Source: a virus. From it: 64,000 bases of DNA. Below, piece by piece: positions 1 through 64,000 of this stretch. The translations under genes were made by a program, and so were the position numbers. Within the stretch, counting starts at the first letter, position 1; every line of letters starts with the position of its first letter. The notes beneath the pieces are model-generated. The model was given only the letters and a program-made list of their open reading frames with translations, ran no database searches and was not told where the DNA came from. The stretch is taken from positions 64,485-128,484 of IMG/VR virus record IMGVR_UViG_3300031673_000004, one strand, 5' to 3'.

Positions 1-2598
1 ATATTCAAGAAGGAGTTAATCAAACAAAATCTGATGGATTTTTATAAAAAATACACTTTGCCTACTCTAAAAATTCTGATGCGGATAGAGCGTAAAGGAA
101 TAAAAATAAATAGAAAAAAATTGAAAAAAATCATTAAAGAATATCAAGGAAAAGTAGTCATATCAGAAAAAGATATAAAAACTACCACAGAGGTTAAAAA
201 ATATCAAAAAATAAGATTTGCACATGTAAGCAAACAATTTAAGGAAAAATGGGAGAAGTCTAAAACATTAAGAAGCAGATCTTCACAGATTGAATATCTA
301 AAAGCTAGAGTTAAGAAGAAGGATTGGAAGTTCAATCCAAAATCCTCAAAGCAACTTCGAGAACTCCTTTTCGATATGCTAAAACTTCCTGTAACTAAAC
401 TAACAAAGACAAAACAGGCATGCACTGACGCATCCGTATTAACTATATTAGCAAATAGCAACCAAGTTGAGATTGCACAAAAAATTATAACGAATAGAAA
501 ACTTACAAAATTTTTATCCACATACCTAGTATCCGTGTATAACAAATCGAAGATTGATGGAAGAGTACATCCTAGTTACATGCAGCATCGGGCCGTAACC
601 GGAAGATTAAGTAGTGAGAACCCCAACTTCCAAAACATAAAACGGGACGCGATAGAATTTAAGAAATGCTTCTTAGCTGATCCTGGAATGGTCATTTTAC
701 GAGCAGATTTAGCACAGGCGGAATTTAGATGCTGGGCACATTACTCTAATGATCAAAAAATGATTCATGATATCGAATCTGGAATGGATATCCACCGTAA
801 GACAGCATCTGAGATATTCGGAGTACCAGAAGACGAAGTAACTAAAGAACAGCGGGAGGCTGCCAAGAATTGTGTTGCAGGAGACACATGGATACCGACT
901 ATAACTGGTTTTAGGAAAATAGCTACTATCAAGAAAGGTGATATCGTTTTAGATCATTACAATCGACCACAAAAAGTAAAGAAAACAATTAACAAAAAAG
1001 ATACTATGTATGTAATTAATACTGAATGTGGAAGTCTCAAATGTACAAAAGATCACCCATTTTATATACTTGATCAAAACGCAAATTTGATTACAAAAAC
1101 GTTAAGTACTCTTTCCACTGGGGATTACATACTATCATGCACACCTAAAAATCTGCAAAAAAAATATGTTACTTGGAAATATACAGGTGAAAAAAGAACA
1201 TCATTTAAACCTATTTTTAAGAAATGGAAATTAAATTCTAAATTAGGGTATTTAATTGGATTTATAATCGCGGAGGGTTCAATAAGCAGCAAACTAGGGC
1301 ATAAAAATGTCAGTTGGGTACAAAAAGGAAGATTTGTAGAGGTAATTGATAAGGTAAGTACCGAAATCTTTGGGGACAGGGTAAAAAGATATACAGATAA
1401 ACGCACTAGAGTAGTTACTTGGAAGGTAAGTTCCTTAGAGTTTGTTGAATTTCTGAAGTATGTAGGGATGTGTACTGATAATAAAAAGGGGTTTAAATCT
1501 TTTCCAGATAAAATGATGGAATCACCACCATGTGTACAAAAAGCATTTTTGCAGGGCTATTTTTTGGGGGATGGCACATTTAAAAATCATATAGCATGTG
1601 TTGGTACTGTCTCCAAAGAACTTCGAGATGGCGTATGCTTACTACTTCGTAGTTTTGGTATTTATCCAAAAGTATTTATAGAACATCCAAAAAAAGGATC
1701 TGATTTTTACAATATACATATTACCACACAGGAAGAATTAAAAATATTGATAAACACGATTAAAGTAAGCGTACCTAAAAACTGGACCTATCCAAAACAA
1801 AACAATGGTAGAAAGTTTCTGCATAACATTAATGACCTCTATAAACTAAGACATCCTGATGCTGACACTCGCTACAATATAAAAATACGGAAGCATCTTA
1901 CACATCTTTTCTTAAAAAAGCGTTGTCCTGGAGTAAATAAAACTGTAGATAAACTGATTGACCACGGGATCTACTCAGTACGAATAAATTCAATAAAAAA
2001 ACTCAAAAAAGATACCGTGTATGATTTTGTAACAACAGGTGATAAGACGATGATAGCTAATGGATTCTTTTCACTTGACTGTGTTTTTGGACTTATGTTT
2101 GGGCGTGGGACAAAATCTATATCAGAACAATACGGGATTTCTAGAGATGATGCAGATGCTATTAGAGATCTATTTTTCAAAACCTACCCCATGGCTGCAC
2201 TATGGCTGGATAAACAAGTTGCCTTTGTCCAAACCTACGGATTCGTAAAAACATGGTTGGGCCGAGTACGTAGACTACCAGAAATACACAGTGACGACCA
2301 TATGGTAAAAGCAGAAGCTGAGAGACAGACAAAGAACAGCCCGATCCAAGGACTAGCTTCAGATATGAATAATCACTTTATGGTTATGAATCTAAAGTTT
2401 GCTAAAAAGAAAAATATTTACTGTTATCCTATGGGTACAATCCATGATGCTAATTATATACAAGTAAGGGAATCAGATGTAGATAGGCTAATTGAAGTAA
2501 TGACCAAAGTAGTAAATAGCTCTTTTCCAGGTTTTAGGTGCAAAATGGCATTAGATTTTGAAGTGGGAAAGACTCTCGGAACATTGAAAGGGGTATAA
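1..2598 (+). CDS. polA: Family A DNA polymerase, C-terminal part (frame open to window edge), intein-containing
   Basis: Motifs TGRLSS-NPNFQNI, motif [10 protein letters not shown], motif [15 protein letters not shown] (split by intein), NSPIQG, motif C IHDA; no stop codon in frame between base 1 and the ATG at 34. Confidence 0.95.
871..2079 (+). mobile_element. Intein (403 aa) with LAGLIDADG endonuclease in PolA motif B; atypical C-terminus ...SLD/C
   Basis: Starts CVAGDT; block B CTKDHPF; LAGLIDADG-like LIGFIIAEG and [10 protein letters not shown]; block F VYDFVT; removing it restores [11 protein letters not shown]. Confidence 0.9.
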
Positions 2599-2600
2599 TT

Positions 2601-4703
2601 ATGGCAAAGCAAAAAAAGAAAGATAAAACTAAGGTTGACTCTGTAGATCAACTAATAGTAAACATCCAGAAAGAGTACGGAAGGACAGCTATACGCCGAA
2701 TGAACGATAAATCAATTATAAAGGTAGATACAATTTCTACTGGGTCCATACTGGTTGATGAAGCCTTGGGAATAGGGGGATTCCCCCGTGGAAGGCTCGT
2801 AGAGGTATTCGGACCTGAAGGATCTGGAAAAGCACAGCCACTAGATGCAAAAATCCTAACGCCTATTGGGTGGAAAACTATGGGCGACATTCGCCCAGGC
2901 GATCTTATAATTGCGGCAGATGGCAATTCGGCTGTTGTCAGCGTGACATTTCCACAAGGTAAAAAAGACATATTTGAAATAGTTTTTTCAGATGGAAGTA
3001 AAACTGAATGTTGTAAAGACCACCTATGGACGGTACAAACTTGGGAGGACAAACAAAACAATTTATGGAGAATTTTGCCGTTATGCGAAATAGTGAAGGA
3101 CTTCAAACTAAGCGACAGATTAAAGTATATGATTCCATTAGTAGATCCCGTAACGTTTAGTAAGCAGGAAAAAGAATTACCATTAGATCCATACATTTTA
3201 GGAATGCTCCTCGGTGACGGGAGTTTTTCGCAAGGAAGTACTATAAAATTTTCTACAGCGGATGCTGAACTGGTAACTTCATTACAAACATTTGCTAAAC
3301 AAACTAAATTGAAAGTAAAGAAAATAGGTAAGAGTAAATATGATTACACAATTAGTAAAATTAAAAGGGGCCATAATAAATCGTGGCTAACAAAAACACT
3401 AGAAAAGCTTGGGTTGCATGGGCTACGATCTCACGAAAAGTTTATCCCTATAGAATACTTATATGCGTCAATCCAAGATAGAATGGCGATACTCCAAGGA
3501 TTATTGGACACTGACGGGTCTATTAGTAACGGACACCGTATGGTAGAGTTTGTTACAACAAGTAGATTACTTGCTGAAGGTGTGCAACATTTGGTACAAA
3601 GTCTAGGGGGTAAAACGGGCATATCGACTAAACAGACACATTATACCTACGCAGGAAATACATTATCAGGAAAACCTGCATATAGAATGTCCATACTAGC
3701 ACCAAGAAACATAGCGTTATTTAGACTAACACGTAAATTACACAAATCTAAAATTTGTAAACAATTAGACTATCGAAGCAGGTGGATAGCAGGCATAAAT
3801 TACATTGGTAAAAAAGAAGCCAAATGTATTTATGTAGATCACCCAGACCACCTGTACGTAACTAACGACTTTATCGTTACGCACAACACCACGTTATCAC
3901 TGCATTGTATCGCAGAGGCGCAAAAATTAGGAGGAGAGGCACTATTTATAGACGCTGAACATGCGTTTGATCCGACTTTAGCTCAAAAGATCGGGGTAAA
4001 CCCTGAATTACTTTCGATCTGTCAGCCTGACTCTGGAGAGCAAGGCTTGGACGTTCTTGAGATGGGCGTAGCGTCTGGTAAACTGGCCATAGCAGTCGTA
4101 GATTCTGTCTCTGCACTCGTCCCACAGGCTGAGATAGATGGAGACATGGCTGCGCAACAGATGGGCCTCCAGGCGCGTCTAATGGGCAAGGCAATGCGCA
4201 AAATCAATGGTTTTGTCTCTAAAACCAACACTTTAGTTATATTTATCAATCAACTAAGACAAAAAATTGGGGTAGTATTCGGAAATCCTGAAACGACCAG
4301 TGGTGGAAATGCCCTCAAGTTCTATGCAAGTATCCGCATGGACATTCGTAGAATTGGATCCATCAAGGAAAAAGGCAAGAAAAAAGATAAAGATGAAAAA
4401 GCAGAGGTTAAAATTATAGGTAACAAAGTAAGAATAAAAATTATTAAGAACAAATTAGCTCCACCCTTCAAAACAATAGAAACAGATCTTATCTTTGGGC
4501 ATGGATTTAATAAAGAAGGAGAAATTCTTGATCTCGGGTATGATTTAGATGTCTTAGAAATGCAGGGAGCTTGGTATAATTATAAGGACGAAAGAATAGG
4601 ACAGGGTAAGCCCAATGCATGTAAAGTATTAAGAAAGACACCTAAGTTACTAAGGGCTATTGTAGCGGACATTCACAAGGCGCAAGCAGATGAAAATAGC
4701 TAA
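2601..4703 (+). CDS. recA: RecA recombinase, intein-containing
   Basis: [56 protein letters not shown]. Confidence 0.97.
2832..3887 (+). mobile_element. Class 3-type intein (352 aa, N-terminal Ala) with LAGLIDADG endonuclease in the RecA P-loop
   Basis: Starts AQPLDAK, ends IVTHN/T; W in DHLW, C in AKCIYV, T in VTHN (WCT triplet); LGMLLGDG and LQGLLDTDG. Confidence 0.9.
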
Positions 4704-4995
4704 ACATTATGATACAACGCTTTCACATAAGTTTCCTAATGGAGATATTGCCACAGTCCGGTTAGGAACACTCATAGAGGTGGATACTGTCCTAGACACC
4801 GCATCTGATTCTGATATTGATAAATTCAGTGCGAAGCTGTCAAAACGGACATATAAACTAACAATGAAGGATATTAAACGTTTCTCAAAAGAAGACCCTC
4901 TTGTGAAAGCAGTATGTGTTGGAGTGCAGGAGGGCATGCAAATTGTAGACACTGAAAAAGAGGCCATGCGCATCCTCGAAGAAAACGATGACTAA
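4690..4995 (+). CDS. Hypothetical protein
   Basis: 101-aa ORF overlapping both neighbours in the operon. Confidence 0.75.
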
Positions 4996-5560
4996 AAAAA
5001 TAAAAAAGAACTATGCAGCAACGGTTGTAACCGGGGATCTTGATGAATTGAACGAAAAGGATAAACTTTCCTTTTTGAAACAGGAGTATAAAGTAGCAAA
5101 GGACACAGTTATTGACTATGCCAGAGCAAAAGCAGAAATTCAAAAATACATTGTGCAATTACCGACACATCCAGATTATGTAGACCTTTCAGAAATAAAT
5201 ACATTATATGCACTTGCACAATCATATTCATCTAGAGTAACTGCTATCGAGGTACTCGCAATTGACAATCATGCCAGATGGAAACGTTTGGTAGATTTGT
5301 TGGAAGCATATATAGAAGATAAACGCAGTGAGTTACTAGTATCTGAAGAATTTGAGGACTACACAGTTCAAAAGGCAGAAGCTAAGGCGCATACCCTACT
5401 AAAGAAAGAGCACAAGACTCTACATGGACTGAAGAACAAGATGACAGAAGCTGAAAGTTTTTATCGTATGATTACGACTAAGAAAAAGGATTTAACCTCA
5501 GTCTTAACAACTCTTGGTAAGCAAGTGAAAGCATTGTCTCTCGAAAAATCAATCCAGTAA
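4988..5560 (+). CDS. Helical/coiled-coil protein, possibly a UvsY-like recombination mediator
   Basis: 190 aa, heptad-rich, between recA and the SSB-like gene; function inferred from context only. Confidence 0.5.
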   Translation: MTKKIKKNYAATVVTGDLDELNEKDKLSFLKQEYKVAKDTVIDYARAKAEIQKYIVQLPTHPDYVDLSEINTLYALAQSYSSRVTAIEVLAIDNHARWKRLVDLLEAYIEDKRSELLVSEEFEDYTVQKAEAKAHTLLKKEHKTLHGLKNKMTEAESFYRMITTKKKDLTSVLTTLGKQVKALSLEKSIQ

Positions 5561-5576
5561 ACAAGGAGAAAGAAAA

Positions 5577-6365
5577 ATGGCACTGAAGATAAAACGAACA
5601 GAGCAGGTGCACGTAGATGAGGGAGATTATAAAGCAATAGTTTCTGACATCAAAGAACAAAAAGGAAATTGGGGGAACTACTACATCTGGACTTTCATTG
5701 TTAAAGGGGCGACAGATGAAGGAGAGGAAATCGAGGGACCAGCTAAAGTAACAGGGATAACCTCAGAAATTTTTTCAAGTGGGTCTAAACTGTGCAAATG
5801 GGCTGGGGCAGCAGGGATCGATGTAGATGATGATGAGATCGATTTAGATGAGGCAAAAAAGGCTATAGTAAAAGTTTACATCGAGGATGAGGAAAGCTCA
5901 AAAGACGGAAGGATTTTCTCAAGGGTCACAAAAGTAAAGAAATTTAGAAAAGGAAAAAAGGTAGAGGAAGAGGAAGAGGAAGAGGAAGAGGAAGAAGAAG
6001 AAGAGAAACCAAAGAAAAAGAGTACAAAGAAAGCTACAAAGAAATCTAAGAAGAAAGCTGCGCCTGTAGAGGAAGAGGAAGAGGAAGAGGAAGAGGAAGA
6101 GGAAGAGGAAGAGAAACCAAAGAAAAAAGGTACAAGGAAAGCTCCGAAAAAGGGGGCAAAGAAGGCTAAGCCTGTAGAGGAAGAGGAAGAGGAAGAGGAA
6201 GAGGAAGAGGAAGAGGAAGAGGAAGAGGAAGAAGAAGAGAAACCAAAGAAAAAGAGTACAAAAAAAACTAAGAAGAAAAAAGAGACGGAAGACGAAGAAG
6301 AAGGGGAAGAAGGGGAAGAAGAGGAAGAAGACGAGGCACTTTTCAACTTTGAAGACGATGATTGA
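5577..6365 (+). CDS. SSB-like (DUF669-type OB fold) protein with alternating poly-Glu / Lys-rich tail
   Basis: N-terminal EGDYKAIVSDI..YYIWTFIV beta pattern; acidic-aromatic end LFNFEDDD; AAGGAG RBS; replication operon context. Confidence 0.6.
   Translation: MALKIKRTEQVHVDEGDYKAIVSDIKEQKGNWGNYYIWTFIVKGATDEGEEIEGPAKVTGITSEIFSSGSKLCKWAGAAGIDVDDDEIDLDEAKKAIVKVYIEDEESSKDGRIFSRVTKVKKFRKGKKVEEEEEEEEEEEEEEKPKKKSTKKATKKSKKKAAPVEEEEEEEEEEEEEEEKPKKKGTRKAPKKGAKKAKPVEEEEEEEEEEEEEEEEEEEEEKPKKKSTKKTKKKKETEDEEEGEEGEEEEEDEALFNFEDDD
5964..6333 (+). repeat. (GAGGAA)n microsatellite blocks encoding poly-Glu, in three repeated E-run/KPKKK units plus a terminal acidic run
   Basis: Directly visible tandem GAGGAA runs. 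Confidence 0.95.
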
Positions 6366-7429
6366 TGGTAGGGATTTTACATACGGCAGATCTGCACAGG
6401 GGTGCGCATTCTGCGCACCCCATTTATAATACTCGGGTTATCCCCGAGTTAGTGAATTTAGCTATAAGAAAACAGTGCGAGTACATACTTGTCGTCGGTG
6501 ATATTTTCGATAAAGCTAAGCCAGACCAAACAGTAAAAGATTATTTAGTTAGACAGCTACTGGATGCAAAACAACAAATCAACTTTATTTTTGTACCTGG
6601 AAACCATGACTACACGACTAAAGCATTGGAGTATCATTCACTAAACTATCTATTATATCTGCGAGAGGCCAGTAACTACAAAGTAAATATACAGGTAGTA
6701 GAACCTGGAGAGTATAGCACATTCAAAAATCTAAGCGTTTTTGTTATGCAGGAATGGGGAAATGTAGACATAGCTGCAAAGGAAAATAATGGAACTAAGC
6801 CACTGATAATTGCATGGCATGGGCTCGTGCCTGGGTTACAATTTTCAAATATTGTGCATGTCCCCAAGGAAACAACTAACTCTATAAAAAAAATTTTATC
6901 AAGCACGAATGCACAATACATTGCATTGGGAGATATTCATCAGCCCATAGAACTACACCAACGCTGCTGGTACCCAGGTCCACCTGTTCAAAAGGCATAT
7001 TCAGACAAAGACGGTGTATTATTGGTTACAATGAACATGCAAAAAATCACGGTAAAAAAGTACCAACTTCCACTACCAAAAAAAATTACATTAGAAGTTG
7101 CATTTGAAGAAGGGGTTGATTCTGAAGAGACTATTATAGAATTTATAACAAACAAAGTTCCTGCCAATAATTTTCTGAAGTTGAAGTTTGAGTTACCACT
7201 AAAAGTGTGGGGGGCGCTTAACCGAAGTTACATCCAAGAGACACTAAAGGATCATTGTTTAGAAATAAAATTGGAGAATGATCCTATTCCAGATGCTCAC
7301 ATTCGTAAATCTATAGAAAAAGTTTCAAAAGCAAAATCGCTTCAACAAGAGATAGATATAGTTTTAGACGAAGAAAACTATGGACTAGATAAAGATAAAC
7401 TTAGAAAAACATGTAGAAAATATCTATGA
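6362..7429 (+). CDS. sbcD: SbcD/Mre11/gp47-like metallophosphoesterase nuclease
   Basis: HTADLH, VGDIFD, PGNHD, ALGDIH motifs. Confidence 0.9.
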   Translation: MMVGILHTADLHRGAHSAHPIYNTRVIPELVNLAIRKQCEYILVVGDIFDKAKPDQTVKDYLVRQLLDAKQQINFIFVPGNHDYTTKALEYHSLNYLLYLREASNYKVNIQVVEPGEYSTFKNLSVFVMQEWGNVDIAAKENNGTKPLIIAWHGLVPGLQFSNIVHVPKETTNSIKKILSSTNAQYIALGDIHQPIELHQRCWYPGPPVQKAYSDKDGVLLVTMNMQKITVKKYQLPLPKKITLEVAFEEGVDSEETIIEFITNKVPANNFLKLKFELPLKVWGALNRSYIQETLKDHCLEIKLENDPIPDAHIRKSIEKVSKAKSLQQEIDIVLDEENYGLDKDKLRKTCRKYL

Positions 7430-9372
7430 TAGAATTACAAAAATTAACGTTAGACGGATGGCTGAGTTACGATAAGGCAACTTTCAAACTCAACAATCCA
7501 GGTATAACTAGAATCCATGGAGAGATCGGATCAGGAAAATCAGCTATATTAGAGGCCATATTTTACCTATTATTCGGAAAAACACTCAGGGGTAAGGAAA
7601 GCGTAGATAATCTCGTAAATAAAATTTTGCAGCAGGGCTACGATATAGCGCTATGGTATACACTAGACACTATCCCATATGCAGTACGTGAGATACGGGG
7701 ACGAGCGAACCACGGGTTATACTTCTACAAATATAGTAAAGATTTACGCGGAAAGTCTGATCCGGAGACACGAAAAATAATTCTAGAGACTTTGGGAATG
7801 AGTGCTGACGACTTTAGATCGATTGCATTTTTGGGGCAACGACAAACACAGCTTCTAGTAGAAGGTAAGCCTGCAGAACGGGCACATGCTATTATAGATA
7901 TATTTTCTTTAAATAAATATGATGAACTTATTACGGGTTGTGATGTAGATCTAAAAGAGGCTGTACAGGAAAAGAAAAATTTAGCAGCAGATTCTGAACG
8001 ATATGCACAGGAACTGGAGAATCTAGAGAATTCCCTACTAGATGATGTCACCTTGGAGGATGTCGATCCAAGAGATTTACCCATACTAGAAGATAAAATT
8101 GATACTGTGGTCAAAAAAATATCTAAAATTAGACGTATGGCAGAGCAAGTCCAGAATATAATAACCAAAGTAAGTATGCTAGACGAACAACGGCAACATG
8201 CCCGTAAGCTGTCTATTGAAATAAAGAAATTAAAAGAGGAACGTGCTAGATACAACAAACCAGATTCAGATATTACCGAAATAGAAGATGCACTAGACGA
8301 GCTACAACAAGAATATGCAAGTATAAAACACAAGCTTACGCATGCCACGAATGAAATAAAAAATGCTAAGGCTATGACAAACTTGTGCCCCATTAATGCA
8401 GAACGATGCCCAGTTAATGTTCCTTTGGAAAATAAGGAAGCGGTAATAAAAAAGTTTACCAGTCATGCAAAAAAGGCGCAGGAAGAAGGGCAGATCATTG
8501 ATAAGGAAATAAGCAAAGCTAAAAGGACTATCCAACTTATAAAAACATGTGAAACGATAGAAGCAGCTATAGAGGAAAAGAAAGATTCTATAAGACAAGC
8601 TCAGAATGTAGAATTGGAGAAAATAAATATCAACGATGAGAAGAATAAATTCCAGAAATATAAAGATACTATCGACCATGGCAACAAAAAGCTAAACGAG
8701 TTAATGAATGCACGCACTGAGTTAAAAACCACATTAGCTGTTACCCAGGAGAGGCGATCAATACAAGAAAAGATAAATGTAGCCTTAGCTGAAAAAGAGA
8801 AAGCAGTAATAGATCTAAAAACTCAAGTAAATGCGAAGAGTGTTGAAGCACAGTACCTTGCTGGTGCATTGTCTATTTTCAAGAAAATGAAGATGTACAA
8901 AATTGACTTAGTTCTGCAATTACTCAACGTACATCTTAAAGATGTGCTCGAAAAAATCTCCAATGAGGAGTACAAGGCTGAGTTCGTCTCTCAACGTACC
9001 GGATCTAACAAAAAGAAAAAATTAGATAAAATAGGTATTTTAGTCTATGATAGCTATAAAGTAATACCGATTGAACTTTGTTCTGAGGGGCAAGCCACAG
9101 AAGTGGGTTTAGCAGTATTATTAAGTACATGGAAGACCGCAAACTCTATATCGCAGAAAGGCGTGTCCTCGTTGTGGTTGGATGAAGTCTTCGGGCCATT
9201 AAACGAGGAAATTATACATAGAATATTTGATACAGTCATTGAAATCGCTAAGGAACTGGGTGCAACTTCAATAAAGGTAATATCTCATAGAGATCTAGAT
9301 TCTCGTTTATTTGACTACTTTTGGGATTTGAAAAGAATAGATGGAATAACCACTGTTAGGAGTACTACATGA
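7426..9372 (+). CDS. sbcC: SbcC/Rad50/gp46-like ABC ATPase
   Basis: Walker A GEIGSGKS, long coiled coil, central CPINAERCP, signature-like CSEGQ, Walker B LWLDEVFG, ISH. Confidence 0.9.
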   Translation: MIELQKLTLDGWLSYDKATFKLNNPGITRIHGEIGSGKSAILEAIFYLLFGKTLRGKESVDNLVNKILQQGYDIALWYTLDTIPYAVREIRGRANHGLYFYKYSKDLRGKSDPETRKIILETLGMSADDFRSIAFLGQRQTQLLVEGKPAERAHAIIDIFSLNKYDELITGCDVDLKEAVQEKKNLAADSERYAQELENLENSLLDDVTLEDVDPRDLPILEDKIDTVVKKISKIRRMAEQVQNIITKVSMLDEQRQHARKLSIEIKKLKEERARYNKPDSDITEIEDALDELQQEYASIKHKLTHATNEIKNAKAMTNLCPINAERCPVNVPLENKEAVIKKFTSHAKKAQEEGQIIDKEISKAKRTIQLIKTCETIEAAIEEKKDSIRQAQNVELEKININDEKNKFQKYKDTIDHGNKKLNELMNARTELKTTLAVTQERRSIQEKINVALAEKEKAVIDLKTQVNAKSVEAQYLAGALSIFKKMKMYKIDLVLQLLNVHLKDVLEKISNEEYKAEFVSQRTGSNKKKKLDKIGILVYDSYKVIPIELCSEGQATEVGLAVLLSTWKTANSISQKGVSSLWLDEVFGPLNEEIIHRIFDTVIEIAKELGATSIKVISHRDLDSRLFDYFWDLKRIDGITTVRSTT

Positions 9373-12300
9373 CAATCCTAAATGAATTGGCTCAACAAAT
9401 ATTAGCAGCAAAATATTACACGGACGAAGAAACTACCCCAGAACAACTATTCATGAGAGTCGCAAAAGTTGCGGCCATTCCTGACGTTATAGATCGCTTT
9501 GTACAAAAAGATGGCACAATTGCGAGTAATTTGGGTGATTATTTTAAACCATATACAGATATATTTAACCGGGTTATTGCACGCAGAGGATATACCATTG
9601 ATGCAGCCCTAGGAGCAAAAGAAATTGCAAGCGAGTATTGGGGAGAGGAAACCAAAAAATATTATGATGCTATGTGTAATTTGGAGTTTATGCCAGCAAC
9701 ACCAACTCTAATAAATGCAGGACGATCCATTGGAATGCTTTCCAGTTGTTTCTTTTTGCGGGTTCCAGATTCACTGGAAGGGATCATGGAGACAAATAAG
9801 CAGACCGCTATAATTGCAAAAATGGGAGGTGGAGTTGGGTTAGATATCTCTGAGCTACGTCCTAAAGGCTCTCCAGTAGGTACAACTTCAAAAGGAGTAT
9901 CGAGCGGGCCAGTTAGTTTTTTACGCATATTCAATGAGACGGGAATGCAGGTCCAACAAGGCGGAGTACGGCGTGCCGCAATGATTGCAGTCATGGTTAT
10001 TAATCACCCAGATATACTTGAATTTATAAAATGTAAAGAGGAAGAGGGGGTTCTATCAAATTTCAACATATCGGTATTAATTCCCGATACCTTTATGGAA
10101 GCAATCGAGGTACATCCCGAAAATATTTGGATTTGTGAATGGAAAAATACACAATATATAATAAATAAAGAAACAGATATTCCTGAGTTATATGATGCTA
10201 ACCAGCCTATCGATATTGAAGAATACTATCGTGTTAAAGATATTTGGGAAATCATTGTAGATAAGGCATGGCATAATGGGGAGCCTGGAATTGTCTTTTG
10301 GGATGAAGTTAATCGTAAAGATATATTCAAAGGGAAGTTCGGTAAATTAGGGTTAAATCCGTGTGTACCAAAAGACACTTGGATTATGACCCTTAAGGGG
10401 CCAAGACAAGTAGCTGATTTACTTACTAAGGATTTTTCTGCAGCGATAGATGGTGAAAATTTTCCTGCTAGAAAATTCATTAAAACAGGGAGTAAACAGT
10501 TAGTAAGAATAACCACAAAAGAGGGATTTCAAGTAAAAACTACATTAAATCACTTGTTTAGAAAAGTAATCGGAAAAAGACATGTCAGAGATCCTAATAA
10601 TTACAACGGAACACGATTAACAGACTACTATGAGGACTGGGTTCCTGCAGGAGAGTTAAACCCAGGTGATACAGTCCGCATGCATCATCATAAAAATCTT
10701 CCCGTATGGAAAGGCCCTGGCACGTATTCTGACGGTTATTTATTAGGATTACTAATTGGTGATGGCTACTTAACAAAAACCAATGTAGGAAAAATAGAAA
10801 TATGGGATGATGCAGGATCACAAGAAATGATAGACAAAGTATTAGAATTTGTAAAAACACTGCATAAGCGATCTGATTTCAAGGGATTTAATTATGCAGA
10901 AAAAACAAAAAAGCATACGTTAACATTAGCTGCACTACATAAGCTAGCTAAGCATTATGGTGCTGTACAGGGAAATAAGCATCTTACTGAAAAAATTGAA
11001 AAGACATCATATGCTTTTCACGTTGGTTTCCTGCGAGGATTTTTTGATGCAGATGGATCTGTGCAGGGAACACAGGAAAAGGGTGTATCAGTAAGAGTAG
11101 GGCAAAGTTCAATAGATGATTTACGTATAGTGCAGCGCATGCTCCTACGGATTGGTATCTATTCAAAAATTTATAAACGACGAGAGGCAGGTATTCACTA
11201 CTTACCCGACTCAAACAGGAACTTGGCACCCTACCCGGTAAAAGCCTCTTTTGAATTAATTATTAGTGGAGAAGGCTTAGAAATATTTCTTAATAAAATA
11301 TCATTCTACCATACGCAAAAAAGAGAACTATTGACTAATAAGGTATGCAATTATAAACGCAATATTAATAAAATGAAGTTTATTGCCACAGTTGAACATA
11401 TTGAATTACTTCCAGCAGAGAACGTGTACGATACAACAGTACCGCTCATCCATGCGTTTGATGGCAATGGGTTTTACCTACACAATTGCAGTGAACAATT
11501 TCTTGTAGAAAAAGATTCTTGTTCATTGGCAGCTATCAATCTTGGCGTATGCTGGTACTATTCAGAAAGAGATAAACGAGTTCGTGTTGATTATGACAGA
11601 TTAGAAGCTCTTATTAAATTGGGAGTTCAATTTTTAGATAACACCTTGGACATAAATTCTTTTCCACTACCGGAGATTGAAGAGCAGACGTTAAAGATAC
11701 GCCGCATTGGGCTAGGCACCATGGGGCTGCATGATCTCATGCTACGCAAGGAAATAAGGTATGGATCTAAAGAAAGTTTAAGTTTAATTGACAATATTTA
11801 TTCTTTTATAGAAAAAACTGCGCGAAATACATCTACCCAATTAGGATCAATTCGAGGAGTTCCTGATGCGCTAAAAGAATTTAATGTAAGGAACGCAGGA
11901 TTATTAACAGTGCAACCAACGGGAACAGTTTCTATAATATGTAATCAAACGTCCCCAGGAATTGAACCTGTATTTCAGTGGAGTTTTACCCGAAAAGATA
12001 GTTATGGAACACATCAAATGAAACACTTTATACTGGAAAAATTTCCAAATGAATTACCTAGTTATGCAGTTACAGCGTTGGATATCCCCCCTAGAGAACA
12101 TGTACTAGTTCAAGCCCAGATCCAAAAATATATAGACAGTGGGATCTCCAAGTGCCTAGCTAAAGGTACGTTAATACCAACTAACAAGGGAATTATACCA
12201 ATTGAAAATCTGGGTATAAATAATATTCCAAGGACTTTCGGAAAACCATTAAAGGATTTAGAAGTATTTAGCGAGGATAAAAATTGGCACAAAGTTAACT

Positions 12301-14030
12301 CATTTTATTTTGGTGGGATACAAAATACAATAAAAATTACACTAAATAATGGGGTAATTTTAGAAGGAACAGAAAACCATAAGATAATGACAGTTGATGG
12401 GTGGAAAAAACTAAATGAACTAAAAATTGGTGCGTATACATTGACTATAAGTCGAAATTTTAATAAATTAAAAGGAAAAAATAAACTTCCTAAACTTGGA
12501 AAATTTAATGCAAATGCAAATAAAATTTCTGTTCCGCGTTATATGTCAAAAAATTTAGCAACATTCTTAGGAATGCTTGCGGCAGATGGTCATACAGAAG
12601 AAACAACAGGATTAGTTGGCCTTTATGAAAAGAATAAAAAGGTTGGGAAATTATTTGATGATTTAACTAAAAAATTATTTAAACAATCCCCAAAAATAAC
12701 TAAAGATAAACGTACAGGAGTAATTATACATGCTATTACAAGCAGAGTATTTTGTCGTTGGATAGAAAGTTTAATTGGAAAAAGAGCAGCAGATAAGCAT
12801 ATTCCAGTACAAATTTTACGCGGGAGTGAAACAGAAATATTAGGATTTGCTAAAGGGGTAACTCTTGATGGATATATCGCACAAGGAGCATTGATACTTT
12901 ACGATGGCAAATCTGAACAACTTGCGAGAGAATTATGTGCTTTAACTCATTTTATTGGAAGAGCCCCGTACTTAGGTAAAAAATTAGTTAAATCGCATAA
13001 CTATTATACATATAATGTACGCATATTTAATTTTAAAGGAATTGAGACACACAAGATATCAACACGCCAGGATAAAGATAGATTAGTAAAAATTCCAAAT
13101 AAATGGCACGCCATAAATTATCTTAAATTACCTGCGGACCATCCTAAATATAGTGCTATGCGAAGTATCTGGCAGAGAAAACAAAAAATAGCAAAACAAT
13201 CAACTCTTAAGGCGCTTAATCAGACATATCCTTATGATGAATACTATGTAAAAGTTTCAAAAATTGAAAAATCACGAGTACCTGTGTATGATCTAGAGGT
13301 AGAAAATACGCATTCATATATAGTCAACGGATTACTCTCCCATAATACAGTCAATGCACCAAACAGTACAACTAGAGAACAGGTTGACAATATATTCAGA
13401 TTAGCGTATAAAACCAAATGCAAGTCTACAACCATTTATAGGAGTGGTAGTAGAAAGACTGAGGTACTCATTAAAGAGCAGGAAATAACTAAGGACTCTA
13501 ATGAATCTGACGAGGAAACTACTAAACAACAAAAATCAACAGCGCCTAGATTCCGTGGGCCAGTGTTGTTTGGAGCTACATTCAAAATAAATACTCCTGG
13601 GGGTAAGGCATATATTACGATAAATGAGGACGATTACGGTCTTAGAGAGGTTTTTGTACATATTAGCAAGGCAGGCTCAGAAATTACGACGCACGTAGAA
13701 GCAGAGGGCAGATTAATTTCACATTCGTTAAAACATTGGATACCAGCAAAAACTATTATCGGCCATTTGGCGGGACACAAATCTAACCCAATTTTCGATA
13801 GCGGCAGATCTGTAAAAAGCGTACCAGATGCCGTAGCTATTGTAATGCGAGAGTATCTAGACCGTTATGAAGGCTTCTCAGAATACCTGGACAAGGAAAA
13901 CGCAACTCCAGTTACTACACCCCAACTCTCCGGGGAAATATCGGGTGAGCTATGTCCTGATTGTGGAGAAGTACTATACCAATCTGGTGGTTGTAACTAT
14001 TGCTATTGTGGATTTAGCAGATGCGGCTAG
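9369..14030 (+). CDS. nrdJ: Class II (B12-dependent) ribonucleotide reductase with two inteins, C-terminal TSCPD-like domain and Zn ribbon
   Basis: FMPATPTLINAG, LSSCF, GGGVG, QGGVRRAA, GEPG, NP/CSE, RIGLG, QPTGTVS, ISK/TVN, YRSGSR, C-terminal CPDCG..C. Confidence 0.93.
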   Translation: MTILNELAQQILAAKYYTDEETTPEQLFMRVAKVAAIPDVIDRFVQKDGTIASNLGDYFKPYTDIFNRVIARRGYTIDAALGAKEIASEYWGEETKKYYDAMCNLEFMPATPTLINAGRSIGMLSSCFFLRVPDSLEGIMETNKQTAIIAKMGGGVGLDISELRPKGSPVGTTSKGVSSGPVSFLRIFNETGMQVQQGGVRRAAMIAVMVINHPDILEFIKCKEEEGVLSNFNISVLIPDTFMEAIEVHPENIWICEWKNTQYIINKETDIPELYDANQPIDIEEYYRVKDIWEIIVDKAWHNGEPGIVFWDEVNRKDIFKGKFGKLGLNPCVPKDTWIMTLKGPRQVADLLTKDFSAAIDGENFPARKFIKTGSKQLVRITTKEGFQVKTTLNHLFRKVIGKRHVRDPNNYNGTRLTDYYEDWVPAGELNPGDTVRMHHHKNLPVWKGPGTYSDGYLLGLLIGDGYLTKTNVGKIEIWDDAGSQEMIDKVLEFVKTLHKRSDFKGFNYAEKTKKHTLTLAALHKLAKHYGAVQGNKHLTEKIEKTSYAFHVGFLRGFFDADGSVQGTQEKGVSVRVGQSSIDDLRIVQRMLLRIGIYSKIYKRREAGIHYLPDSNRNLAPYPVKASFELIISGEGLEIFLNKISFYHTQKRELLTNKVCNYKRNINKMKFIATVEHIELLPAENVYDTTVPLIHAFDGNGFYLHNCSEQFLVEKDSCSLAAINLGVCWYYSERDKRVRVDYDRLEALIKLGVQFLDNTLDINSFPLPEIEEQTLKIRRIGLGTMGLHDLMLRKEIRYGSKESLSLIDNIYSFIEKTARNTSTQLGSIRGVPDALKEFNVRNAGLLTVQPTGTVSIICNQTSPGIEPVFQWSFTRKDSYGTHQMKHFILEKFPNELPSYAVTALDIPPREHVLVQAQIQKYIDSGISKCLAKGTLIPTNKGIIPIENLGINNIPRTFGKPLKDLEVFSEDKNWHKVNSFYFGGIQNTIKITLNNGVILEGTENHKIMTVDGWKKLNELKIGAYTLTISRNFNKLKGKNKLPKLGKFNANANKISVPRYMSKNLATFLGMLAADGHTEETTGLVGLYEKNKKVGKLFDDLTKKLFKQSPKITKDKRTGVIIHAITSRVFCRWIESLIGKRAADKHIPVQILRGSETEILGFAKGVTLDGYIAQGALILYDGKSEQLARELCALTHFIGRAPYLGKKLVKSHNYYTYNVRIFNFKGIETHKISTRQDKDRLVKIPNKWHAINYLKLPADHPKYSAMRSIWQRKQKIAKQSTLKALNQTYPYDEYYVKVSKIEKSRVPVYDLEVENTHSYIVNGLLSHNTVNAPNSTTREQVDNIFRLAYKTKCKSTTIYRSGSRKTEVLIKEQEITKDSNESDEETTKQQKSTAPRFRGPVLFGATFKINTPGGKAYITINEDDYGLREVFVHISKAGSEITTHVEAEGRLISHSLKHWIPAKTIIGHLAGHKSNPIFDSGRSVKSVPDAVAIVMREYLDRYEGFSEYLDKENATPVTTPQLSGEISGELCPDCGEVLYQSGGCNYCYCGFSRCG
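10362..11486 (+). mobile_element. Intein 1 of RNR (375 aa, LAGLIDADG), inserted before the thiyl-radical Cys (NP/CSE)
   Basis: CVPKDT...YLHN/C; LLGLLIGDG, LRGFFDADG. Confidence 0.93.
12153..13346 (+). mobile_element. Intein 2 of RNR (398 aa, LAGLIDADG) in ISK/TVN
   Basis: CLAKGT...LSHN/T; GTENHKI, FLGMLAADG, VYDLEV. Confidence 0.93.
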
Positions 14031-14034
14031 GGCT

Positions 14035-14322
14035 ATGTTTGTACACAAATGTGCACTTAGAAGAGAAACTTTACCAGTATTACCATGTGATTGTTCCGCA
14101 TGTGAATGGTATATTCATGAAGCTACCTATAATAATTGTTTTTGGGCCTTAGCATATATATTTGAAAATCAACCTGGAACTAAATTATCATTTGAAGAAA
14201 TCGCAGTATTAGAAGGAGTTACAGTTGATGAAATAGTTATAGCATACGAAACTGCTATTAATAAATTACGTAAAGACTCCAGAAATATACTGAAAAGTGA
14301 TAATTTCGGCAACGTGAGTTAA
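14035..14322 (+). CDS. Small Cys-rich protein with sigma70 region-4-like HTH
   Basis: LSFEEIAVLEGVT..I...YETAINKLR pattern; ATG just after the nrdJ stop. Confidence 0.6.
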   Translation: MFVHKCALRRETLPVLPCDCSACEWYIHEATYNNCFWALAYIFENQPGTKLSFEEIAVLEGVTVDEIVIAYETAINKLRKDSRNILKSDNFGNVS

Positions 14323-14339
14323 ACAATTTGAGGCAAATT

Positions 14340-14843
14340 ATGCTATGTAATAGCGATGTTGTCGAAAAACATATTGGGTCTGAACTAGCAAGACTGCAAT
14401 TTGAAAATGCTCTTTTAAAAGGATGGATTAAATCAGGCCAGGAAGTACGGACTTGCGTAGTTTGTGGCAAGCCCATCAACAACATTAGTATTCAACGGAT
14501 GCTTCGGCCATATCTATGGGACTGTAGAGAATGTTTTCAAAAGAAGCCGAGAAAAATAATTTCATTGGAACACGATTTCACGCTAGACATTTTGGACATT
14601 CTGAAAGAGACGACGCGCTTATATGGGAATATCAAGGCACAATGTGGGGCATTGGGAATTTCAATCCCATATTTTTATTCGATAATAGATAAATACTGTG
14701 GTGAACATTTTGTATCGTTTATGGCAAAATATGCAACTGGGAAACGAAAAGAAACATATGCTAAAAAGCTTGCAAAAATTGTGGATCCCCCTAACGTGTT
14801 ATCTGGGTTCAAGATTAAAATTCCCGAATTGGCCGCCGTATAA
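14340..14843 (+). CDS. Hypothetical Zn-finger/HTH-like protein
   Basis: CVVCG...CRECF pair. Confidence 0.6.
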   Translation: MLCNSDVVEKHIGSELARLQFENALLKGWIKSGQEVRTCVVCGKPINNISIQRMLRPYLWDCRECFQKKPRKIISLEHDFTLDILDILKETTRLYGNIKAQCGALGISIPYFYSIIDKYCGEHFVSFMAKYATGKRKETYAKKLAKIVDPPNVLSGFKIKIPELAAV

Positions 14844-14933
14844 TCCTCTTTCTTTTATTTCCAAACATGGTAGATCAGATATACTCAGGGAAACCCCCTC
14901 GTATAGTACCTTTGTCTTACAAGGAGAGAATCA

Positions 14934-15770
14934 ATGAACCGTACAAGAATGAAACAATTGCAAGCAATCAGCCACAGATTACACCAAGACAGGTCATCTG
15001 TAGCAAGCGAATTCATCACAGGATTAAAGGCTACATTAGCAAAACGTGGCTACAGGGCTGACCTGACCCTTTCAACTAACGCAAGGTCCACAATGGGGCG
15101 GTTTAGAGCATCTGTTCCATTTGACGTGCAATTGGGACATCCGTCTGAAGAGGACTTGATGACATTGGTTGCTCAATCCTACCCTAATCATGAAATCGAT
15201 TGGGGATTGGTTGAAGTCGATTCAGATTTGGGTCTTGTTCTTCTTGATCTGCAGCCCTCAACTGAAATGGTTCCCGTGAAAAGCATCAGTGAGATACCTC
15301 CTGAGTTCAAGTCTATAGGAAGCGGTATTTACAAACGCGCAGCGGATGCTTCAGGTAATGTCCGTGAGATTTGGACATTGAAGCGTGGGGATGATGGTCT
15401 GGTTCTATACCGCAATAATGATGATGTAGAAATTGAAGCTAAAGCAGATGGGTTCAAAGCAGGCGACATTGCAAATACCCCGTATGGCCCTGGCCGCATT
15501 CTTCGTTTCGATGAAATGGGAAATGCCTTTGTGCAAATTGGTAATAACAAACGCATGGTCGCTGCAAAGGAACTAGGGATATATAGCATCGAGAAGGAAA
15601 AGAAGAAGCTTACCGATTACTATAGTGAAGCTTATGGAGATCCTGCCTTTGCGAAAGCCCTGACAGAGAACTATGACACTCGCAAGAAAAATAAAAGCGG
15701 ACCAGCAAATGGCAAAAACCCAAAAGGTGCTCCCGCTGACATCAACAAAATGAATATGGTTCATAAATAA
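14934..15770 (+). CDS. Hypothetical protein with C-terminal SH3/KOW-like segment, possibly virion-associated
   Basis: AAGGAG RBS; FKAGDIANTPYGPGRIL. Confidence 0.7.
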   Translation: MNRTRMKQLQAISHRLHQDRSSVASEFITGLKATLAKRGYRADLTLSTNARSTMGRFRASVPFDVQLGHPSEEDLMTLVAQSYPNHEIDWGLVEVDSDLGLVLLDLQPSTEMVPVKSISEIPPEFKSIGSGIYKRAADASGNVREIWTLKRGDDGLVLYRNNDDVEIEAKADGFKAGDIANTPYGPGRILRFDEMGNAFVQIGNNKRMVAAKELGIYSIEKEKKKLTDYYSEAYGDPAFAKALTENYDTRKKNKSGPANGKNPKGAPADINKMNMVHK

Positions 15771-15811
15771 ACAGAACTGGCTGTAACGTTACAATCAGTG
15801 GAGATAAAGTT

Positions 15812-17170
15812 ATGCCGAAACAAGCCAGTATTCGTGTAAAAGCTCCGGGGCGGCCTCCGAAAGCATGGTTTAATAAGATGGAAAAGGAAGTTCAGGAAGG
15901 AAACCCAGATTATTCCGATGACCAAGTTAAAAAAACAGTCGGGAACATTTGGTATAATGAACTTTCACAGTACAGAAAAAATAAACTTACAAAGAAACAT
16001 GAAAACAGCCTACGTGTCTCGGGAGAACGGATTATAGGTGAAAGAGTGTATGCGACTGAGGTCAAGGCTTCCCAATTCCCCAATTTGTTCAGTTCCGATA
16101 CGTCCAAATGGATAAAATTACAAACTAGGAATCTTGCTGCAAACATGGGGCCAATTTCCAGCCCGGCACAAGCAATTGCATTTGTGAATGATGCAGCCAA
16201 ACAGGTTATTACAGAAATAACTGCTGCAGTATCCGAGGAAGTGACTAAAATCATTGAAGCAGAAAAAGAAGATATTCTTAATGATATTGTCACGGAGACA
16301 ACACAATTTGAAGAGGAATTAACAAATCCTGCAGGCGCTCCACAAATCCCCATGGAAATGAATGAGGCCCCAGCAGAAGAACCTGTAGAGGCACCCATTG
16401 CTGCATCCAGAAAAGCGCTAATGCCTCATAAGCTTAGAATAGCTTTTGAAAAAGCAGCTAATCCAGCAGAGCAATCTTTATCCTTAGTCAAACTTGATCC
16501 TACATTTTTAGCTCATTTGGACGAGTTAGAAGACCAAGCAGAATCAGTAGAAACCTTAGCTGAGTGGGTCAAAGATTACATCGTTGGGCGTGGTTTACTG
16601 GACCCCGATACTGCAGCACAGGCTGATTGGATTGAGCCGACTAAGCTGCTGACTTCAAGTTTACATAAAAGAAAAGCAGTTGAGTATTTAAGTGATCTGA
16701 TTGATCCAATTTACGATCATAAAGAAAGAGTAGAAAGAGTGCTTAGTAAAATGACTGATGCTGAATCAATAAATGCGTGGGATATGGGGCGTGAGGCAGG
16801 CATAGAACCATTAACAGCCGAACATATCCTAGATAGATTAGTACAAGAAGGGTTAGCAGATAAAGATGGGGTTTGGTATTCAAAAAAAGCAGGTTTAGAA
16901 GATGAAGAAGAATTCCAGTCAGAGGAAGCTAACGAAGAAGAGGAATTTCAGCCGCAAGATGATGACATATTTATGAACGATTCTGGGCCATTGGGTAGTA
17001 GAACAAGTGTTAGTGCTGGTGGAACGTTCTTGGGAGAGTTTTCTACTGAGGACGAAGCAGAACTAGCTATAAAATCGTGGATGGAAGAAAATCAGTGGTA
17101 TCCCAATGTATGGAAAATATCAGATCATGGAAATATGATTGGTCCGATTGTCTTAGCAGCAGATAGATAA
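15812..17170 (+). CDS. Acidic multidomain hypothetical protein, possibly an internal head protein
   Basis: 452-aa ORF, GGAG RBS, repeated K-x-A motifs. Confidence 0.7.
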   Translation: MPKQASIRVKAPGRPPKAWFNKMEKEVQEGNPDYSDDQVKKTVGNIWYNELSQYRKNKLTKKHENSLRVSGERIIGERVYATEVKASQFPNLFSSDTSKWIKLQTRNLAANMGPISSPAQAIAFVNDAAKQVITEITAAVSEEVTKIIEAEKEDILNDIVTETTQFEEELTNPAGAPQIPMEMNEAPAEEPVEAPIAASRKALMPHKLRIAFEKAANPAEQSLSLVKLDPTFLAHLDELEDQAESVETLAEWVKDYIVGRGLLDPDTAAQADWIEPTKLLTSSLHKRKAVEYLSDLIDPIYDHKERVERVLSKMTDAESINAWDMGREAGIEPLTAEHILDRLVQEGLADKDGVWYSKKAGLEDEEEFQSEEANEEEEFQPQDDDIFMNDSGPLGSRTSVSAGGTFLGEFSTEDEAELAIKSWMEENQWYPNVWKISDHGNMIGPIVLAADR

Positions 17171-17204
17171 GTAAAAATTCTTTAATCTAGCGAGGTAGGA
17201 ACCA

Positions 17205-18014
17205 ATGACCATTCTTTCTAACGTAGAATTCGAAAAGCTAGTTACAGATCAATCTCCTAGATTGAGGACAATTGCAAAACAACGCTGTGACCAAGCTCCA
17301 ACAGGGGTTCTTACACGGGCTGACATTGATCAGTATATCCAAGCCTGTACCTATTCTGGTGATAAAAAAGCTGCTCAATGGCTGAAATCACTGATCGTAG
17401 TTTCAAAAAACGGAAAATTGGCACGGCTACGCAGCAACGAAGCCACATGGGAAGATCATGTAGAAGAGGTACATCGATTAAGCGCAGCCAAGGAAGCCTT
17501 GGATATTGGGCAGCACGTCCGTTGCAAAGAATCAGGAAGATACGGTTCGATTGCTGATTATAATCCAGACTCAAAAGAATATATAGTTGTCTTAGACCCA
17601 TTTCAAATAATGGTCTATAAGAGTAATCAGATAGAAACAGTGGCGAGCCATAAGATTAATGCACAAAGGTCTAAACAAGCAGGATTCATGCAACCTATGG
17701 TAGAGGAAGGAACTTGGATTACTATTGATGGCCCCCAAGGTGGTGAGAGTATCCCTGCAGATTATGTAGGTTCAGAAGATATAGAAAAACTAAAGAATGA
17801 AATTGAGGTGAATGGAACAGCATCTCTTGAAGGGACTTCCTTACGAGATTTTTGTGAAAATTCTGAAATATACAGTATAGAAGTAGAGACAGGATATAGT
17901 GCATATCTTTCTGCTCCTGGGTATATGGACAGAACTGAAAATACAGTTTTTGATACAGAAGAAGAAGCATGGGCACATCTCAAAGAAATGTATCCCGAAG
18001 AATTTGAAAATTAA
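17205..18014 (+). CDS. Hypothetical protein (SH3-like segment, acidic C-terminal domain)
   Basis: 269-aa ORF with GAGG/AGGA RBS. Confidence 0.7.
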   Translation: MTILSNVEFEKLVTDQSPRLRTIAKQRCDQAPTGVLTRADIDQYIQACTYSGDKKAAQWLKSLIVVSKNGKLARLRSNEATWEDHVEEVHRLSAAKEALDIGQHVRCKESGRYGSIADYNPDSKEYIVVLDPFQIMVYKSNQIETVASHKINAQRSKQAGFMQPMVEEGTWITIDGPQGGESIPADYVGSEDIEKLKNEIEVNGTASLEGTSLRDFCENSEIYSIEVETGYSAYLSAPGYMDRTENTVFDTEEEAWAHLKEMYPEEFEN

Positions 18015-18020
18015 TAAAAA

Positions 18021-18785
18021 ATGGCGATTAAGCTAAAATGGAAAGGTGAAACTCTTTGGGCGTATCCAAAAGATAGCCCAAATAGAGTTCAAAAATACAA
18101 TATTTACGACGATCAAGGGCGCTATTTTATAACAGATAATCAACATTTTGTAGATGAATTTATAGCTGAAGACCAAGAAGGCACTGATCCTCTTAATAGA
18201 GAAGGTTGCATAGGGCAATTACACACAATGAGAATAGAAGCTACAGAAGTCCTAGCGCAGTACGACCGTAACAGGGCACCCATTATTGATGACTCTATTG
18301 GAGAGCCTGTAGGAGGTGCTTACGGTCGTGCAACACGCCTAGCTGACATTGAGGCAGAAGCAGTAGAGTTCGCCAATGCATTTCTGTTAGACTTCGATCT
18401 TCCATCGACACCTTATATGCATGTTGGCAATATGAAGGGATTCGAAAACCTTAGAAAACCATTCAAGCAGGTAGTTGGAGTTATCGTTGTAAATGCAAAT
18501 TTCAATACTCTTAGTGGGCATAGAATTAGATTAGGGTTAGCAATTCCTGTACATAAAGGGGAGTTTCAAAAACCATCTATTGTATATTATCAAGATAAGA
18601 AACGAGTATTTTCACAGGATTTATTAAATGATATCATAAGTTCTATCGAAACAACTAGACCTAAACTAAAAAATGAGTTCACGCCAAATGTGGAATTCCA
18701 GCATATAGAAAATATCGAAAAACCCCTATTCAGCGCTCCAGACGATCCTACTGGTTGGAGCCTTCTCATCACAGAACGCTACTAA
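18021..18785 (+). CDS. Hypothetical protein
   Basis: 254-aa ORF in the operon. Confidence 0.7.
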   Translation: MAIKLKWKGETLWAYPKDSPNRVQKYNIYDDQGRYFITDNQHFVDEFIAEDQEGTDPLNREGCIGQLHTMRIEATEVLAQYDRNRAPIIDDSIGEPVGGAYGRATRLADIEAEAVEFANAFLLDFDLPSTPYMHVGNMKGFENLRKPFKQVVGVIVVNANFNTLSGHRIRLGLAIPVHKGEFQKPSIVYYQDKKRVFSQDLLNDIISSIETTRPKLKNEFTPNVEFQHIENIEKPLFSAPDDPTGWSLLITERY

Positions 18786-18790
18786 GCGAT

Positions 18791-19654
18791 ATGCGATCAA
18801 CCATCGTTAAGAAAAAACCCGGAAAACACCGGACAGTCTATCCGCCACTTACAGATGCCCAATTAGCCCTATGCCCAAATGGAGATCCCCGCTGCAGGTT
18901 GTGTCAACTCAGACCGGAGCAAATTGTAGAATTGCACAGACAAAAATTTGAAGAAAAGTTGACCTATGCACAGATGCTTAAATATATTAGAAAAACATTC
19001 AACATGGGGGAAGACTTTACAAGAATAAGCAGGCATTTTAATAAACATTTGAAAAATGCTCAACTAGCAGTACAAAAATTAGCTACAAGACAAAAAGATG
19101 TGGCATATCCTGAGCTAATGAAAGCGCTCGAACCTATTAGTACTGATGTAAAGATAACGACTAGTGGTGCGTTAGAAAAAGCATATGAACAGCTTGTCAA
19201 AATGGCGCAAACATTTACTGATAAAGTGTTTACCGTCCAAAATAAAATAGCGCTTACCATAGAGGGCAGAGATTTAGATGATGAAATTGATGGAGTTCCT
19301 GTATTAGAACTATTGGAAAAACAATCAAGATTAAATAAGGAAGCAAGAGAATTTATAAAAGAAGTATCTATACTCCGTGCACCAAAAGTAATGGTAGCAC
19401 AGTTCCTGGAATCATTTATTGATGCTGTAATAAAAGAACTGAGTATACTAATAAGTAACTTGGCCGGTGAATTGAAGCATGATATCAGTGCGGAACTACT
19501 AGATGCAGGACACCCCGATCTGTTGAGCGATGTAACATATGCTAATATATTCAAAAAAATGGCCTTGGACTATAGGGATCGTATGGTAAATCTAAAACGA
19601 CAAAAAATGGCAGATGCATTATCTGCTTTACAAGATTTGGAGAAATTAATTTAA
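18791..19654 (+). CDS. Hypothetical protein with N-terminal CxxC..HxxxH Zn-finger/HTH and coiled coil (small-terminase-like architecture)
   Basis: CRLC...RHFNKH; ATG at 18791; function is inference. Confidence 0.55.
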   Translation: MRSTIVKKKPGKHRTVYPPLTDAQLALCPNGDPRCRLCQLRPEQIVELHRQKFEEKLTYAQMLKYIRKTFNMGEDFTRISRHFNKHLKNAQLAVQKLATRQKDVAYPELMKALEPISTDVKITTSGALEKAYEQLVKMAQTFTDKVFTVQNKIALTIEGRDLDDEIDGVPVLELLEKQSRLNKEAREFIKEVSILRAPKVMVAQFLESFIDAVIKELSILISNLAGELKHDISAELLDAGHPDLLSDVTYANIFKKMALDYRDRMVNLKRQKMADALSALQDLEKLI

Positions 19655-20025
19655 TGCAACTGGTAATTATTGAGTCACCATTATCAGGTGACTTTCCGAA
19701 GAATATTAGATATGCACGTTTGTGCATGCTTGATTGTCTGCAACGAGGAGAAGCACCTTTTGCATCACACTTACTGTATCCGCAGTGTTTGAATGATGAT
19801 AAGCAGGCAGATCGCCAATTAGGAATAACTGCTGGGTTTGCGTGGGCAAAAATAGCTGTAAAACGTATATTTTATATGGATTTAGGTTACAGCAGTGGAA
19901 TGCAGGCAGCTAAGGCAGACGCAAAAAAACTAAAGCAAAAGATTGAGGGGCGATATTTACCTGAAAAACTTATGCAACAACTAGATCAGCCAGGATACAA
20001 CGCCACAAAAGGCTTCCGAGATTAG
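19654..20025 (+). CDS. Nucleoside 2-deoxyribosyltransferase-like fold phage protein (DUF4406-like)
   Basis: VIIESPLSGD..N..YAR....GEAPFASHLLYPQ..D....R..GI..G..W....SSGM. Confidence 0.65.
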   Translation: MQLVIIESPLSGDFPKNIRYARLCMLDCLQRGEAPFASHLLYPQCLNDDKQADRQLGITAGFAWAKIAVKRIFYMDLGYSSGMQAAKADAKKLKQKIEGRYLPEKLMQQLDQPGYNATKGFRD

Positions 20026-20026
20026 T

Positions 20027-20548
20027 ATGATTGTAACTACTGCAGACAGCATTTTAACCTTACGCATGAGCGCTCCAAGTTGGGTGGATGATCGCTCTGT
20101 GCTGTGTGCTCCTAGTTTAGTACATTTTGATGCACTTGCAGGGTTTTTACAATTTCAAACAGCCTGTGCTGGATCAAGAAACTCATGGATGCAAACCATA
20201 GTATTCAACGATTGGCAGTCTATAGTAACTACACGGATGCCATGGGGACCATTAATGCCGGAAACCGATGAGGACCGTATAGAAAGAGAACGGACAGAAG
20301 AGGAAACAACTATAGTTGGAACTGAGTCTTGGCCAGATGTTTTAGCTAAGTTTCCTGAATTAGTCAATATGGATGTATCTATAGATTGTTCCTGTCCCTT
20401 TTTCCGTTGGTATGGCACAGAATACAATCTTGAACAGCGGGATACAGCACTTTTTCCAGAAGGGGTTCCCTACCCACATATACGTGATCCTGAATTACAT
20501 AACATAATTTGCAAGCACTTAGCTGCTGTTTTTGCGAACCATTTTTAG
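20027..20548 (+). CDS. SWIM-type Zn-finger protein
   Basis: CSCPFF...ICKHL. Confidence 0.75.
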   Translation: MIVTTADSILTLRMSAPSWVDDRSVLCAPSLVHFDALAGFLQFQTACAGSRNSWMQTIVFNDWQSIVTTRMPWGPLMPETDEDRIERERTEEETTIVGTESWPDVLAKFPELVNMDVSIDCSCPFFRWYGTEYNLEQRDTALFPEGVPYPHIRDPELHNIICKHLAAVFANHF

Positions 20549-20626
20549 AACAGTAATTTAAGTTTATTGCTAAAGTTGGTGTACCTTGAAGAGTAATTAA
20601 ATATTATTAATTATTGTGAAAAAGCA

Positions 20627-23600
20627 ATGGTAAAAAAAGCATCAATTATTGATTATCCACGCAGGGAACTGGATAAATCCATCTGGAAAATAGATGATGA
20701 GGAGCTAGCGTTACAACCAAATATTAAGGATGATATTGCCGATATAGTCGGGTCATTCCTGGATGACCTGGATCTCCCAGAGGAATCTATCATAGATGTT
20801 TTAATTTATGGGTCGATACTTACAAACCAGTACAATTCACAGACAGATGTAGATGCAAGGATCCTGTTAGACCCTAAGATAATCAGCCAATATTATCCAG
20901 GAATGACGGGAGATCAGCTATATGATGTAACCATGGATACTGTACATGGGGTATTACTGGGCAATACTAAGCATCCATTCAATGCAACGATTGTAGTCGA
21001 GGGTGAAAAGACTGAATTAGGCCAAGCCCCTTTAGGGATTAGTGATCGTGACCCGGTTTATAGTATCAAGAAAGAAAAAGTAATACACGAAGGTCTTGGA
21101 TATGATGAATCATTTGATCCCGATAAAGAGTTTACAAAAGAGCGTGTTGAAGTAACAGAAATAATGACAAAACTTGATAATCTTGTACAAGACGCAAAAA
21201 CGAAGGCAATTGATATAGAAGTCCTGGAAGACGCAGTTGGACAGGTATCTAACTCCGATCAGCTTATAAAAAAGATTGAAGAAAGACTAAAGAGTTTAAA
21301 TACTACCATTCAAAAGATGGTAAGTGAATATAACAGTATTAAAGAGGAACGTGGAAGGTCCTATAAAGAAGCTCCAGTGGACAATAGACATAAAGCTCCT
21401 GGGAATATACGTGAAAAATTCCTCGAAAAATATCGGTACATAGATATGTTGAAAAAACTCAAAAGATTATTTAAAGGTGGAATTGATACATCTGAGGTAG
21501 AAGATGTAGCTAAAACATTAAATATAGCTGGAAAAATGCAATGGGGCATAAAAATTCAAGCAGTAAATATTAATAAAAAAGATTTACACACTCTTTGGTA
21601 TGAAAATGAAGCAGGTGACAAATTCATTCCCGATTTGGAAGGTGCGATAGATGACCCACCTGAAGAGTTCGTTTATCAATTTTCACAATTTCCAAATGAA
21701 CTTACACTTAATATGCTATACCTTGTGGAATCCGATAAAGTAGAAAACTGCCAGCATCCTGAAGAAGCTATCAAAGCAACCTATGGCTGGATTGATGGAA
21801 TTGAAGGTCGTGAATGCACATTATGTAATGGGACACAAACAAAAAAAATAGATGAAGATTGGCCAAAAGAATGGGATGCTTATGGATCAAGAGATGTAGG
21901 ATGTGGGCATTCTTCTTGGTCCGAAGATTTAGTATTAGCCTTAGCAAATAGTAATGATTTTACATTGTCGGAAGCAATTCTAATTGCAGGAAATGCATGT
22001 TCACGTTGTATGAATGCACTTGCCTATGAATATGGATTAGATTGGGGTTACCCTGAATTTAGCGAGGAGTGGAAAAACACCAATACTGAATGTGACTTTT
22101 GCAAAGACACGAAAGACAAAAAACAAGCGGCCCTTCCATACAGACAACCTGGCCCACCTGAAACGTTAGAAGCACCTCCTACAATGCAGACAGGGCCTGC
22201 TGCACCTAGCTCTATTGATGTAGGACGTATTGACGAAGGTGGTATGCTCAATCAAGTACATGGCTCCACATGTCCTCACTGTGGGCACGTAAACCCCATG
22301 ACGGCTAATGAATCAGATGAAATAACCTGTGAAGGGTGTGGCAAGAAATTTGAAGCTAAAGATGGGTTTTCACTAGGTACAGGAGTAAGCACCCCTCCGC
22401 AAACTAATCCCTATGCTTATGAATCCGACTTTGCTCTTTATGGTCAGATAGATGATATAAAAACAGGACATTTACTTTCTGGAGTAACTATCATGAAAAA
22501 TTTGATTAGAAAATTGGATAAAATTAATGCTGACTCTACTGGAGGAACTGGTGGTGTTTTTGGTGAGCCCCCCGGTAAAAATCCAGGCGACGATCCCTAT
22601 TCTTCCGGTGGAGGTGCTTTAGCTGAATATGGAACAGAAGGTGAACCAGAAGAGGATAAGAAAAAAAAGAAAAAGAGAGAAATAGATGATGACATGATTT
22701 GGGAAATTGTTACGGTGCTAGATGGGATCGATATTGCCCCATTTCTAGAAGATGATGAATTACTAGAAGAACTATTAGCTGCTTTCCCATTATTTGGAGA
22801 AGCTAGCACAAAGATAGATAGAATTGTAGGCTTAGTAACAGAACCCCCAGAAGGGAGTGGGCAGTATAGCGCTCCCGTAAATCCTGATTATGACACCGAG
22901 CCCCACCAACGACCACGGAAAAGGAAGATTGGCCCACTGGAAGATGGTACCGGCAGGGGAAAAGGTCGTCCGAGCGGTCTACGTAGAAATAAGAATACAG
23001 AAGAATGCCCCGTGGGTGGTCCTGGAAAGGGTGACGGAGAAGGAAGAGGAAGAGGTAAATTTAGAAAAAAGATAGAGGAAACGGGGGAGGCTGTAGGCAT
23101 TGATTGGTTTGATTCATACCCAACGAAGTATAATGCTGCTGATAACGAAATGAAAGAGCTTATACTTGAATGGTTAGAAAGCAACCCAAATCCAGATGAC
23201 GATGATGTACATGCCCTTGCTGATGAAGTTGGTATGGAATCAGACGAATTGGAAGAAATAATTTATGAACTTGCAACAGATCACGCAGAAGAAGATGATA
23301 CTGAAGATGCACCAGATGCTGATAGCATGGAGGGGGTCGAAGAGTTAGATGTAGAAATGGCAGAAGCTATTGGTGAAGAAATTGGAATTGACTGGGAAGA
23401 TTCTCCATTTGATCCAGAACAATTTCTCATGGGCCTAAATGTAGAACTAGAACATGGAACTAAAAACCCCGAAACAAATGTAACAAATGATGATTTAATC
23501 GAAACAGCAAAAATAGCTTGGGCACATCTAAAAGAAATAGATGACTACTATGATCGTCTCAAACAAATGGAAGATGCCGCAAAGGAACATACAAAGGACA

Positions 23601-24235
23601 CACCAGATACCGGGGAATCAGAAGAAACAGACTCGGAAGAAACAGAATCAGATGAAACAGAATCAGGAGGAACTGTGGGCGGATTTAGTGATGGATTTCC
23701 TGGGAAAACTGCTGCGGCATATATGACACTGTGCCCAACCTGTAAGACAATCCAAAAGGCACCCATTGAGGGTGAAGGAATTCAATGCCCTTTTTGCAGT
23801 AGGGGGTGGCTAGATTCGTTAGAAAATAGTGATCCAGCTAAATATGCAGAATATAAAGAACAGAATAAGTATAATTTAGTGGAATTACAGGAGCAAACGC
23901 AGCAACAACGCGGGATGCCCCACATGGGAACACGACTAGACAAAAAAGTAGCCCAACAAATCAATCAAGAATTAAGCAATACTGGCTTAGATGGAAACAC
24001 TTCATTCCACCAAGCACATATGGGATATCATGCCGCCCTAGAAATACTAGAAACATATGGCTTAAAACCAGTTACAGGTATTGATGATTATCCCCTAATT
24101 GCCGATAATGAAGGACAGCGTTTTTTAGATTTAGAATACAATGGTGAAAGGCTTGAGAACATGAAGCTTACATTCAGTTGGTATAAACATACTCACACAG
24201 GAAATTATGAATGTATCGCACATTTAAATTACTAA
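20627..24235 (+). CDS. 1202-aa multidomain protein: Pol-beta nucleotidyltransferase, Cys-rich domains, Zn ribbons, DUF5661-like domain
   Basis: IYGSILTNQY..TDVDARI (GS..DxD); CPHCG..CEGCG; MGLNVELEH..AKIAWAHLKE.DDYYDRL; CPTC..CPFC. Confidence 0.75.
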   Translation: MVKKASIIDYPRRELDKSIWKIDDEELALQPNIKDDIADIVGSFLDDLDLPEESIIDVLIYGSILTNQYNSQTDVDARILLDPKIISQYYPGMTGDQLYDVTMDTVHGVLLGNTKHPFNATIVVEGEKTELGQAPLGISDRDPVYSIKKEKVIHEGLGYDESFDPDKEFTKERVEVTEIMTKLDNLVQDAKTKAIDIEVLEDAVGQVSNSDQLIKKIEERLKSLNTTIQKMVSEYNSIKEERGRSYKEAPVDNRHKAPGNIREKFLEKYRYIDMLKKLKRLFKGGIDTSEVEDVAKTLNIAGKMQWGIKIQAVNINKKDLHTLWYENEAGDKFIPDLEGAIDDPPEEFVYQFSQFPNELTLNMLYLVESDKVENCQHPEEAIKATYGWIDGIEGRECTLCNGTQTKKIDEDWPKEWDAYGSRDVGCGHSSWSEDLVLALANSNDFTLSEAILIAGNACSRCMNALAYEYGLDWGYPEFSEEWKNTNTECDFCKDTKDKKQAALPYRQPGPPETLEAPPTMQTGPAAPSSIDVGRIDEGGMLNQVHGSTCPHCGHVNPMTANESDEITCEGCGKKFEAKDGFSLGTGVSTPPQTNPYAYESDFALYGQIDDIKTGHLLSGVTIMKNLIRKLDKINADSTGGTGGVFGEPPGKNPGDDPYSSGGGALAEYGTEGEPEEDKKKKKKREIDDDMIWEIVTVLDGIDIAPFLEDDELLEELLAAFPLFGEASTKIDRIVGLVTEPPEGSGQYSAPVNPDYDTEPHQRPRKRKIGPLEDGTGRGKGRPSGLRRNKNTEECPVGGPGKGDGEGRGRGKFRKKIEETGEAVGIDWFDSYPTKYNAADNEMKELILEWLESNPNPDDDDVHALADEVGMESDELEEIIYELATDHAEEDDTEDAPDADSMEGVEELDVEMAEAIGEEIGIDWEDSPFDPEQFLMGLNVELEHGTKNPETNVTNDDLIETAKIAWAHLKEIDDYYDRLKQMEDAAKEHTKDTPDTGESEETDSEETESDETESGGTVGGFSDGFPGKTAAAYMTLCPTCKTIQKAPIEGEGIQCPFCSRGWLDSLENSDPAKYAEYKEQNKYNLVELQEQTQQQRGMPHMGTRLDKKVAQQINQELSNTGLDGNTSFHQAHMGYHAALEILETYGLKPVTGIDDYPLIADNEGQRFLDLEYNGERLENMKLTFSWYKHTHTGNYECIAHLNY

Positions 24236-24711
24236 ACAAATTCAAATTGTATTCTTCATACGTAATAAAGCATAAGTGGTACGTCTTTTTAGAGTGCTAC
24301 AAGTTAGGTATTCCTCGCCAGGGAATTACCCATGATTTAAGTAAGCTAATTCCAGATGAGTTCTTTCCCTACGCGAGTCACTTTTATGGATATAATAAAA
24401 GAATTGAAAGCAAGTCTGGATACTTCAAAAAAGTAGATTCAGGTGATAAAGCTTTTGATGCAGCATGGTTCAAACACATAAAGAGAAATAAGCACCACTG
24501 GCAATATTGGCTTTTAGCTGATGAAAACGGAAAAATAAAATCAGTAGAAATGCCAATCAGATTTAGAAAAGAAATGGTAGCAGATTGGAAAGGTGCAGCT
24601 AAAGCCCAGGGCAATCCTAGCGTATTTGCCTGGTATGATAAATATAAACATAAAATGCATTTAGGTGCTGAAACGCAACGATGGATTGAAAAGGAATTGA
24701 ACAAAATATGA
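24211..24711 (+). CDS. HD-superfamily protein (DUF5662-like)
   Basis: HKWYV, HDLSK, AWFKH..RNKHHWQYW, EMVADW; start uncertain. Confidence 0.75.
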   Translation: MYRTFKLLNKFKLYSSYVIKHKWYVFLECYKLGIPRQGITHDLSKLIPDEFFPYASHFYGYNKRIESKSGYFKKVDSGDKAFDAAWFKHIKRNKHHWQYWLLADENGKIKSVEMPIRFRKEMVADWKGAAKAQGNPSVFAWYDKYKHKMHLGAETQRWIEKELNKI

Positions 24712-24974
24712 TAAATAAAATAGAAGAGCTTAGAGCGCTTGCTAAGGAAGCATCAATTATAGCTAGAAGTAAATTCGATGAACCCGTTATACATTTAATG
24801 TGGATGACCGATGGTAAGATAGTCCTCACTCTATACTCCCCGAGTTTACATCTAAACAATGGAAAAAATAACCATGAGTATGTCAGTAAGTCAGTTAATG
24901 GGCTTCTGGACAAAATTGATACTATAATTAATGATGTAAAATCAGAGCTTTACGAAAAAAATAACAATTCATAA
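24708..24974 (+). CDS. Hypothetical protein
   Basis: ATGA overlap with the upstream stop. Confidence 0.6.
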   Translation: MINKIEELRALAKEASIIARSKFDEPVIHLMWMTDGKIVLTLYSPSLHLNNGKNNHEYVSKSVNGLLDKIDTIINDVKSELYEKNNNS

Positions 24975-24983
24975 AAAAAATAG

Positions 24984-25012
24984 TTGACAAAACTAAATTT
25001 AATGCAGATAAT
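24984..25012 (+). promoter_or_regulatory. Sigma70-type promoter TTGACA-N17-GATAAT
   Basis: Consensus match upstream of the 25048 ORF. Confidence 0.7.
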
Positions 25013-25047
25013 CTCCGTGTAACGTGGTAAACACATGGAGAGGGTTA

Positions 25048-25485
25048 ATGGACAAGTTTGCAGAAAAATATGTGACGTATCGGACATTCCGTTCCAAGGA
25101 TAACCTGACAAATGGGACATTCATTTATGATATGCGTGGGGCAATCACAGCTTGCTGTGAAGTTGATTCCGAATCCAAGCAAATCAAAGTTGGGTTTTCA
25201 TTTCTGAATCCAACTGATTCGCAATTCTTGGTTCGTGGAAAAGGATTGGCAAAAAAGAAGTTACTGAGTGATCCAATTCTTTTGGAAAATGTGGGAATCA
25301 ATGAAAAAGGAAAGCTGAAAGTAACAGATGCCGTTTTTCAGTATTTGGTACATTTGACTGGATTACGCATGAAAGAATTGACAGAGAAACTAAAGATTAA
25401 AGAGTACCATGGAGACTTTACAAAATGTAACTTCATGGCTTGGTTTCCAAATTTTCTTGATTATTTGCAGTATGGCAATACATAA
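25048..25485 (+). CDS. Hypothetical protein
   Basis: GGAGAGG RBS before the ATG at 25048. Confidence 0.7.
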   Translation: MDKFAEKYVTYRTFRSKDNLTNGTFIYDMRGAITACCEVDSESKQIKVGFSFLNPTDSQFLVRGKGLAKKKLLSDPILLENVGINEKGKLKVTDAVFQYLVHLTGLRMKELTEKLKIKEYHGDFTKCNFMAWFPNFLDYLQYGNT

Positions 25486-25575
25486 TCGGTTCTTTGAAAA
25501 ATGTTTAGTGACCCGTGAATCTGATCGTTATGGTTTCCCCCCCGCTGTAACATTAGAAACACGGGTCACATCTTT

Positions 25576-25649
25576 CGGCGCGTAGCTCAGTTTGGAAGAG
25601 CCCTCGCTCGATAAGCGAGAAGTCGTTGGTTCGAGTCCAACCGGGCCGA
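25576..25649 (+). tRNA. tRNA-Ile(GAT), C33 variant
   Basis: Cloverleaf; anticodon stem CTCGC/GCGAG, loop TC-GAT-AA; T loop TTCGAGT. Confidence 0.85.
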
Positions 25650-25656
25650 TAATTGA

Positions 25657-25731
25657 TGCGGGTTAGCGCAGCCTGGTTAGCGTGTCTGGCTCATAACCAG
25701 AAAGTCGCTGGTTCAAATCCAGCACCCGCAA
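25657..25731 (+). tRNA. tRNA-Met(CAT)
   Basis: Cloverleaf; TCTGG CT-CAT-AA CCAGA. Confidence 0.9.
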
Positions 25732-25779
25732 TATAGAGTAAACAACTTAGTATAATCATAAGTAGCAATGTTCTTTGAC

Positions 25780-26292
25780 AACCGGGTGAAGTTCAGTAAC
25801 GATGAAAATCCTGTGTTAGGAGTGGTTTTATCCACTTCTATCCTGGTTGAAAAAGCTGCACAAGGCGCGTTGCGGCTTGTGCTGGAGATGCTTCGCACCT
25901 CCTTCAGCGTTCCTGGAGGAATCCAGGGCTTGCACCCCAAGAGCAAGTAAGTAAACCGGCTATATTGGGTAACCGGAGGCTAAGATGTGGTAGGTGGAAA
26001 GCCCCACGCCCATTGATAACGATGGATGCGATGCGAACCACATCATTTTCCTCCAAGTAGCAAAGAGCCGTGGAGGATGTAGGTAAATAAGTTCTCGGCT
26101 AATTAATAGAGGTTTACTGGAAAGTACGCTTATTTGTACCTACCAAATTACGTCTTTTTGGTGCCTCGTGTAATTTTACTCTCCCAACACTTGGGACTGC
26201 GTTAGGTGTGCATACCTACCCAGGTCAAGGGATATTTTATCCTGGCTAAACGTGGTCTACTAGCGGGACGCTGCTAGGATGAGCCGGGCGTT
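25780..26292 (+). ncRNA. Large, highly structured RNA (~500 nt), GOLLD-like
   Basis: No convincing ORF; more than 10 hairpins (e.g. GCACAAG/CTTGTGC, CCTGGA-GGAA-TCCAGG, GATGTGGT/ACCACATC, CTAGCGG/CTGCTAG); between tRNA genes, downstream of TAGTATAAT; family assignment unverified. Confidence 0.6.
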
Positions 26293-26300
26293 TTTAATAA

Positions 26301-26375
26301 CGGGACATAGCGCAGTCTGGGCAGCGCAGGGCGTTTGGGGCGCTCAGGTCAGAGGTTCGAATCCTCTTGTCCCGA
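26301..26375 (+). tRNA. tRNA-Pro(TGG)
   Basis: Cloverleaf; GGGCG TT-TGG-GG CGCTC. Confidence 0.9.
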
Positions 26376-26438
26376 TTTTTTAGGGCCATAGGGCTCATTA
26401 ACTTGCTTCCACAGGATTATGAAAGATAAAATATTAGT

Positions 26439-26644
26439 TTGGGCATAGAAGGTTCCTAAAAACTTTTTATTGGAAAAAATTACCTTCCGCCCAATACACT
26501 TGTGTGGCATAGAAAGTTCCTAAAAAACTTTTAAAAGACTTACTTTCCGCCACATATTAACTTTATAGGCATAGGAAGTTCCTAAAATAGCCAAACTGGG
26601 TACTGGCCAATGGCCAGCCCAGCCTCTATTACTTCCCGCCTATA
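26439..26644 (+). repeat. Three tandem structured repeats GGC-ATA-GRARGT-TCCTAAAA...TT-ACYTYC-C-GCC
   Basis: Units 26439-26494, 26501-26556, 26564-26644 with compensatory stem changes. Confidence 0.9.
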
Positions 26645-26659
26645 TTTGTGAGGGACACT

Positions 26660-28537
26660 ATGAAAGCATACGTGAATCTGTTCAAAGCATTGCCTGTAGG
26701 AAAGCGCACTAAGTCCTTCTCAACAAAGTACTTGGACAAGGGCGTGCTGGTCGAGGATTCTGTAATTGAGGCACACGGAACTGCCAAAGTTGCTAAACTG
26801 GTTCGAAGTCTCGTTCCTACAGATTCCCAGATGAACAAGACCTTCCACAAATCATGGAAGAAAGTCAGGGACGCATCTATTGAGCAGCTAGTTATAGAGC
26901 AGATCATTCACTATTTTACAACCTACAGCTTTGAAGCATTGGGCTTCTACAGTAAAGAGACTGTTTACATCCCGAATGAAAAGTTGGAGCTAGAAGCGAA
27001 AGGCGGCATCACTTTTTATGTTCTGCGTGGCATCACACGGGATGAACTGATTGATGTGGTACACAAGCTCATTTCTTCAGGGATTGCCCTATCTGACCAA
27101 GATCTTACTGATTTGGTCAAAGTCATTAAGGATCAAAAATTAAAAATTGATCCAGCTAAATCAAGCAATAGGGAGATGGCTGTCAGGTTGTACAACTTGC
27201 TTGATATTACTCCCAAAGACCCAGTTGAATACTTGCGAATGAAAGTATACGGTGCAACTGAAAGTACGCTGCTAATTAAGAACAAGGAAGCTATTGAAGC
27301 TATTTCTAGTTCTTATAGTTCTGCGCTTGGGAAAAAAATCAATGCGTTCAGCGAATACAAGAAAAAGTTTGGGCTTGAGGGTTTAGCGTCCATTTTCTAC
27401 AGGTTCAAGCCGTTGTTCTTGGCATTCAAAAATAAGAAATCAGCAGCGACAGTAAATAGTATTCGGCGGCTAGCAGTAAAGTATCACCAGCCCATGCCAG
27501 AAGATTACATTGCTTCAGTCACCAAGCATTTGCGCAACGGCACATTCAGTGCAGCCAAGCTCAATAAGAGCCTTACTAAAGCAAATATATTCAGAAAGGT
27601 ACGGCTCGCACAAGCACTGCGTCTCTATGATAACCAGGATGCATCTGGTATCGTGTACTCTATTCGCAATGGTAAATCATTTGCCGGTACTATCAATCCA
27701 CTTGGTAAGAGCGTCAAAAGATCACTATCAGTAGTAATGGATAGTTTGGGCGCAGACCTTTCCCATGTAAAAGGAAAGAAAATCTTTATGGATGCAGGGT
27801 TGGTTGTTCCTACATCAGGCAAGATGTTCATGGGTGATGTACCATTTGGGTCGTATTTTTCTACTGATGATTCACTAGTGCTAGGAGTATCTTGGCGAGA
27901 TCTAGAAGATGTCCGTGTTGATCTGGATCTTTCTATTATCTCAGTGGATGGAAAGATCGGTTGGGATGGTTATTACAGAGATCCAAGCTGCCTCTTTTCA
28001 GGAGATATTACAGCGGCCCCCAAGGGAGCTACTGAAGCACATTTGATTCGTGCCGATTCGGAGGATGGGATTTATCTCCTTAACTTGAATTACTATAACG
28101 CTAATTACTATAACGCTGATATTAATGGAGGAATAGTCCCATTCACTCTGTTCGTAACCGAGGAGAAAGGATTCGAGCGTATTGAACGGCGCGCTGTAAT
28201 GTCTCAGGATAATATGGTATTCTGGGCTGACTCTAGCATAGACAGCAAGTACAACCAGAAGACTATCGGTGTTTTGAAAATCAAGGATGGTACCAAAACA
28301 TTCCATGCCTTCGAGTTCAAGACTGGTAAAAGTATCACTTCCCGAAACAATGAAAAAAGTATGAACACGATTAGCTACTATGACAAATATCTGGATTCTC
28401 TTCTTGACTTGGAAACACTCGTAGAATGGGCAGGGGCTAAAATAGTAGATACTCCTGAGAAAGCAGATATTGATTTATCTATGAAATCGCTTACAAAGAG
28501 CACACTGATTGATCTTCTGGTAGCTGATACCAAATAA
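26660..28537 (+). CDS. Helical (ROT/TROVE-like) protein with C-terminal TerD-like domain
   Basis: C-terminal SW....VDLDLS....IGWDG.Y...FSGDITAAP.GATE; helical N-terminus with FYRFKPLFLAFK; GAGGGA RBS; TROVE-like assignment inferred from the known Prok-RING_4-type architecture. Confidence 0.6.
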   Translation: MKAYVNLFKALPVGKRTKSFSTKYLDKGVLVEDSVIEAHGTAKVAKLVRSLVPTDSQMNKTFHKSWKKVRDASIEQLVIEQIIHYFTTYSFEALGFYSKETVYIPNEKLELEAKGGITFYVLRGITRDELIDVVHKLISSGIALSDQDLTDLVKVIKDQKLKIDPAKSSNREMAVRLYNLLDITPKDPVEYLRMKVYGATESTLLIKNKEAIEAISSSYSSALGKKINAFSEYKKKFGLEGLASIFYRFKPLFLAFKNKKSAATVNSIRRLAVKYHQPMPEDYIASVTKHLRNGTFSAAKLNKSLTKANIFRKVRLAQALRLYDNQDASGIVYSIRNGKSFAGTINPLGKSVKRSLSVVMDSLGADLSHVKGKKIFMDAGLVVPTSGKMFMGDVPFGSYFSTDDSLVLGVSWRDLEDVRVDLDLSIISVDGKIGWDGYYRDPSCLFSGDITAAPKGATEAHLIRADSEDGIYLLNLNYYNANYYNADINGGIVPFTLFVTEEKGFERIERRAVMSQDNMVFWADSSIDSKYNQKTIGVLKIKDGTKTFHAFEFKTGKSITSRNNEKSMNTISYYDKYLDSLLDLETLVEWAGAKIVDTPEKADIDLSMKSLTKSTLIDLLVADTK

Positions 28538-28726
28538 CGACTCTTGGAGGGCATACTATGGCCCCTGACAGCCAAAAGCTTGATCGGGTCTTCGGAGCAC
28601 GCTCCAAACCGCCTACGCAAGCCCGGTAGGACTAAGACGGTTAGGAAGCTTCTGGAGTATAGCGAATTCTTGCTTGGGGAAATACTATATTCTGGATCTT
28701 TTTAGGGCTTATTTTTGGAGGATATA

Positions 28727-29002
28727 ATGAAACTAAAAAATATTATCTTAGGTCTTATAGAACAACTTCCCATTAAAAGAGCGTTCATAAATTTCTTCGT
28801 AACAAAAAATGCCTGGGGAATGTTTCATAAAAATTCACATCTAAGTACTAAAAGCGGTAAACATAAAATTGAATATGGATCAAAGGAATCCGCAAGGAGA
28901 GCTGCAGACAATATGCAAAAGAAGTATGGGAACTATTACAGTGTTTACAAATGTATATTCTGTGATGGTTACCATATTGGTAAAAACAGGGACAATAAAT
29001 AG
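28727..29002 (+). CDS. Small protein with Zn ribbon
   Basis: GGAGG RBS; YKCIFCDGYHIG. Confidence 0.7.
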   Translation: MKLKNIILGLIEQLPIKRAFINFFVTKNAWGMFHKNSHLSTKSGKHKIEYGSKESARRAADNMQKKYGNYYSVYKCIFCDGYHIGKNRDNK

Positions 29003-29104
29003 TTTTAAATTGCAGCGCATTAAAGATAGGCCAGAGGGTAGGTCTTGAGGGTACTCACAGTAGTCAACCATAGAGATGGTTTTGGTAACGCCCACCCCGA
29101 ATTT

Positions 29105-29177
29105 GGGCACGTAGCTCTAACGGGAGAGCAGAAGCCCTGCAAGCTTACGGTTGCCAGTTCGAATCTGGCCGTGTCCA
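29105..29177 (+). tRNA. tRNA-Ala(TGC), C33 variant
   Basis: G3:U70 pair; loop CC-TGC-AA. Confidence 0.85.
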
Positions 29178-29183
29178 TGTTTT

Positions 29184-29256
29184 GCCCAGGTAGCCGAATG
29201 GAATAGGCGGCAGTCTTAGGAACTGCAATTTGGGGGTTCGAATCCCTTCCTGGGTA
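29184..29256 (+). tRNA. tRNA-Leu(TAG), short variable loop
   Basis: GCAGT CT-TAG-GA ACTGC. Confidence 0.85.
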
Positions 29257-29385
29257 TCTCATTATTATTTGGGGCTAAACCGTAAGGTTGAATGGTACAG
29301 GTAAGTTGGATAACCAATGGCATCCGGGCGTTCAAGGTTACCACGGCCTTCTATCCGGTGTTCCAACCTGGCCAAGCCCTATTTT

Positions 29386-29469
29386 GGAAGCTAAACTTGT
29401 CGTGGGATAAGTCCCGGTTGCTACCCGGAGTGTGGGCAAAACCATGTGGTTCGACTCCACTAGAGGCCA
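29386..29469 (+). tRNA. Atypical/degenerate tRNA-Ser(GCT)
   Basis: CCGG TT-GCT-AC CCGG, long variable arm, GTGG-TTCGACT-CCAC; mismatched acceptor stem, 7-bp D stem. Confidence 0.5.
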
Positions 29470-29540
29470 TATATATAACAGACAGATAGTAATGTCAAGT
29501 AACTATTCAAGAGTTCAATCCCCTCACCACATATTTTTTT

Positions 29541-29611
29541 GGGTTGGTAGCTCAATGCTAGAGCGAGCGTATGCGCATAGCTGACACACGGTTCAATTCC
29601 TGTCCAGCCCA
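29541..29611 (+). ncRNA. tRNA-like RNA with no canonical anticodon loop
   Basis: Acceptor GGGTTGG/CCAGCCC, D arm GCTC/GAGC, T loop TTCAATT; anticodon arm AGCGTATGCGCATAGCT. Confidence 0.55.
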
Positions 29612-29616
29612 TAATA

Positions 29617-29700
29617 CGAACGCCTGGAGATGTAGGTTTGAATCCTGCTCCCGTGGCAATTACGGGATAGTTTAAAGGAGAGAATACCAGGCCGTTTTTT
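29617..29700 (+). ncRNA. Circularly permuted tRNA-like RNA (YrlA-like topology)
   Basis: CCTGG, T arm, TCCCGT-loop-ACGGGA, D arm, CCAGG, then T-run. Confidence 0.65.
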
Positions 29701-29729
29701 CAAGGTTTAGTAAGTTATGGTATTTTAAC

Positions 29730-29758
29730 TTTACAAACTTTACATTCATGAGTATTAT
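29730..29758 (+). promoter_or_regulatory. Sigma70-type promoter TTTACA-N17-TATTAT; ATG follows almost immediately (possibly leaderless)
   Basis: Consensus match; no RBS before 29765. Confidence 0.55.
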
Positions 29759-29764
29759 ATCCAC

Positions 29765-30547
29765 ATGGAACAAATCAAAAAATGCAAATTCGCTAATGGC
29801 ACTGTTTACGCACTGCACACAGATGATGGCTACCCAATTGAAACAACAGATACTTTTCTTCCCTTTTACACAAAAGATGCCATCGGAAAGCACCAAAACA
29901 AACTAGACAATTATCAGCTTGGGGATCGTTCGGAACGTTGGATGATCGGTGTTTCTGTAATGTCAGGTTGCCCTGTGAAATGTCAATTTTGTGCAACGGG
30001 GCAACTTCCAAGGTACCGAAATCTTACAAGTGATGAAATTGTTGATCAAGTTCGATTTGTCCTTCAGCAACACCCAACATTAGAATTCAGCAAAGCTAAA
30101 GAACACAAAATAAATTACACTAGAATAGGTGAACCGTTTTTATGTATTGATTCCGTGAGAAAAGCAATCGGAGAGATTGAAAAAATATACCCAAATACTC
30201 ATCATTATGTTTCTACTATTGGAATCAAAGGATCCGATTTTTCCTGGATTCAAGAAAATATAACATTACAAATATCATTGCATGCATGTTCTGACCAGCG
30301 TAGAGATGAATTAATCCCATTTCGCAATAAAATGACTATAGAAGAGTTAGGGGCAATTCGAACCAAAAGCAAATTGAAGACAACATTGAATCTTACTCTT
30401 GTAAATAAAGATGATTTTGACATAGAAATTTTGAAAAAATATTTCCCTCCAAAGTATTTCTTCATCAAGCTAAGCCCTATCAATCCTAATACAGTTTCGG
30501 AAGCACATGGATTAGACAGTGTAATCGAAGCAGTTAACTTAGTCTGA
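29765..30547 (+). CDS. RlmN/Cfr-family radical SAM enzyme, N-terminal/core part
   Basis: SVMSGCPVKCQFCATG, RNLTSDEIVDQV, IGEPF, VSTIG, LQISLHA...RDELIP; lacks the C-terminal AACGQL. Confidence 0.85.
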   Translation: MEQIKKCKFANGTVYALHTDDGYPIETTDTFLPFYTKDAIGKHQNKLDNYQLGDRSERWMIGVSVMSGCPVKCQFCATGQLPRYRNLTSDEIVDQVRFVLQQHPTLEFSKAKEHKINYTRIGEPFLCIDSVRKAIGEIEKIYPNTHHYVSTIGIKGSDFSWIQENITLQISLHACSDQRRDELIPFRNKMTIEELGAIRTKSKLKTTLNLTLVNKDDFDIEILKKYFPPKYFFIKLSPINPNTVSEAHGLDSVIEAVNLV

Positions 30548-30559
30548 AAGGAGCTTATC

Positions 30560-30679
30560 ATGGCGGAAATTATGGAGCAATTGGATGAGGCTGGTTACGA
30601 TTACGCAATTGCCATTGCAACACAAGCAGAAATCGATGCAGGTGCAGCTTGTGGGCAGCTTTCCATCATTGTAGAGTAA
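30560..30679 (+). CDS. 39-aa peptide carrying the RlmN C-terminal AACGQL motif
   Basis: AAGGAG RBS; MAEIMEQLDEAGYDYAIAIATQAEIDAGAACGQLSIIVE; in frame with the upstream ORF. Confidence 0.8.
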   Translation: MAEIMEQLDEAGYDYAIAIATQAEIDAGAACGQLSIIVE

Positions 30680-30687
30680 CTTTTATG

Positions 30688-30790
30688 CCGGGAGTGGATG
30701 AGTGCCGATATCACCAGAGTGGACAGTGGGGATAGCGGGTTTCTCCGGAGTGCCCGTCCGCCACGCAGAGTTCAAGTCTCTGCCTCCCGG
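30688..30790 (+). ncRNA. tRNA-like RNA: acceptor-like stem and T arm with a non-tRNA interior
   Basis: GCCGGGAG/CTCCCGGT termini, GCAGAG-TTCAAGT-CTCTGC. Confidence 0.5.
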
Positions 30791-30809
30791 TCTTGTCTGA
30801 ACCTACACG

Positions 30810-30943
30810 GTTGCTCTGAGGCGCGGCAGCGCCTGGGTTGCGGTTGTGGAGCTTCTACATACAAAGCCAATCTGCGTCTGCCGACAAAAGGAAAGGCATG
30901 TAGGGAAGCAATGGAGCCGGGTGGCGGAATCCGGCCAGAGCAA
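30810..30943 (+). ncRNA. Candidate structured multibranch RNA
   Basis: TTGCTCTG/CAGAGCAA closing stem, AGGCGC-GGCA-GCGCCT, GCTTC/GAAGC, GCCGG/CCGGC. Confidence 0.45.
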
Positions 30944-30973
30944 AACGGGTTGTCGGATGCAGCAGTTTATTGT

Positions 30974-31168
30974 AAATTACGAATCCCGGAGATCGCCGGT
31001 TCGAATCCGGTCAGGGTAACACCACGGCTAATCTGAATTTTACAAAGTCTAGCTAACATGTAAAATTCCCTTGAACCGATCTTCAGTTCGCGGCTGTCGA
31101 AGAGTTCATTGAACAAGATTAATACGGGATATATCCTGTAGCTCAGTGGTTAGAGCACCGGGAATTTT
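30974..31168 (+). ncRNA. Circularly permuted tRNA-like RNA with ~110-nt structured insert closing the acceptor stem
   Basis: TCCCGG, GCCGG-TTCGAAT-CCGGT, CAGGGTA, insert, TATCCTG, TAGCTCAGTGGTTAGAGC, CCGGGA. Confidence 0.7.
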
Positions 31169-31170
31169 AC

Positions 31171-31241
31171 GCGGGTATGGCCGACTGGATAGGCTCAGGG
31201 CCTCCAACCCTGCTAAGCACGTTCGATTCGTGTTGCCCGCT
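31171..31241 (+). tRNA. tRNA-Gly(TCC), C33 variant
   Basis: CAGGG CC-TCC-AA CCCTG; U73. Confidence 0.85.
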
Positions 31242-31244
31242 TAT

Positions 31245-31317
31245 GACAGTGTAGCCAAATGGTAAGGCACTGGTCTGCAAAACCAGTATGTGATGGGTTC
31301 AAATCCCTCCGCTGTCT
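31245..31317 (+). tRNA. tRNA-Cys(GCA)
   Basis: CTGGT CT-GCA-AA ACCAG; U73. Confidence 0.9.
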
Positions 31318-31320
31318 TTT

Positions 31321-31393
31321 GCCGGGGTGACGGAAAGGTATACGTGCTGCTCTCAAAAAGCAGATTTTGTCGGTTCGAATCCGACTCCCGGTA
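31321..31393 (+). tRNA. tRNA-Leu(CAA), short variable loop
   Basis: CTGCT CT-CAA-AA AGCAG. Confidence 0.88.
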
Positions 31394-31414
31394 TAATGTT
31401 AATAGGAGATAAGC

Positions 31415-31606
31415 ATGTACAGAGTATGGGTTACACAAGGACAAGGCCCAGGTGAAAAACCTCAATGTGAATTTGAAACATTAGAAGAGGCACTCGCAGA
31501 AGTAGAAAAAATGAAAGGACAAGCATCATTCGGAATTGAATATCCAGACGGAACATGGCATAATTGGGAAGAAAATAATGCTGGCGTAACTCAGTTGGTA
31601 GAGTAG
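31415..31606 (+). CDS. Small hypothetical protein (3' end overlaps tRNA-Thr)
   Basis: AGGAG RBS, TATAAT upstream. Confidence 0.6.
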   Translation: MYRVWVTQGQGPGEKPQCEFETLEEALAEVEKMKGQASFGIEYPDGTWHNWEENNAGVTQLVE

Positions 31607-31652
31607 CTGATTTGTAATCAGCAGGTCGCGGGTTCGATCCCTGCCGCCAGCT
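31580..31652 (+). tRNA. tRNA-Thr(TGT)
   Basis: GCTGA TT-TGT-AA TCAGC. Confidence 0.93.
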
Positions 31653-31788
31653 TTTCCCGGTTCGATTCCTGTCTGGGGCTTTTAGTATAATGTCAGTGGA
31701 ATGCAACGCAAATATTGCATAAAGTGTAAAAAGCTAAGATTAATCAAGTTTTTTTATACTAATAAACTCAGAAAAGGGGCAATATAGC

Positions 31789-32613
31789 ATGAAAAAAATA
31801 AGAGACATTATAGAAGACAAAACTGGATTATGGTGGCATTCCCAAAATCTAAATGATGCGCATGGTTTACACGGTTCTATGTGGCTACAGGGGCGTGCCT
31901 GGTTACAGCATCCAAGTGATTTCCGTATTGGTTACGAGTGGAATCTTACAAGTAGTTCATGTGGGATTGGTATGACGCTTGCCTCTGACGAGAACCAAAT
32001 TGCACTTCACGTCTGTTTTCCGCCGATAGCATTATATACAAATTATACATTGCCATATAAATATAATAAATATTTTAGTTATCTACTTGGCAATACAGAT
32101 AGGCGTGATACATATCTAAGTTTCCATGATTGGACTGTATGGATAGAGCTTTGGAATAATAGCTGGGAATGGTCCAATCGTAAAACATTTTGGGAACAAC
32201 ATAGTTTGAGTTTAAATCTCTTGGATCTTATTCTTGGAAGATGGAAATATACCGAGCGTATCGTTGAAGAACAAGAAGTAAAGATACCTATGCCAGAAGG
32301 AACTTATCCAGCCAAGGCCAAAATATTTGAGTCTACATGGAAACGTCCACGGTGGTTTCCACGAAAAATGATACGAGCAAGTATAGATATCAAAGATAAT
32401 CAATTAATTCCATTTCCTGGAAAAGGTGAGAATTCATGGGATTGTGGGATGGATGGTTTGAGGGGTATGACGTGTTCGGAAAAGACCATTGAAGCTGCTA
32501 TTGGTGCAGTGGTCGGCAGCGTGCTACGCTCGCGGCGTAGGCACGGCGGAAGAGGTTGGGAACCTGATGTTAAGGATATCCCTCCGATTGTAGAATCCCA
32601 TAGAATAAAATAA
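31789..32613 (+). CDS. Hypothetical Trp-rich protein
   Basis: 274-aa ORF. Confidence 0.75.
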   Translation: MKKIRDIIEDKTGLWWHSQNLNDAHGLHGSMWLQGRAWLQHPSDFRIGYEWNLTSSSCGIGMTLASDENQIALHVCFPPIALYTNYTLPYKYNKYFSYLLGNTDRRDTYLSFHDWTVWIELWNNSWEWSNRKTFWEQHSLSLNLLDLILGRWKYTERIVEEQEVKIPMPEGTYPAKAKIFESTWKRPRWFPRKMIRASIDIKDNQLIPFPGKGENSWDCGMDGLRGMTCSEKTIEAAIGAVVGSVLRSRRRHGGRGWEPDVKDIPPIVESHRIK

Positions 32614-32626
32614 AAAGAGAAAAGCT

Positions 32627-33061
32627 ATGCGCCCAGATAAAGACAATTATTTTATGACTCTTGCACAAGGCATTAGCCGTAGGGCTACTTGTCTGCGCCA
32701 TAACGTAGGTTGTATAATTATTGATAGTTCCAATCATGTTATATCCACTGGTTATAATGGAGCACCAAAAGGATTAGCGCATTGTTTAGATGTCGGATGT
32801 ATTCGCAATGAAAAAAAGATTCCGTCTGGAGAAAGACAAGAATATTGCCGTGGTGTACACGCTGAGCAAAACGCCTTGATTCAAGCAGAAGATAGAGATA
32901 AACTTGCTGCAGGTACTTTGTATTGTACCCATACACCGTGCTTAGTTTGCCTAAAGATGATTTTAAATACTGGTATTATTCAAGTTGTCCATGGTGGAAA
33001 TTATCCAGTTACAAATTTAGCTTGGGATTTAATACAAGAATCAGGAATAAAATTCGAATAA
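32627..33061 (+). CDS. dCMP deaminase
   Basis: RATC...VGC, TGYNGAP, HAEQNA, PCLVC. Confidence 0.93.
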   Translation: MRPDKDNYFMTLAQGISRRATCLRHNVGCIIIDSSNHVISTGYNGAPKGLAHCLDVGCIRNEKKIPSGERQEYCRGVHAEQNALIQAEDRDKLAAGTLYCTHTPCLVCLKMILNTGIIQVVHGGNYPVTNLAWDLIQESGIKFE

Positions 33062-33083
33062 TATAAATTGGAGGAATAAAATC

Positions 33084-33482
33084 ATGACTGAAGAAAAAAC
33101 GATAGACATTAATCCTCATGTATTTAATTTTGAAAAAATAAGTTCAGAGGTACTTGAAACTGGCAGATCTCAAGTAGAGCAATATAGATTACTATTACAA
33201 GAAATAAGAGTTGGACATGATCTTCACGATGAGTTTTTAAAACGTTTCCCGGAGAGTTTAGGGGAGGCGTTATACGAAGATACACATATTTATATGGGGA
33301 CAAAGGTTACCTTTGTTAGATCAAAAGATGAAACGTATTATATGAAACCAAATGAATTATTATTTTTATCCGAGTCTGATCATATATATGTGCGAGGTAT
33401 AAAATGTGTAGCAAAAGAACTTACTACTAAAGAAATAGATGAAGCGTTAGCAGAAGGAAAAAAGATGCTGATGCATTTTTAG
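33084..33482 (+). CDS. Hypothetical protein
   Basis: GGAGG RBS. Confidence 0.7.
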   Translation: MTEEKTIDINPHVFNFEKISSEVLETGRSQVEQYRLLLQEIRVGHDLHDEFLKRFPESLGEALYEDTHIYMGTKVTFVRSKDETYYMKPNELLFLSESDHIYVRGIKCVAKELTTKEIDEALAEGKKMLMHF

Positions 33483-33518
33483 CTAACCGACCAGCTTTGC
33501 CAGGATTTTACAAATAAT

Positions 33519-33600
33519 ACCCTCGTTGGCGAATTGGATACGCCAGAAGCCTTCTAAGCTTCCGCCGAAAGGTATGCAGGTTCGAGTCCTGCCGAGGGTG
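33519..33600 (+). tRNA. tRNA-Arg(TCT) with long variable arm
   Basis: GAAGC CT-TCT-AA GCTTC; extra GCC-GAAA-GGT arm. Confidence 0.85.
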
Positions 33601-33615
33601 CTAATAAAAAAAGGC

Positions 33616-33644
33616 TTGTCAAAATAATGAATCATGCGTATAAT
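33616..33644 (+). promoter_or_regulatory. Sigma70-type promoter TTGTCA-N17-TATAAT upstream of tRNA(CAT)
   Basis: Consensus match. Confidence 0.7.
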
Positions 33645-33653
33645 GCTCACTAC

Positions 33654-33725
33654 GGACTCATGGCCCAACGGTAGGGCTGCCCGCTCATAACGGGTAGGTT
33701 GTAGGTTCAAATCCTACTGAGTCCA
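33654..33725 (+). tRNA. tRNA(CAT): Met or Ile2
   Basis: GCCCG CT-CAT-AA CGGGT. Confidence 0.88.
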
Positions 33726-33924
33726 TGATTTTTTAGAAAAGGTATAAATAATGTCTAATAAAGATTTGTGGCTAAAACCTCACGATATAAATACAAACTT
33801 CTGGTGGTACGAAGACGCACAAGGGCTGGCAGTAGTTTTTTATAACAAAAAAGTAGGTAGTATAGTTCAAAAAATTCCGTGGCGGTCTCTTAGAAATGCA
33901 TTGAAACGAAAAGACAAGAAATAA

Positions 33925-34006
33925 GCAGGTGTGGTGGAATGCATACACGTCAGACTTAAAATCTGGTGCCCGAAAGGGCGTGAGGGTTCAAATCCCTCCA
34001 TCTGCA
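33925..34006 (+). tRNA. tRNA-Leu(TAA)
   Basis: TCAGA CT-TAA-AA TCTGG; long variable arm. Confidence 0.92.
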
Positions 34007-34072
34007 TACATAAGGAGAAATTAAGATGGTTAGTATAATGTTTACAGGACCCCTAAAAGAACGATTATCCTA

Positions 34073-34405
34073 ATGCTTGAAGACGTACTCCATAAAGAAG
34101 TAAATAATTTATTAAATAAAGTAATGCTCGAATTTTCTAAGCTTTGCGGGCACCCACCCGATTGTCATTTATGCAAGGCTGATCTTGCATTAGGCTTGGC
34201 AGCAGTTTTAGCTGCAGGGCAAGAAAAAGTACTTGACAATTGGACTAATGATCACTATGCTATGCTCGACAAAATTGCAGAGGAAGAAACAACCCTGCAT
34301 GAGAAAGATACAAAAGAACAACATGAAAAAACAGTACAATTAATATTCGAAATGCAAGAGAAGGAAAAGATAAAACTAGAGGTGCTCGATGGAACGTCCG
34401 AATAA
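34073..34405 (+). CDS. Hypothetical protein, paralog of the N-terminus of 36167..37201
   Basis: Shared LCG.xPD..LCKAD.AL.L.AVL...NW...HY..L.KIA. Confidence 0.75.
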   Translation: MLEDVLHKEVNNLLNKVMLEFSKLCGHPPDCHLCKADLALGLAAVLAAGQEKVLDNWTNDHYAMLDKIAEEETTLHEKDTKEQHEKTVQLIFEMQEKEKIKLEVLDGTSE

Positions 34406-34649
34406 TTCAACGAAGCCAATTAAAGAAATACGACATGCTGATTTGACCCGATGGTCGGATGAATCTCGATTCAAATCTAAGTGTCCTGTATGTGCCGATG
34501 GGGTACTTTTGATTGGGCGTGGCGAACTTGGACAATTGCAGGGATTTGATAGGTGCATAGGATGCGGCCAAGCATTTAAATATCTTGATATTGATGATTT
34601 AAGGAAGCTGGATTGGAGTAGGTTCGATACGAAAAATACGGGATCGTAG
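34389..34649 (+). CDS. Small Zn-ribbon protein
   Basis: CPVC...CIGC; GAGG RBS. Confidence 0.65.
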   Translation: MERPNNSTKPIKEIRHADLTRWSDESRFKSKCPVCADGVLLIGRGELGQLQGFDRCIGCGQAFKYLDIDDLRKLDWSRFDTKNTGS

Positions 34650-34711
34650 CCAAGTGGTATGGCAACGGACTTTTAATCCGTGTACCGGGAGTTCGATTCT
34701 CCCCGGTCCCA
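34640..34711 (+). tRNA. tRNA-Lys(TTT)
   Basis: ACGGA CT-TTT-AA TCCGT. Confidence 0.92.
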
Positions 34712-34822
34712 TAAAGATTGAAGAGGAAAATTAAATGCGTATTTCAGATATTAGCAGACGAAAACATAATTCTTAGTAGTATAATATTAACAAGTAACCA
34801 CGAAACGAAATGGAGAAAGATT

Positions 34823-35617
34823 ATGTCTGAAACAGAAAAACAGAAGCGAAGAGCAGAGTTACATGAGATCCTCGCAGTGGATGCGTCCACCAAGGGTGAA
34901 TTTGAAAAGATCATTGCTGAAGCAGCAAATACGTTTTCAAAAAAGGCAGATCATTTTCAAGGACATCATCGTAAACTAAAGATGAAAGATGCGGAGCGAG
35001 AAACAGAAGAGTTAGCTGGAGAAACTCACAAGGAAATGGTAACGACTGTTTCTCAAAAGTTAAAGTACATGTCGAAAGCATGTGTCAAATACTTCGATGT
35101 GCTGCTCCAGAAGGAATCAACTAACCAAACTGCAAAAGCAGATTTGATTGTTGATGGAGAAACACTCGTTGAAAACGCACCGGCAACTTGGCTGCTCGGT
35201 ATGGAAGATCGCTTAAAAAAGGTCAGGTCAGTTTTAGATGACATTCCTACCCTACAGCCTGGTGTAAAATGGGAGGCAGATCCTACTCGTGGGAATGACA
35301 TCTGGAGATCAGCTTTTCCAGAAACTAAGGAAAAAACTGAGCAAACCATCAAGCCTTTCGTTCTCTATGAAGCGACTAAGGATCACCCAGCACAGGTTGA
35401 TAAATTAGTTGAGCATGTAGTTGTAGGATTGTTCAGTATCGACCGTTGGAGCGGTGCGTTCTCCCCTGCACAGAAGTCTGCGATCATGGAGCGGGTAGAT
35501 AAGCTTATTCGTGGTTGCATGAAAGCTCGGCAACGTGCAAATAAGGCGGAAGTAGTGCAATGCAAAGCAGGCAAAAAGCTCTTTGATTATCTATTAGGAG
35601 GAAACGATTCTAAGTGA
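34823..35617 (+). CDS. Conserved-type hypothetical protein followed by a structured ncRNA
   Basis: GGAG RBS before the ATG at 34823; LHEILAV..FQG..R, P...LL..E, IPTL.P, LYEATKDHPAQV, WSGA..P, KARQRAN. Confidence 0.8.
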   Translation: MSETEKQKRRAELHEILAVDASTKGEFEKIIAEAANTFSKKADHFQGHHRKLKMKDAERETEELAGETHKEMVTTVSQKLKYMSKACVKYFDVLLQKESTNQTAKADLIVDGETLVENAPATWLLGMEDRLKKVRSVLDDIPTLQPGVKWEADPTRGNDIWRSAFPETKEKTEQTIKPFVLYEATKDHPAQVDKLVEHVVVGLFSIDRWSGAFSPAQKSAIMERVDKLIRGCMKARQRANKAEVVQCKAGKKLFDYLLGGNDSK

Positions 35618-35619
35618 AT

Positions 35620-36020
35620 TGAGTGAGCTAAGCTTAGTGTCATCGTTGATGTTACCGCCTACACTACGGCCAGTCATTGACAGCCCAGTATTGTAGGTTC
35701 CCCGGATTGACATCCGGGAAAGGGCTAAACTTAGTGTATTGCTCATAAACTTAGGCTAGAAACTGGGGTAGTACTTGATAGGTTATCGAACCCAAAGCTT
35801 TCGAGCTAAAGGTTCAACCCCCTGTGCGTAGGTTCAATTCCTATCCCGTTCATTTTACGAACGGGTAGCTCAGTGGTAGAGCAAGGGGATATAAGACTGA
35901 AATTACCTATTCAAGGAACTCCTAGTGAATGCACGGACACAGCACGTAACGCTGTATTTAGCAGGGTCATGCGCCTATACGAACGGTGACGACTATACTG
36001 TGCATGACCCTGCGCCTTTT
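35620..36020 (+). ncRNA. ~400-nt structured RNA with TAARCTTAG repeats and an embedded permuted tRNA-like domain (35818-35888), ending in a terminator-like hairpin
   Basis: CCCCT, GTAGG-TTCAATT-CCTAT, CCCGTTC-loop-GAACGGG, TAGCTCAGTGGTAGAGC, AGGGG, within a longer stem; GCAGGGTCATGC/GCATGACCCTGC followed by T-run. Confidence 0.7.
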
Positions 36021-36166
36021 TAACTCTGTTAGGAGATATTCTATTCTTTCAACTAAAGGAGATAAATCATGTTAATCGATGCTATCGAAGAGTATAAAGA
36101 GAAGCTGTAAATTGGAAAATGGTATTGTTCTAATTGCTGTAAAAAAACTAACTTAGGAGATTTGAA

Positions 36167-37201
36167 ATGACAAAAAATGTTTACGAAGAAGTAAGTGATT
36201 CCCTTGATAAAATGATGCCAAAGTTATCTTACCTTTGTGGTAACCAGCCTGATCGTGAACTGTGCAAGGCAGACGTAGCGTTAGCATTGATGGCAGTTTT
36301 GGATTCCGACAACAACAGTAAGGAAATATTCAGTAATTGGGCGGCAGAGCACTATAACGCTCTAAACAAGATAGCGGATAAAGAGGCTAAACCGCGTAAA
36401 ACGGTCGTGCCTCAGCCTATACAAGGTTTTCTGCAGGACGTTACTAAGGGGGTGGAACAGCAAGCGTTGTGCCGTAAGATACTGGCATATCGCACTGTGA
36501 AGACGGGTGAGGTTGTACGATATGATAAAGATGCTGACAAAACAGCATATGTGGTTGGCGAACAGGGTAATGTTGTAAGAGTAGACGCAGGAAGGTATTG
36601 CTACCCACCGGAGCGCCAAATAACACCCAGTATAGACATTGGGCGCTTGGCGGATGTTGATTATATTAACGATATTATTTTTAGTATTGTACACGAAGAA
36701 GACGCTCCTTTTGTGGCCATGCTTAAAAAATGTGCTAATTATAAAATCAAAGAAAAGAAGTTACCAGACGTGTTTCGTGAGTTGAGAGCAAATGTTGAAT
36801 ATGACAAGGTGCCGTGTAAGTTTATGGTAGTTAACTTTAATAAGTTTGTTGCTTTTATTGGTGAGATTCGTAGAGAACGCGGCATCGAAAAAGGTACTAG
36901 ATATTTACGTGATGCGTTTCGTATTGAAGTGACTGATAGTAAAGCGTTATTTAATACTGGTCATCTAGGTGTTTTTGATGATGACGTTCAAATCATTTCT
37001 ACTAGTAATCATCCTGACCTTTGTAAACTTATAGCAGAGGATGAAGTTTTTGCGGTGCCTTCTACCGAGTATCTTGGCGGCATGCCTGTTAGGATAAAAC
37101 TATTTGCGTTTAAAGATGATGATTCACCTTCTTTGACAATATACGAATTGATTTCACAGGTGATTATTGCACCAGATAAAGTCTTTGCCGGGAAGTGGTA
37201 A
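36167..37201 (+). CDS. Fusion of a small helical domain with a divergent major-capsid-protein-like domain
   Basis: RKIL....GE...YDKD..AYVVGEQG, Y.P..I, EED..F..L, TGHLG, EYLG.MPVR, IYE.I..VI resemble large-myovirus HK97-fold MCPs (recognised from memory, not searched). Confidence 0.55.
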   Translation: MTKNVYEEVSDSLDKMMPKLSYLCGNQPDRELCKADVALALMAVLDSDNNSKEIFSNWAAEHYNALNKIADKEAKPRKTVVPQPIQGFLQDVTKGVEQQALCRKILAYRTVKTGEVVRYDKDADKTAYVVGEQGNVVRVDAGRYCYPPERQITPSIDIGRLADVDYINDIIFSIVHEEDAPFVAMLKKCANYKIKEKKLPDVFRELRANVEYDKVPCKFMVVNFNKFVAFIGEIRRERGIEKGTRYLRDAFRIEVTDSKALFNTGHLGVFDDDVQIISTSNHPDLCKLIAEDEVFAVPSTEYLGGMPVRIKLFAFKDDDSPSLTIYELISQVIIAPDKVFAGKW

Positions 37202-37335
37202 ATATGCATAATTTCTCACCTACTTCTGAAGCTGAAATCCTAGCGTTATTGGAAGAATTTAAAAACAAAGATCCACAAATTTCTTGATTCCTTAGTATAA
37301 TAATATCAGGTATGTGAACTGCTAGGCGGCATCTG

Positions 37336-37674
37336 ATGAAAAAATTATTTGGAAATACTGAATTAATCAGGAAAAATAAACGTTTGAAATATTGGGCAGA
37401 TCTGGATGCCAGTCCCGATGAAAAAGAATATGAAGTACTTGTAAAGTATACAATCGTAGAAACTATAGAAACTTATAAAACTAAACAGATTACAGTTTGT
37501 GCACAGAATATTGATGACGCCAAAGAACTGGCGGAACAAAAAATATGGGGAAAGGTGGATGATAATGAAGACTTAGATATGCAGGACACTACTATAATCA
37601 GTATAAATAACGAAGCATATATTGATGAAAAAACAATAGATATGTTCAAAAATGCTCAAGACAAAAAGAATTGA
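37336..37674 (+). CDS. Hypothetical protein
   Basis: 112-aa ORF after TAGTATAAT. Confidence 0.65.
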   Translation: MKKLFGNTELIRKNKRLKYWADLDASPDEKEYEVLVKYTIVETIETYKTKQITVCAQNIDDAKELAEQKIWGKVDDNEDLDMQDTTIISINNEAYIDEKTIDMFKNAQDKKN

Positions 37675-38404
37675 AAAGATAAACAATCTTGCACTTAAAT
37701 ATTACATAGAACAATTAAATCGTTCTAAGAGAGCACAAGATTATCTATATGCTAGAATAAGTCAATCAATTACAAAAAGATACTTTATTGGGTACGCCCC
37801 CAATAGCGGATTTATTGAATATTTGAACAAACACAATGTAACTAAAACTGATGCTACTGATTCTGGGCTAGTGGTATTTGATTATGACAACAATGCGTAC
37901 CCACGATTTACTCACCGAATCATGATCCCCATAATTCATGCAGGACGACTAATAGGGTTTGGGGGACGGACACTTGGACCTGAAACAAAACAGAATCCTA
38001 AATATATTAATTCAAAAGCATCAGTCTTGTATAATAAGAGTGAAGTCCTGTATGGGTTATGGCGTGCTAGGGCATCAATTGAAAAACTAGGCTACGCATT
38101 TCTAGTTGAAGGTTATTTCGATGTGCTGAGTCTTGTTAATCATAAGATATACAATTGCGTTGGGTTATGTGGCACAGCATTTACAAAAGATCAAGCTAAA
38201 CAGCTAAAACGTTATACAGAAAAAGTTTATATAATGTTAGATGGTGATAATCCAGGAAAAGTAGCAGCAAAAAAGGCCAAGATAATATTGAAAAAAAATC
38301 ATATTTATGGTGGGAGAGTTATCCTACCAAACCAATTAGATCCTGATGAATTTATCAAAAAATATGGGCGTGAAGCGCTAAACAAGGTAAAGATAATAAA
38401 ATGA
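37652..38404 (+). CDS. dnaG: DnaG-type primase catalytic core (no Zn-binding domain)
   Basis: RFTHRIMIPI, GFGGR, PKYINS, LVEGYFDV, DGDNPG, DPDE. Confidence 0.9.
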   Translation: MLKTKRIEKINNLALKYYIEQLNRSKRAQDYLYARISQSITKRYFIGYAPNSGFIEYLNKHNVTKTDATDSGLVVFDYDNNAYPRFTHRIMIPIIHAGRLIGFGGRTLGPETKQNPKYINSKASVLYNKSEVLYGLWRARASIEKLGYAFLVEGYFDVLSLVNHKIYNCVGLCGTAFTKDQAKQLKRYTEKVYIMLDGDNPGKVAAKKAKIILKKNHIYGGRVILPNQLDPDEFIKKYGREALNKVKIIK

Positions 38405-38865
38405 TTGTAGGATTTACAGGCCATCGTAAGTTTCAACATCCAGAAAAGAAAATAGCGAAACAGCTAATACTGTTTCTTACTAAACTAAAGCCTGATAAAA
38501 CGATTTCCGGGATGGCATTGGGTTTTGATCAATTAGCTGCTCGTATTTGTGTGTATCTTGGCATACCCTTTATAGCAGCAATTCCAGCTAAAGAGCAACC
38601 AAATTCTTGGCCGGTAAAAGCTGTACGGGACTATTTCAAAATATTAGAAAAGGCAGACAAAACTGTATACGTAGACAAGATAAAAGGATATAGTAATCTT
38701 GGTGATACGTTTATAAACAAATTATTCAACAGGAACTATTGGATGGTTGATAACTCAGATAAAATGATAGCCTACTATTTAAACACAGGTCGAGGTGGCA
38801 CTGCCGCAACTGTGAATTATACTATGCAACAGAGAAAAATTGTAATTCTAATGGAAGTGCGATGA
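38401..38865 (+). CDS. SLOG/YspA (DUF1273)-like protein
   Basis: GFTGHR, ISGMALGFDQ, RNYWMVDNSD, GGTA. Confidence 0.85.
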   Translation: MIVGFTGHRKFQHPEKKIAKQLILFLTKLKPDKTISGMALGFDQLAARICVYLGIPFIAAIPAKEQPNSWPVKAVRDYFKILEKADKTVYVDKIKGYSNLGDTFINKLFNRNYWMVDNSDKMIAYYLNTGRGGTAATVNYTMQQRKIVILMEVR

Positions 38866-39503
38866 GCAAAACACAGGGAAAGAGAAACGCACGGGATTAT
38901 TATGCAACGCCACAATGGTGCATTGACGGTCTAGCTAATACTTTGTATACCATATTAAATACAGGAATTTATATAAATCCATTTTATCTCTGTGACATTG
39001 GGGCAGGTGATGGAAGGATTGGACTTACCTGTAAAGCTAAGCTACTGTCTATTATAGACTTAAACTGTCTATTTGTTGATATTGTAAAGATAAAAGATCC
39101 TCTGAAGGACTGCACATGGTTAACAAAAGACTTCATGAAGATAAATCTAAACAAACTATTTCGTAAGAAATTAATGCCACGATTGTTCGTATCTAATCCG
39201 CCATTTTCTATGTCAAATCAGATCGTGTTTAAAACTATAGATTATCTCAAAACATGTCGTACAGGCATTGCTGCATTTTTGTTACGATTAAATTGGTTAG
39301 GATCTAATAAAAGAGCCGCATGGCTGCAAGAAAATCCACCTGGAAAATTACTTGTTCTTACCCCCCGCCCATCATTCACAGGCAAGGGAACAGATTCACC
39401 AGAATATGCATGGTTCTTGTGGAGTCGTGGAATTGAATTGGGAAGTACGATTAATATAATCCGAAGAGATCACTTATCTGATAAGGAGAATGGAAATGAC
39501 TGA
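38862..39503 (+). CDS. Putative amino-DNA methyltransferase
   Basis: DYYATP, DIGAGDG, SNPPF, LLRLNWL, RPSF..GTD..EYAWF.W. Confidence 0.8.
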   Translation: MSKTQGKRNARDYYATPQWCIDGLANTLYTILNTGIYINPFYLCDIGAGDGRIGLTCKAKLLSIIDLNCLFVDIVKIKDPLKDCTWLTKDFMKINLNKLFRKKLMPRLFVSNPPFSMSNQIVFKTIDYLKTCRTGIAAFLLRLNWLGSNKRAAWLQENPPGKLLVLTPRPSFTGKGTDSPEYAWFLWSRGIELGSTINIIRRDHLSDKENGND

Positions 39504-39930
39504 TAAAAAAGAAATAAAAACTATTACTAAAGAAGATCGAAAGAAATTTGCTCAGGAACAAGTCAGATTCCTAAAAGCACAGGGAATTACTAATAAACTA
39601 AGACTAAGTAGGATTTTCAAGGCAGCAGGCCCCGGCCAAATACAGGATGCCTGGAAATTGGCTGAACAGGGAACTACACAGGTTCGCAAGGACGTATTAG
39701 ATTGCCTTCTGACGGGCGTACAGGGCTCCCAGGACTTCGGCTGGGAAAGAATGATATCTGTGCTCAAGGAAGCCGGGTTCGCGCCCCCAGCGTCAAATTC
39801 CAGCCATTCATTCTTTAGAGCGCTAGATGGAGCTATCGAGATATTAGTCCCAAATTCATATGAATTTGATGAAGCAGAATTAGCCGAAATTGAAAAAGGA
39901 CTAAACAAAAAATCGGATAATAATGAGTAA
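39490..39930 (+). CDS. Hypothetical protein
   Basis: AAGGAG RBS. Confidence 0.7.
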   Translation: MEMTDKKEIKTITKEDRKKFAQEQVRFLKAQGITNKLRLSRIFKAAGPGQIQDAWKLAEQGTTQVRKDVLDCLLTGVQGSQDFGWERMISVLKEAGFAPPASNSSHSFFRALDGAIEILVPNSYEFDEAELAEIEKGLNKKSDNNE

Positions 39931-39936
39931 TTAATA

Positions 39937-40008
39937 CGGGGAATACGGGAGTCGAACCCGTCTCTTTTAGTAGACAGCCAAATATGCTAGCCGATACACC
40001 AATTCCCC
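39937..40008 (-). tRNA. tRNA-Asp(GTC), U37
   Basis: Reverse complement TTTGG CT-GTC-TA CTAAA; G73. Confidence 0.85.
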
Positions 40009-40009
40009 A

Positions 40010-40083
40010 TGGGGTGCACCGTGAGAATTGAACTCACATAACTGGGGCCACGGCCCAGTGCTCTACCTTTGAGCTAGGCGCAC
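40010..40083 (-). tRNA. tRNA-His(GTG), C33 variant, encoded CCA
   Basis: CTGGG CC-GTG-GC CCCAG; C73-CCA. Confidence 0.87.
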
Positions 40084-40141
40084 TCAGGTTCTCGAAAATC
40101 AACATGGTGATGGGGAGTGTCCATAGCTACCTCCAATCGTA

Positions 40142-40215
40142 TGACCCCGGAGGGGTTCGAACCCTACTTTGCAGCCTTGAAAGGGCTGTGTCCTGACCGT
40201 TTAGACGACGGGGCC
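40142..40215 (-). tRNA. tRNA-Glu(TTC)
   Basis: CAGCC CT-TTC-AA GGCTG. Confidence 0.9.
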
Positions 40216-40216
40216 G

Positions 40217-40510
40217 TTATTTAGTTGCCTCTATTTCCTTTAGAGTAAACATTCGTCTACAAATAAATGGGTCATTCCATGGGGCACCTTTTATCAATTC
40301 TTTTAGCGTCCTAATATTATCAAGTTCCCTGAGAACAATAGGCAGCATTGCTTTATGCGGTTCTGTTTTTCCTGTAGCCCATCTTAGGATGGTAGAAATA
40401 GATACTCCCAAATTTTGTGCCAGTACTCGAACTACAGGATTATAATTCGAAAGCGAGGTTACATCGGCAACCCCTGTCACTTCCTTTATCTTTTGAATTA
40501 GCTTTTCCAT
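40217..40510 (-). CDS. HTH DNA-binding protein
   Basis: LAQNLGVSISTILRWATGKTEP. Confidence 0.7.
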   Translation of the reverse strand: MEKLIQKIKEVTGVADVTSLSNYNPVVRVLAQNLGVSISTILRWATGKTEPHKAMLPIVLRELDNIRTLKELIKGAPWNDPFICRRMFTLKEIEATK

Positions 40511-40523
40511 TTTTACCTTCCTA

Positions 40524-40595
40524 CGGCCTGGAGGTGAATCGAACACCTGTCATTCGGTTAACAGCCGAACGCTTAAACCACTAAGCTACCAGGCC
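40524..40595 (-). tRNA. tRNA-Asn(GTT)
   Basis: TTCGG CT-GTT-AA CCGAA. Confidence 0.9.
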
Positions 40596-40599
40596 AAAA

Positions 40600-40671
40600 C
40601 AGGCCGAGAACGATTTGAACGCTCACCCTTAGTTTTGGAGACTAAGATGCTACCAGTTACACCATCGGCCC
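40600..40671 (-). tRNA. tRNA-Trp(CCA)
   Basis: TTAGT CT-CCA-AA ACTAA. Confidence 0.9.
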
Positions 40672-40750
40672 AAAATGGACTTCTAAAGATACTGGGAGAC
40701 TTGCTCCCACTCTCCTTATTTTGCCAAGGCCATATCATCTTTGTCTCCTA

Positions 40751-40823
40751 TGGGACGAGGTGGAATTGAACCGCCGACTCGCAGATTTTCAGTCTGCTGC
40801 TCTACCATCTGAGCTATCGCCCC
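40751..40823 (-). tRNA. tRNA-Phe(GAA)
   Basis: GCAGA CT-GAA-AA TCTGC. Confidence 0.93.
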
Positions 40824-41017
40824 TTACATTCTCCTGTAAACTTTCCATATCTTTTACAAATTGTTGAGATGTTTTTTTGTACCGTTCTACAACATCCCAA
40901 ATGGTTTCTCCCGGTAGTGGAACATAGTTTACTACTTTTATTAATGGTGCTGCAAACGCTTCAAATTGTAATTTTTTGTGTTTCAATTGTCTTCTCCCAT
41001 TTTCAATTACTTTTATA

Positions 41018-41088
41018 CAGGCTCGCAGGGACTCGAACCCCAATTCTTGACTCCAAAGGCCAATGTCCTACCATTGAACGACGAGCCT
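41018..41088 (-). tRNA. tRNA-Gln(TTG)
   Basis: TTGGC CT-TTG-GA GTCAA. Confidence 0.88.
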
Positions 41089-41092
41089 AACA

Positions 41093-41163
41093 CAGCGGCG
41101 GTAGGAATTGAACCCACGTAACGCAGTCCAGGGCCGCGTGCCAAACCACTAGGCGACACCGCT
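41093..41163 (-). tRNA. tRNA-Gln(CTG), C33 variant
   Basis: CGCGG CC-CTG-GA CTGCG. Confidence 0.85.
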
Positions 41164-41248
41164 ATTGTATAACCAATGCAGGCAATCGATGTGCCTGCTA
41201 CACCTCTTAATTTTTTAATTTCCCGTATCATATCTTTACTCCATTTTA

Positions 41249-41334
41249 TGGGCCGGGATGGATTCGAACCACCAATGTTTAGCCAGTGGCACTTGGTCTA
41301 CAGCCAAGCCCCTTCTCCATTCGGGCACCGACCC
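41249..41334 (-). tRNA. tRNA-Tyr(GTA)
   Basis: CTTGG CT-GTA-GA CCAAG; long variable arm. Confidence 0.88.
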
Positions 41335-41339
41335 ATTCA

Positions 41340-41424
41340 AGGAAAGTGAGGGATTCGAACCCTCGGACGTTTTACCGCCTACGGTTTTCAGGACCGTTGC
41401 CTTAATCCGCTCGGCCAACCTTCC
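41340..41424 (-). tRNA. tRNA-Ser(TGA), C33 variant
   Basis: ACGGT CC-TGA-AA ACCGT; long variable arm. Confidence 0.87.
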
Positions 41425-41439
41425 AAAAATCCTCCTAAA

Positions 41440-41636
41440 ACTCAAACAGCAGGTCGCAATGCGATCCGCTGTCCAAGTGGTACACATTGTGAGCGGATCG
41501 CTTACATTGAATCCTCTTGATACCAGGAATTCTGATGTTCAAAAGAAGACATGTAAGACCACCTTTCACTGCGTAACCAATTCTAACGAAGACACTAGTT
41601 GCAATCAACCGGGAGGAAGAAAGCAACCGCCATAGG
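41440..41636 (-). ncRNA. Candidate ~200-nt structured RNA leading the minus-strand tRNA operon
   Basis: Directly downstream of TTGACA-N17-TACAAT; stems CTTACAT/ATGTAAG, CGATCCGCT/AGCGGATCG, GGTTGC/GCAACT. Confidence 0.45.
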
Positions 41637-41641
41637 TCACC

Positions 41642-41670
41642 ATTGTAGTGATTGATTCTTCGTTTGTCAA
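41642..41670 (-). promoter_or_regulatory. Sigma70-type promoter TTGACA-N17-TACAAT
   Basis: Consensus match driving the tRNA cluster. Confidence 0.75.
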
Positions 41671-41682
41671 GTAAAAAAACAC

Positions 41683-42042
41683 TTATTTTTTCCATACCTT
41701 TCTAGCTATTTGATTTATATACCTTTTTGTAATTTTTATTCTCTTTTTACTTGGAGGTTTTCCGTTCAAAAGAGCTACATTAGGGGGGTCATGTGGATCA
41801 GGAATAAATTGTTCTTTAGTAATAAACCTGAACGCTTCGACTAATGCAGTATAAACTTCTTTTTTATATTTCTTGTAATCTCTAAATAACCGTTCCATAC
41901 TGGCATGAGTTTTATCATCTATCTTATATTTTAAATAATTATTCAAAGCCAGCAACGCCCGTGAATTTAATACATCTAACGAGTGTACTGTTTTTTGAGT
42001 ATCTTTATAGCTTATTTTCTTTTTTAGTTTTCTTATCGGCAT
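41683..42042 (-). CDS. Basic hypothetical protein
   Basis: ORF from MPIRK; start uncertain. Confidence 0.55.
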   Translation of the reverse strand: MPIRKLKKKISYKDTQKTVHSLDVLNSRALLALNNYLKYKIDDKTHASMERLFRDYKKYKKEVYTALVEAFRFITKEQFIPDPHDPPNVALLNGKPPSKKRIKITKRYINQIARKVWKK

Positions 42043-42220
42043 TGGAGTACTTTTGTTTGATCCAACGTGCTGCGGGAATCCACCAAACAAATAAGAGGGT
42101 AAAAGAGCCAAATAAGGAGAACGTCATGCTACATTGCATTTTTCTGAAATGCTTGAATGCATAGATAGCCACAAGCATCGAAAACGTAAAGTACAAACTT
42201 AATAATAGTTTACCATTCAT
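42005..42220 (-). CDS. Small membrane protein
   Basis: Two hydrophobic segments. Confidence 0.55.
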   Translation of the reverse strand: MNGKLLLSLYFTFSMLVAIYAFKHFRKMQCSMTFSLFGSFTLLFVWWIPAARWIKQKYSNADKKTKKENKL

Positions 42221-42222
42221 AG

Positions 42223-42423
42223 CTATTTGATTCCGTGTTTTTTAATTGCCTCTTCAAATTGTTTATCTACCCCTGGGTGTTCTGTGCAAAGGACACCATC
42301 TCCAGGCCACCCTTCATAATACCTGGCTGCTGGAATATCTGTTCCTTCCTCAATGTACGTAAGGTCATGCTTTGTTATTTCCTTCTTACATATGAAACAT
42401 TTACCTATAATCTCTTTTGACAT
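42223..42423 (-). CDS. Small Zn-finger-like protein
   Basis: CFICK...LCTEH. Confidence 0.6.
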   Translation of the reverse strand: MSKEIIGKCFICKKEITKHDLTYIEEGTDIPAARYYEGWPGDGVLCTEHPGVDKQFEEAIKKHGIK

Positions 42424-42818
42424 TATCCTACCCTCGGTAAAGATAAATGTGAAGTCTTCTTACAAAACTTTATTATGAACTTTATGTCCTTATTATCAAA
42501 GTTACATTTTTCTAATGCTTTTCTAATTTCAGCAGTTGACTTAATCCCCTTCCACCGTTGGATTCCTGCCTCATAATCTACATTAAATGTGTGGCTGCTG
42601 GCGCATGATGCACGAATCAACGGTAATGTATCCATGGCAGCCAGTAGATTGCGCAGGAGAAGTGCTCCATGTTTCGCCGTATGTTCCGTGGTACTTACTT
42701 TTTTACCATTAAAAGATGTCTCTTGAATCTTTTTACCCTTTAGAAGAAATACCTCCAATATGCCATTGTCTGATAATTCTGCACGATGAGTATTTGAATT
42801 GAAAATTTTCATTAGCAT
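42423..42818 (-). CDS. Hypothetical protein
   Basis: ORF in tightly packed operon. Confidence 0.6.
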   Translation of the reverse strand: MLMKIFNSNTHRAELSDNGILEVFLLKGKKIQETSFNGKKVSTTEHTAKHGALLLRNLLAAMDTLPLIRASCASSHTFNVDYEAGIQRWKGIKSTAEIRKALEKCNFDNKDIKFIIKFCKKTSHLSLPRVG

Positions 42819-43061
42819 TCCTCAAGTCCATAGGGGGCATGTAGTATATAATCCGCAAGAAAATCAAATGATTTACCCTTTGATGGGATCCCCTTTTCTT
42901 CAAGGATGAACTTTATGTTGAGCACAAATTTTAGTTTATGCAACCGACTGTCTACTTTCTTCCTAAGTGCTTTTCTTATTTTAGTTCGATCCTTCATACC
43001 CATATTGTAGGCATGAATCAGTGATTTGTCAAGTACTTATTTTTATTGTAGTTAGCAGGAA

Positions 43062-43847
43062 TTAATTAAGTTTCTTAGCGATCTTGTCTGCCTGAGCCTT
43101 GGCATGGTGCGGAAGGGAGAAATAAAGGACTGGCCCCTTGTTATGAGGTACCAGTGTTGATCCATACGTTGCGAATGATGGATGTCGTGCATTAAACATC
43201 TTCCGTACCTCTCTGCTAACCCCCTTTGGGGACTCCAGACACCCAGATAAATCTACATTACGGCGGATATGTTTGTTGTGAATGCGCTTATGTACATCTT
43301 CTCCTGTGAATGTTTTGTGCAGATGCACCAATTCATCAACAGCGGTTTCGATTGCACTAAAATCTTGTGGTGCACACATTTTACTTCTCCTTTTCGTTGG
43401 TTCAGTTATTAAATACTCCCTACGAGATATAAACTCTTGGATATGCTCTTTTGTAAGCCCATCTTTCATTAGCCCATTTTCCACATAGATTATTTTACCG
43501 TTAGAAATAAACGATGCTATATCACCTATTTCATCATCAATAACTATATAATCCCCGGCGTACACGTTTTGTGCAACCCAATCTAAAATTTCCTGCCCAC
43601 GGCACCCATTTATTTTTGTTGCTTCTGTTTTGTCAATAACTCTTATAGAAACTCCATTGTGTGCGAAAAGTCTATCTAAATCCTCCACACTTCGCCCGAT
43701 TCTCCAACAAGATGTAACCACAATTGCACAGTGAAGCATAGAATGTAAATAATTCAAGGCAGCAACTGCCGGTGCATAAAATTTATCACGATCTGCAACT
43801 ACACTGTAATTAACTAAAACACCATCGATGTCTAAAAATAAAATCAT
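43062..43847 (-). CDS. HAD-superfamily (Swiss-Army-Knife RNA-repair type) phosphatase, in frame with a second domain that has its own RBS/ATG at 43379
   Basis: ILFLDIDGVL, VVTSCWR, RGQEI..W, YIVIDDE, DGLT. Confidence 0.8.
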   Translation of the reverse strand: MILFLDIDGVLVNYSVVADRDKFYAPAVAALNYLHSMLHCAIVVTSCWRIGRSVEDLDRLFAHNGVSIRVIDKTEATKINGCRGQEILDWVAQNVYAGDYIVIDDEIGDIASFISNGKIIYVENGLMKDGLTKEHIQEFISRREYLITEPTKRRSKMCAPQDFSAIETAVDELVHLHKTFTGEDVHKRIHNKHIRRNVDLSGCLESPKGVSREVRKMFNARHPSFATYGSTLVPHNKGPVLYFSLPHHAKAQADKIAKKLN

Positions 43848-44017
43848 TTTATTTCACCAGTTCGCATATGTTCTGTCACTTTTTGTATAAATTCTTTCCA
43901 TAGATTGTACGGAAGGTCTGTCTCTATATCGAGACGACGCCCATCAGAATCCCAAAAACTGCCTTTCACAGAATATTCACCAGGCCATTTTTGTGGCGGT
44001 GATAATTTTTTAGTCAT

Positions 44018-45268
44018 TTATCCAATCTCCACTAAATATTTTATTGTCGTTTGATCAGGCTTATAAACGATAAATTCATTATTTCTAAGATCTGCACCCC
44101 CATGAGCAAACAAGGAATCATATTCTCCTCGTTTTCTCAAATTATTATAATCGAGAGAATACATCCAAGACTCATGTCGCTTTACGTGTAGCTGACTTCC
44201 CACATGAAAATCGAACAATGCTAAAAATCCTTTCCGTGAGTTACCCCGTGCCCAATAACTCCCAGACAAAGAGCAATAACCAATTGATTTCTGGGCCTTA
44301 TCTGCTCCGTAGCAGCCTGTCCCAAACATCGAGCCGGTCAGTACCACATTCGAAGGGCGAATCAACAACCCAGAATCAATAATGTTCCACCAATTTTCAT
44401 TGCGGGAACCATGCCAGTAGGTTTGTATCGTTTTATTTTTCGAGTTATTCACAGCTTTATTAAACTTATCTTGGGTTCGCTTATTGATAATCCGAAAAGC
44501 TTTCTTATATTGATTAGAATTATGCCCCAGGAACTTCCTAATGACCTGAATATCCCCATCCGAAGGGATTTCAATACCCAATCCCATAGCATCCAGGATA
44601 GTTGCCTGCTTGTTAGGCCCACTAGTCTGCTTCTGAGCAGTTGCAACGTTCACTTGCCCGCCCATAACATCGAGGGTAGCCTGTTCATTAGCGATCAAAC
44701 GCTGAACTTCTACCAAATTTCGGGAAGTAATGCAATCAACAGGCATATCTTTCATCTGGGGGTTTTGTTCATCGATAAGATGATACTGAACCTTCTTCAT
44801 TTTACGCGGAATGACCCGGTAAAGTTCAAGAAGCTTATCATTGATTACCTCAGTCCCTTTTCCAACGACTAAAAGAGGCACTAGATCATCCATAACAGCC
44901 TGAGCAGCAACAACCATTTGTGGAGTAACGGCTTCAGAACTGATAGTATAGTTCTGCTGCACAGATTTATTTGCAAACGCTTGGAGTTCCGTAACTATAG
45001 CTGCGACCGCAGGCATTCCAATTACAGAAAAGTCGGACTTAATAGCTTCCACCGAACGTAATTCGGTCATATCTACATAGCCCTTCTTCAATTTAGACTT
45101 GATTAGTGTCTCCCATTTCCTCTTTCCGACTGGATAATGGGTTACAGTAGAGGTGACATCGACCCGTCCCCAGGTTGATGTAATACTTCCATCGGGGTTT
45201 TCAACCATATCGTAGAATTTATTATGATTATCCGCCGACACGAAGATTAATTTTGCTACCCTACCCAT
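44018..45268 (-). CDS. PARP-family ADP-ribosyltransferase: WGR + regulatory + catalytic domains
   Basis: NHNKFY..TWGRV..KLKKGY; LYRVIP; YWHGSR, MFGTGCYGAD..KS.GY, NNEFIVY (H-Y-E). Confidence 0.92.
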   Translation of the reverse strand: MGRVAKLIFVSADNHNKFYDMVENPDGSITSTWGRVDVTSTVTHYPVGKRKWETLIKSKLKKGYVDMTELRSVEAIKSDFSVIGMPAVAAIVTELQAFANKSVQQNYTISSEAVTPQMVVAAQAVMDDLVPLLVVGKGTEVINDKLLELYRVIPRKMKKVQYHLIDEQNPQMKDMPVDCITSRNLVEVQRLIANEQATLDVMGGQVNVATAQKQTSGPNKQATILDAMGLGIEIPSDGDIQVIRKFLGHNSNQYKKAFRIINKRTQDKFNKAVNNSKNKTIQTYWHGSRNENWWNIIDSGLLIRPSNVVLTGSMFGTGCYGADKAQKSIGYCSLSGSYWARGNSRKGFLALFDFHVGSQLHVKRHESWMYSLDYNNLRKRGEYDSLFAHGGADLRNNEFIVYKPDQTTIKYLVEIG

Positions 45269-45323
45269 GTTCCTGCTCCTCTCACCTTACATTGTAGGGA
45301 TTATCGGTCATTTAGTAAAGTAA

Positions 45324-45677
45324 TTATTTCTTAGAATCAGGAATTACTGCTTGTTTCGGTTCTATCCCTGCATCTTTTAGGTTTTGCCACACCTCTGCTC
45401 GGGTAGTATCACTGTTTAGTAGTGCATCCAGTCGGCCTGCATCATTTGCGCATTCCATAGCAGCGATTTTGTTACCCAAACGAAGCAAAAGAGTGGCAAT
45501 CCCAGCAATTTTCCATTTCGCTTCTATGATTCCATCTAAAGTATATTGACTTAACCCATCGATCATGATCTGTTTGTTTAGTTCTTTAGCAATAATAGCT
45601 ATTTTTCCGTGTGTTTTCGGTGCTAATTTAGCTTTTCCGACTGGTTTTTTGGCCATTTTTACCTCAAAAACACCCAT
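45324..45677 (-). CDS. Hypothetical protein
   Basis: ORF; likely start at MAKK. Confidence 0.6.
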   Translation of the reverse strand: MGVFEVKMAKKPVGKAKLAPKTHGKIAIIAKELNKQIMIDGLSQYTLDGIIEAKWKIAGIATLLLRLGNKIAAMECANDAGRLDALLNSDTTRAEVWQNLKDAGIEPKQAVIPDSKK

Positions 45678-45933
45678 AATATAGGTATTTATAGCGTTAT
45701 TTACTAAGAATATCCCTAACTTTCCTTCTTTTATGCATCTTTTGACTTAAAATTACCTGATTCTACCTCTTTTTTAGCGAAAATACGCCTTAAATGGTCA
45801 GAATACCGTTCAAATCCATCTTTATAGCGACTAAACCCGTTTATTTTCCATGATTTGCACAATAAACAGCCAGATCTACGGTTTTTTGGTCTTTTTCTCT
45901 TGTGATTTGCCATATTTTCTCTTAAAATATGCT

Positions 45934-46482
45934 TTAATCAACTAAAACGGCTACAGAAAGCACCGTAGTCCACAGTTTATCCTTATTACACAAGCAAGAT
46001 TGAGTAATATTGGAAGTTCTGACTATTTTCTTACTCATTTTGAATATATCTCTTCTTTTATCATACGCTTCATCGGCCTCAAAGTCAATTCCAAGTGTAG
46101 ATGCCAGCATAGATGCTGCTAAATCCTCTGCATAGTCACCGGAGACTTTCTCTGACTGCCCAAAACCATGGTGCTCACTAATATATCCATAGGAATTACT
46201 ATCTGATGGCAGTGCAATCCCAATTGAGGCACTCATAAGCCTGTTTGGCTCATTGTCTGAGTTACGAGCGAGTACACAGTGGAGTATTTGGCCTGTAATT
46301 AAGCTGTTTAACCCCTTTTTCCTTGAAATAATCTTTGCGTTTGGAGGAAGTATGCTTGAAACATTCACTATATTGTATTTTTCTATCCCTGCTTTGCGCA
46401 AAGCTAGTTCAAATGATGCCAATTTCTCTCTATGTTTTCCAACTCCCTTAGTTAAAAATACTTTATTTGGAACGATTGGCAT
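45934..46482 (-). CDS. pdaD: Pyruvoyl-dependent arginine decarboxylase
   Basis: PNKVFLTKGVG, SFELALR.AGI..YNIV.VSSILPP (self-cleavage SS), YGYISEHH. Confidence 0.92.
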   Translation of the reverse strand: MPIVPNKVFLTKGVGKHREKLASFELALRKAGIEKYNIVNVSSILPPNAKIISRKKGLNSLITGQILHCVLARNSDNEPNRLMSASIGIALPSDSNSYGYISEHHGFGQSEKVSGDYAEDLAASMLASTLGIDFEADEAYDKRRDIFKMSKKIVRTSNITQSCLCNKDKLWTTVLSVAVLVD

Positions 46483-46558
46483 TTATTTCTCCTGTTGCAA
46501 TTCCTAATGTTATTATACTTCAAATTTCATGTCATTTATACTTTTATTTGATTTTGGT

Positions 46559-47332
46559 TCATTTTTCAAAAAATTGACAGTATTCAAAATCATTTTTGCT
46601 AATTCCATACTTCTTTTTATGTACGATACACCCACTTTCCCCATACGAGTTTTTACATCTGTGGCCATCTACTTTACATGGACATATTGACCAGCTTATC
46701 TTTGTCTGAGCCACGTACTTCATCGTATTTTTCACTTCTTTATACTCATAAACAAAATCTATTACAACCTGTACTGGATTATACACTACATATTCTGCAT
46801 AAGCTAAATGTCCTCTGTACAATCCTTTAATCTCTGTTCCACCCTTGGCAACTAGGGAGTCAAATCCATGTATTTTCAAATAATCTTCCTGACTACCAGA
46901 CTTCTCTGGGTAATATGGTTTTCCTAGTGCAATTCTACCTTCAAGTAAATATTTGTAATGAGCACCGTCCCTATAAATAGTCCTGGCATGCCCCCACGCT
47001 TTTATTGGGTTTGGTGCTGTATAGATACCCCTACCAAATAACCCAAGACTCCAGCCCCTTCCTCCTGGCTTAAGCGATTGTATAGCGATCCATGCAATAC
47101 TATTTTGGGACGTGCCATGATAGCACCGCTGAACATTTCCAATCGCTTCCCATTCGTTAGGAACATACTTTTGAACGCGGTTTTCCCACACAGCAGATTG
47201 TGCATACCCATAGAAAGTTGGTCCAATAGCCGCTGCTTCTACAAAGCGTCTATTCCCACAGAAAATATCGTCTGTAGACTTATTTACTTTACCTGTAGGA
47301 ACAGGTTTCGATCTTTTTCTACTGCGTGCCAT
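46559..47332 (-). CDS. Second PARP-like ADP-ribosyltransferase catalytic domain with Cys-rich C-terminus
   Basis: CYHGTS, LFGRGIYTAP, FDSL, YAEYVVYNP.QV. Confidence 0.85.
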   Translation of the reverse strand: MARSRKRSKPVPTGKVNKSTDDIFCGNRRFVEAAAIGPTFYGYAQSAVWENRVQKYVPNEWEAIGNVQRCYHGTSQNSIAWIAIQSLKPGGRGWSLGLFGRGIYTAPNPIKAWGHARTIYRDGAHYKYLLEGRIALGKPYYPEKSGSQEDYLKIHGFDSLVAKGGTEIKGLYRGHLAYAEYVVYNPVQVVIDFVYEYKEVKNTMKYVAQTKISWSICPCKVDGHRCKNSYGESGCIVHKKKYGISKNDFEYCQFFEK

Positions 47333-48809
47333 ACGGAACTTCCCAAACTTTGCATTTGGAAGGATTATTAGCAGCAACTTCCGCTAATCGGGCACCAAGA
47401 GTGCATAATGCGTCATGATATTTAGACGAAAGATGATCGCCTGAGTATTCATGGGCAAATTCATGGATAAGCAACGCATTCATCTTGATAGAAGCTACAT
47501 TTTCGAACCATTTATATCCTAAACGAGATACATTGACAGTTAATCTATTCTCACCATAGGCTGCAGAAAAATTCCAACTCCGATCATTGGCAATTGTAAT
47601 ATTTATATTAGCTTCAATTAATTCCTTGGAAATCCATTGTGTATATTTGATAAATTCACGTATTCCATCCGTATATTTTTCTTCTGGAAGTATTTTTAGT
47701 GGTTTACCATTGGGATCAAATGGTTTTGGACTTGGAGTCACCCTTCCAGACGGCAATGCTAAGCTAATCCCGGATTGTTGAGCTTTTCGAATATTATTCC
47801 ATTCACCCTGGTTCATTGAACGCCCGGAAATAACTGTATAGCCCTTCGACACAGCCAGCTTATTTGCTTCTGAATCGCTTGGGTCATACGCAACAGCCTT
47901 TGTACCAAATCGGCACGTCACAGCGGTCTTTATAGCCTCTGTAGTGCACCTTTCATCCGACGTTGCCTCCCGGATCCAAGTATCATTGGCCTCGTCTTTA
48001 TCAATGAATCCATGCATCGCATTGAACACTAAAGTTCGGAGAGTTCGCAGATATGCTGGCGTTATATTATCTCTATTGAAGTTCAATGGGATTTTTTGCC
48101 CAATGTCCACATGATATTTATCAAATGTTTCTACAACCGGGATTCCCATCTCATAAACAGATGCCGGTTCACCATTATTAGTCGCATAGATAGAAACAGC
48201 GGTTTTCCTAACTGTTTTCTTAAGATTTCCTTCTTCATCGGAAATCTCAGTTGGCAGTGCTGCCTCAAAAGAAGTAAGGTAGCTTCTAGTTTTTAATTCA
48301 GTACCATTTATAGTTGTTTTTATAGTTACAGGAGGAATAAGCAAATCGATTTTGCGTATAACTTCATTGTATTCCTCTCTGGTCATACGAAGCTCACCTT
48401 CAAAGTAAGATCCTTTCTCTGTCCTATGATTAGATTTCGAGCGCGTATCTAATCCGTCCTGTTCATTGAATTCATATGAGCCGGTAGTGCTGACGATTTT
48501 AGCCCAATGGCACAGGGAAAGGACTAACTTCTCCCCCAGGTTGAACCTACCACGTTTAGTAGGGTCATCCTTCTTTTCACTTTCAGCAAATAACGTAAAC
48601 GCATGACTCAAATCCTTAAACCCATCAGGATCATCATCAGTAACTTTAATATAGACACGAGGCTTCCCCGAGATAGGCTGCAGGACAACATCTACATAGC
48701 TTGCACGACTGTCCCAGCCGTTCTGAATAAGCTCAATAACTATAAAGGACTTACCACGCTTTTCTAGTAATTTTGCTAGTCCCTTTCTGTCTACATCAAA
48801 CCATCCCAT
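47319..48809 (-). CDS. GHKL (HATPase_c) ATPase with C-terminal HExxH zincin-like motif
   Basis: ELIQNGWDS, VTDDDPDGF, GRFNLGEK; LLIHEFAHE. Confidence 0.8.
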   Translation of the reverse strand: MGWFDVDRKGLAKLLEKRGKSFIVIELIQNGWDSRASYVDVVLQPISGKPRVYIKVTDDDPDGFKDLSHAFTLFAESEKKDDPTKRGRFNLGEKLVLSLCHWAKIVSTTGSYEFNEQDGLDTRSKSNHRTEKGSYFEGELRMTREEYNEVIRKIDLLIPPVTIKTTINGTELKTRSYLTSFEAALPTEISDEEGNLKKTVRKTAVSIYATNNGEPASVYEMGIPVVETFDKYHVDIGQKIPLNFNRDNITPAYLRTLRTLVFNAMHGFIDKDEANDTWIREATSDERCTTEAIKTAVTCRFGTKAVAYDPSDSEANKLAVSKGYTVISGRSMNQGEWNNIRKAQQSGISLALPSGRVTPSPKPFDPNGKPLKILPEEKYTDGIREFIKYTQWISKELIEANINITIANDRSWNFSAAYGENRLTVNVSRLGYKWFENVASIKMNALLIHEFAHEYSGDHLSSKYHDALCTLGARLAEVAANNPSKCKVWEVPYGTQ

Positions 48810-49006
48810 AATATCTCTCCCTGCATTATGTTACTATGCTATTATAGGGATTGTTTCTTAGTTTGTAAACTTAAAGTTATTACTTTATAAACAATCACTT
48901 AGCTATTAACAATAAAAATGGTTGCTGAAGTTATGCCAGTGCCTGCCCAGCGCTATCGTCTTCCGGACTACAGGCTGCCGGAGACTTTTCCCCTTCAGCA
49001 ACCATT

Positions 49007-49243
49007 TCACATTTTATCCTTTTTAGTAATTGTTATAGTAAATTCTTTTGGAAAATCTAAATGTAGGTCGAATACCAGTAAAATGATAACCCAGTCATTA
49101 TTTACTTCTACAATCGTATACTGTACATCTTGTTCTTCTAATTTTACCCCTGCAGTTTCTGCTTTTTTATTTAATAATACTATTCCACGTTGGACATCTT
49201 CATTAAAAACAGATACTGCAGTTGCTTTGTACGATTTAAACAT
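49007..49243 (-). CDS. Hypothetical protein
   Basis: 78-aa ORF. Confidence 0.55.
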   Translation of the reverse strand: MFKSYKATAVSVFNEDVQRGIVLLNKKAETAGVKLEEQDVQYTIVEVNNDWVIILLVFDLHLDFPKEFTITITKKDKM

Positions 49244-49366
49244 GTTTCTTTTCAGAACTCTTTTTATTTAACCTTTTTTGAATCCGTTCACGTCTTTTGT
49301 TCCTTCTGTTTTCTTTTATTTTTTTCTTTTTACTTTTTCGCATTTTGACTCCGAGATCAGGTTGTT

Positions 49367-49930
49367 TCAGTTTAGATATCCACCCCTACGAGTGGGTGGA
49401 AATAGATTAGCAAATCTTCCTTCATAATTGTTTGTTTCTACTGGTTTTTGAATATCTAAAGATTCTTTTCCATGTGCATCTTTTTCCTTTGTAAATACTC
49501 CTGTAATCATATATTGATCTCCAGTATACCATTCGCATTGCACGATAAGCGCTTCTTCTTTATTTTCAGATTCAGCTACTGGGGTATTTCCATCTATTTC
49601 TCCTGTTTGCATTTCAGTTGCAGACGCCTTACGCAAAACGGCTGCTGAAGCCATTGCAATTCCTTGAACATCTTGTTCTTTAGCGATTTTTCTGAGTATG
49701 AAGCTTAGGCCATCTCTGCGTTTAGAGCTACTTATAAAATCAGTTACATCGATAATAAGACACGCTACATTTGTAAATATAAATACTGTAGGACTCAAGC
49801 CAGTATCACCCACAATATATTGAACAGTTTGTTCAAATAACTGTTGCGAAACACTTTTTGCATTTTCGGTAGAAAATTTAAACAAATCAAGCGGGATTAT
49901 GTCTACCGGCACACCAAAAAGATTATTCAT
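49367..49930 (-). CDS. Hypothetical protein
   Basis: 187-aa ORF. Confidence 0.7.
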   Translation of the reverse strand: MNNLFGVPVDIIPLDLFKFSTENAKSVSQQLFEQTVQYIVGDTGLSPTVFIFTNVACLIIDVTDFISSSKRRDGLSFILRKIAKEQDVQGIAMASAAVLRKASATEMQTGEIDGNTPVAESENKEEALIVQCEWYTGDQYMITGVFTKEKDAHGKESLDIQKPVETNNYEGRFANLFPPTRRGGYLN

Positions 49931-50078
49931 TGATATTTTCCATCATTTAATCTGTGAACTACATGAACAATTTCTGAATAATCGATAAAATCAAAGTCAA
50001 TGCAATCTCCGTCAAACATAAGAGATACTTTTATACGATTATTTTCATGCTCAAGCTTTAATCGCAAATAGTTTTTAA

Positions 50079-50306
50079 TCATCTCTTTGAAACTAGCTTT
50101 ATCCATTTTAATTCTTTTTGCAAATCATCTAATGAGACAGATGAATCTTCAACAACGTCGTGAAGCATTGCAACAGTTTTTATTAACTCATCTTCATTTC
50201 TAAGTATGTACAAAAGACGAATTGGGTGGCGTAAATAGAGGCCACCATCTTTTTCAAATTGCCCAGCATGTGCTTTTTCAGCTATTTTAATCGCTCTTTT
50301 TAGCAT
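50079..50306 (-). pseudogene. Truncated RelA/SpoT-type (Mesh1/HD_4) hydrolase
   Basis: AEKAHAGQ..K.G..Y..HP, AMLHDVVED; ends before the K.AD..N motif. Confidence 0.65.
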
Positions 50307-50324
50307 GCAAAACCTCCGACAGTG

Positions 50325-50392
50325 AAGATATGCATGATCTAATGGAATGTCAACAAAAAATCATTGACAATGCAAATTTTAATGCGTATAAA
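50325..50392. promoter_or_regulatory. Divergent sigma70-type promoter pair
   Basis: Minus: TTGACA-N17-TATCTT; plus: TTGACA-N17-TATAAA. Confidence 0.7.
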
Positions 50393-50409
50393 ATGTCTGG
50401 AGGTTACAA

Positions 50410-51582
50410 GTGGAGTTTGACATTAAAGCAAGAACCCATTTTCTTTGCGTGACAGGTTCCCACGCATTTGGAACCGCCATAAAGACTAGTGACATTGATT
50501 TAAAAGGATTTGCTACTCCTCCTATTGATCACTTGCTCTCTCCATATAAACATTTTGAACAACATGATGAACAATACAAATTAAAGGATTATCCTTTTGA
50601 TGTTGAAGTAATGTATTATACAAATAAATATGGGATAAAAACAAACCCGGAAGAAATATTAGATCAAAGTATTTATGCATTGGATAAGTTTTTCAAATTG
50701 GCATCAGATTGTAATCCAAACATTATGTCCATCTTGTTTGCCGATAGAGATAATATTTTGTTTTCAGATGACATTGCAGATGAACTTCGCAAATATAAAT
50801 ATGCATTTCTGTCCGCTAAAGTAAGATTTACATATAGTGGTTATGCCTATGCACAGTTAAAACGTATAAGATCCCATAGAAAATGGCTATTGAAGCCTAT
50901 TGACCATAAGCCAACCCGAGAGGAATTCGGGCTACCGGAATTTTCAACTATTCCGGCAGATCAAAGGGGTGCAGCGGAAAAGTTGGTCGAGAAACTATCA
51001 CGAGAATGGTTGTTAGAGGAACTTGATATAGAACGTTCGGTACTCTTTAACCTTCAACAAAATTTAGCTGACTTTATTGCCTCTTTGCAATCAAACCACG
51101 AGGATCTTGGAAAGACAGCACGACTTTTAGCTATGAAACGAATGGGTATGACAGATAATTTCATACAAGTCTTGCAAGCGGAAAAAGCATACAAGGCAGC
51201 GCATACAGAATGGAAACAATATCAGGAATGGATCAGAAACAGAAATCCAGCTAGGGCAATCCTGGAAGCACAATGTGGTTACGACTCGAAACATGCCTAT
51301 CATCTTGTAAGATTAATCAGAATGTGCAAGGAAATTATGCTAACTGGTAATGTAATGGTAAAACGAGCAGACGCTGCTGAACTACTAGAAATTAGAAATG
51401 GTTCTTGGACCTATGATGAATTAATTTCTTGGGCTGAAGAAGAAGATAAAGAATTAGAAAATATTTATAGAGAAAAACAATATGTTGTTCCACATAAACC
51501 AGATATAAAATTTTTGAATGACCTTTGCGTTAAACTGCACCAAAAAGTTTTTGATAAAGATACAAACAGGAGTGCCTTATGA
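50410..51582 (+). CDS. RlaP/YcgL-like Pol-beta nucleotidyltransferase (Nuc-transf family)
   Basis: TGSHAFG..SDIDLKG, CNPNI, YSGYA..QL, GYDSKHAYHLVRL, LLEIRNG. Confidence 0.88.
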   Translation: MEFDIKARTHFLCVTGSHAFGTAIKTSDIDLKGFATPPIDHLLSPYKHFEQHDEQYKLKDYPFDVEVMYYTNKYGIKTNPEEILDQSIYALDKFFKLASDCNPNIMSILFADRDNILFSDDIADELRKYKYAFLSAKVRFTYSGYAYAQLKRIRSHRKWLLKPIDHKPTREEFGLPEFSTIPADQRGAAEKLVEKLSREWLLEELDIERSVLFNLQQNLADFIASLQSNHEDLGKTARLLAMKRMGMTDNFIQVLQAEKAYKAAHTEWKQYQEWIRNRNPARAILEAQCGYDSKHAYHLVRLIRMCKEIMLTGNVMVKRADAAELLEIRNGSWTYDELISWAEEEDKELENIYREKQYVVPHKPDIKFLNDLCVKLHQKVFDKDTNRSAL

Positions 51583-51815
51583 CGAGAGATGAAGTAGATT
51601 GCTTATTAGAAGATTGTAGCCTGGATCCGAAAATGACTCCAGCATGGACAGATACGACGCATTGGACAAAGACTACTCGGAGCTTATGCAAAGAGCTTCT
51701 GAGCGCCTGGGATGCCTTAGAAGCCATTGCAAAACATCAACGAATAATTAGTGGAACAACCTTACAAACTTCAGCAGAACGAATCGCACTTGAGGCACTT
51801 TCTAAGTCAAAATGA
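51579..51815 (+). CDS. Hypothetical protein
   Basis: ATGA overlap, AGGAG RBS. Confidence 0.6.
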   Translation: MTRDEVDCLLEDCSLDPKMTPAWTDTTHWTKTTRSLCKELLSAWDALEAIAKHQRIISGTTLQTSAERIALEALSKSK

Positions 51816-54027
51816 ACTGAAAATATTAATTAGAATCTCTTGTGCTCTCAATTTAGCTTCTTCCGCAGTTTCAAAATATTTACCCGATGTATTTTTAAAA
51901 AGCAATGAGTGACTTGCTGAAAAATAAATTTGCCAGAAGTCATCATCCTTTGATACTTCAGCAAAAACAAATTCTATACCATTAACAAATGCACTGAGTT
52001 TATTCTCAGCGTATTCTACACCATTTCTCCACTGTAATTTATTCTTCTTCGTCATTTTCAGGATCAAAAACAGTACTGGTTGAATATCCTAAAGTATCAC
52101 CGACTACATAACTAAAAACTCCAATGGAACAGTTACAATCCTTATTTTTACATCTTACTACGCAACTTATCTCGTTTGAATTAAATACTATTATTTGAGA
52201 CTCATCACATTTTGGGCAATTTATCGTAATGTAATTAGTCGGCATCTTATTCTATTTCGGCTTCTGATAAAATTTGTAGTATGTCTGAACTATCCTGCTG
52301 ATATGACGTCAGTCCTTCCAGGGCAGATTTTATTATTTGACCTAAACGTCGTTCATTTACTCTTGCAGGACATTCAAAACTATCCGGATCACGATTGGGG
52401 CAAAGCCTGTGCGGGCACATCATGCAAGTTTCTTCAGCCCCGGTAGCTTCCTGGTACATTGTCTTAGCCATCATTTTACCTCTTCCCCTTTTTTCTTCCG
52501 GTAGATCGAATACAGGTAATTGTTTAATCAAGTCAAAATATCTTTCATCTATCTGGCACACTACCCCAGGTGGCGTTGCTTCAACTAGTTGACCTGCATC
52601 ATTTTCTATTATGTATCGCATCCTCTATTCTTTTTATTTGTTTTGGGTCACTCATACGTTTCTTCTAAAAGTTTTTCTGCATTTTTAGTTAAATACTTGG
52701 ATAATTTTACAAAATTCTTAGATTCCGTATCAGTATTAAATCCACGAAATTTGCAACGAGCAGGATAAACGTCTGTTATTTTGCCATTATCAAATTCATA
52801 TACAATCGCCCACCCAAAAAGGTGTAGTGTTCTATTGATCCACCAAAGCAGTCCATTGTTTCTGAAAGTAGCCCAACTTTGTTTCTTTATCATTTTTTTC
52901 TTAGCCATAAATATCTCCTTCAAAGCTTCCGTTGGTGGTGTGGATTCTCTATAAGATCGATGATCTTTAGCATAGATTCTTTAGTTACAAGTACCATTAG
53001 TTACATTATACTTACAAACTTAGGGAAAGTTATCTGACAAGCATTCCAGACAATACGGTGCTACTCCCCCTGCTTTACCGTAAGGACGGTATTCCCATCC
53101 ATCCGGTAGTCGTGTAACATTGGCAGCGTTTATCTTACCTGCCTCTGTGTAGTCAAAAGTAACTTCACAGTGATCTTCTTTTTTGCACTTCATACAGGTT
53201 ATTTCCCGGATAGATATATATTTACTTTTATCAGGTTCAGGATCCTCATCTAAACAGGAAGCTAATTTCCATTTTATACATTTGGATTCTTTCCACCAAT
53301 CATCCACACAGACTGGATTAGCCCCATCATAATCATCTCGATCACAGTCGTTAGTATCAGCTAATGGTCCAAATTTTCCTGCATACTCACACGTCCCACA
53401 ACCACCAAGTAGTGGTTGCACAAAGACTGACCACATTTCGTCTTTATTCATTGGACTTTCCTCCATGAATAACGTTCAATTTGATTGGCTTTTCTATCAT
53501 AAAGAAGACTCCATGCCTTTTTCCGTATTTTTGAGCATATTCAATATCCTGAGAATTGTAATATGATGGTATTACTGCGCCTCTCCTAATAAATTCAATA
53601 ATATCCCTGGATATTCTATCTTTTATTTCTTTTATCCGCCCATTTTCTTTACCAGCTAAATAACCCATAACGAGTCCCATCAGAAATGTAACAAGACTTA
53701 TACAGACTGAAAAAATAGTGGGTTAATTTGAGATGCTTGTTCCATTTAATTAGTGCTCCATTAAATTATTTCAAATCTTGTTAACCAACCCTGATCGTTT
53801 GTATTTCTTGGTACTTCTTTTATAAACTTATGGTCTTCCATTGCCTGCACTGTTGAAAAGGGAACTGTTATACTCTTTCCATCTGCCATTAGACCCCCCT
53901 TCTGCATCCAACAACGTACTGAGGCACCTGTCCGCAGTATTCCCAGTTCCCATCCATTACACAGTAAATCCAAAATTGATTTTTGAAATTCACTGGGCTC
54001 CTTAGTTTTTAGCTCATTCTTTTTCAT
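51807..54027 (-). other. Run of small hypothetical genes (51807-52067, 52039-52245, 52247-52621, 52648-52923, 53020-53466, 53444-53680, 53761-54027), several Cys-rich
   Basis: Densely packed ORFs with RBSs; no recognised family. Confidence 0.6.
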
Positions 54028-54075
54028 ACCAGAAAGATAATTCCTGTTTGGTCGTTTGTCAACCAGTCTCTACTT

Positions 54076-54699
54076 TTATCTTACAAAATCCTTATGTTTA
54101 ATTTTAGTAATAATCCGGTCACCCCTCCTTGAAAATAATTCAACAGTTGGGCGTAGAACCATCCCTTCTGCAGGAAAATCTCCCCATAAAGATGTCAAGC
54201 CAGATTTGACCATTTCAATTGCCCCCAAGAGCTTTCCTAGATAAACAACAGGAACAATGTCTATTCCTAATCTCCCAGCAATATCCATAATGTTCTTTCG
54301 TTCCAGCCAATAATCACCAATTTTTATATCAAATAAAACAAAATCTACTCCATCAGATTTATATTTTCCACCACTCTGAATTTTTGTACCGTACCCTTCT
54401 CCATATAAGCACATTGGAGTATCTAAATATAAATGTTTGAAATGTGCGACTGGAAATAATTCAGCCAGTCGTATTAGCAATTTTGGAGGCATCATTGCAT
54501 TATCTGTTTTCCCTTGAAAAAGAACTTTACCATCTTGCCAAACAATACGAACGTTCATTCCATTGATCTTTTCCGTCCCTTCCCAACTACAGTCTTTCAA
54601 ATATTCAAACTCAGGAAGAGAAAATTGTCCTTCTATTATTTTCCTTGGTTTTTCCGGTTCCCGTTTATACACAGTTTGAATTTTATGATATTCAGTCAT
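54076..54699 (-). CDS. Rnl2-family RNA ligase (adenylyltransferase domain)
   Basis: EKINGMN (motif I), LYGEGYG, FVLFDI, AEGMVLRP, IITKIK. Confidence 0.88.
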   Translation of the reverse strand: MTEYHKIQTVYKREPEKPRKIIEGQFSLPEFEYLKDCSWEGTEKINGMNVRIVWQDGKVLFQGKTDNAMMPPKLLIRLAELFPVAHFKHLYLDTPMCLYGEGYGTKIQSGGKYKSDGVDFVLFDIKIGDYWLERKNIMDIAGRLGIDIVPVVYLGKLLGAIEMVKSGLTSLWGDFPAEGMVLRPTVELFSRRGDRIITKIKHKDFVR

Positions 54700-54743
54700 T
54701 ATTTTTCTCCATAGTAACGACCACTTTGTCAATCAGTTTTCGT

Positions 54744-55238
54744 CTACGGCTTAAATAAATTCTGCATAATTTGGTTCACTACACACTTTGGAACGAATGG
54801 AGTTACATCCCCTCCCATTAACGCAATCCCTCTAATAGCAGTGGAACTAAGATAGAAGTTCGTCTCATCAGGCATCAGAAAAACTGTATTGCATCCAGGG
54901 AGCAACCGACGATTGAATTGTGTCATTTGAAACTCTGAATCAAAGTCAGACACAGCCCGCAAACCACGAACTAAAACATTAGCACCTATCCGTTTAGCGT
55001 ATTTCACGGTCATGCCGTTGTAATGGTAAATTTCAACTTGCTTAGACATCTCCAATCCTAGATCTTTTACTGCGTCAACTACCAAGAGTTCTCTAGTAAT
55101 CCCAGTAAACATACATTTTTTATCTAGGTTCACTGCAATACCGATTGCTACTACATCAAATATACCGCAAGCTTGGCTGATAATATCCATGTGACCGTTT
55201 GTAATAGGATCGAAGGATCCTGCATATAAAGCTTTCAT
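54744..55238 (-). CDS. coaD: Phosphopantetheine adenylyltransferase
   Basis: YAGSFDPITNGHMDII, LVRGLRAVSDFDSE, LSSTAIR, GGDVTPFVP. Confidence 0.93.
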   Translation of the reverse strand: MKALYAGSFDPITNGHMDIISQACGIFDVVAIGIAVNLDKKCMFTGITRELLVVDAVKDLGLEMSKQVEIYHYNGMTVKYAKRIGANVLVRGLRAVSDFDSEFQMTQFNRRLLPGCNTVFLMPDETNFYLSSTAIRGIALMGGDVTPFVPKCVVNQIMQNLFKP

Positions 55239-55621
55239 TTGTTAGACTCCATTTTTGCAAATCTTTTTGCCCTGTACCATCCACTTCCAGTAGGTTCAAA
55301 ACGGGCTATGGGAGAATGGAATTTTGGGTTGTTCGAGAAATGTGGATCAGCATGTTCTTGCGCTTCAAAATCGTCGATTGTAATATTCTCGTACACTAGA
55401 ACTTTCCTACCTTCAAAATTAGTAACCCCGGAGTATTTCAAATCAATTACCAAGAAACTCCCTATTTGTTCATGAGCAATTATACTAAACTTTATAGGGT
55501 TGGGCATTCCAGGTTTTACTATAATGGTTTTTTCTATAATTTTCTCGATTACTTCTTTAGGCTGGTCGTATGTAGAACCCGATCCAAGTTTAAATATACC
55601 CATGATGCACCTCCTACCCAA
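55235..55621 (-). CDS. Hypothetical phage protein
   Basis: NP..F, Y...TNFEG.KVLVY, DPHF, SPIARF.PT..GW. Confidence 0.65.
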   Translation of the reverse strand: MGRRCIMGIFKLGSGSTYDQPKEVIEKIIEKTIIVKPGMPNPIKFSIIAHEQIGSFLVIDLKYSGVTNFEGRKVLVYENITIDDFEAQEHADPHFSNNPKFHSPIARFEPTGSGWYRAKRFAKMESNK

Positions 55622-55988
55622 AGAAGACCAGAATTAACTGGCATAAGTGAAAAGATTGGTCAATTATATAGGCAGTCCCATCGCTAACTCCGTGCTGAGA
55701 CATTCTAAAACCTGTTGATACCTGCTGTGTATCCCAGCCCTTATACCATCCTCGGGCCTTCCATGTGTCCATAGCGAAGTGTCCAACCACCAAGAAGACC
55801 GCCTTCCACCAGGAAAATAACCCAAGATGGTAAAGAAGCAAACTAAGGCCGAATCCCCAAATTATGCAGTGCACTAGCATTACTGTGTGATATTTGCTTT
55901 TATATTTTTTCTGGAATTCACACTGAAGAGGATAATCTAAAATAAGATTAGCCCAATAGAAAAGCATAAATTGGATAGCCACAGACAT
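55614..55988 (-). CDS. DUF3307-like membrane protein
   Basis: DYPLQ, HC.IW, HF.MD..K, DQSFH. Confidence 0.75.
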   Translation of the reverse strand: MSVAIQFMLFYWANLILDYPLQCEFQKKYKSKYHTVMLVHCIIWGFGLSLLLYHLGLFSWWKAVFLVVGHFAMDTWKARGWYKGWDTQQVSTGFRMSQHGVSDGTAYIIDQSFHLCQLILVFFG

Positions 55989-55998
55989 TATGTTCTCC

Positions 55999-56556
55999 TC
56001 AGTTTGTCTTTCGTTTATAAATCATAAGATAATCGTGGATACCAAACCACTGAGGTATACTAATTTCTTCAAACTGTTCCCATTTTTTCTCAAGTGCTTC
56101 ATGAAAGTTATCATTTGCAGTACAGCCACCATGCCCTTCACCACAATAAACAAGTTTATTTCCTTTGTATTTTTTCAATGCCTCATATGCCCAAGATTCA
56201 TTATAACAAGGCCAAATGAACATTAAAATATGTTTCGGATATTTTTTAATTGCCTGCACTGCAGACAATTTTTTAACCTCAGTCCATTGTTTCTTGAATT
56301 TATACGTACTATATTTAAAATGAATCTTGTCCGTAGCAACGATCTCAACATTTCGTTTCTGCAATTCATATGCCCAGTAACCTGTACCTGCTCCAACTTC
56401 AATAAAAGGAGCAAAGGGTTTCAATTGTTCAATCGCCTCTTCAGTCAAGATAGCAAAACTAAAAAGTTTGGTACATTTAGCCCGCAGAATATAATTTCCT
56501 AAAGGAGTAGCCCCAACGCGGTTACGTTCACGAAATTTTTCGTATTCAGTAAGCAT
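55999..56556 (-). CDS. SAM-dependent methyltransferase-like protein
   Basis: IEVGAGTGYWA, IVATD, WP, YCGEG.GGCTA. Confidence 0.75.
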   Translation of the reverse strand: MLTEYEKFRERNRVGATPLGNYILRAKCTKLFSFAILTEEAIEQLKPFAPFIEVGAGTGYWAYELQKRNVEIVATDKIHFKYSTYKFKKQWTEVKKLSAVQAIKKYPKHILMFIWPCYNESWAYEALKKYKGNKLVYCGEGHGGCTANDNFHEALEKKWEQFEEISIPQWFGIHDYLMIYKRKTN

Positions 56557-57701
56557 CTTTCAATTCTTTCAAAAACTTATTTATCTTTTCGATAAGCTTT
56601 TTTCTTTCTGGTGTTTCATCTTCCCTGTAACAGGTTACATACCATCTATCTTCATTGTTTCTAAATTTACCTCCAAAGCCTAATTTTCCAACACATCTAT
56701 ATTCAGTAATACCTTTCTCTGCTGCATGGAAAATAAAGGATTCTCTCTCCACGTCAACGCTATCAATAATATGTGAGGAAGCCCCACCGTGTTTAATCAG
56801 ATAATCATAAATTTTTTCAGCAGCTTCCTTTGGAATTAATTTCATTGTTTTCCCTCAATAAATTTCGAGCCGCATCCAACTCCTTATCGTACTGCGGTCC
56901 CGTGTAGCTGTGCCCATGCGCAAATGCCAGGTCCCAAACACATCTGTATTCCTTGTTGTCGTTTATTTCATCGAGCTTCTTCACAAGATTGCGCAATGCT
57001 TTTTGCGTACTTTCTAATTTGTCTTTCAATTTAACATTTTCTTTTTCAAGTTGGATCTTATCTGCTTTTATCTTCTCAATATCCCATGCATTAATCATGA
57101 ATAGCTCCTCCTTAAGGTTATCTCCCAACACGAAGACGTTTATCCATTTTTTCCCGAAGCTCATAGTATTGCCTTTGCCATAGGAAAATGCCTTTTCTGT
57201 GTTCCTTCTTCGCAGCCATTACATACTTGTAGAATTTGTTGCGTGCATCGATAATGATTTCTGTTGGAACGTCTGAATCCTGCTTGGAATACTCATCGGG
57301 AACTACCCCACCGTCAGAAGCCCGTTCCTTCTTCCAATAGTCTTTAACAAACTGGAGAGCGTCTTCCTTGGTTGCATGGAGTGAGCATCCATCCGGGCGT
57401 TGCCCCCAACCACGTTCGTACTCTGTCCAAGTAAACATCCACAGGTTGGCCATATCATACCTCCTGCTGACATCATAGAGATTGTTTAGTAATAAGTAAA
57501 GTATTATTTCCGACAGATAGGACATTTCCCTTCAGGAATATTAGTAGTTTTTATAAAATCATTTGCTGTTGATCCAGCAGGATAATATCCACGAATCCAT
57601 TTTAGGGTAGGATCATACTCAGCAAAACAATGCTGACAAACGATTGTATTTGAGTAGCGTGGTTTTGGTGTTTGTATAAGCTCCGGATTTGCCATGCCCA
57701 T
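56546..57701 (-). other. Small hypothetical genes (56546-56845, 56817-57164, 57118-57453, 57504-57701)
   Basis: Packed ORFs with RBSs. Confidence 0.6.
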
Positions 57702-58328
57702 TTATTGCATCCTTTCTAGATTTATAAAATACGAATCATTAGATCTCTTTATCTTTACAAAATTTGCCCTCATTTTATTCATTACCACATCGAGCCGCTT
57801 CTCTATATCTGCTTTAGCCGAGTGGAACCTGTTCCCGATCTCTTGCGGAGACATCCCTTCGAAAAAGCGCATTCTAAAGATGCGGTTTTCTTTTTCATTC
57901 AATAACGTTTTGCTTACAAGGTTATCCAATTTTTCGCATAGCTCCTTGCGCAACAAAGTGCTTTCTGGCATATACATCTCCCGTGAATACTGTGACAAGC
58001 CCAATCCAATGTCTCGAAGCTCATTTGGATGCACTTCAAACTCTATTTCGTAGCCGTACATCTTTAGCAGGCTCTCGGGAAATAGATAATCTTCGGGTAG
58101 CTTCCAAAAATGTGCAAGCTCTATTACTGCTCCTCGCCATTTTCCTTTTTTAGTTTTTGGAGACACCTTCATTTTTTCCAATAATCCATAGAAGCTTTGA
58201 GATACAGAAAGATGTCTGCATAAGTCAGCTACAGTCCAGCCCTTTCTTAGGCGTAATTTTCTCAGCCGATTATTATATATTCTAACATTTACGGCAAGCT
58301 GTGGGGAACTACTACGATTATTTGACAT
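57702..58328 (-). CDS. XRE-type HTH + sigma region-4-like regulator
   Basis: LRKLRLRKGWTVADLC..LSVSQ..YG.LE; LNEKE.RIF.MRFF.GMS.QEIG. Confidence 0.75.
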   Translation of the reverse strand: MSNNRSSSPQLAVNVRIYNNRLRKLRLRKGWTVADLCRHLSVSQSFYGLLEKMKVSPKTKKGKWRGAVIELAHFWKLPEDYLFPESLLKMYGYEIEFEVHPNELRDIGLGLSQYSREMYMPESTLLRKELCEKLDNLVSKTLLNEKENRIFRMRFFEGMSPQEIGNRFHSAKADIEKRLDVVMNKMRANFVKIKRSNDSYFINLERMQ

Positions 58329-59698
58329 TGTTACCATCCGGCAGCGCATCAATATTGTCATCGAGCCAATTTTCAGGGAGTTTGCCAGTAGCATGTTTAG
58401 AACATCGTGTGAGCAAATCTGCAAAAATTCCCACACTGCCAGTCTTTATTCCCTTATTGAATTTGCCCAGTTCTCCTTGCCGTTTGCGAATACAAATCTC
58501 TCCCCGATTGACTCTAACCAGGACCATTTCTCCTGGGCCGGATAAAAAGGCATCCATTGCTACATAAGTAATTTCCTTGCATGCGGGATGGTCACATTCT
58601 GAAAAGGCCATAAACATTTTTAGTCTCCTTCCGTACAAGATTTTTAAGCATTTATTCTCAACAACAACAATGATTAGTAATCTCCATAAACCAAGCAGCC
58701 CAGTATTTCCCAGGACCACTGTTTGGGATATCACCCCATGTTTTTTCTCTACAAGCCTGCAACTCCTGTCTAGTAACATTTTTAGGGTGCATGTATGCGT
58801 CTATACCCCCGTGCCACCCAGCTAACAGGGTAACTTTCAGTTTCTTTTCCTTAGCTTCTTTGCGAATTATTCGTAAACTGCAATAATTACATCTAGTAAG
58901 TTCACTCATACGTCCTCCATGAACTTTTTCAAATTACGTTTTATTTTCCGGGATCTTACCCACTCCAAAAGTACCGTGGCAAGAATTACTACGATAAATG
59001 ACACACCTGCGCCAATTCCACCGCAACCGGCTGCGTCTCCTGGGGAATACCCAAACAGACGAGCAATTACAAATATACTAATAAACCACCCAATCGCAGC
59101 ACCAATCGCTTTCATTGTTTCTCCATATGTTTTACAGAGGGTCTACACCACCATGCCCATTTTCACAGACTACCCCACTCGGGCACGTTCGCTGTGGTTT
59201 TCCACACACGGGGCAGTTCGTGCTGGTAGGCGGCAACTCAGTAAAACTAATTATATCTTCTTTGTAAGGAATTTCGTAACTGACCAGGAAATCTGCTAAC
59301 AATAATCGCAACCCCCGCATCATCGCAGTATTTGGGCTTTTAGCCAGGGCACGAAGAAACTCCCGGATAGTTTTGATTAGTATCCGGTCAGTTTTGATAT
59401 GAGGAAATAAATTTTTTACCAAGTTAATCTCACATGTTTATTTTTAGTTTAACTGGACATTTCTTCATTTCATTTTGAGGGCGAGCATATGAATCTTTTT
59501 ATATTTAATACCTACGTATCCTGGTTTTTTACATTCTATATACTCACACAAATACCAATCTTCCCCCTCATAACCACAGGCCGCAAAAGCAAGTCGGTTA
59601 CATTTCCACTGTTTGCCGATGGTCACACCAGTCGGAACAGAGCAGGAGTACTCTCCAAGTGCGTCAAACTGTTTTTTAGTCAACCAAACAGGTTCCAT
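58318..59698 (-). other. Small hypothetical genes (58318-58617, 58658-58909, 58906-59115, 59132-59422, 59465-59698)
   Basis: Packed ORFs; several Cys-rich, one membrane protein. Confidence 0.55.
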
Positions 59699-59733
59699 GT
59701 TACCATTATACCCTAGCGTCCAAGTCTAATAAA

Positions 59734-60010
59734 AAAGATAAACTTGACAGACTCTGAATGTTTTTAATTAAATTCGGTGTCTACAGCTTCCGTAAATTTA
59801 TCCCGAGCATCAAATCCGAATTTATTTACCAGCATAAATCTGCGAATTCGCAAATAGATGTCTGCCTTGGAAGAGGATTCCTTTTTAATTTTCGTGGCTA
59901 CGAGTATTGATTTGTCAATAAATTCTGAAGCATCCATTTTGTAACCTCCTCACCAAGAGAGTACGCATCATTGCAGGTTTTGTCAACCATAAAGATAAAC
60001 TTGACAGACT
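59734..60010 (+). repeat. 20-bp direct repeat AAAGATAAACTTGACAGACT (59734-59753, 59991-60010) containing a -35 box
   Basis: Exact match, seen directly. Confidence 0.85.
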
Positions 60011-60053
60011 GTTTCGAGTGTCTTAGTATAATGTTTAACTGAAAGGAGATACC

Positions 60054-60440
60054 ATGAGGAAACCAACCACCAGACAAGTTTATAATGCAATCCTAGCTTC
60101 CATTGAGCACTGGAAACGAATGAGAAAATGGGTAAGGGAAGAAATAAAGGATGGAGAGTCAGAGGTAAGTGAGTACATTATGACTAAGGTATTGGGCGAA
60201 GGCTGGTTCGATGAAAGTTGCCCATTGTGTACCATGTTTGATTGTTGCTACATTCCAATCAAATATCCTTGCCCAATTGCCACATATTATGAATCTTGCA
60301 ATGAACGTAATTCTGCATGGGATAAAGTTTATGACCAAACTATATGGGAAGAGTGGCTTATTGCGTCAGATGAAATGATGTATGTCTTAGTAAATCTCAA
60401 GAAAAGATATAAAAGAAAGTTAATGAAGAAGTCACACTAG
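60054..60440 (+). CDS. Cys-rich hypothetical phage protein
   Basis: AAGGAG RBS; SIEHW, CPLC..C..CP. Confidence 0.7.
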   Translation: MRKPTTRQVYNAILASIEHWKRMRKWVREEIKDGESEVSEYIMTKVLGEGWFDESCPLCTMFDCCYIPIKYPCPIATYYESCNERNSAWDKVYDQTIWEEWLIASDEMMYVLVNLKKRYKRKLMKKSH

Positions 60441-61463
60441 CAGTACAATGTTACATACTAAAGTTTAGTCTTTGGAAGGCAGGGGTAGGATTTCCACATG
60501 CATTCCAGGCCCTAGAACAACCACCTCTTTGCCGGTAAGATCTGCAATTCTCTTTTCAAGTTCCTTTGCTTTGTCACCGTCAAGAACCCAGCCGGTCGCA
60601 CCAGTCTGTGTTACAAAGATAATTTCTTTTTCTGATTTCATTTTCTTTCTCCTTTTCGTATTCCTTCAAGAAAGCGTTTGTTATGTTTTCCCAGAAGATG
60701 CCAAGTTTGGTTATTGGAACAGTCACCGTCATTTTACCTGGTAGTAACTTTAGCTGTTTAGATCCAACTGCCTTAATTTTTCCCATATTTTTTAGCCCCA
60801 CTCGATTGTAGCTATCCAGACACTACTTTTGGTAGCCAGGTACCCTTCCTAATACCAAAACTGGAGACTGGCCAGAATCAACGCTCTGCCAACCTACAAC
60901 GCAGTCATCTAGCTTCCATGGAGCCAATGACTGCCCACTCTCCCTTAACTGAACACCAGTCTCCAGTAGTCATGCTTCTAGTTTCCCGTTAAGTTCATCT
61001 ATGCTCATTGCTAACAGTAGCTGTTCCGCGTGTACCAGTAATTTCTCGCCTAAATAGTTAGCCTGGGGTTCCACATCCTCCTTTGGGATACCTAGAAAAA
61101 CTCCATAGGAAATTTTGACAAGACTCCATTTTATAGAACAATCAATGTATTGCGACTGACCGAGACAGTATTCCGATAGACTCGTAGCGCCTTCTGATAA
61201 GTTCGGGTCAAGGGCACAAGGGTAGCGCAAAACCGCTGGTAGGCGGCATGAAACCTCACGACGTCTTGTTTCCCTCGTCCTCCAGCAACTCCGAGGCCCA
61301 GCAAAGCTTCTGCCGCGGTTTTTGTGGCACCTGGTTTGCAATGGTGCCGGGGAAGTAGTCGACAAGCTCCAGGGGGTTTCTTGGGGGCCTTGAATCTTTG
61401 ATTAATCAGGTATTTCATTATATGATCTCCTTATTCGTCATAATTAAGTTCCTACAATTGTTA

Positions 61464-62042
61464 TCAAAAGAATCCTTGTACTCCGAGATAGCCTACTGGT
61501 ATCTGTACAAGAGTTCCACCAAAATCGTTCAGGATAAAAGAGAATATTCCCCTGACTCCTATATCAACAGCCACGTGCTGATTGCAAGGAATCAGCAGAC
61601 CCATCCGCAATCCCAGGTCAAGGGTCTTGAGTGTATCACCCTCATCCGGGATAAGAAAAGACATACCAAAGCCAATTCCCAAGTATGGCCGTACACTAGC
61701 ATCGAAGTAATAGTCAAGATTTAATCCGAAGGATAGATTGGTCGTGTAATCCTCATATAGATCCCCCAAACCAATTGCAATATCAAACCCACCAGAAATG
61801 GCAAAACCATCAAGGAGAAAGTAACCAATTCTTGGTGAAATGGTAAGAATGCCTCCCGATTCCGAGTTTCCATCTTCCGGAATAGCGATGACTCCTGTGA
61901 TGCTTGCAGACCCGCCGAGAGCCACTGTCCCAGCCGATAGATCCAATTCGGACTGAGCAAAAGCCGCAGGCGAAACAAGCAGTAGGATGATAAGATAGAG
62001 ATAAAACCATGAAAATCTATCCAATGAGTTTTTTAGCATCAT
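61464..62042 (-). CDS. Outer-membrane beta-barrel protein (OmpA/Lom-like 8-strand type)
   Basis: GGAGGAGG RBS; signal peptide ..AAFA-QS; alternating beta strands (PRIGYF, YYF..RPYLGIG); C-terminal Phe. Confidence 0.8.
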   Translation of the reverse strand: MMLKNSLDRFSWFYLYLIILLLVSPAAFAQSELDLSAGTVALGGSASITGVIAIPEDGNSESGGILTISPRIGYFLLDGFAISGGFDIAIGLGDLYEDYTTNLSFGLNLDYYFDASVRPYLGIGFGMSFLIPDEGDTLKTLDLGLRMGLLIPCNQHVAVDIGVRGIFSFILNDFGGTLVQIPVGYLGVQGFF

Positions 62043-62233
62043 TTCCTCCTCCCTACAACACAAAATTACATGGCCATCTGCTACACTGGCACCGTACAGT
62101 TTCATTCTGGCGTATTTGCGGGCTGCTTTCAGTAGGTCTTCTTCACACTTGGTTCGGTAGCTCATAATTGCATTATACTCATCCCCCACGCTTTTGTCAA
62201 TTATTAGTATAATGAAGTTGAAAGGAGAAAAAG

Positions 62234-62485
62234 ATGAAGATTTTATGTTTATTGATCCTCCTATCCAGTTTATGTAGTTGTTCTGCTACTACAGATCCTG
62301 AAAATAACTATCAGGTGGTGTATCGCTCAAGGATGGGAGGAGGGTTTCGGGGTGTTTATTGTATTTGTTTTCCACAGCCAAAGAATACTCCTTGTTATTA
62401 TTTTACTGCTCCTGCTCAAGGAGGCTTTACACAAGCAATAGGGGATGATTTAAAGCCCATTCATTGCACGATAACTATCCACTAA
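62234..62485 (+). CDS. Putative lipoprotein
   Basis: MKILCLLILLSSLCSC; AAGGAG RBS. Confidence 0.6.
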   Translation: MKILCLLILLSSLCSCSATTDPENNYQVVYRSRMGGGFRGVYCICFPQPKNTPCYYFTAPAQGGFTQAIGDDLKPIHCTITIH

Positions 62486-62536
62486 TCCGCAGGTTTCCAG
62501 ATACAACAAGAGTGACTTTTCATCTTTTGTTATGAC

Positions 62537-62971
62537 TTACTCCGTTTCATCGCCATTGAGCACTATCTTGAAACCATTTTCATCTTCAATACGTAAAACT
62601 ACATCCCTGATCATAAATTGTTTTTTAACAAATGTATCTAACAGTTTATGCCACCATTCAACAATCCTGTTAATATCTTCTTTTTTACCAAAATCACGAA
62701 GATCTCCCCATATAGGAATGACGATCCATGGTAATCCTGTATCGTACTCTATCACCCGATAGGCAAGAGATCCCTCACTTCCCATAGGCAACGTGCACTC
62801 CTCGTTCGGTTCGTCAAAAGTAGACATTGGTCCTAGAACAGCTTCGACCACACCTACATTATATACCTCTTCATTAATCTTTGGCAGTCCATCAATACGA
62901 ATGGAGCCGATAACATGTGTCCATAAGCTCATTTTAACCTGGCATTTTTCACCGTTCAACTCTGATCGCAT
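62537..62971 (-). CDS. Hypothetical phage protein
   Basis: MSLWTHV.G.IRID, LP.GSEGSL, WGDLRD. Confidence 0.65.
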   Translation of the reverse strand: MRSELNGEKCQVKMSLWTHVIGSIRIDGLPKINEEVYNVGVVEAVLGPMSTFDEPNEECTLPMGSEGSLAYRVIEYDTGLPWIVIPIWGDLRDFGKKEDINRIVEWWHKLLDTFVKKQFMIRDVVLRIEDENGFKIVLNGDETE

Positions 62972-63534
62972 TTCGCACCTAACTCACCGTCACTGCACGA
63001 TTCAGTGTTAACCGCTTCGTCTGTTAACCGGGTTGAATCTTTTTTGAGGTGCTTCCTGTCGTCGCTTTCTATCTCTACGTTTTGCTCGTTCAGGTCGCAG
63101 TAGACGACGGCAGGCTTTTTGTCCTCACCCCAGATGTACGTGCTGATGTGCCCAGCGACGGCCTGCATTGCGGCCTCTATTGCCGGGTCGTCACACGCAA
63201 TCGGTTCGCGGCAAAGCTCAACGGGAAGCTGAACGGTGAATGGGACGATCATCTCGCCCATAACATCCACGTACTCACCAGTGGCCTCTGGAGGATTGCA
63301 GATAGGCTGCGAGTGCGCCCGTCTCCACTCTTCCAACTCTTTGCGTGCCTCTTCCCGCTCGTGTTCTGCAACCTCAAGATCGTGACGAAAAGCTGCAATA
63401 TCGGTTTCGTGTTCGATAGCCTGCGCCTCGAACGCATGGAGTTGTGCTTTTAGGTGTGATGCCCCTAACAGCGCAGATTCATAGGCCGATAACTGCTCTG
63501 GAAAGGTCATCTCTGAAAATCGTTTATCCGTCAT
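62956..63534 (-). CDS. Hypothetical coiled-coil protein (GC-richer segment)
   Basis: GGAGG RBS, 192 aa. Confidence 0.65.
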   Translation of the reverse strand: MTDKRFSEMTFPEQLSAYESALLGASHLKAQLHAFEAQAIEHETDIAAFRHDLEVAEHEREEARKELEEWRRAHSQPICNPPEATGEYVDVMGEMIVPFTVQLPVELCREPIACDDPAIEAAMQAVAGHISTYIWGEDKKPAVVYCDLNEQNVEIESDDRKHLKKDSTRLTDEAVNTESCSDGELGAKCDQS

Positions 63535-63749
63535 TTGGTGCCTCCAAGATTCGTAATGTCCACCGTAGCGGCCCCGAGTTGGCGATATGCCGCAAGGGAG
63601 CGCCCCAGGGCATCCTTCGCCCTATGCCACACCTTGTGACCGTACTCCCCATTGCGCTCGAACATCTCAATATCCCGCATCAGATCAAGGCATCGCTGGC
63701 GCACTTTCTCTTTTGATTGGCTCATTGCTCTCTCCTTGTTAACCGGCAT
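63531..63749 (-). CDS. Hypothetical protein
   Basis: ORF overlapping the next start; AAGGAG RBS before MSQ. Confidence 0.55.
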   Translation of the reverse strand: MPVNKERAMSQSKEKVRQRCLDLMRDIEMFERNGEYGHKVWHRAKDALGRSLAAYRQLGAATVDITNLGGTK

Positions 63750-64000
63750 CGCTCAAGTTCGAGTCCGTGATGCCCTCCCATTAATTATCATTAGAGAATT
63801 CTTCCTGCAACTTTTGGTAAGTTTCAAAACGTTTCTTTTTGTTATTGATGGCAGCAGCCTTATTTTCCTGTTCTTTTATTTCCGCCAGTCTTGCTTCTTC
63901 CCTCTTCTTCGCTTTATCTAGCGTGACGAGGAACTCCTCAATATGATCCTCCGTTGGATCGTCTAGTAATACAACTGGTATTTCCAGCGGATAGTTGTAT

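Follow-up and report, generated by a model that had tools for sequence, protein, structure and literature searches.

According to PMC5041475, elongator tRNAs almost always carry U33. Yeast tRNA-Leu(GAG) is a natural C33 elongator that performs about equally well with C33 and with U33 (PMC13492127). The initiator tRNA-Met of multicellular eukaryotes carries C33 as well, and in the initiator this base acts as an anti-determinant for yeast KEOPS and E. coli TsaBCDE (PMC5041475, PMC8887486); TsaBCDE places no t6A on U33C initiator tRNA (PMC8887486). A TsaBD structure paper of 2026 states that U33 makes no base-specific contact and is unrelated to t6A (PMC13276492), in conflict with PMC8887486. A need of E. 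coli TGT for the sequence UGU is stated in a title cited in PMC1635277.

That phage tRNAs can resist tRNA nucleases of the host, as the earlier note on this DNA had stated, is borne out by one published hypothesis and one experiment. Nuclease-insensitive phage tRNAs are the hypothesis of van den Berg and colleagues (2023, PMC10264068), who interpret anticodon-loop substitutions in large phage tRNA sets, a situation like that described below, as a way around VapC, PrrC, and colicin-type tRNases. Their cases differ from ours in that the cleavage sites are known and lie mostly 3' of the anticodon, and the terms 'U33', 'C33', and 'position 33' each occur zero times in the main text, whose supplementary tables may list such changes. 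The experiment (PMC11464382) concerns T5 tRNA-Lys, a phage tRNA with an anticodon stem-loop unlike that of the host, which resists the PARIS nuclease AriB, stays intact, and restores translation after the host tRNA has been cut; AriB cuts at 40/41, and it is a U-A to A-U swap in the stem, not position 33, that protects the phage tRNA. [quoted passage not shown] Cleavage by gamma-toxin is unaffected by U33C (PMC2275089), and cleavage by colicin E5 was unaffected in one laboratory and reportedly reduced in another (PMC1635277). Our literature search turned up no publication that deals with C33 in phage tRNAs.

The DNA analyzed here (the window, 64 kb in total) belongs to an uncultured soil phage, and the sequencing runs listed as containing it are soil metagenomes, with no RNA run among them. 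The phage origin of its tRNAs follows from PHROG matches to a DNA polymerase, a UvsX-like recombinase, an SbcC-like subunit, and, weakly, a major head protein. A search for relatives carrying the six tRNAs of interest yielded no close relative; near-identical strain contigs from other soil runs span the C33 sites, and the 41 differences listed, beyond which there are 206 further rows, include none of these six positions. ARAGORN finds 23 tRNA genes, and Rfam RF00005 recovers the same 23 together with one tRNA-like match at 29541-29611, an element of the island in which the anticodon arm is malformed and decoding is impossible. The island and its six C33 genes are as follows.

25575..41424, both strands: tRNA island with all 23 tRNA genes (ARAGORN, Rfam)
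25575-34711, plus strand: part of the island with 13 tRNA genes
39936-41424, minus strand: part of the island with 10 tRNA genes
25576..25649, plus strand: tRNA-Ile(GAU), loop UC-GAU-AA, C33 at 25609 (ARAGORN; Rfam 56.5 bits)
29105..29177, plus strand: tRNA-Ala(UGC), loop CC-UGC-AA, C33 at 29137, G3:U70 (ARAGORN; Rfam 54.9 bits)
31171..31241, plus strand: tRNA-Gly(UCC), loop CC-UCC-AA, C33 at 31202, U73 (ARAGORN; Rfam 45.3 bits)
40010..40083, minus strand: tRNA-His(GUG), loop CC-GUG-GC, C33 at 40052, C73 (ARAGORN; Rfam 58.7 bits for 40013-40083)
41093..41163, minus strand: tRNA-Gln(CUG), loop CC-CUG-GA, C33 at 41132 (ARAGORN; Rfam 46.8 bits)
41340..41424, minus strand: tRNA-Ser(UGA) with a long variable arm, loop CC-UGA-AA, C33 at 41391 (ARAGORN; Rfam 52.8 bits)

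The observation of six C33 tRNAs among 23 is confirmed; the other 17 carry U33. The loops given in the earlier note for Ile, Ala, Gly, His, Gln, and Ser are identical in the ARAGORN output, its count of six on both strands agrees with ARAGORN and Rfam, and the identity elements it named (Ala G3:U70, Gly U73, and His C73) are present in the ARAGORN drawings. Its description of the cloverleaves as otherwise intact also holds by three measures: (i) in the drawings, all six have an intact cloverleaf, a 7-nt anticodon loop, purine 37, and a canonical T-loop, the sole flaw being one G.G mismatch in the acceptor stem of tRNA-Ile(GAU); (ii) the six score 45.3-58.7 bits against an RF00005 gathering threshold of 29 bits; and (iii) the invariant core (U8, the D-loop GG, G53, U54, U55, C56, R57, A58, and C61) shows no deviation in any of them. 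Across the window, none of the 23 tRNAs deviates at U8, G53, U54, U55, C56, R57, A58, or C61, compared with 6 of 23 at position 33, the sole invariant position affected. An alternative fold with U at position 33 was looked for by counting stem pairs, and no shifted register restores U33: the standard register forms 4-5 of the 5 anticodon-stem pairs, and a shift by one or two bases leaves 0-3.

The C33 genes stand in tight tandem with U33 genes. tRNA-Met(CAU) starts 6 nt downstream of tRNA-Ile(GAU), tRNA-Leu(UAG) and tRNA-Tyr lie 4 nt downstream of tRNA-Ala(UGC) and tRNA-Ser(UGA), respectively, and tRNA-Gly(UCC) is the first of three closely packed genes (Gly, Cys, and Leu) that are separated by 3 and 2 nt. 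On the minus strand, tRNA-Gln(CUG) is 2 nt away from the U33-bearing tRNA-Gln(UUG), and tRNA-Asp adjoins tRNA-His(GUG) with a 0-nt spacer. CCA is encoded in the tRNA-His gene, whereas G-1 is not, since the base at -1 is A.

For Ile(AUY), Ala, Gly, His, and Ser(UCN), the phage encodes no acceptor other than the C33 tRNAs, which also read its preferred codons: GCA makes up 413 of 908 Ala codons, GGA 326 of 889 Gly codons, and AUU and AUC together 655 of 1024 Ile codons. This role speaks against a reading, to our mind very improbable, in which the six are not translation tRNAs but decaying pseudogenes, decoys for host enzymes, or tRNA-like regulatory RNAs. Such a reading could draw on the non-decoding tRNA-like elements in the island, of which the one at 29541-29611 is an example, and on the Rfam scores, which average 52.5 bits for the C33 tRNAs and 59.6 bits for the U33 tRNAs by arithmetic on the Rfam output, a deficit of about 7 bits that arises in part because Rfam directly penalizes C in the U33 column. 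The intact structures and identity elements count against it, and the hallmarks of pseudogenes, broken stems and lost invariant nucleotides, are absent from the six. The best reading of these sequences is that the six genes encode functional phage tRNAs.

Yeast tRNA-Leu(GAG) is, like the tRNAs of the window, an elongator with genome-encoded C33, and it decodes normally (PMC13492127); it is one eukaryotic tRNA with no link to defence, whereas in the window C33 affects a quarter of the phage set. The eukaryotic initiator tRNA-Met shares C33 with the window tRNAs and is functional, and its C33 changes recognition by a loop-modifying enzyme (PMC5041475, PMC8887486); it is an initiator, whereas the six are elongators, among which tRNA-Ile is the sole would-be t6A substrate.

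For a baseline, tRNAs were sampled with one D-arm seed from collections of viral contigs and cellular genomes. C33 was found in 19 of 609 viral-contig tRNAs and in 2 of 218 cellular tRNAs, and the 6/23 of the window lies above both (binomial p=5.9e-5 and p=5.3e-8, respectively). The earlier note had proposed to tabulate position 33 across related phages and hosts; in these viral and cellular samples, C33 is less common than in the window. The contrast between phages and cells reaches only p=0.083 in the whole sample; among seed-matching tRNAs alone, C33 occurs in 8 of 121 viral and 0 of 121 cellular tRNAs (Fisher p=0.007). Phage T5 has C33 in none of its 22 tRNAs. Other invariant positions deviate in 0 of the 19 viral C33 tRNAs and in 77 of the 583 viral U33 tRNAs; therefore, C33 is not part of a general decay.

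These rates bear on a near-neutral explanation, which we consider rather doubtful, namely that in this phage-host pair a pyrimidine at 33 suffices, that U and C drift, and that C33 tRNAs work without any advantage. All 23 window tRNAs have a pyrimidine at position 33, and a pyrimidine-only site in a genome of 39% GC would be C in about 39% of cases, from which 6/23 is not different (p=0.29). C33 hardly affects the natural yeast elongator (PMC13492127), and in the viral sample U8, U54, and A58 deviate at rates (5.4%, 3.9%, and 3.0%) comparable to those of all non-U33 tRNAs (4.1%, 25/608) and of C33 alone (3.1%), with 0% deviation at U8, U54, and A58 in the cellular sample. Furthermore, in another lineage, distantly related arrays with the same gene order (L065 compared with L045 and L047) have no C33 position in common. 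On the other hand, C33 in just 19 of 609 phage tRNAs means that position 33 is strongly constrained in most phages, so that the relaxation would have to be peculiar to the window phage, in which the other invariant positions are not relaxed.

The distribution of C33 over anticodon classes and its conservation also argue against near-neutral drift. In unrelated viral contigs, C33 occurs in 8 of 108 tRNAs of the six anticodon classes affected in the window, compared with 11 of 501 in other classes (p=0.010); for Ile-GAU the ratio is 3/17, compared with 16/592 for the rest of the viral sample (p=0.013). Three of the window loops were seen again in this sample (Gly CCTCCAA three times, Ala CCTGCAA once, and Ser CCTGAAA once). 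Between two cultured Rhizobium phages, RHph_TM30 and RHph_Y65, the tRNA-Ile(GAU) gene has diverged at 21 of 77 bases, and none of these differences falls within the 17 bases of the stem-loop that includes C33 (p=0.002). Their loop, CC-GAU-AA, is also found in tRNA-Ile(GAU) of Vibrio phage Pontus, Aeromonas phage AhMtk13a, Klebsiella phage TNG87, and Erwinia phage Kaldavass; the five phages beyond RHph_TM30 came from BLAST with a C33 query, which makes 5/5 a biased count. As in the window, C33 in these cultured phages affects the same anticodon class within tRNA islands of large phages; they have C32-C33 and a stem in common, whereas the window tRNA has U32-C33 and a different stem.

Editing would offer another route, in which the genes encode C33 and a deaminase makes U33 in the mature tRNA. 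The tRNA island contains one gene that could be invoked for this purpose.

32627..33061, plus strand: dCMP-deaminase-type zinc deaminase inside the tRNA island (motif scan; PF00383, 78.8 bits)

It carries the only deaminase signature that the motif scan detected in the 64-kb window; an editing enzyme might also come from the host. The protein is far closer to dCMP deaminases than to tRNA deaminases (ComEB 90 bits, TadA 23 bits); its best solved relatives are the dCMP deaminases 2hvv, 4p9c, and 1vq2, and all six solved relatives are of the dCMP or CMP/dCMP type. In RHph_TM30, a dCMP deaminase is annotated among the replication genes. C-to-U editing of position 32 occurs in trypanosome tRNA-Thr and Vibrio cholerae tRNA-Tyr; we know of no tRNA editing at position 33. 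The low-rate occurrence of C33 across many unrelated phages would demand a widespread editing enzyme, and to our knowledge none has been described. Editing of C33, which the earlier note had offered as one of two explanations, is therefore highly unlikely.

Its other explanation, selection for nuclease evasion, fits the restriction to position 33, the recurrence by class, and three genes close to the island that are assigned to RNA repair or ligation.

43062..43847, minus strand: HAD_SAK_2, HAD phosphatase domain of 'Swiss Army Knife' RNA-repair proteins (PF18143, 72.8 bits; cut-off 27.5)
50410..51582, plus strand: RlaP, polymerase-beta-type nucleotidyltransferase of an RNA-repair pathway (PF10127, 53 bits; cut-off 23); it matches the PHROG 388 nucleotidyltransferase (E=6.9e-58)
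54076..54732, minus strand: RNA ligase family protein (PF09414 RNA_ligase, 56.3 bits; cut-off 27)

The predicted functions of these genes suggest that RNA damage matters to the phage. Evasion fits less well with gamma-toxin and colicin E5, the two anticodon nucleases for which U33C has been tried in published work, both of which still cut. The earlier interpretation as a whole is partly supported: its sequence facts stand, and near-neutral drift between U and C was not among its explanations.

We favor, tentatively and with slightly less than even confidence, the reading that the six are working elongators with DNA-encoded C33, which is tolerated in translation and most likely kept for altering recognition by host enzymes. 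The six phage elongator tRNAs would be expressed, charged, and used; the translation system would tolerate their C33, which would alter how they are perceived by enzymes that act on the anticodon loop at its 5' side. Anticodon nucleases with a cut at 32/33 or 33/34 are candidate agents, as are modification enzymes that depend on U33. On this account, C33 would be selected, beyond mere tolerance, and it is probably kept for altered recognition by such a host nuclease or modification enzyme.

A broader form of the proposal, possible but clearly less probable, is that C33 is a general and cheap 'stealth' mark of phage tRNAs, by which decoding is kept and widespread U33-reading host enzymes are blocked. 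Its targets might be anticodon nucleases that cleave at 32/33 or 33/34; they might also be modification enzymes, for example the machineries for t6A and queuosine, whose products are recognized by nucleases. In that case the soil phage, which has C33 in a quarter of its tRNAs and RNA-repair genes nearby, would be an example under strong pressure.

A quarter of an otherwise textbook phage tRNA set with C33 means that the U33 rule can be broken with no visible damage, and the fact that the same anticodon classes are hit in unrelated phages points to a specific pressure on position 33. Since several cultured phages carry a C33 tRNA-Ile, the question is open to bench work now. If C33 is neutral, the near-universal U33 of cells would be held by something other than decoding itself. 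Should the pressure come from a tRNA nuclease of the host or from a modification enzyme, conflicts of this kind would be recognizable in sequence by the simple mark of C33, which would also help to trace the enzymes involved.

Annotation with ARAGORN revealed 23 tRNA genes in the window, 13 on the plus strand (25575-34711) and 10 on the minus strand (39936-41424); the Rfam tRNA model recovered the same 23 genes and one extra tRNA-like match at 29541-29611. In the loops taken from the ARAGORN sequences, position 33, directly 5' of the anticodon, is T in 17 tRNAs and C in six (C33), which bears out the count of six C33 loops on both strands made in the earlier note. According to reviews, U33 is almost invariant in elongator tRNAs (PMC5041475).

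tRNA genes of the window with C33
tRNA-Ile(GAU), loop TC-GAT-AA, C33 at 25609, plus strand
tRNA-Ala(UGC), loop CC-TGC-AA, C33 at 29137, plus strand
tRNA-Gly(UCC), loop CC-TCC-AA, C33 at 31202, plus strand
tRNA-His(GUG), loop CC-GTG-GC, C33 at 40052, minus strand
tRNA-Gln(CUG), loop CC-CTG-GA, C33 at 41132, minus strand
tRNA-Ser(UGA), loop CC-TGA-AA, C33 at 41391, minus strand

Cloverleaf drawings agree with the same note on the intact folds of these tRNAs and on the identity elements Ala G3:U70, Gly U73 and His C73, and their Rfam scores are 45.3-58.7 bits against a threshold of 29 bits. An alternative fold supplying U33 was ruled out: when the loop is displaced by one or two bases, 0-3 of the five stem pairs survive, compared with 4-5 in the usual register. 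Three other soil runs yielded contigs of near-identical strains that span the C33 genes; the six sites are absent among the 41 differences listed, with 206 more rows outside that listing, which makes this a weak check. The six genes are separated from their U33 neighbors by 0-6 bases, in five tandem groups.

Several features of the tRNA set (25575-41424) lie outside the C33 question. The set spans 19 amino acids and lacks tRNA-Val, though valine accounts for 5.9% of codons in long ORFs. With 369 occurrences, AUA is a common codon, and one CAU tRNA of the two may therefore be a tRNA-Ile of the lysidine type. Position 37 of tRNAs is normally a purine; tRNA-Asp(GUC) (39936-40009, minus strand; loop CT-GTC-TA) has U37, the sole pyrimidine at this position among the 23. 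In tRNA-His (40010-40084, minus strand), C73 and CCA are encoded, and the bacterial G-1:C73 pair is not, because position -1 carries A. The 83-nt tRNA-Arg(UCU) (33519-33601, plus strand) has an extended variable region and, at 39.5 bits, scores lowest of all 23 in Rfam. The tRNA-like element at 29541-29611 (plus strand; 39.8 bits in Rfam, not called by ARAGORN) is regular in its acceptor, D, and T arms; its anticodon arm, however, falls one base short and lacks a 7-nt loop, so that the element cannot decode as it stands. Directly after tRNA-Lys begins a DUF7873 gene (34718-35617, plus strand; PF25283, 248 bits). In cultured phages of Rhizobium and Klebsiella, and in many contigs from metagenomes, its homologs are found within tRNA clusters or next to them, which suggests an RNA-related role. 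The lone tRNA beside DUF7873 in Rhizobium phage RHph_Y1_11 (21236-21311) is an Ile(UAU) with G33 (loop CG-TAT-AA).

The window derives from an uncultured phage. PHROG scans of large ORFs matched a DNA polymerase, a UvsX-like recombinase family, an SbcC-like nuclease subunit and, weakly, a major head protein. Its G+C content is 36-44%, and the stretch is present in six soil metagenome DNA runs, with no RNA run among those listed. A megablast search of GenBank phages with positions 25000-42000 gave three short tRNA matches and nothing more. Among five window proteins used as queries for homologous loci in viral contigs, three had no match and two had distant matches only (28-43% identity). A metagenome search with a DUF7873 alignment yielded one relative (82% identity), a sequence of 1,789 bases with tRNA-Lys as its single tRNA. 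A protein relative at 88% identity (P0002) is encoded on a 14-kb contig. Rhizobium phage RHph_TM30 was ruled out as a close relative, its island being matched by DUF7873 (44%) and DNA polymerase (26%) alone in tblastn with 19 window proteins. In the DNA polymerase ORF (34-2598, plus strand), residues 394-520 match a PHROG endonuclease family and the ends match polymerase; this segment could represent an intein or a homing endonuclease insertion.

Our searches of the literature on C33 or U33 and phage tRNAs gave no paper describing C33 in phage tRNAs, and the main text of an eLife article about mutated loops in phage tRNAs mentions neither U33, C33 nor position 33. To obtain a baseline, we searched viral contigs and cellular genomes with one 18-letter D-arm motif that is independent of the anticodon loop. 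Identical tRNA sequences were entered once in these baseline counts and in the invariant-position and anticodon-class counts below, and ARAGORN calls lacking a three-letter anticodon were omitted from every count (two in the metagenome set of DUF7873 homologs). The 117 viral-contig loci contained 609 distinct tRNAs (584 U33, 19 C33, 3 A33 and 3 G33), and the 120 bacterial and archaeal loci contained 218 (216 U33 and 2 C33; ARAGORN in both cases). This comparison of position 33, which the earlier note had proposed for related phages and hosts and which was run here on sampled viral contigs and cellular genomes, gave an excess of C33 in viral tRNAs bearing the seed motif (8/121 versus 0/121 in cells; Fisher p=0.007) and a less firm one overall (3.1% versus 0.9%; odds ratio 3.5, p=0.083). 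Four further viral contigs held three tRNAs altogether. In the DUF7873-homolog set, 15 of 154 tRNAs have C33 (80 loci, some with overlapping arrays). At 6/23, the window lies above the viral sample (binomial p=5.9e-5) and above the cellular one (p=5.3e-8); the C33 observation is real and above chance. Elsewhere in the sampled viral and metagenome loci, the highest arrays reach 5/25 and 4/36. In phage T5, the standard example of counter-defence by tRNAs, C33 occurs in 0/22.

Pseudogene decay of the six genes was rejected. None of the 23 window tRNAs deviates at U8, G53, U54, U55, C56, R57, A58, or C61, and the two irregularities observed, a missing D-loop GG in one tRNA and the U37 of tRNA-Asp, are both outside the six. 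In the viral sample, a further deviation at an invariant position was seen in 0/19 C33 tRNAs versus 77/583 U33 tRNAs. Judged from their sequences, the six C33 genes are most likely working tRNAs, and a non-translational role appears highly improbable. Beyond the six, the ARAGORN set contains no acceptor for Ile(AUY), Ala, Gly, His, or Ser(UCN), and the codons that the six read are preferred ones: among Ala codons, GCA accounts for 413 of 908; among Gly codons, GGA for 326 of 889; and among Ile codons, AUU plus AUC for 655 of 1024.

We tentatively read C33 as an adaptation against a host enzyme; that it is a tolerated, near-neutral variant is somewhat less likely. If position 33 had only to be a pyrimidine, the G+C content of a 39%-GC genome would imply about 39% C, with which 6/23 is compatible (p=0.29). 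Other invariant positions deviate at similar rates in phage tRNAs (U8 5.4%, U54 3.9%, A58 3.0%) and not in cellular tRNAs, and therefore part of the phage C33 excess may reflect generally looser constraint. Tolerance is also favored by three arrays of another lineage, in which L065 has the same gene order as L045 and L047 and no C33 position in common with them, the tRNAs being 55-79% identical. A yeast elongator tRNA-Leu(GAG) with natural C33 works about equally well with U33 (PMC13492127). The distribution of C33 over tRNA classes argues against near-neutrality: in unrelated viral contigs, the six anticodon classes of the window have C33 in 8/108 tRNAs versus 11/501 in other classes (p=0.010), and Ile(GAU) in 3/17 versus 16/592 remaining tRNAs of the viral sample (p=0.013). 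Three window loops recur in that sample (Gly CCTCCAA three times, Ala CCTGCAA and Ser CCTGAAA once each) in tRNAs that are not close homologs, the best same-anticodon identities of the six window tRNAs being 0.72-0.76. The single C33 tRNA among the 20 of RHph_TM30 is Ile(GAU), with loop CC-GAU-AA; compared with its counterpart in RHph_Y65, it differs at 21 of 77 bases and at none of the 17 in the stem-loop (hypergeometric p=0.002), which likewise speaks against drift. The same loop occurs in tRNA-Ile(GAU) of Vibrio phage Pontus, Aeromonas phage AhMtk13a, Klebsiella phage TNG87, and Erwinia phage Kaldavass; because the BLAST query itself carried C33, the count of five C33 among five phage tRNA-Ile(GAU) is biased and indicates presence, not frequency.

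The earlier note had also considered C-to-U editing after transcription, which we regard as very unlikely. A six-frame motif scan of the 64-kb window found one zinc-deaminase signature, in an ORF inside the tRNA island (32627-33061). However, this ORF matches ComEB-type dCMP deaminases at 90 bits versus 23 bits for TadA, and the relatives with solved structures are deaminases of the dCMP or CMP/dCMP type; a tRNA-editing deaminase in the window is thus unsupported.

Other genes near the tRNAs include a radical-SAM ORF within the island (29765-30547, plus strand), which is RlmN/Cfr-like at 72.5 bits, far under the 290-bit family cut-off. The ORF at 26648-28537 matched no family in PHROG, Pfam or NCBIfam. 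Just past the minus-strand cluster are two proteins with PARP-type ADP-ribosyltransferase domains (44018-45268 and 46559-47377, both minus strand), and between them lies a homolog of pyruvoyl-dependent arginine decarboxylase (45934-46482, minus strand). A promoter and terminator scan of the window was at chance level (45 promoter-like matches versus 42 expected, 19 terminator-like versus 14.2); a single 11-of-12 match, from which no conclusion is drawn, falls some 220 nt upstream of the tRNA cluster on the minus strand.

The window also encodes three RNA-repair proteins.

43062-43847, minus strand, HAD_SAK_2
50410-51582, plus strand, RlaP
54076-54732, minus strand, RNA ligase family protein

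Given their presence, RNA breakage and repair seem to matter to the phage. The ligase gene adjoins a homolog of CoaD-type pantetheine-phosphate adenylyltransferase (54744-55238, minus strand; 167.5 bits versus a cut-off of 103.3). Published work describes enzymes that cut at or recognize position 33; CdiA-CT EC536, for one, cleaves tRNA-Ile(GAU) between C32 and U33 (PMC11724271). The suggestion of the earlier note that C33 evades nucleases has partial support: these repair genes and the class-specific recurrence favor it, whereas normal cleavage of U33C substrates by gamma-toxin (PMC2275089) and, in one laboratory, by colicin E5 (PMC1635277) counts against a simple nuclease reading. In the proven escape of T5 from PARIS, the change lies in the stem near the 40/41 cut (PMC11464382), and not at position 33 as in the window tRNAs. 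Modification enzymes are further candidates. A U33C initiator tRNA was not modified by E. coli TsaBCDE (PMC8887486), a result at odds with a 2026 structure paper in which U33 makes no base-specific contact (PMC13276492). According to the title of a work cited in PMC1635277, E. coli TGT requires UGU in the loop; in that case, tRNA-His with C33 might be modified poorly with queuosine. The C33 set is a new form of a kind already described, phage tRNAs whose anticodon loops are altered.

Follow-up and report, generated by a model that had tools for sequence, protein, structure and literature searches.

Methylation that passes through a methylcysteine of the protein itself and relies on a further catalytic cysteine is the textbook reaction of the RlmN and Cfr enzymes, the latter a major multidrug-resistance enzyme; in RlmN, the variant C118S behaves like C118A. 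RlmN (NCBIfam TIGR00048; PDB 3RF9/3RFA, 4PL1, 5HR6/5HR7 and 6FZ6) is the C2-methyl synthase of A2503 in 23S rRNA and of A37 in tRNA. In the reference rlmN of E. coli (NC_000913.3: ...RATLCVSSQVGC...), one of the cysteines has index 118 and the other, in the motif AACGQL, has index 355. Cfr (TIGR04432, NF000424; PDB 9P0P), which shares the class A mechanism, methylates C8 of 23S A2503, and its two conserved cysteines are C338 and C105. The mechanism of RlmN and the trapping of crosslinks with C118A are established (PMC9692996, PMC5130265), and the C118A enzyme of E. coli fails to complete the reaction (PMC9692996). The preliminary description of the locus studied here took C118 to be the residue that resolves the covalent adduct; a 2022 review instead sees it mainly as a general base whose action sets off the radical fragmentation (PMC9692996), a role that another base could in principle take.

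Phages carry fused proteins that resemble RlmN, for example Stenotrophomonas phages BUCTxx99 and ANB28, Salmonella phage Arash, Aeromonas phage Ahp1 and Vibrio phage 166E36-1. Like the pair of genes described below, these proteins of about 310 amino acids are phage-borne and are without the N-terminal domain of RlmN; they differ from it in being single chains, in having a cysteine at the position of C118, and in belonging to a different clade. Canonical turnover is expected of them. Our search found no literature on split or phage RlmN-like enzymes. The main texts of 10.1101/2024.02.11.579819, PMC11662467, PMC13464706 and PMC7824862 mention neither radical SAM nor RlmN, though their supplementary tables, such as the NARP2 gene lists, might name the neighbouring gene.

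The pair lies on the forward strand of a window of 64 kb, by which we mean the whole stretch of viral DNA that was analysed. Its first gene, the core, occupies positions 29765..30547, encodes 260 amino acids and ends with a TGA at 30545..30547. Twelve nucleotides 3' of that stop, and in the same frame (795 = 265 x 3), an ATG at position 30560 opens the second gene, 30560..30679, which encodes a peptide of 39 amino acids, MAEIMEQLDEAGYDYAIAIATQAEIDAGAACGQLSIIVE, that carries AACGQL. The Shine-Dalgarno sequence AAGGAG, at 30548..30553, stands 6 nucleotides 5' of this ATG. In these respects, the sequence and the list of open reading frames bear out the preliminary description. The full AAGGAG precedes 4 of the 52 open reading frames of the window, and any motif of that type 18 of the 52; a scan for such motifs detected none 5' of the start of the core. 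The pair had also been credited with a promoter of its own, a claim with less behind it: the candidate site, TTTACA-17-TATTAT at 29730..29758, is a consensus match only (10 of 12 positions), and 7 sites of this type are seen between positions 28500 and 32000, versus 7.5 expected from shuffled sequences. It ends 7 nucleotides 5' of the ATG of the core, whose mRNA would be almost leaderless if the site is used. No second copy of either gene was found within the 64-kb window, and a search for near-identical DNA in the phage collection gave no match.

Profiles and structural models identify the core as a radical SAM domain of the RlmN/Cfr type, minus the N-terminal domain and the cysteine loop. 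RlmN and Cfr are the sole NCBIfam methylase families that match it with E < 1e-9, at scores far below the equivalog thresholds. Against TIGR00048, with a cut-off of 290 bits, the core by itself reaches 72.5 bits, and 76.4 when it is read through into the peptide; the Cfr models, with cut-offs of 468-550 bits, give 49-59 bits (49-53 for the core). The Cfr models span their full length only with core and peptide read jointly. A profile search of the PDB with the core returns RlmN and Cfr chains only, and the 11 top Foldseek matches of its AlphaFold model (pLDDT 91.6) are all RlmN or Cfr, with TMq between 0.62 and 0.68, the target-normalised TM-scores being just 0.49-0.54.

With RlmN, the core has in common the radical SAM fold and the motifs CX3CX2C, GEP, ST and SLH, and the peptide has in common the last helix, the last strand, and AACGQL with the methyl-carrier cysteine in a like context. 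There are three major differences: the segment of Cys355 is on a separate product, Cys118 is replaced by a glycine, and the N-terminal domain, some 60 residues long, is missing: in our alignment, nothing in the core corresponds to E. coli RlmN from residue 1 to about 62. An N-terminal helical accessory domain is named for class A methylases in the legend of Figure 2 of PMC9692996, and a core that is without it is not assured of binding RNA. The same three differences separate the pair from Cfr, and no evidence links it to antibiotic resistance. Unlike the corresponding segment of RlmN, the peptide is acidic, with a net charge of -8 and neither lysine nor arginine. The overall charge of the cores was considered as a clue to RNA binding and set aside as uninformative, the median pI being 7.6 for split cores, about 5 for fused phage forms, and 6.6 for E. 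coli RlmN.

The motif CX3CX2C at 29969..29992 supplies Cys69, Cys73 and Cys76 for a predicted [4Fe-4S] cluster. The residue at position -7 relative to C69 (WMIGVSVMSGC) is Gly62, with its codon at 29948..29950, and both the MAFFT and the profile-to-PDB alignments place it on Cys118 of RlmN, as had been proposed. It is invariant in an alignment of 26 cores, whose only invariant cysteines are C69, C73 and C76; looking among these 26 for another conserved cysteine that might stand in for C118, we found none.

On the side of the peptide, Cys31 (codon 30650..30652) is, by alignment and conservation, the equivalent of the methyl-carrier Cys355. It is one of 12 positions that are invariant in 17 sequences: L8, A16, A18, A20, T21, E24, A29, A30, C31, G32, Q33 and I37. 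The peptide is under purifying selection, with a median pN/pS of 0.24 and a pS of 0.81 over 136 pairs. When the two chains are folded together, the peptide is predicted to dock as the last strand missing from the core, its residues 13-17 pairing with core residues 232-236: the ipSAE is 0.65, against 0.00 for the best of 3 controls, a mark that is reached by 58 of 80 solved complexes and by 2 of 110 mismatched pairs. The docking runs share at least 49% of their contacts, with a partner pLDDT of at least 56. This success may stem from the resemblance to solved structures of RlmN, in which the same piece belongs to the one chain. Some peptides of relatives are larger: Vibrio phage D479 has two tandem modules within one open reading frame, and those of L114 and P778 have C-terminal extensions, all of which is consistent with a peptide that is consumed or that bears a cargo.

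Since core and peptide of the window share a frame and are separated by 12 nucleotides, one may ask whether the true product is a fused protein of 304 amino acids obtained by reading through the TGA, or whether the TGA is due to faulty sequencing or to a recent lesion that leaves a dead gene. The relatives make this almost certainly wrong. The split pair is found in four cultured phages, all with a glycine at the C118 position and without a cysteine loop in cis: Kehishuvirus tikkala, in which the core ends with TAA and the peptide is in a different frame; Moorella phage MTATph1, whose core also stops at TAA; Vibrio phage D479; and Yersinia phage vB_YenM_P778, where a gene for 90 amino acids lies between core and peptide. 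Pectobacterium phages Wc4 and Arno18 are probably carriers as well, judging by a match to the core alone. We then have 160 loci from IMG/VR, in two scans of 80, the second of which shares some contigs with the first. The glycine is present in 160/160, and in none of the 160 are the two parts fused or the cysteine loop in cis (nor is the loop in cis in any of the 25 Gly-type representatives). A peptide gene was found at 76 of the 80 loci of the first scan, 38 times adjacent to the core (frames 0/1/2 = 5/5/28) and 38 times more than 100 nucleotides downstream, and at 74 of the 80 loci of the second, once upstream.

Of 68 adjacent pairs, 9 are in frame as in the window (5 of 38 in the first scan, 4 of 30 in the second). 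Cores of relatives stop at TAA, TAG or TGA, their peptide genes occur in all three frames, and some are 0.5-2 kb away or upstream. In the window itself, TGA terminates 16 of 52 long open reading frames, and no tRNA with a UCA anticodon appears among the 23 found by ARAGORN and 1 further tRNA from Rfam; stop usage, the set of tRNAs and the layouts of the relatives rule out recoding of the TGA or a suppressor tRNA, and the codon is a real stop. Purifying selection on the peptide and the separate Shine-Dalgarno sequence in front of it also argue against readthrough, which the preliminary description had kept as an alternative and which is refuted as a general explanation. Close homologs are thus not fused proteins with an intact C118: the split and the glycine occur together throughout the IMG/VR loci.

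Taking these observations together, we consider it probable that the products of the two genes form a heterodimer, a variant of the class A radical SAM methylases that is specific to phages, with the peptide as carrier. We infer the chemical steps, the target and the product as follows. The core would hold the [4Fe-4S] cluster and SAM; the acidic peptide, made separately from its strong ribosome-binding site, would supply the absent last helix and beta-strand and, once docked, reach into the active site in trans with the flexible AACGQL loop that bears Cys31. As in RlmN, one SAM would S-methylate Cys31; another SAM would yield the 5'-deoxyadenosyl radical that takes a hydrogen from the methyl group; and the resulting Cys-S-CH2 radical would attack an adenine at an sp2 carbon, either C2 or C8. 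The reaction cannot end as it does in RlmN, given the invariant glycine at the position of Cys118 and the lack of any other conserved cysteine. Most likely, the peptide would be a dissociable, possibly sacrificial methyl carrier, the adenine being methylated with the help of another base or reductant. Since E. coli RlmN C118A stalls, a methylated product requires here a substitute for Cys118, and none is visible in the sequence. By homology, the target would be an RNA adenosine, with tRNA A37 as the nearest precedent.

The main alternative ending is a lasting peptide-CH2-adenine thioether: the reaction would halt at the adduct, leaving the 39-amino-acid peptide attached by Cys-S-CH2 to an RNA adenosine, tRNA A37 or 23S A2503. 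The core, being a separate chain from the peptide, would then be released from the adduct and able to turn over. Such a crosslink is possible, though we hold it to be unlikely. RlmN variants at C118 and Cfr variants at C105 remain crosslinked to RNA, according to the sections of PMC9692996 on these mutants, and the structures 5HR6/5HR7 are among the fold matches of the core. The constancy of the glycine, with no other conserved cysteine, is in line with it, as are a pair that is never re-fused even though some adjacent pairs are in frame, the tandem copies or extensions of some peptides, and a strong Shine-Dalgarno sequence on the peptide with none on the core. However, C118 is now regarded as a general base in the review passages cited above (PMC9692996), the peptide is strongly acidic, the core is missing the N-terminal domain of RlmN, and no conserved link to tRNA genes exists.

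The phylogeny also bears on this question. A quick IQ-TREE reconstruction with SH-aLRT support and midpoint root was obtained for 87 of 156 sequences, after exclusion of rows in which the cluster motif could not be parsed, or was preceded by fewer than 35 or followed by fewer than 185 residues. All 25 Gly-type rows fall on a single side of the tree, and the starred branches require one change only. The split and the glycine, confined to one clade, may thus be a single evolutionary event, in which case their co-occurrence is not repeated independent evidence. Moreover, a well-supported clade of 23 fused rows, one of them a protein that bears the name of a candidate division WOR-3 bacterium, is without a cysteine at the C118 position, and in 21 aligned rows of this clade the invariant cysteines are those of the cluster and of CGQ only. 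Loss of C118 is therefore independent of splitting, and a way to finish the reaction without C118 probably exists in the superfamily: a fused enzyme that crosslinked to itself would be of single use, which argues for another resolution of the adduct. The suggestion that glycine and split form together the signature of a crosslinker survives only in part, in that the two do travel together in the split clade.

Among the fused phage proteins, 68 of 69 parsed loci combine GGGCGQLW in cis with a cysteine at the C118 position. Seven representatives with a cysteine at -7 and without CGQ were considered as exceptions and rejected, three having variant CGM or CGT loops and four being truncated or interrupted. 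Relatives that we label class b, of about 275 amino acids with a glycine at -7, end directly after the last strand. They were sought in IMG/VR and are absent there; their genes are on cellular contigs, adjoining genes for ribosomal proteins, EF-G, ValRS or FtsZ, and a CGQ peptide was found near 0 of 19 such loci.

We now turn to the neighbours of the pair. In this phage it lies within a tRNA and RNA-repair region, with tRNA genes on both sides (29104-29258, 29541-29611, and from 31171 on), as the preliminary description had noted. This setting is peculiar to the phage: among the representatives, a tRNA gene occurs within 2.5-3 kb at 2 of the 25 split loci and at 4 of the 34 fused ones, and a separate count finds tRNAs next to 2 of 33 split-type loci (L020 and L054). 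On these counts we reject tRNA adjacency as a trait of the family. A T-arm-like motif follows the peptide gene within 260 nucleotides in 5 of 65 distinct downstream sequences. A link between tRNA position 33 and recognition by RlmN was also dropped, because U33G reduces RlmN activity just two-fold in the data taken from PMC5130265. Of two fused loci, L003 has tRNAs nearby and L004 does not.

The family-wide neighbours are genes of NAD salvage. Among 120 same-strand neighbours of the 25 split representatives, the leading Pfam families are NAPRTase and Radical_SAM, with 6 each, and NAMPT_N, NUDIX and CTP_transf_like, with 5 each. Genes for Nampt and Nmnat-Nudix, the commonest neighbours, accompany 8 of the 25 split representatives and 7 of the 34 fused ones from phages. 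They may stand on both flanks, as in L107, where the order is Nmnat-Nudix, core, peptide, Nampt; L112 has Nampt, core, peptide, and L155 has Nmnat, Nampt, core, peptide and, further on, a PARP-like gene, the other linked split loci being L051, L011, L179, L109 and L006. Of 15 further records, 7 contain a gene of the NAPRTase family at some position, and NAD genes also adjoin fused, Cys118-bearing relatives at 9 of 80 loci and in Vibrio phage 166E36-1. Nampt and Nmnat form the phage pathway of NAD+ reconstitution NARP2, whose enzymes are unrelated to the core and the peptide and which is found in about 1.1% of sequenced phages, a figure reported in the preprint 10.1101/2024.02.11.579819.

It is thus conceivable, though we would not favour it, that the target is not RNA but belongs to the NAD family of adenine nucleotides (NAD+, ADP-ribose, or a signal or cap derived from them), and that split and fused phage enzymes would act together with NARP2 against defences that deplete NAD. 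The absence of the N-terminal domain of RlmN fits this. Nevertheless, 17 of the 25 split representatives have no NAD gene close by, and adjacency may merely mirror shared accessory or anti-defence islands, since RNA ligase and PARP-like genes are found in the neighbourhoods of relatives too. In the 64-kb window, tblastn with three Nampt and two Nmnat-Nudix queries gave no match at E 1e-3; two open reading frames with PARP domains lie 13-17 kb from the pair. In addition, a slow radical SAM enzyme with a stoichiometric peptide would be unable to cover a millimolar pool of NAD, and we know of no relative of RlmN or Cfr whose substrate is a free nucleotide. Going by the family-wide neighbourhood, an NAD-type nucleotide is nearly as likely a target as an RNA adenosine.

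Other neighbours raise the question of whether the substrate might be the peptide. At 6 of the 25 representative loci, another radical SAM gene adjoins the pair or stands between its two members, and two accessory modules recur. One combines a radical SAM gene, rSAM-A, with a small class I methyltransferase that is 47% identical between L105 and L115 and is also present in the L013 type; the other contains rSAM-B, 28-35% identical among L053, L058, L121 and L169, and is adjoined in L008, L053 and L058 by a protein of about 115 amino acids ending in GRC or SRC. Such additional enzymes hint at a pathway with more steps than a plain methyl transfer in some phages. The core, with or without help from another radical SAM enzyme and a methyltransferase, might then tailor the cysteine of a RiPP-like or scaffold peptide with no nucleic acid involved. 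We regard this as quite improbable: the peptide is clearly a C-terminus of the RlmN type that has become detached; its predicted docking completes a fold and does not resemble the binding of a leader or core substrate; Pfam finds in the core only Radical_SAM (28.6 bits), with no SPASM or RiPP-recognition domain; and the window, like many other loci, holds just the two genes. None of the accessory radical SAM, methyltransferase, 'GRC-tail', SPFH and upstream genes of the relatives was found within it.

The split pairs form a large natural clade in which the methyl-carrier cysteine is on a free peptide and the second cysteine is swapped for a glycine. Either this clade completes the reaction by an unfamiliar route, or it forms a covalent conjugate of peptide and adenine, which would be a new kind of modification of a nucleic acid or nucleotide. 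A more speculative conjecture, to which we give little weight, is that the pair is a natural peptide-nucleotide conjugase, irreversibly bridging the methylated cysteine peptide to an adenine of RNA (a tRNA or an NAD-capped RNA) or derived from NAD: the invariant glycine would stop the resolution of the bond, and the split would permit the core to turn over. This would account for the presence of the genes in Nampt/Nmnat cassettes, tRNA arrays and RNA-repair islands, and the conjugate would act in an arms race against host defence that is centred on NAD and RNA. Since cultured carriers with tractable hosts are available, such as Kehishuvirus tikkala on Bacteroides, the question is directly testable. 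The link to NAD-reconstitution genes provides a second concrete hypothesis for the target, and ties the enzyme to current work on anti-phage defences that deplete NAD.

The radical SAM protein of the window, here called the core, is encoded on the plus strand at 29765-30547, 260 amino acids ended by a TGA at 30545-30547, and is followed on the same strand by an AAGGAG at 30548-30553, six further bases, and the ATG at 30560 of a second open reading frame of 39 amino acids, the peptide, that ends at 30679. The gap between the two ORFs is 12 nucleotides and the frame is the same; an SD-like motif is absent before the core, and the full AAGGAG before the peptide is one of only four such among 52 ORFs. 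These coordinates and sequence letters, as read in the preliminary description, agree with the sequence and ORF list of the window. The cluster motif of the core is C69-x3-C73-x2-C76, and seven residues before C69, at position -7, stands Gly62. With E. coli rlmN from NC_000913.3 as reference, its Cys118 and Cys355 confirmed at those indices, a MAFFT alignment and a PDB profile search agree in placing Gly62 on Cys118, the resolving or general-base cysteine, as had been claimed, and EIDAGAACGQL of the peptide on DDIDAACGQL of RlmN, the loop of the methyl-carrier Cys355.

NCBIfam places the core closest to RlmN, at 72.5 bits for a cut-off of 290, and to Cfr, whose models span core and peptide end to end only if both are read together; its sole Pfam domain, Radical_SAM, falls slightly below cut-off. 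The AlphaFold model (pLDDT 91.6, input alignment of 26 sequences) has RlmN/Cfr chains as its top 11 Foldseek matches, with TMq of 0.62-0.68. The N-terminal domain of RlmN has no counterpart in the alignment: the core begins at RlmN's beta-hairpin. Its cluster motif is intact and it keeps conserved sequence motifs of RlmN, but not the second cysteine; two genes encode the system.

The split could also be read as TGA readthrough, the alternative offered in the preliminary description, or as a lesion. Both are excluded, because stops, frames and distances vary among relatives, TGA is ordinary in the window, where it terminates 16 of 52 long ORFs, and neither ARAGORN nor Rfam finds a suppressor tRNA there. 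A search of phage records with the core protein matched 32 of them: in Kehishuvirus tikkala the core stops at TAA and the peptide ORF begins 2 nucleotides on, in a different frame; Moorella phage MTATph1 has a TAA stop; Vibrio phage D479 and Yersinia phage vB_YenM_P778 are split too, with a 90-aa gene between core and peptide in P778. Two scans of IMG/VR, whose contigs partly overlap, widen the sample: the first gave 458 relatives and the second, with a more distant alignment as query, 267, and the best 80 of each were analysed. Core stops are TAA, TGA and TAG. A same-strand peptide ORF is found in 76/80 and 74/80 loci; in the first scan it adjoins the core in 38 loci, with frames 0, 1 and 2 represented 5, 5 and 28 times, and lies more than 100 nucleotides downstream in another 38, and the second scan has a single case of a peptide upstream. 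Position -7 is Gly in 80/80 and again 80/80 of these best-scoring loci, and the Cys loop is in cis in 0/160: split and glycine do co-occur in the homologues.

The peptide is a coding gene under selection: across 136 pairs of peptides, pS has a median of 0.81 and pN one of 0.20 (pN/pS 0.24). Among 17 diverse peptides 12 positions are invariant, including A29, A30, C31, G32 and Q33; the peptide of the window has a net charge of -8 and no Lys or Arg, for a set median of -4. Co-folding of the two chains supports the peptide as a docking-competent partner of the core: the complex predictor scores 0.65, a value met in 58/80 solved complexes and in 2/110 mismatched pairs, against 0.00 for the best of three controls, and runs share at least 49% of contacts with a peptide-partner pLDDT of at least 56. 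In the predicted complex, core residues 232-236 pair with residues 13-17 of the peptide, whose helix lies on core residues 218-224. This placement is that of the equivalent segment within RlmN, so the docking result may partly reflect likeness to solved structures. In Vibrio phage D479 (locus L004, 2830-3081) the whole peptide module occurs twice in tandem, …AGFDAGLAIATDAEV(N/D)AGAACGQMAIL…, alone among four split cultured-phage records and 28 loci compared. The module is followed by an extension of about 25-70 residues in loci L114 (3310-3663) and L189 (4163-4459; Yersinia phage vB_YenM_P778), which indicates that extra residues can be appended to the carrier peptide at its C-terminus.

A homologue search over 1.84 billion representatives yields 2839 matches at E<=0.001, of which the best 150 were classified on two features, the residue at -7 and a CGQ-type loop in cis. 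With Gly at -7, the loop is in cis in 0/25 full-length proteins; with Cys, in 28/32 (the remaining four are truncated or interrupted). Proteins with I, N, M, V, T or A there, which form a third group, retain the loop in cis. In a quick tree of 87 rows with midpoint root, all 25 Gly rows and three others fall on one side, the 23 rows of the third group form a clade (support 100), and another clade holds the rows with Cys, among them E. coli RlmN and the fused phage forms. Glycine and split may thus have one origin, to be counted as a single event. The third group also tells us that Cys118 can be lost in the absence of a split: in 21 aligned members no cysteine is invariant except the three of the cluster and that of CGQ. 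The co-occurrence noted earlier holds, but possibly as one event, and the loss of Cys118 is not confined to split forms. Members of this fused clade (proteins P0058, P0062, P0070, P0073, P0086 and 16 more) carry a GSNCGQ loop in cis and no fifth conserved Cys; one cluster takes its name from a bacterium of candidate division WOR-3. Within the Gly side, a cellular subgroup of about 275 aa ends directly after the last strand, and no CGQ peptide lies near it in 19 loci. The subgroup's proteins, on metagenome contigs L085-L103, carry Gly where RlmN has C118 and lack the Cys loop altogether; they sit in a conserved cluster with a kinase-like fragment and two further proteins, one of about 340 aa (MKIITTIPPYAPF...) and the other Ser/Gly-rich and about 350 aa long, and housekeeping genes are close by.

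As to chemistry, Cys31 of the peptide would follow RlmN in its S-methylation and activation, and would then attack an adenine carbon. That C118A RlmN remains crosslinked, as stated in a review (PMC9692996), favours a lasting peptide-adenine adduct; however, the same review now regards C118 as a general base, and an entire fused clade exists without Cys118. We give about an even chance to a methylated product, for which the peptide would serve as a carrier that dissociates or is sacrificed; a stable conjugate is less likely, and other chemistry takes what is left. The target may be RNA, a choice we put a little short of even; an NAD-type nucleotide or group is a more doubtful candidate, and something else accounts for the rest.

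The preliminary description set the pair in a tRNA array, which is true of the window, where it sits amid tRNA genes (23 by ARAGORN and one extra by Rfam, at 29541-29611, plus strand, 39.8 bits for a gathering score of 29, unreported by ARAGORN). This setting is not a family trait: a tRNA lies within 2.5-3 kb in 2/25 representative split loci and 4/34 representative fused loci. Eight nucleotides past the peptide stop begins a tRNA-like element (30687-30791, plus strand), uncalled by ARAGORN and by Rfam, with an 8-bp acceptor-like stem, a canonical T-arm (GCAGAGUUCAAGUCUCUGC) and a long irregular arm replacing the anticodon stem-loop; the element folds at -47.6 kcal/mol (z -2.3). The tRNA region also holds a weak match to YrlA, a Y RNA-like family, at 35803-35912 on the plus strand (32.3 bits, gathering score 69, E 0.0011). 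In locus L054 a tRNA at 3929-4009, right after the peptide gene, is given by ARAGORN an eight-base anticodon loop with the four-base anticodon 'catc'.

Neighbours were surveyed as 120 same-strand ORFs of at least 95 aa from 25 representative split loci, with cores at most 75% identical. The commonest families are NAPRTase (6), Radical_SAM (6), NAMPT_N (5), NUDIX (5) and CTP_transf_like (5). Gene order is Nmnat-Nudix, core, peptide, Nampt in L107; Nampt, core, peptide in L112; and Nmnat, Nampt, core, peptide, then a PARP-like gene further on, in L155; with L051, L011, L179, L109 and L006, NAD-salvage genes occur at 8/25 split representatives. Among the fused phage relatives that have Cys118, the link is seen at 9/80 loci and 7/34 representatives, and in Vibrio phage 166E36-1; a NAPRTase-family gene stands elsewhere in the record in 7/15 further records. 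A preprint (10.1101/2024.02.11.579819) gives about 1.1% of sequenced phages as having NARP2, the Nampt and Nmnat pathway of NAD+ reconstitution. Neither Nampt nor Nmnat is found within the window.

Other phages have accessory modules, of two recurrent types, next to the core and peptide genes or between them; neither is in the window. The first, found next to the pair in aquatic phages and in crAss-like phages of the gut (L013, 3780-4968; L105, 3354-3815; L115, 3405-4651), consists of a radical SAM enzyme and a small methyltransferase (class I, about 150 aa), whose L105 and L115 versions share 47% identity; the L013-type radical SAM enzyme has an unusual spaced Cys motif. The second has a different radical SAM family (L008, 3877-5094; L053, 3759-4973; L058, 4478-5706; L121, 3986-4873; L169, 3581-4402), 28-35% identical between lineages, beside which L008, L053 and L058 have a protein of about 115 aa with a Ser-rich C-terminus ending in GRC or SRC. 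A gene for a T4 Rnl1-type RNA ligase adjoins the split pair in L106 (3595-4740) and the fused relative in L253 (1980-2918).

The window itself belongs to a large tailed phage, with a DNA polymerase, a UvsX-like recombinase, an SbcC-like protein and a 1553-aa ribonucleotide reductase. A cluster of conflict or RNA-repair type occupies 43062-51582, its PARP, HAD and RlaP genes 12-21 kb downstream of the pair: on the minus strand, the HAD domain of 'Swiss Army Knife' RNA repair proteins (43062-43847), two ORFs with PARP catalytic domains (44018-45268 and 46559-47377) and a pyruvoyl-dependent arginine decarboxylase (45934-46482); on the plus strand, an RlaP nucleotidyltransferase (50410-51582). The replication genes at 34-14030 appear interrupted by inserted elements, which could be inteins or homing elements: the polymerase ORF has an extra endonuclease-family match, the UvsX-like ORF extra terminase and helicase-loader family matches, and the reductase ORF an endonuclease match.

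Full-text searches, covering main texts, found no report of a split or phage RlmN-like enzyme. New here are the view from the tree, in which split and glycine are possibly one event, the fused clade without Cys118 and the cellular loop-less subgroup, the measurement of the tRNA link as weak, and that of the NAD-salvage link for split as well as fused phage forms.

Follow-up and report, generated by a model that had tools for sequence, protein, structure and literature searches.

The closest described counterparts of the locus analyzed here are the YrlA-class bacterial and phage Y RNAs (Rfam RF02553), which function with the Ro60/Rsr protein (PMC4201824). In these RNAs a tRNA mimic opened at the anticodon side, with the T arm, a capped acceptor-like stem and the D arm in that order and with conserved elbow bases, is carried on a closing helix and encoded beside the gene of the TROVE ring protein on the same strand. 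Location within about 4 kb of a Ro60/TROVE gene on the same strand has served as a criterion of the class, and the motif GNCGAAN0-1G near the 5' end is the presumed Ro60 contact. Binding by Ro60 and modification by TruB and DusA are further criteria of the class. In M. smegmatis the acceptor of YrlA is opened by RNase P and receives CCA (PMC4201824), and jumbo phages carry TROVE proteins (PMC7824862). Two other designs are relevant for comparison. In the two-piece, circularly permuted tmRNA, the T arm, acceptor 3' strand and CCA precede the acceptor 5' strand, and a long helix replaces the anticodon arm. RNAs that titrate or scaffold proteins, such as the TRAP leader with its spaced NAG triplets and CsrB/RsmZ with GGA motifs, have many short, evenly spaced, mostly unpaired repeats that suit an oligomeric RNA-binding protein.

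We analyzed a 64,000-nt stretch of viral DNA (positions 64,485 to 128,484 of the IMG/VR record IMGVR_UViG_3300031673_000004), hereafter the window. A first-pass annotation of its sequence had described, after a gene for a 264-aa protein, an RNA of about 400 nt with repeated TAARCTTAG boxes, a long interrupted stem capped by a permuted tRNA mimic, and a terminator-like hairpin. The elements described there were all found at the places given, and the observation is thus confirmed. The ORF extends on the plus strand from the ATG at 34823 to the TGA at 35615-35617 and encodes a clear DUF7873 protein (PF25283, E 9.8e-74, 248.6 bits against a cut-off of 27), whose residues 12-258 match profile positions 3-242 of 244. 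A sigma-70-like promoter match lies upstream of the gene (34743-34770, plus strand; 9 of 12 hexamer positions), but it is a consensus match only; two such matches were found in the region against 3.2 expected, and none lies between the gene and the RNA. The 411-nt stretch containing the RNA folds better than all 100 dinucleotide shuffles (z = -4.4).

The 5' domain of the RNA, which like all other parts of the RNA is on the plus strand, begins directly after the stop codon with the stem P1, the 5' strand of which (35620-35626) pairs with 35739-35745. It encloses an array of about five 6-nt units with the core T-Y-A (35627-35657; T-Y-A at 35634, 35640 and 35652), which includes the first box (35627-35640), an inserted hairpin (35657-35698) that is variable and shortened in the relative locus L103, a second inserted hairpin with two compensatory pairs (35701-35718), and the second box (35724-35737), followed by the conserved T-A-T-T lead-in to the P1 3' strand (35724-35738 for this feature). 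The third box (35746-35755) comes directly after P1. The pattern TAARCTTAG matches three times on the plus strand within 35629-35754, and the whole window has six matches on both strands against 1.58 expected, a number reached in 0 of 100 shuffles.

The core of the RNA is the long helix P2, composed of an outer helix (35762-35767 with 35921-35926) and an inner helix (35774-35783 with 35905-35915, with one bulged T at 35910), separated by an internal loop of AGTA (35770-35773) and GAA (35916-35918). Compensatory pairs are observed in both helices. An extra hairpin (35788-35815) lies between P2 and the tRNA-like domain, and a small hairpin (35939-35955) precedes the long intrinsic terminator at 35961-36021, which consists of a 14-bp stem (35961-36013) with five compensatory pairs and a T run (36017-36021). 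The tRNA-like domain itself (35819-35888) runs in the order anticodon-stem 3' strand, T arm, 7-bp acceptor closed by a 7-nt loop without CCA, D arm, anticodon-stem 5' strand, and forms 21 of 21 pairs. Its 5-bp anticodon stem continues into P2, and hence there is no 7-nt anticodon loop, as would be required for a permuted gene of a functional tRNA.

The only Rfam match of this element is YrlA. It covers the full model length and reproduces the arm order, but the score is 32.3 bits (E 4.6e-5 on 701 nt) against a gathering score of 69, and the element is not listed at that threshold. The tRNA-like design, for which the first-pass annotation knew of no described function, is therefore not without precedent, though the RNA is not a member of the YrlA family. 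It is three to four times longer, has a hexamer-repeat domain that YrlA lacks, and its presumed partner is DUF7873, a protein of about 250 aa, rather than the TROVE ring protein. The GNCGAAN0-1G motif is absent from the window RNA (35618-36030), and among relatives it occurs in 7 of 72 5' domains against 3.5 in shuffles, with a shuffle maximum of 11. We considered whether this is nevertheless an ordinary Ro60 Y RNA whose TROVE gene lies outside the window, with DUF7873 as an accessory or unrelated neighbor. No TROVE hit was found by Pfam among ten window ORFs, including every near neighbor, and a profile of four phage TROVE ORFs matched none of the 46 window ORFs of 150 aa or more. In particular, the 629-aa ORF at 26648-28537, examined as a possible TROVE protein, gave no hit in Pfam, a PDB sequence search, a phmmer comparison with four phage TROVE ORFs, NCBIfam or PADLOC, all of these being tests by sequence only. 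Of 30 related phage records only 4 have a TROVE gene, and among the 14 records that are at least 90% complete only one does. However, in three of the 30 records (G010, G016 and G023) TROVE ORFs lie next to or within a few kb of DUF7873, so that a link to Ro60 is not excluded, although we regard this explanation as unlikely.

To find out whether homologous genes lack the downstream elements, the condition under which the original proposal would have failed, we built a covariance model of the tRNA-like domain (R1) and searched the window together with 97 related loci. The window domain scores 67.8 bits (E 3.6e-15). At E<=1e-9 there are 86 matches in 98 sources, one per source, all on the plus strand just after the gene, that is, in the window and in 85 of the 97 loci. 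Ten of the other 12 loci were searched without filters: eight have weaker modules in the same place (22-45 bits), one has none, and one contig ends 175 nt after the stop codon; the remaining two contigs end at the gene and were left out of the search. These loci represent the closest relatives (the best 80 of 205 in IMG/VR) and do not sample far bacterial relatives; the one actinobacterial locus (L099, a partial match) has no module. No other protein neighbor is conserved, the next largest ORF cluster occurring in 7 of 90 unique loci.

In 85 distinct domains 94.6% of cells pair, against 60.6% in shuffles, with 615 double changes against 177; none of 500 shuffles reaches this, and slid partners give at most 49.3%. 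The pair counts are inflated, since one set of modules was chosen by a script that demanded pairing and another was fitted to the model, but the strand and position bias and the CCA counts do not suffer from this. The bases for tRNA tertiary contacts are near-invariant (U8 in 85 of 85 domains, G18 and G19 in 84 each, T54 in 85, C56 in 84, and A58 in 83), and the tRNA-shaped elbow proposed by the first-pass annotation is real. The whole RNA is kept in close relatives, with 22 of 106 pairs compensated. The stem equivalent to P1 covaries across relatives, although an ad hoc helix finder gave the expected P1 form in 27 of 71 loci that we picked by eye, the other loci being mis-called or unclear. 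A strict pattern for the AGUA/GAA internal loop is present on both sides in 11 of 71 loci, including the window, against 1.3 in shuffles (maximum 5), and is therefore a subgroup trait and not a family rule.

The repeats are a family-wide, 6-nt-periodic and mostly unpaired feature, which fits protein-binding sites. In 62 5' domains T-Y-A at lag 6 occurs 120 times against 20.1 expected (z = 21.6), and lags 12 and 18 give z = 10.3 and z = 6.1, respectively. The box sequences differ between phages but agree within one RNA. In contrast to the NAG and GGA elements of the TRAP leader and CsrB/RsmZ, the core here is U-Y-A with a 6-nt period and drifting flanks, and the array is closed by a stem and fused to a tRNA mimic. 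In the clade of the window the box is palindromic and part of box 1 can pair with box 2, and therefore the boxes need not all be single-stranded, as had been supposed. Possible autoregulation through boxes in front of the gene was not supported, since a phage's own box occurs there 34 times against 25.7 with swapped boxes, and 85 of 1000 permutations are as high.

The closed acceptor proved to be a peculiarity of the window's clade, which has lost the N-CCA that follows the acceptor 3' strand in 69 of 85 distinct domains (about 1 in 64 by chance), where it is encoded rather than added. Together with the 7-bp acceptor, T at base -1 in 47 of 85 domains, and an order of parts that in our reading matches a tmRNA opened after its first helix, this raises the possibility of a two-piece tRNA- or tmRNA-like RNA that would be cut by RNase P, charged at its CCA end and act on the ribosome, with DUF7873 as an SmpB-like helper. 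Two relatives have a tmRNA gene close by. However, the window and its close relatives keep the gene and the whole RNA without CCA, and a full D arm is present. The discriminator base varies (T 32, G 18, C 10, A 9). The pair corresponding to G3:U70 (columns 31/149) is U-G in 1 of 85 domains, the window having A3:U70. ARAGORN calls no tmRNA in the window, no Rfam tmRNA family appears even at E<=10, and no tag frame is recognisable: of three repeat arrays read by eye, one has an early stop in the shared frame. This reading is thus very unlikely.

It is also possible that the RNA works without the protein, either as a processing and stability element of tRNA-island transcripts, with tRNA-like handles for RNase P or RNase E plus a terminator, or as a tRNA decoy on its own, and follows DUF7873 only because the two are inherited and transcribed together. 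The window's unit sits among 23 tRNA genes, 48 of 90 unique loci have a tRNA gene in the fetched flanks (36 of them within 1200 nt downstream on the same strand), and the window holds a further free-standing permuted mimic without a DUF7873 gene at 29623-29691. On the other hand, 42 of 90 loci have no tRNA gene nearby, the linkage to DUF7873 (85-93 of 97 loci) is far tighter than to any other neighbor and holds across phages of unrelated hosts, and a periodic array that drifts between phages but stays uniform within one RNA is hard to explain by RNase handles. We therefore consider this alternative doubtful, while noting that protein-RNA binding remains an inference.

DUF7873, with 539 relatives detected, has no known fold. 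For its AF2 model (pLDDT 86.6), Foldseek against PDB gave no match at E<=0.001 (the best was Rogdi at 9.9e-3, and Cas7 rows had probability <=0.10), VIA-align gave a best Z of 9.1 to a designed helical protein, which is within the noise for helical models, and BFVD gave nothing at E<=0.001. A PDB sequence profile search, PHROGs, NCBIfam and PADLOC gave no hits, the Atlas returned only DUF7873 clusters, among them a bacterial one of Actinomycetota, and a blastn search of 34700-36100 against the phage collection found no match. The protein is predicted to form a homodimer, with a model score of 0.74 against a best control of 0.00, a mark reached by 20 of 30 proteins solved as pairs and 1 of 23 solved as single chains; runs agree in at least 91% of contacts, and partner pLDDT is 87. 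No paper mentioning DUF7873 was found, and literature searches on YrlA, Y RNAs and permuted tRNAs in phages retrieved none that, judged by titles and abstract beginnings, describes this pair.

The above analysis suggests that the locus is one unit, comprising the DUF7873 gene and a structured non-coding RNA made from the same transcript or from just behind it, and probably encodes an undescribed RNA-protein particle akin to bacterial Y RNAs. We propose that a DUF7873 homodimer binds the repeat domain, formed by P1, its enclosed U-Y-A array and the flanking repeats, and that the particle would present the tRNA-shaped end, with a complete T-loop/D-loop elbow and an acceptor/T minihelix but no anticodon arm, to a factor that recognises tRNA, such as a tRNA-processing enzyme, an exoribonuclease or a host enzyme that attacks tRNA. 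The anatomy of the RNA, its conservation and covariation, and the exclusive linkage of gene and RNA follow directly from the sequences, whereas its transcription as a stable RNA, for which no transcript data were found, its processing, protein binding, the dimer and any function are inferred. Accordingly, the first-pass interpretation of a protein-RNA pair with repeats as binding sites is partly supported, the pair being one in the genomic sense. In most relatives the N-CCA is followed by a short linker that usually ends in U, and RNase P could open the RNA into two base-paired pieces; the plain closed loop of the window's clade means that a free CCA end cannot be essential to the shared function. 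A more speculative and rather improbable extension is that large phages use the particle as a tRNA decoy, in which the free CCA end opened by RNase P in most lineages would soak up, or report, host defence enzymes attacking the acceptor end or elbow of tRNAs, the hexamer array would load the protein that protects and positions the decoy, and lineages with a sealed acceptor would have specialised on elbow-recognising targets.

Ro60/Y RNA is the only described particle built on this kind of tRNA mimic, and here the same RNA design travels with a different protein of unknown fold, plus a periodic repeat domain. It occurs in hundreds of phage contigs and in cultured phages of Vibrio, Rhizobium, Gordonia, Klebsiella and cyanobacteria, usually inside tRNA islands. 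In the cultured Rhizobium phage RHph_Y65 the module lies at 2436-2522 of the locus L119, and cultured carriers also include Arthrobacter phages. If the pair is a particle, it would be a Ro60-independent counterpart of Ro60/Y-RNA particles used by large phages that carry tRNA islands, and thus a new class of phage ribonucleoprotein acting on the tRNA or translation interface, which would also give a function to a Pfam DUF.

The analyzed window is phage-like, holding 23 tRNA genes and ORFs that match phage primase, methyltransferase and head-protein families. The gene of interest (34823-35617, 264 aa) encodes a full-length member of Pfam DUF7873 (E 9.8e-74). Between its stop codon and a strong intrinsic terminator (stem 35961-36013, T run 36017-36021) lie about 400 nt that contain no ORF of 60 aa or more on the + strand, and this stretch folds better than all 100 shuffles (z = -4.4). 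The first-pass annotation had described a hypothetical gene followed by a ~400-nt ncRNA with repeated TAARCTTAG boxes, a long interrupted stem, a permuted tRNA mimic and a terminator-like hairpin, and this observation holds, since every element it named is in place. In particular, TAARCTTAG occurs three times on the + strand within 126 nt, whereas 1.58 occurrences are expected in the whole window on both strands.

The tRNA-like domain (35819-35888) consists of a 5-nt strand, a 4-nt variable region, a T arm, a 7-bp acceptor stem closed by a 7-nt loop, two bases, a D arm, one base, and the strand complementary to the first. All 21 pairs form, and the domain represents a tRNA opened at the anticodon and sealed at the acceptor. 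The only Rfam family that it resembles is YrlA, the bacterial Y RNA, with 32.3 bits over the full model against a gathering score of 69 (E 4.6e-5 on 701 nt).

To determine whether the RNA is conserved together with the gene, we collected loci encoding relatives of DUF7873, which has 539 relatives in a large protein set. The best 80 of 205 IMG/VR stretches encoding a relative were used, together with 18 stretches from species genomes, all of them MAG contigs, and 12 from metagenome contigs, so that the sample is limited to the closest relatives. A crude script for the permuted topology found a module 0-800 nt after the stop codon on the strand of the gene in 83 of 100 loci, with only 2 hits upstream and 3 on the other strand. 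A covariance model (R1) was then built from 35 such modules. At E<=1e-9 it yields 86 matches in 98 sources, all of them on the + strand and each lying just after the gene, namely in the window and in 85 of 97 loci, including loci missed by the script. Of the other 12 loci, two are on contigs that end at the gene, eight have weaker modules in the same place (22-45 bits with filters off), one is on a contig that ends 175 nt after the stop codon, and one, a partial actinobacterial match, has no module. In the 85 distinct domains, 94.6% of cells pair compared to 60.6% in shuffles, and 615 double changes are observed against 177, a level reached by 0 of 500 shuffles; slid controls pair at 49.3% at most. 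The seed modules were chosen for pairing and the alignment was fitted to the model, but the bias in strand and position is free of this circularity. The bases that make the tRNA elbow are near-invariant: U8 in 85 of 85 domains, G18 and G19 in 84 of 85 each, T54 in 85 of 85, C56 in 84 of 85, and A58 in 83 of 85.

Additional permuted elements were observed in the window. A second compact tRNA mimic with a sealed acceptor and no DUF7873 gene beside it (29623-29691, + strand) is scored by R1 at 38.0 bits (E 8.1e-10 on 1.9 kb with filters off). A third permuted tRNA-like element (30985-31162, + strand) has a 113-nt insert in the acceptor loop; the topology script finds 21 of 21 pairs, but R1 scores only the halves weakly, at 17.7 and 8.7 bits. 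Lower R1 matches (24-32 bits) at 40565-40633 (- strand), 29144-29213, 41059-41126 (- strand), 31208-31274 and 25616-25689 straddle two adjacent tRNA genes, taking the T arm of one and the D arm of the next, a class of false positives of which Chen et al. 2014 (PMC4201824) warn. In one relative (locus L002, 3978-4125), the linker inside the acceptor loop of the second mimic itself holds a tRNA-like sequence ending in CCA (Rfam tRNA at 24.6 bits, below threshold).

The close relatives of the window locus (L101, L102 and L103, with 82-89% protein identity) keep the whole 400 nt, and 22 of 106 consensus pairs are compensated, in the T stem, the acceptor, both parts of the long helix and the terminator. 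Across the family, the part between the stop codon and the tRNA-like domain follows a common plan: a short G-rich strand, a run of 6-nt units, sometimes inserted hairpins, one more unit, a T-rich lead-in, the strand complementary to the first, which completes the P1 stem, one or two more units, and, about 44-57 nt on, the domain. In 62 5' domains, T-Y-A recurs at lag 6 120 times against 20.1 expected (z 21.6), and lags 12 and 18 give z 10.3 and 6.1, respectively. The units differ between phages but agree within one RNA, and the TAARCTTAG boxes are the version found in this window. Here the box is palindromic, so the consensus fold pairs box 1 with box 2 without any covariation to support it, whereas in most relatives the units cannot pair with each other. 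The long helix with one bulged U recurs in the 27 loci where P1 could be placed. An AGUA/GAA internal loop at its base is a subgroup trait, observed in 11 of 71 loci, the window included, against 1.3 in shuffles.

In 69 of the 85 distinct domains the acceptor 3' strand is followed by one base and then CCA (the topology script gave 72 of 90), and the linker ends in T in 47 of 85 and in TAT in 35 of 85. This is what RNase P and the 3' trimming enzymes would need to open the RNA into two paired pieces with a tRNA-like end, as reported for YrlA of M. smegmatis (PMC4201824). However, the window, L101 and L103 have a plain 7-nt or 6-nt loop and no CCA. They nevertheless keep the gene and the RNA, so a free CCA end is not required for whatever the unit does.

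The AlphaFold model of the DUF7873 protein is confident (pLDDT 86.6) and shows four long helices and a long beta hairpin sheet, but no search gave a convincing fold or family. Two copies are predicted to form a symmetric dimer with about 270 contacts. The score of this model is 0.74, a mark reached by 20 of 30 proteins solved as pairs and by 1 of 23 solved as single chains, against a best control of 0.00; the runs agree in at least 91% of contacts, and the partner pLDDT is 87.

No other ORF family accompanies the gene, the next cluster being present in 7 of 90 unique loci. tRNA genes lie in the flanks of 48 of 90 loci, and tmRNA genes in 2. In the window, the ORF after the RNA (36167-37201, + strand) has a weak match to a major-head-protein PHROG over residues 86-168 only, with no other head genes around it, and a 416-aa ORF near the second tRNA cluster (44018-45268, - strand) has a PARP catalytic domain (E 4.7e-21), also matches phrog_23333, and represents an ADP-ribosyltransferase-like gene. 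In a T4-like contig (locus L001), the ORF just after the RNA (4253-4603) has a weak, sub-threshold match to the colicin D tRNase domain (E 0.0021, 18.8 bits against 25).

The resemblance to YrlA raised the possibility of a link to Ro60. TROVE is found in 4 of 30 DUF7873-bearing viral records, and in 1 of the 14 that are at least 90% complete; in three of the four records it lies next to or within a few kb of DUF7873. In the window, no TROVE was found by Pfam on ten ORFs, nor by a profile of four phage TROVE ORFs among all 46 ORFs of 150 aa or more. A TROVE-like reading of a 629-aa ORF (26648-28537, + strand) found no support at the sequence level, as this ORF has no match in Pfam, PHROGs, NCBIfam, PADLOC, PDB sequences or the four phage TROVE ORFs. 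The presumed Ro60 contact motif is absent from the window RNA and is not enriched in the family. The RNA therefore works like a YrlA-type mimic in shape but fails four of the testable criteria for membership.

The protein also occurs in cultured phages. A tblastn search finds it in 75 phage records (Vibrio 29, Rhizobium 12, Gordonia 12, Klebsiella 7, Serratia 6 and others), and every hit listed is either annotated as hypothetical or lies in a record without annotation. In Rhizobium phage RHph_Y65, the 454-nt gap after the gene is unannotated and holds an R1 match of 63.1 bits with CCA. In Klebsiella phage vB_KpM_FBKp24 there are two matches, at 39.5 and 52.3 bits, and an annotated 'tRNA-Sup-TTA' (2515-2594 of locus L120, taken from this phage) overlaps the second (2557-2651) and is probably a mis-call of that RNA. 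We found no paper naming DUF7873 and, judged by titles and abstract beginnings, none describing the pair (the literature considered included Chen et al. 2014, Iyer et al. 2021 and Wang et al. 2018), although Burroughs and Aravind 2016, Sim et al. 2020 and the supplements of Chen et al. 2014 might list related phage RNAs.

The first-pass annotation interpreted the locus as a protein-RNA pair in which single-stranded repeats are binding sites for the upstream protein and the RNA displays a tRNA-shaped elbow, and this interpretation is supported only in part. The above analysis demonstrates the anatomy of the unit, its conservation, its covariation and the exclusive linkage of gene and RNA, whereas binding, expression and function are inferred, on present evidence without transcript data. 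It also counts against the particle view given below that a phage's own boxes are not clearly enriched at the start of its gene, and that the linkage was established on the closest relatives only. Nevertheless, the best-supported view is a two-part unit of protein and RNA, which is probably a particle in which a DUF7873 dimer holds the repeat domain and the RNA shows a tRNA elbow and minihelix to some tRNA-recognizing factor.
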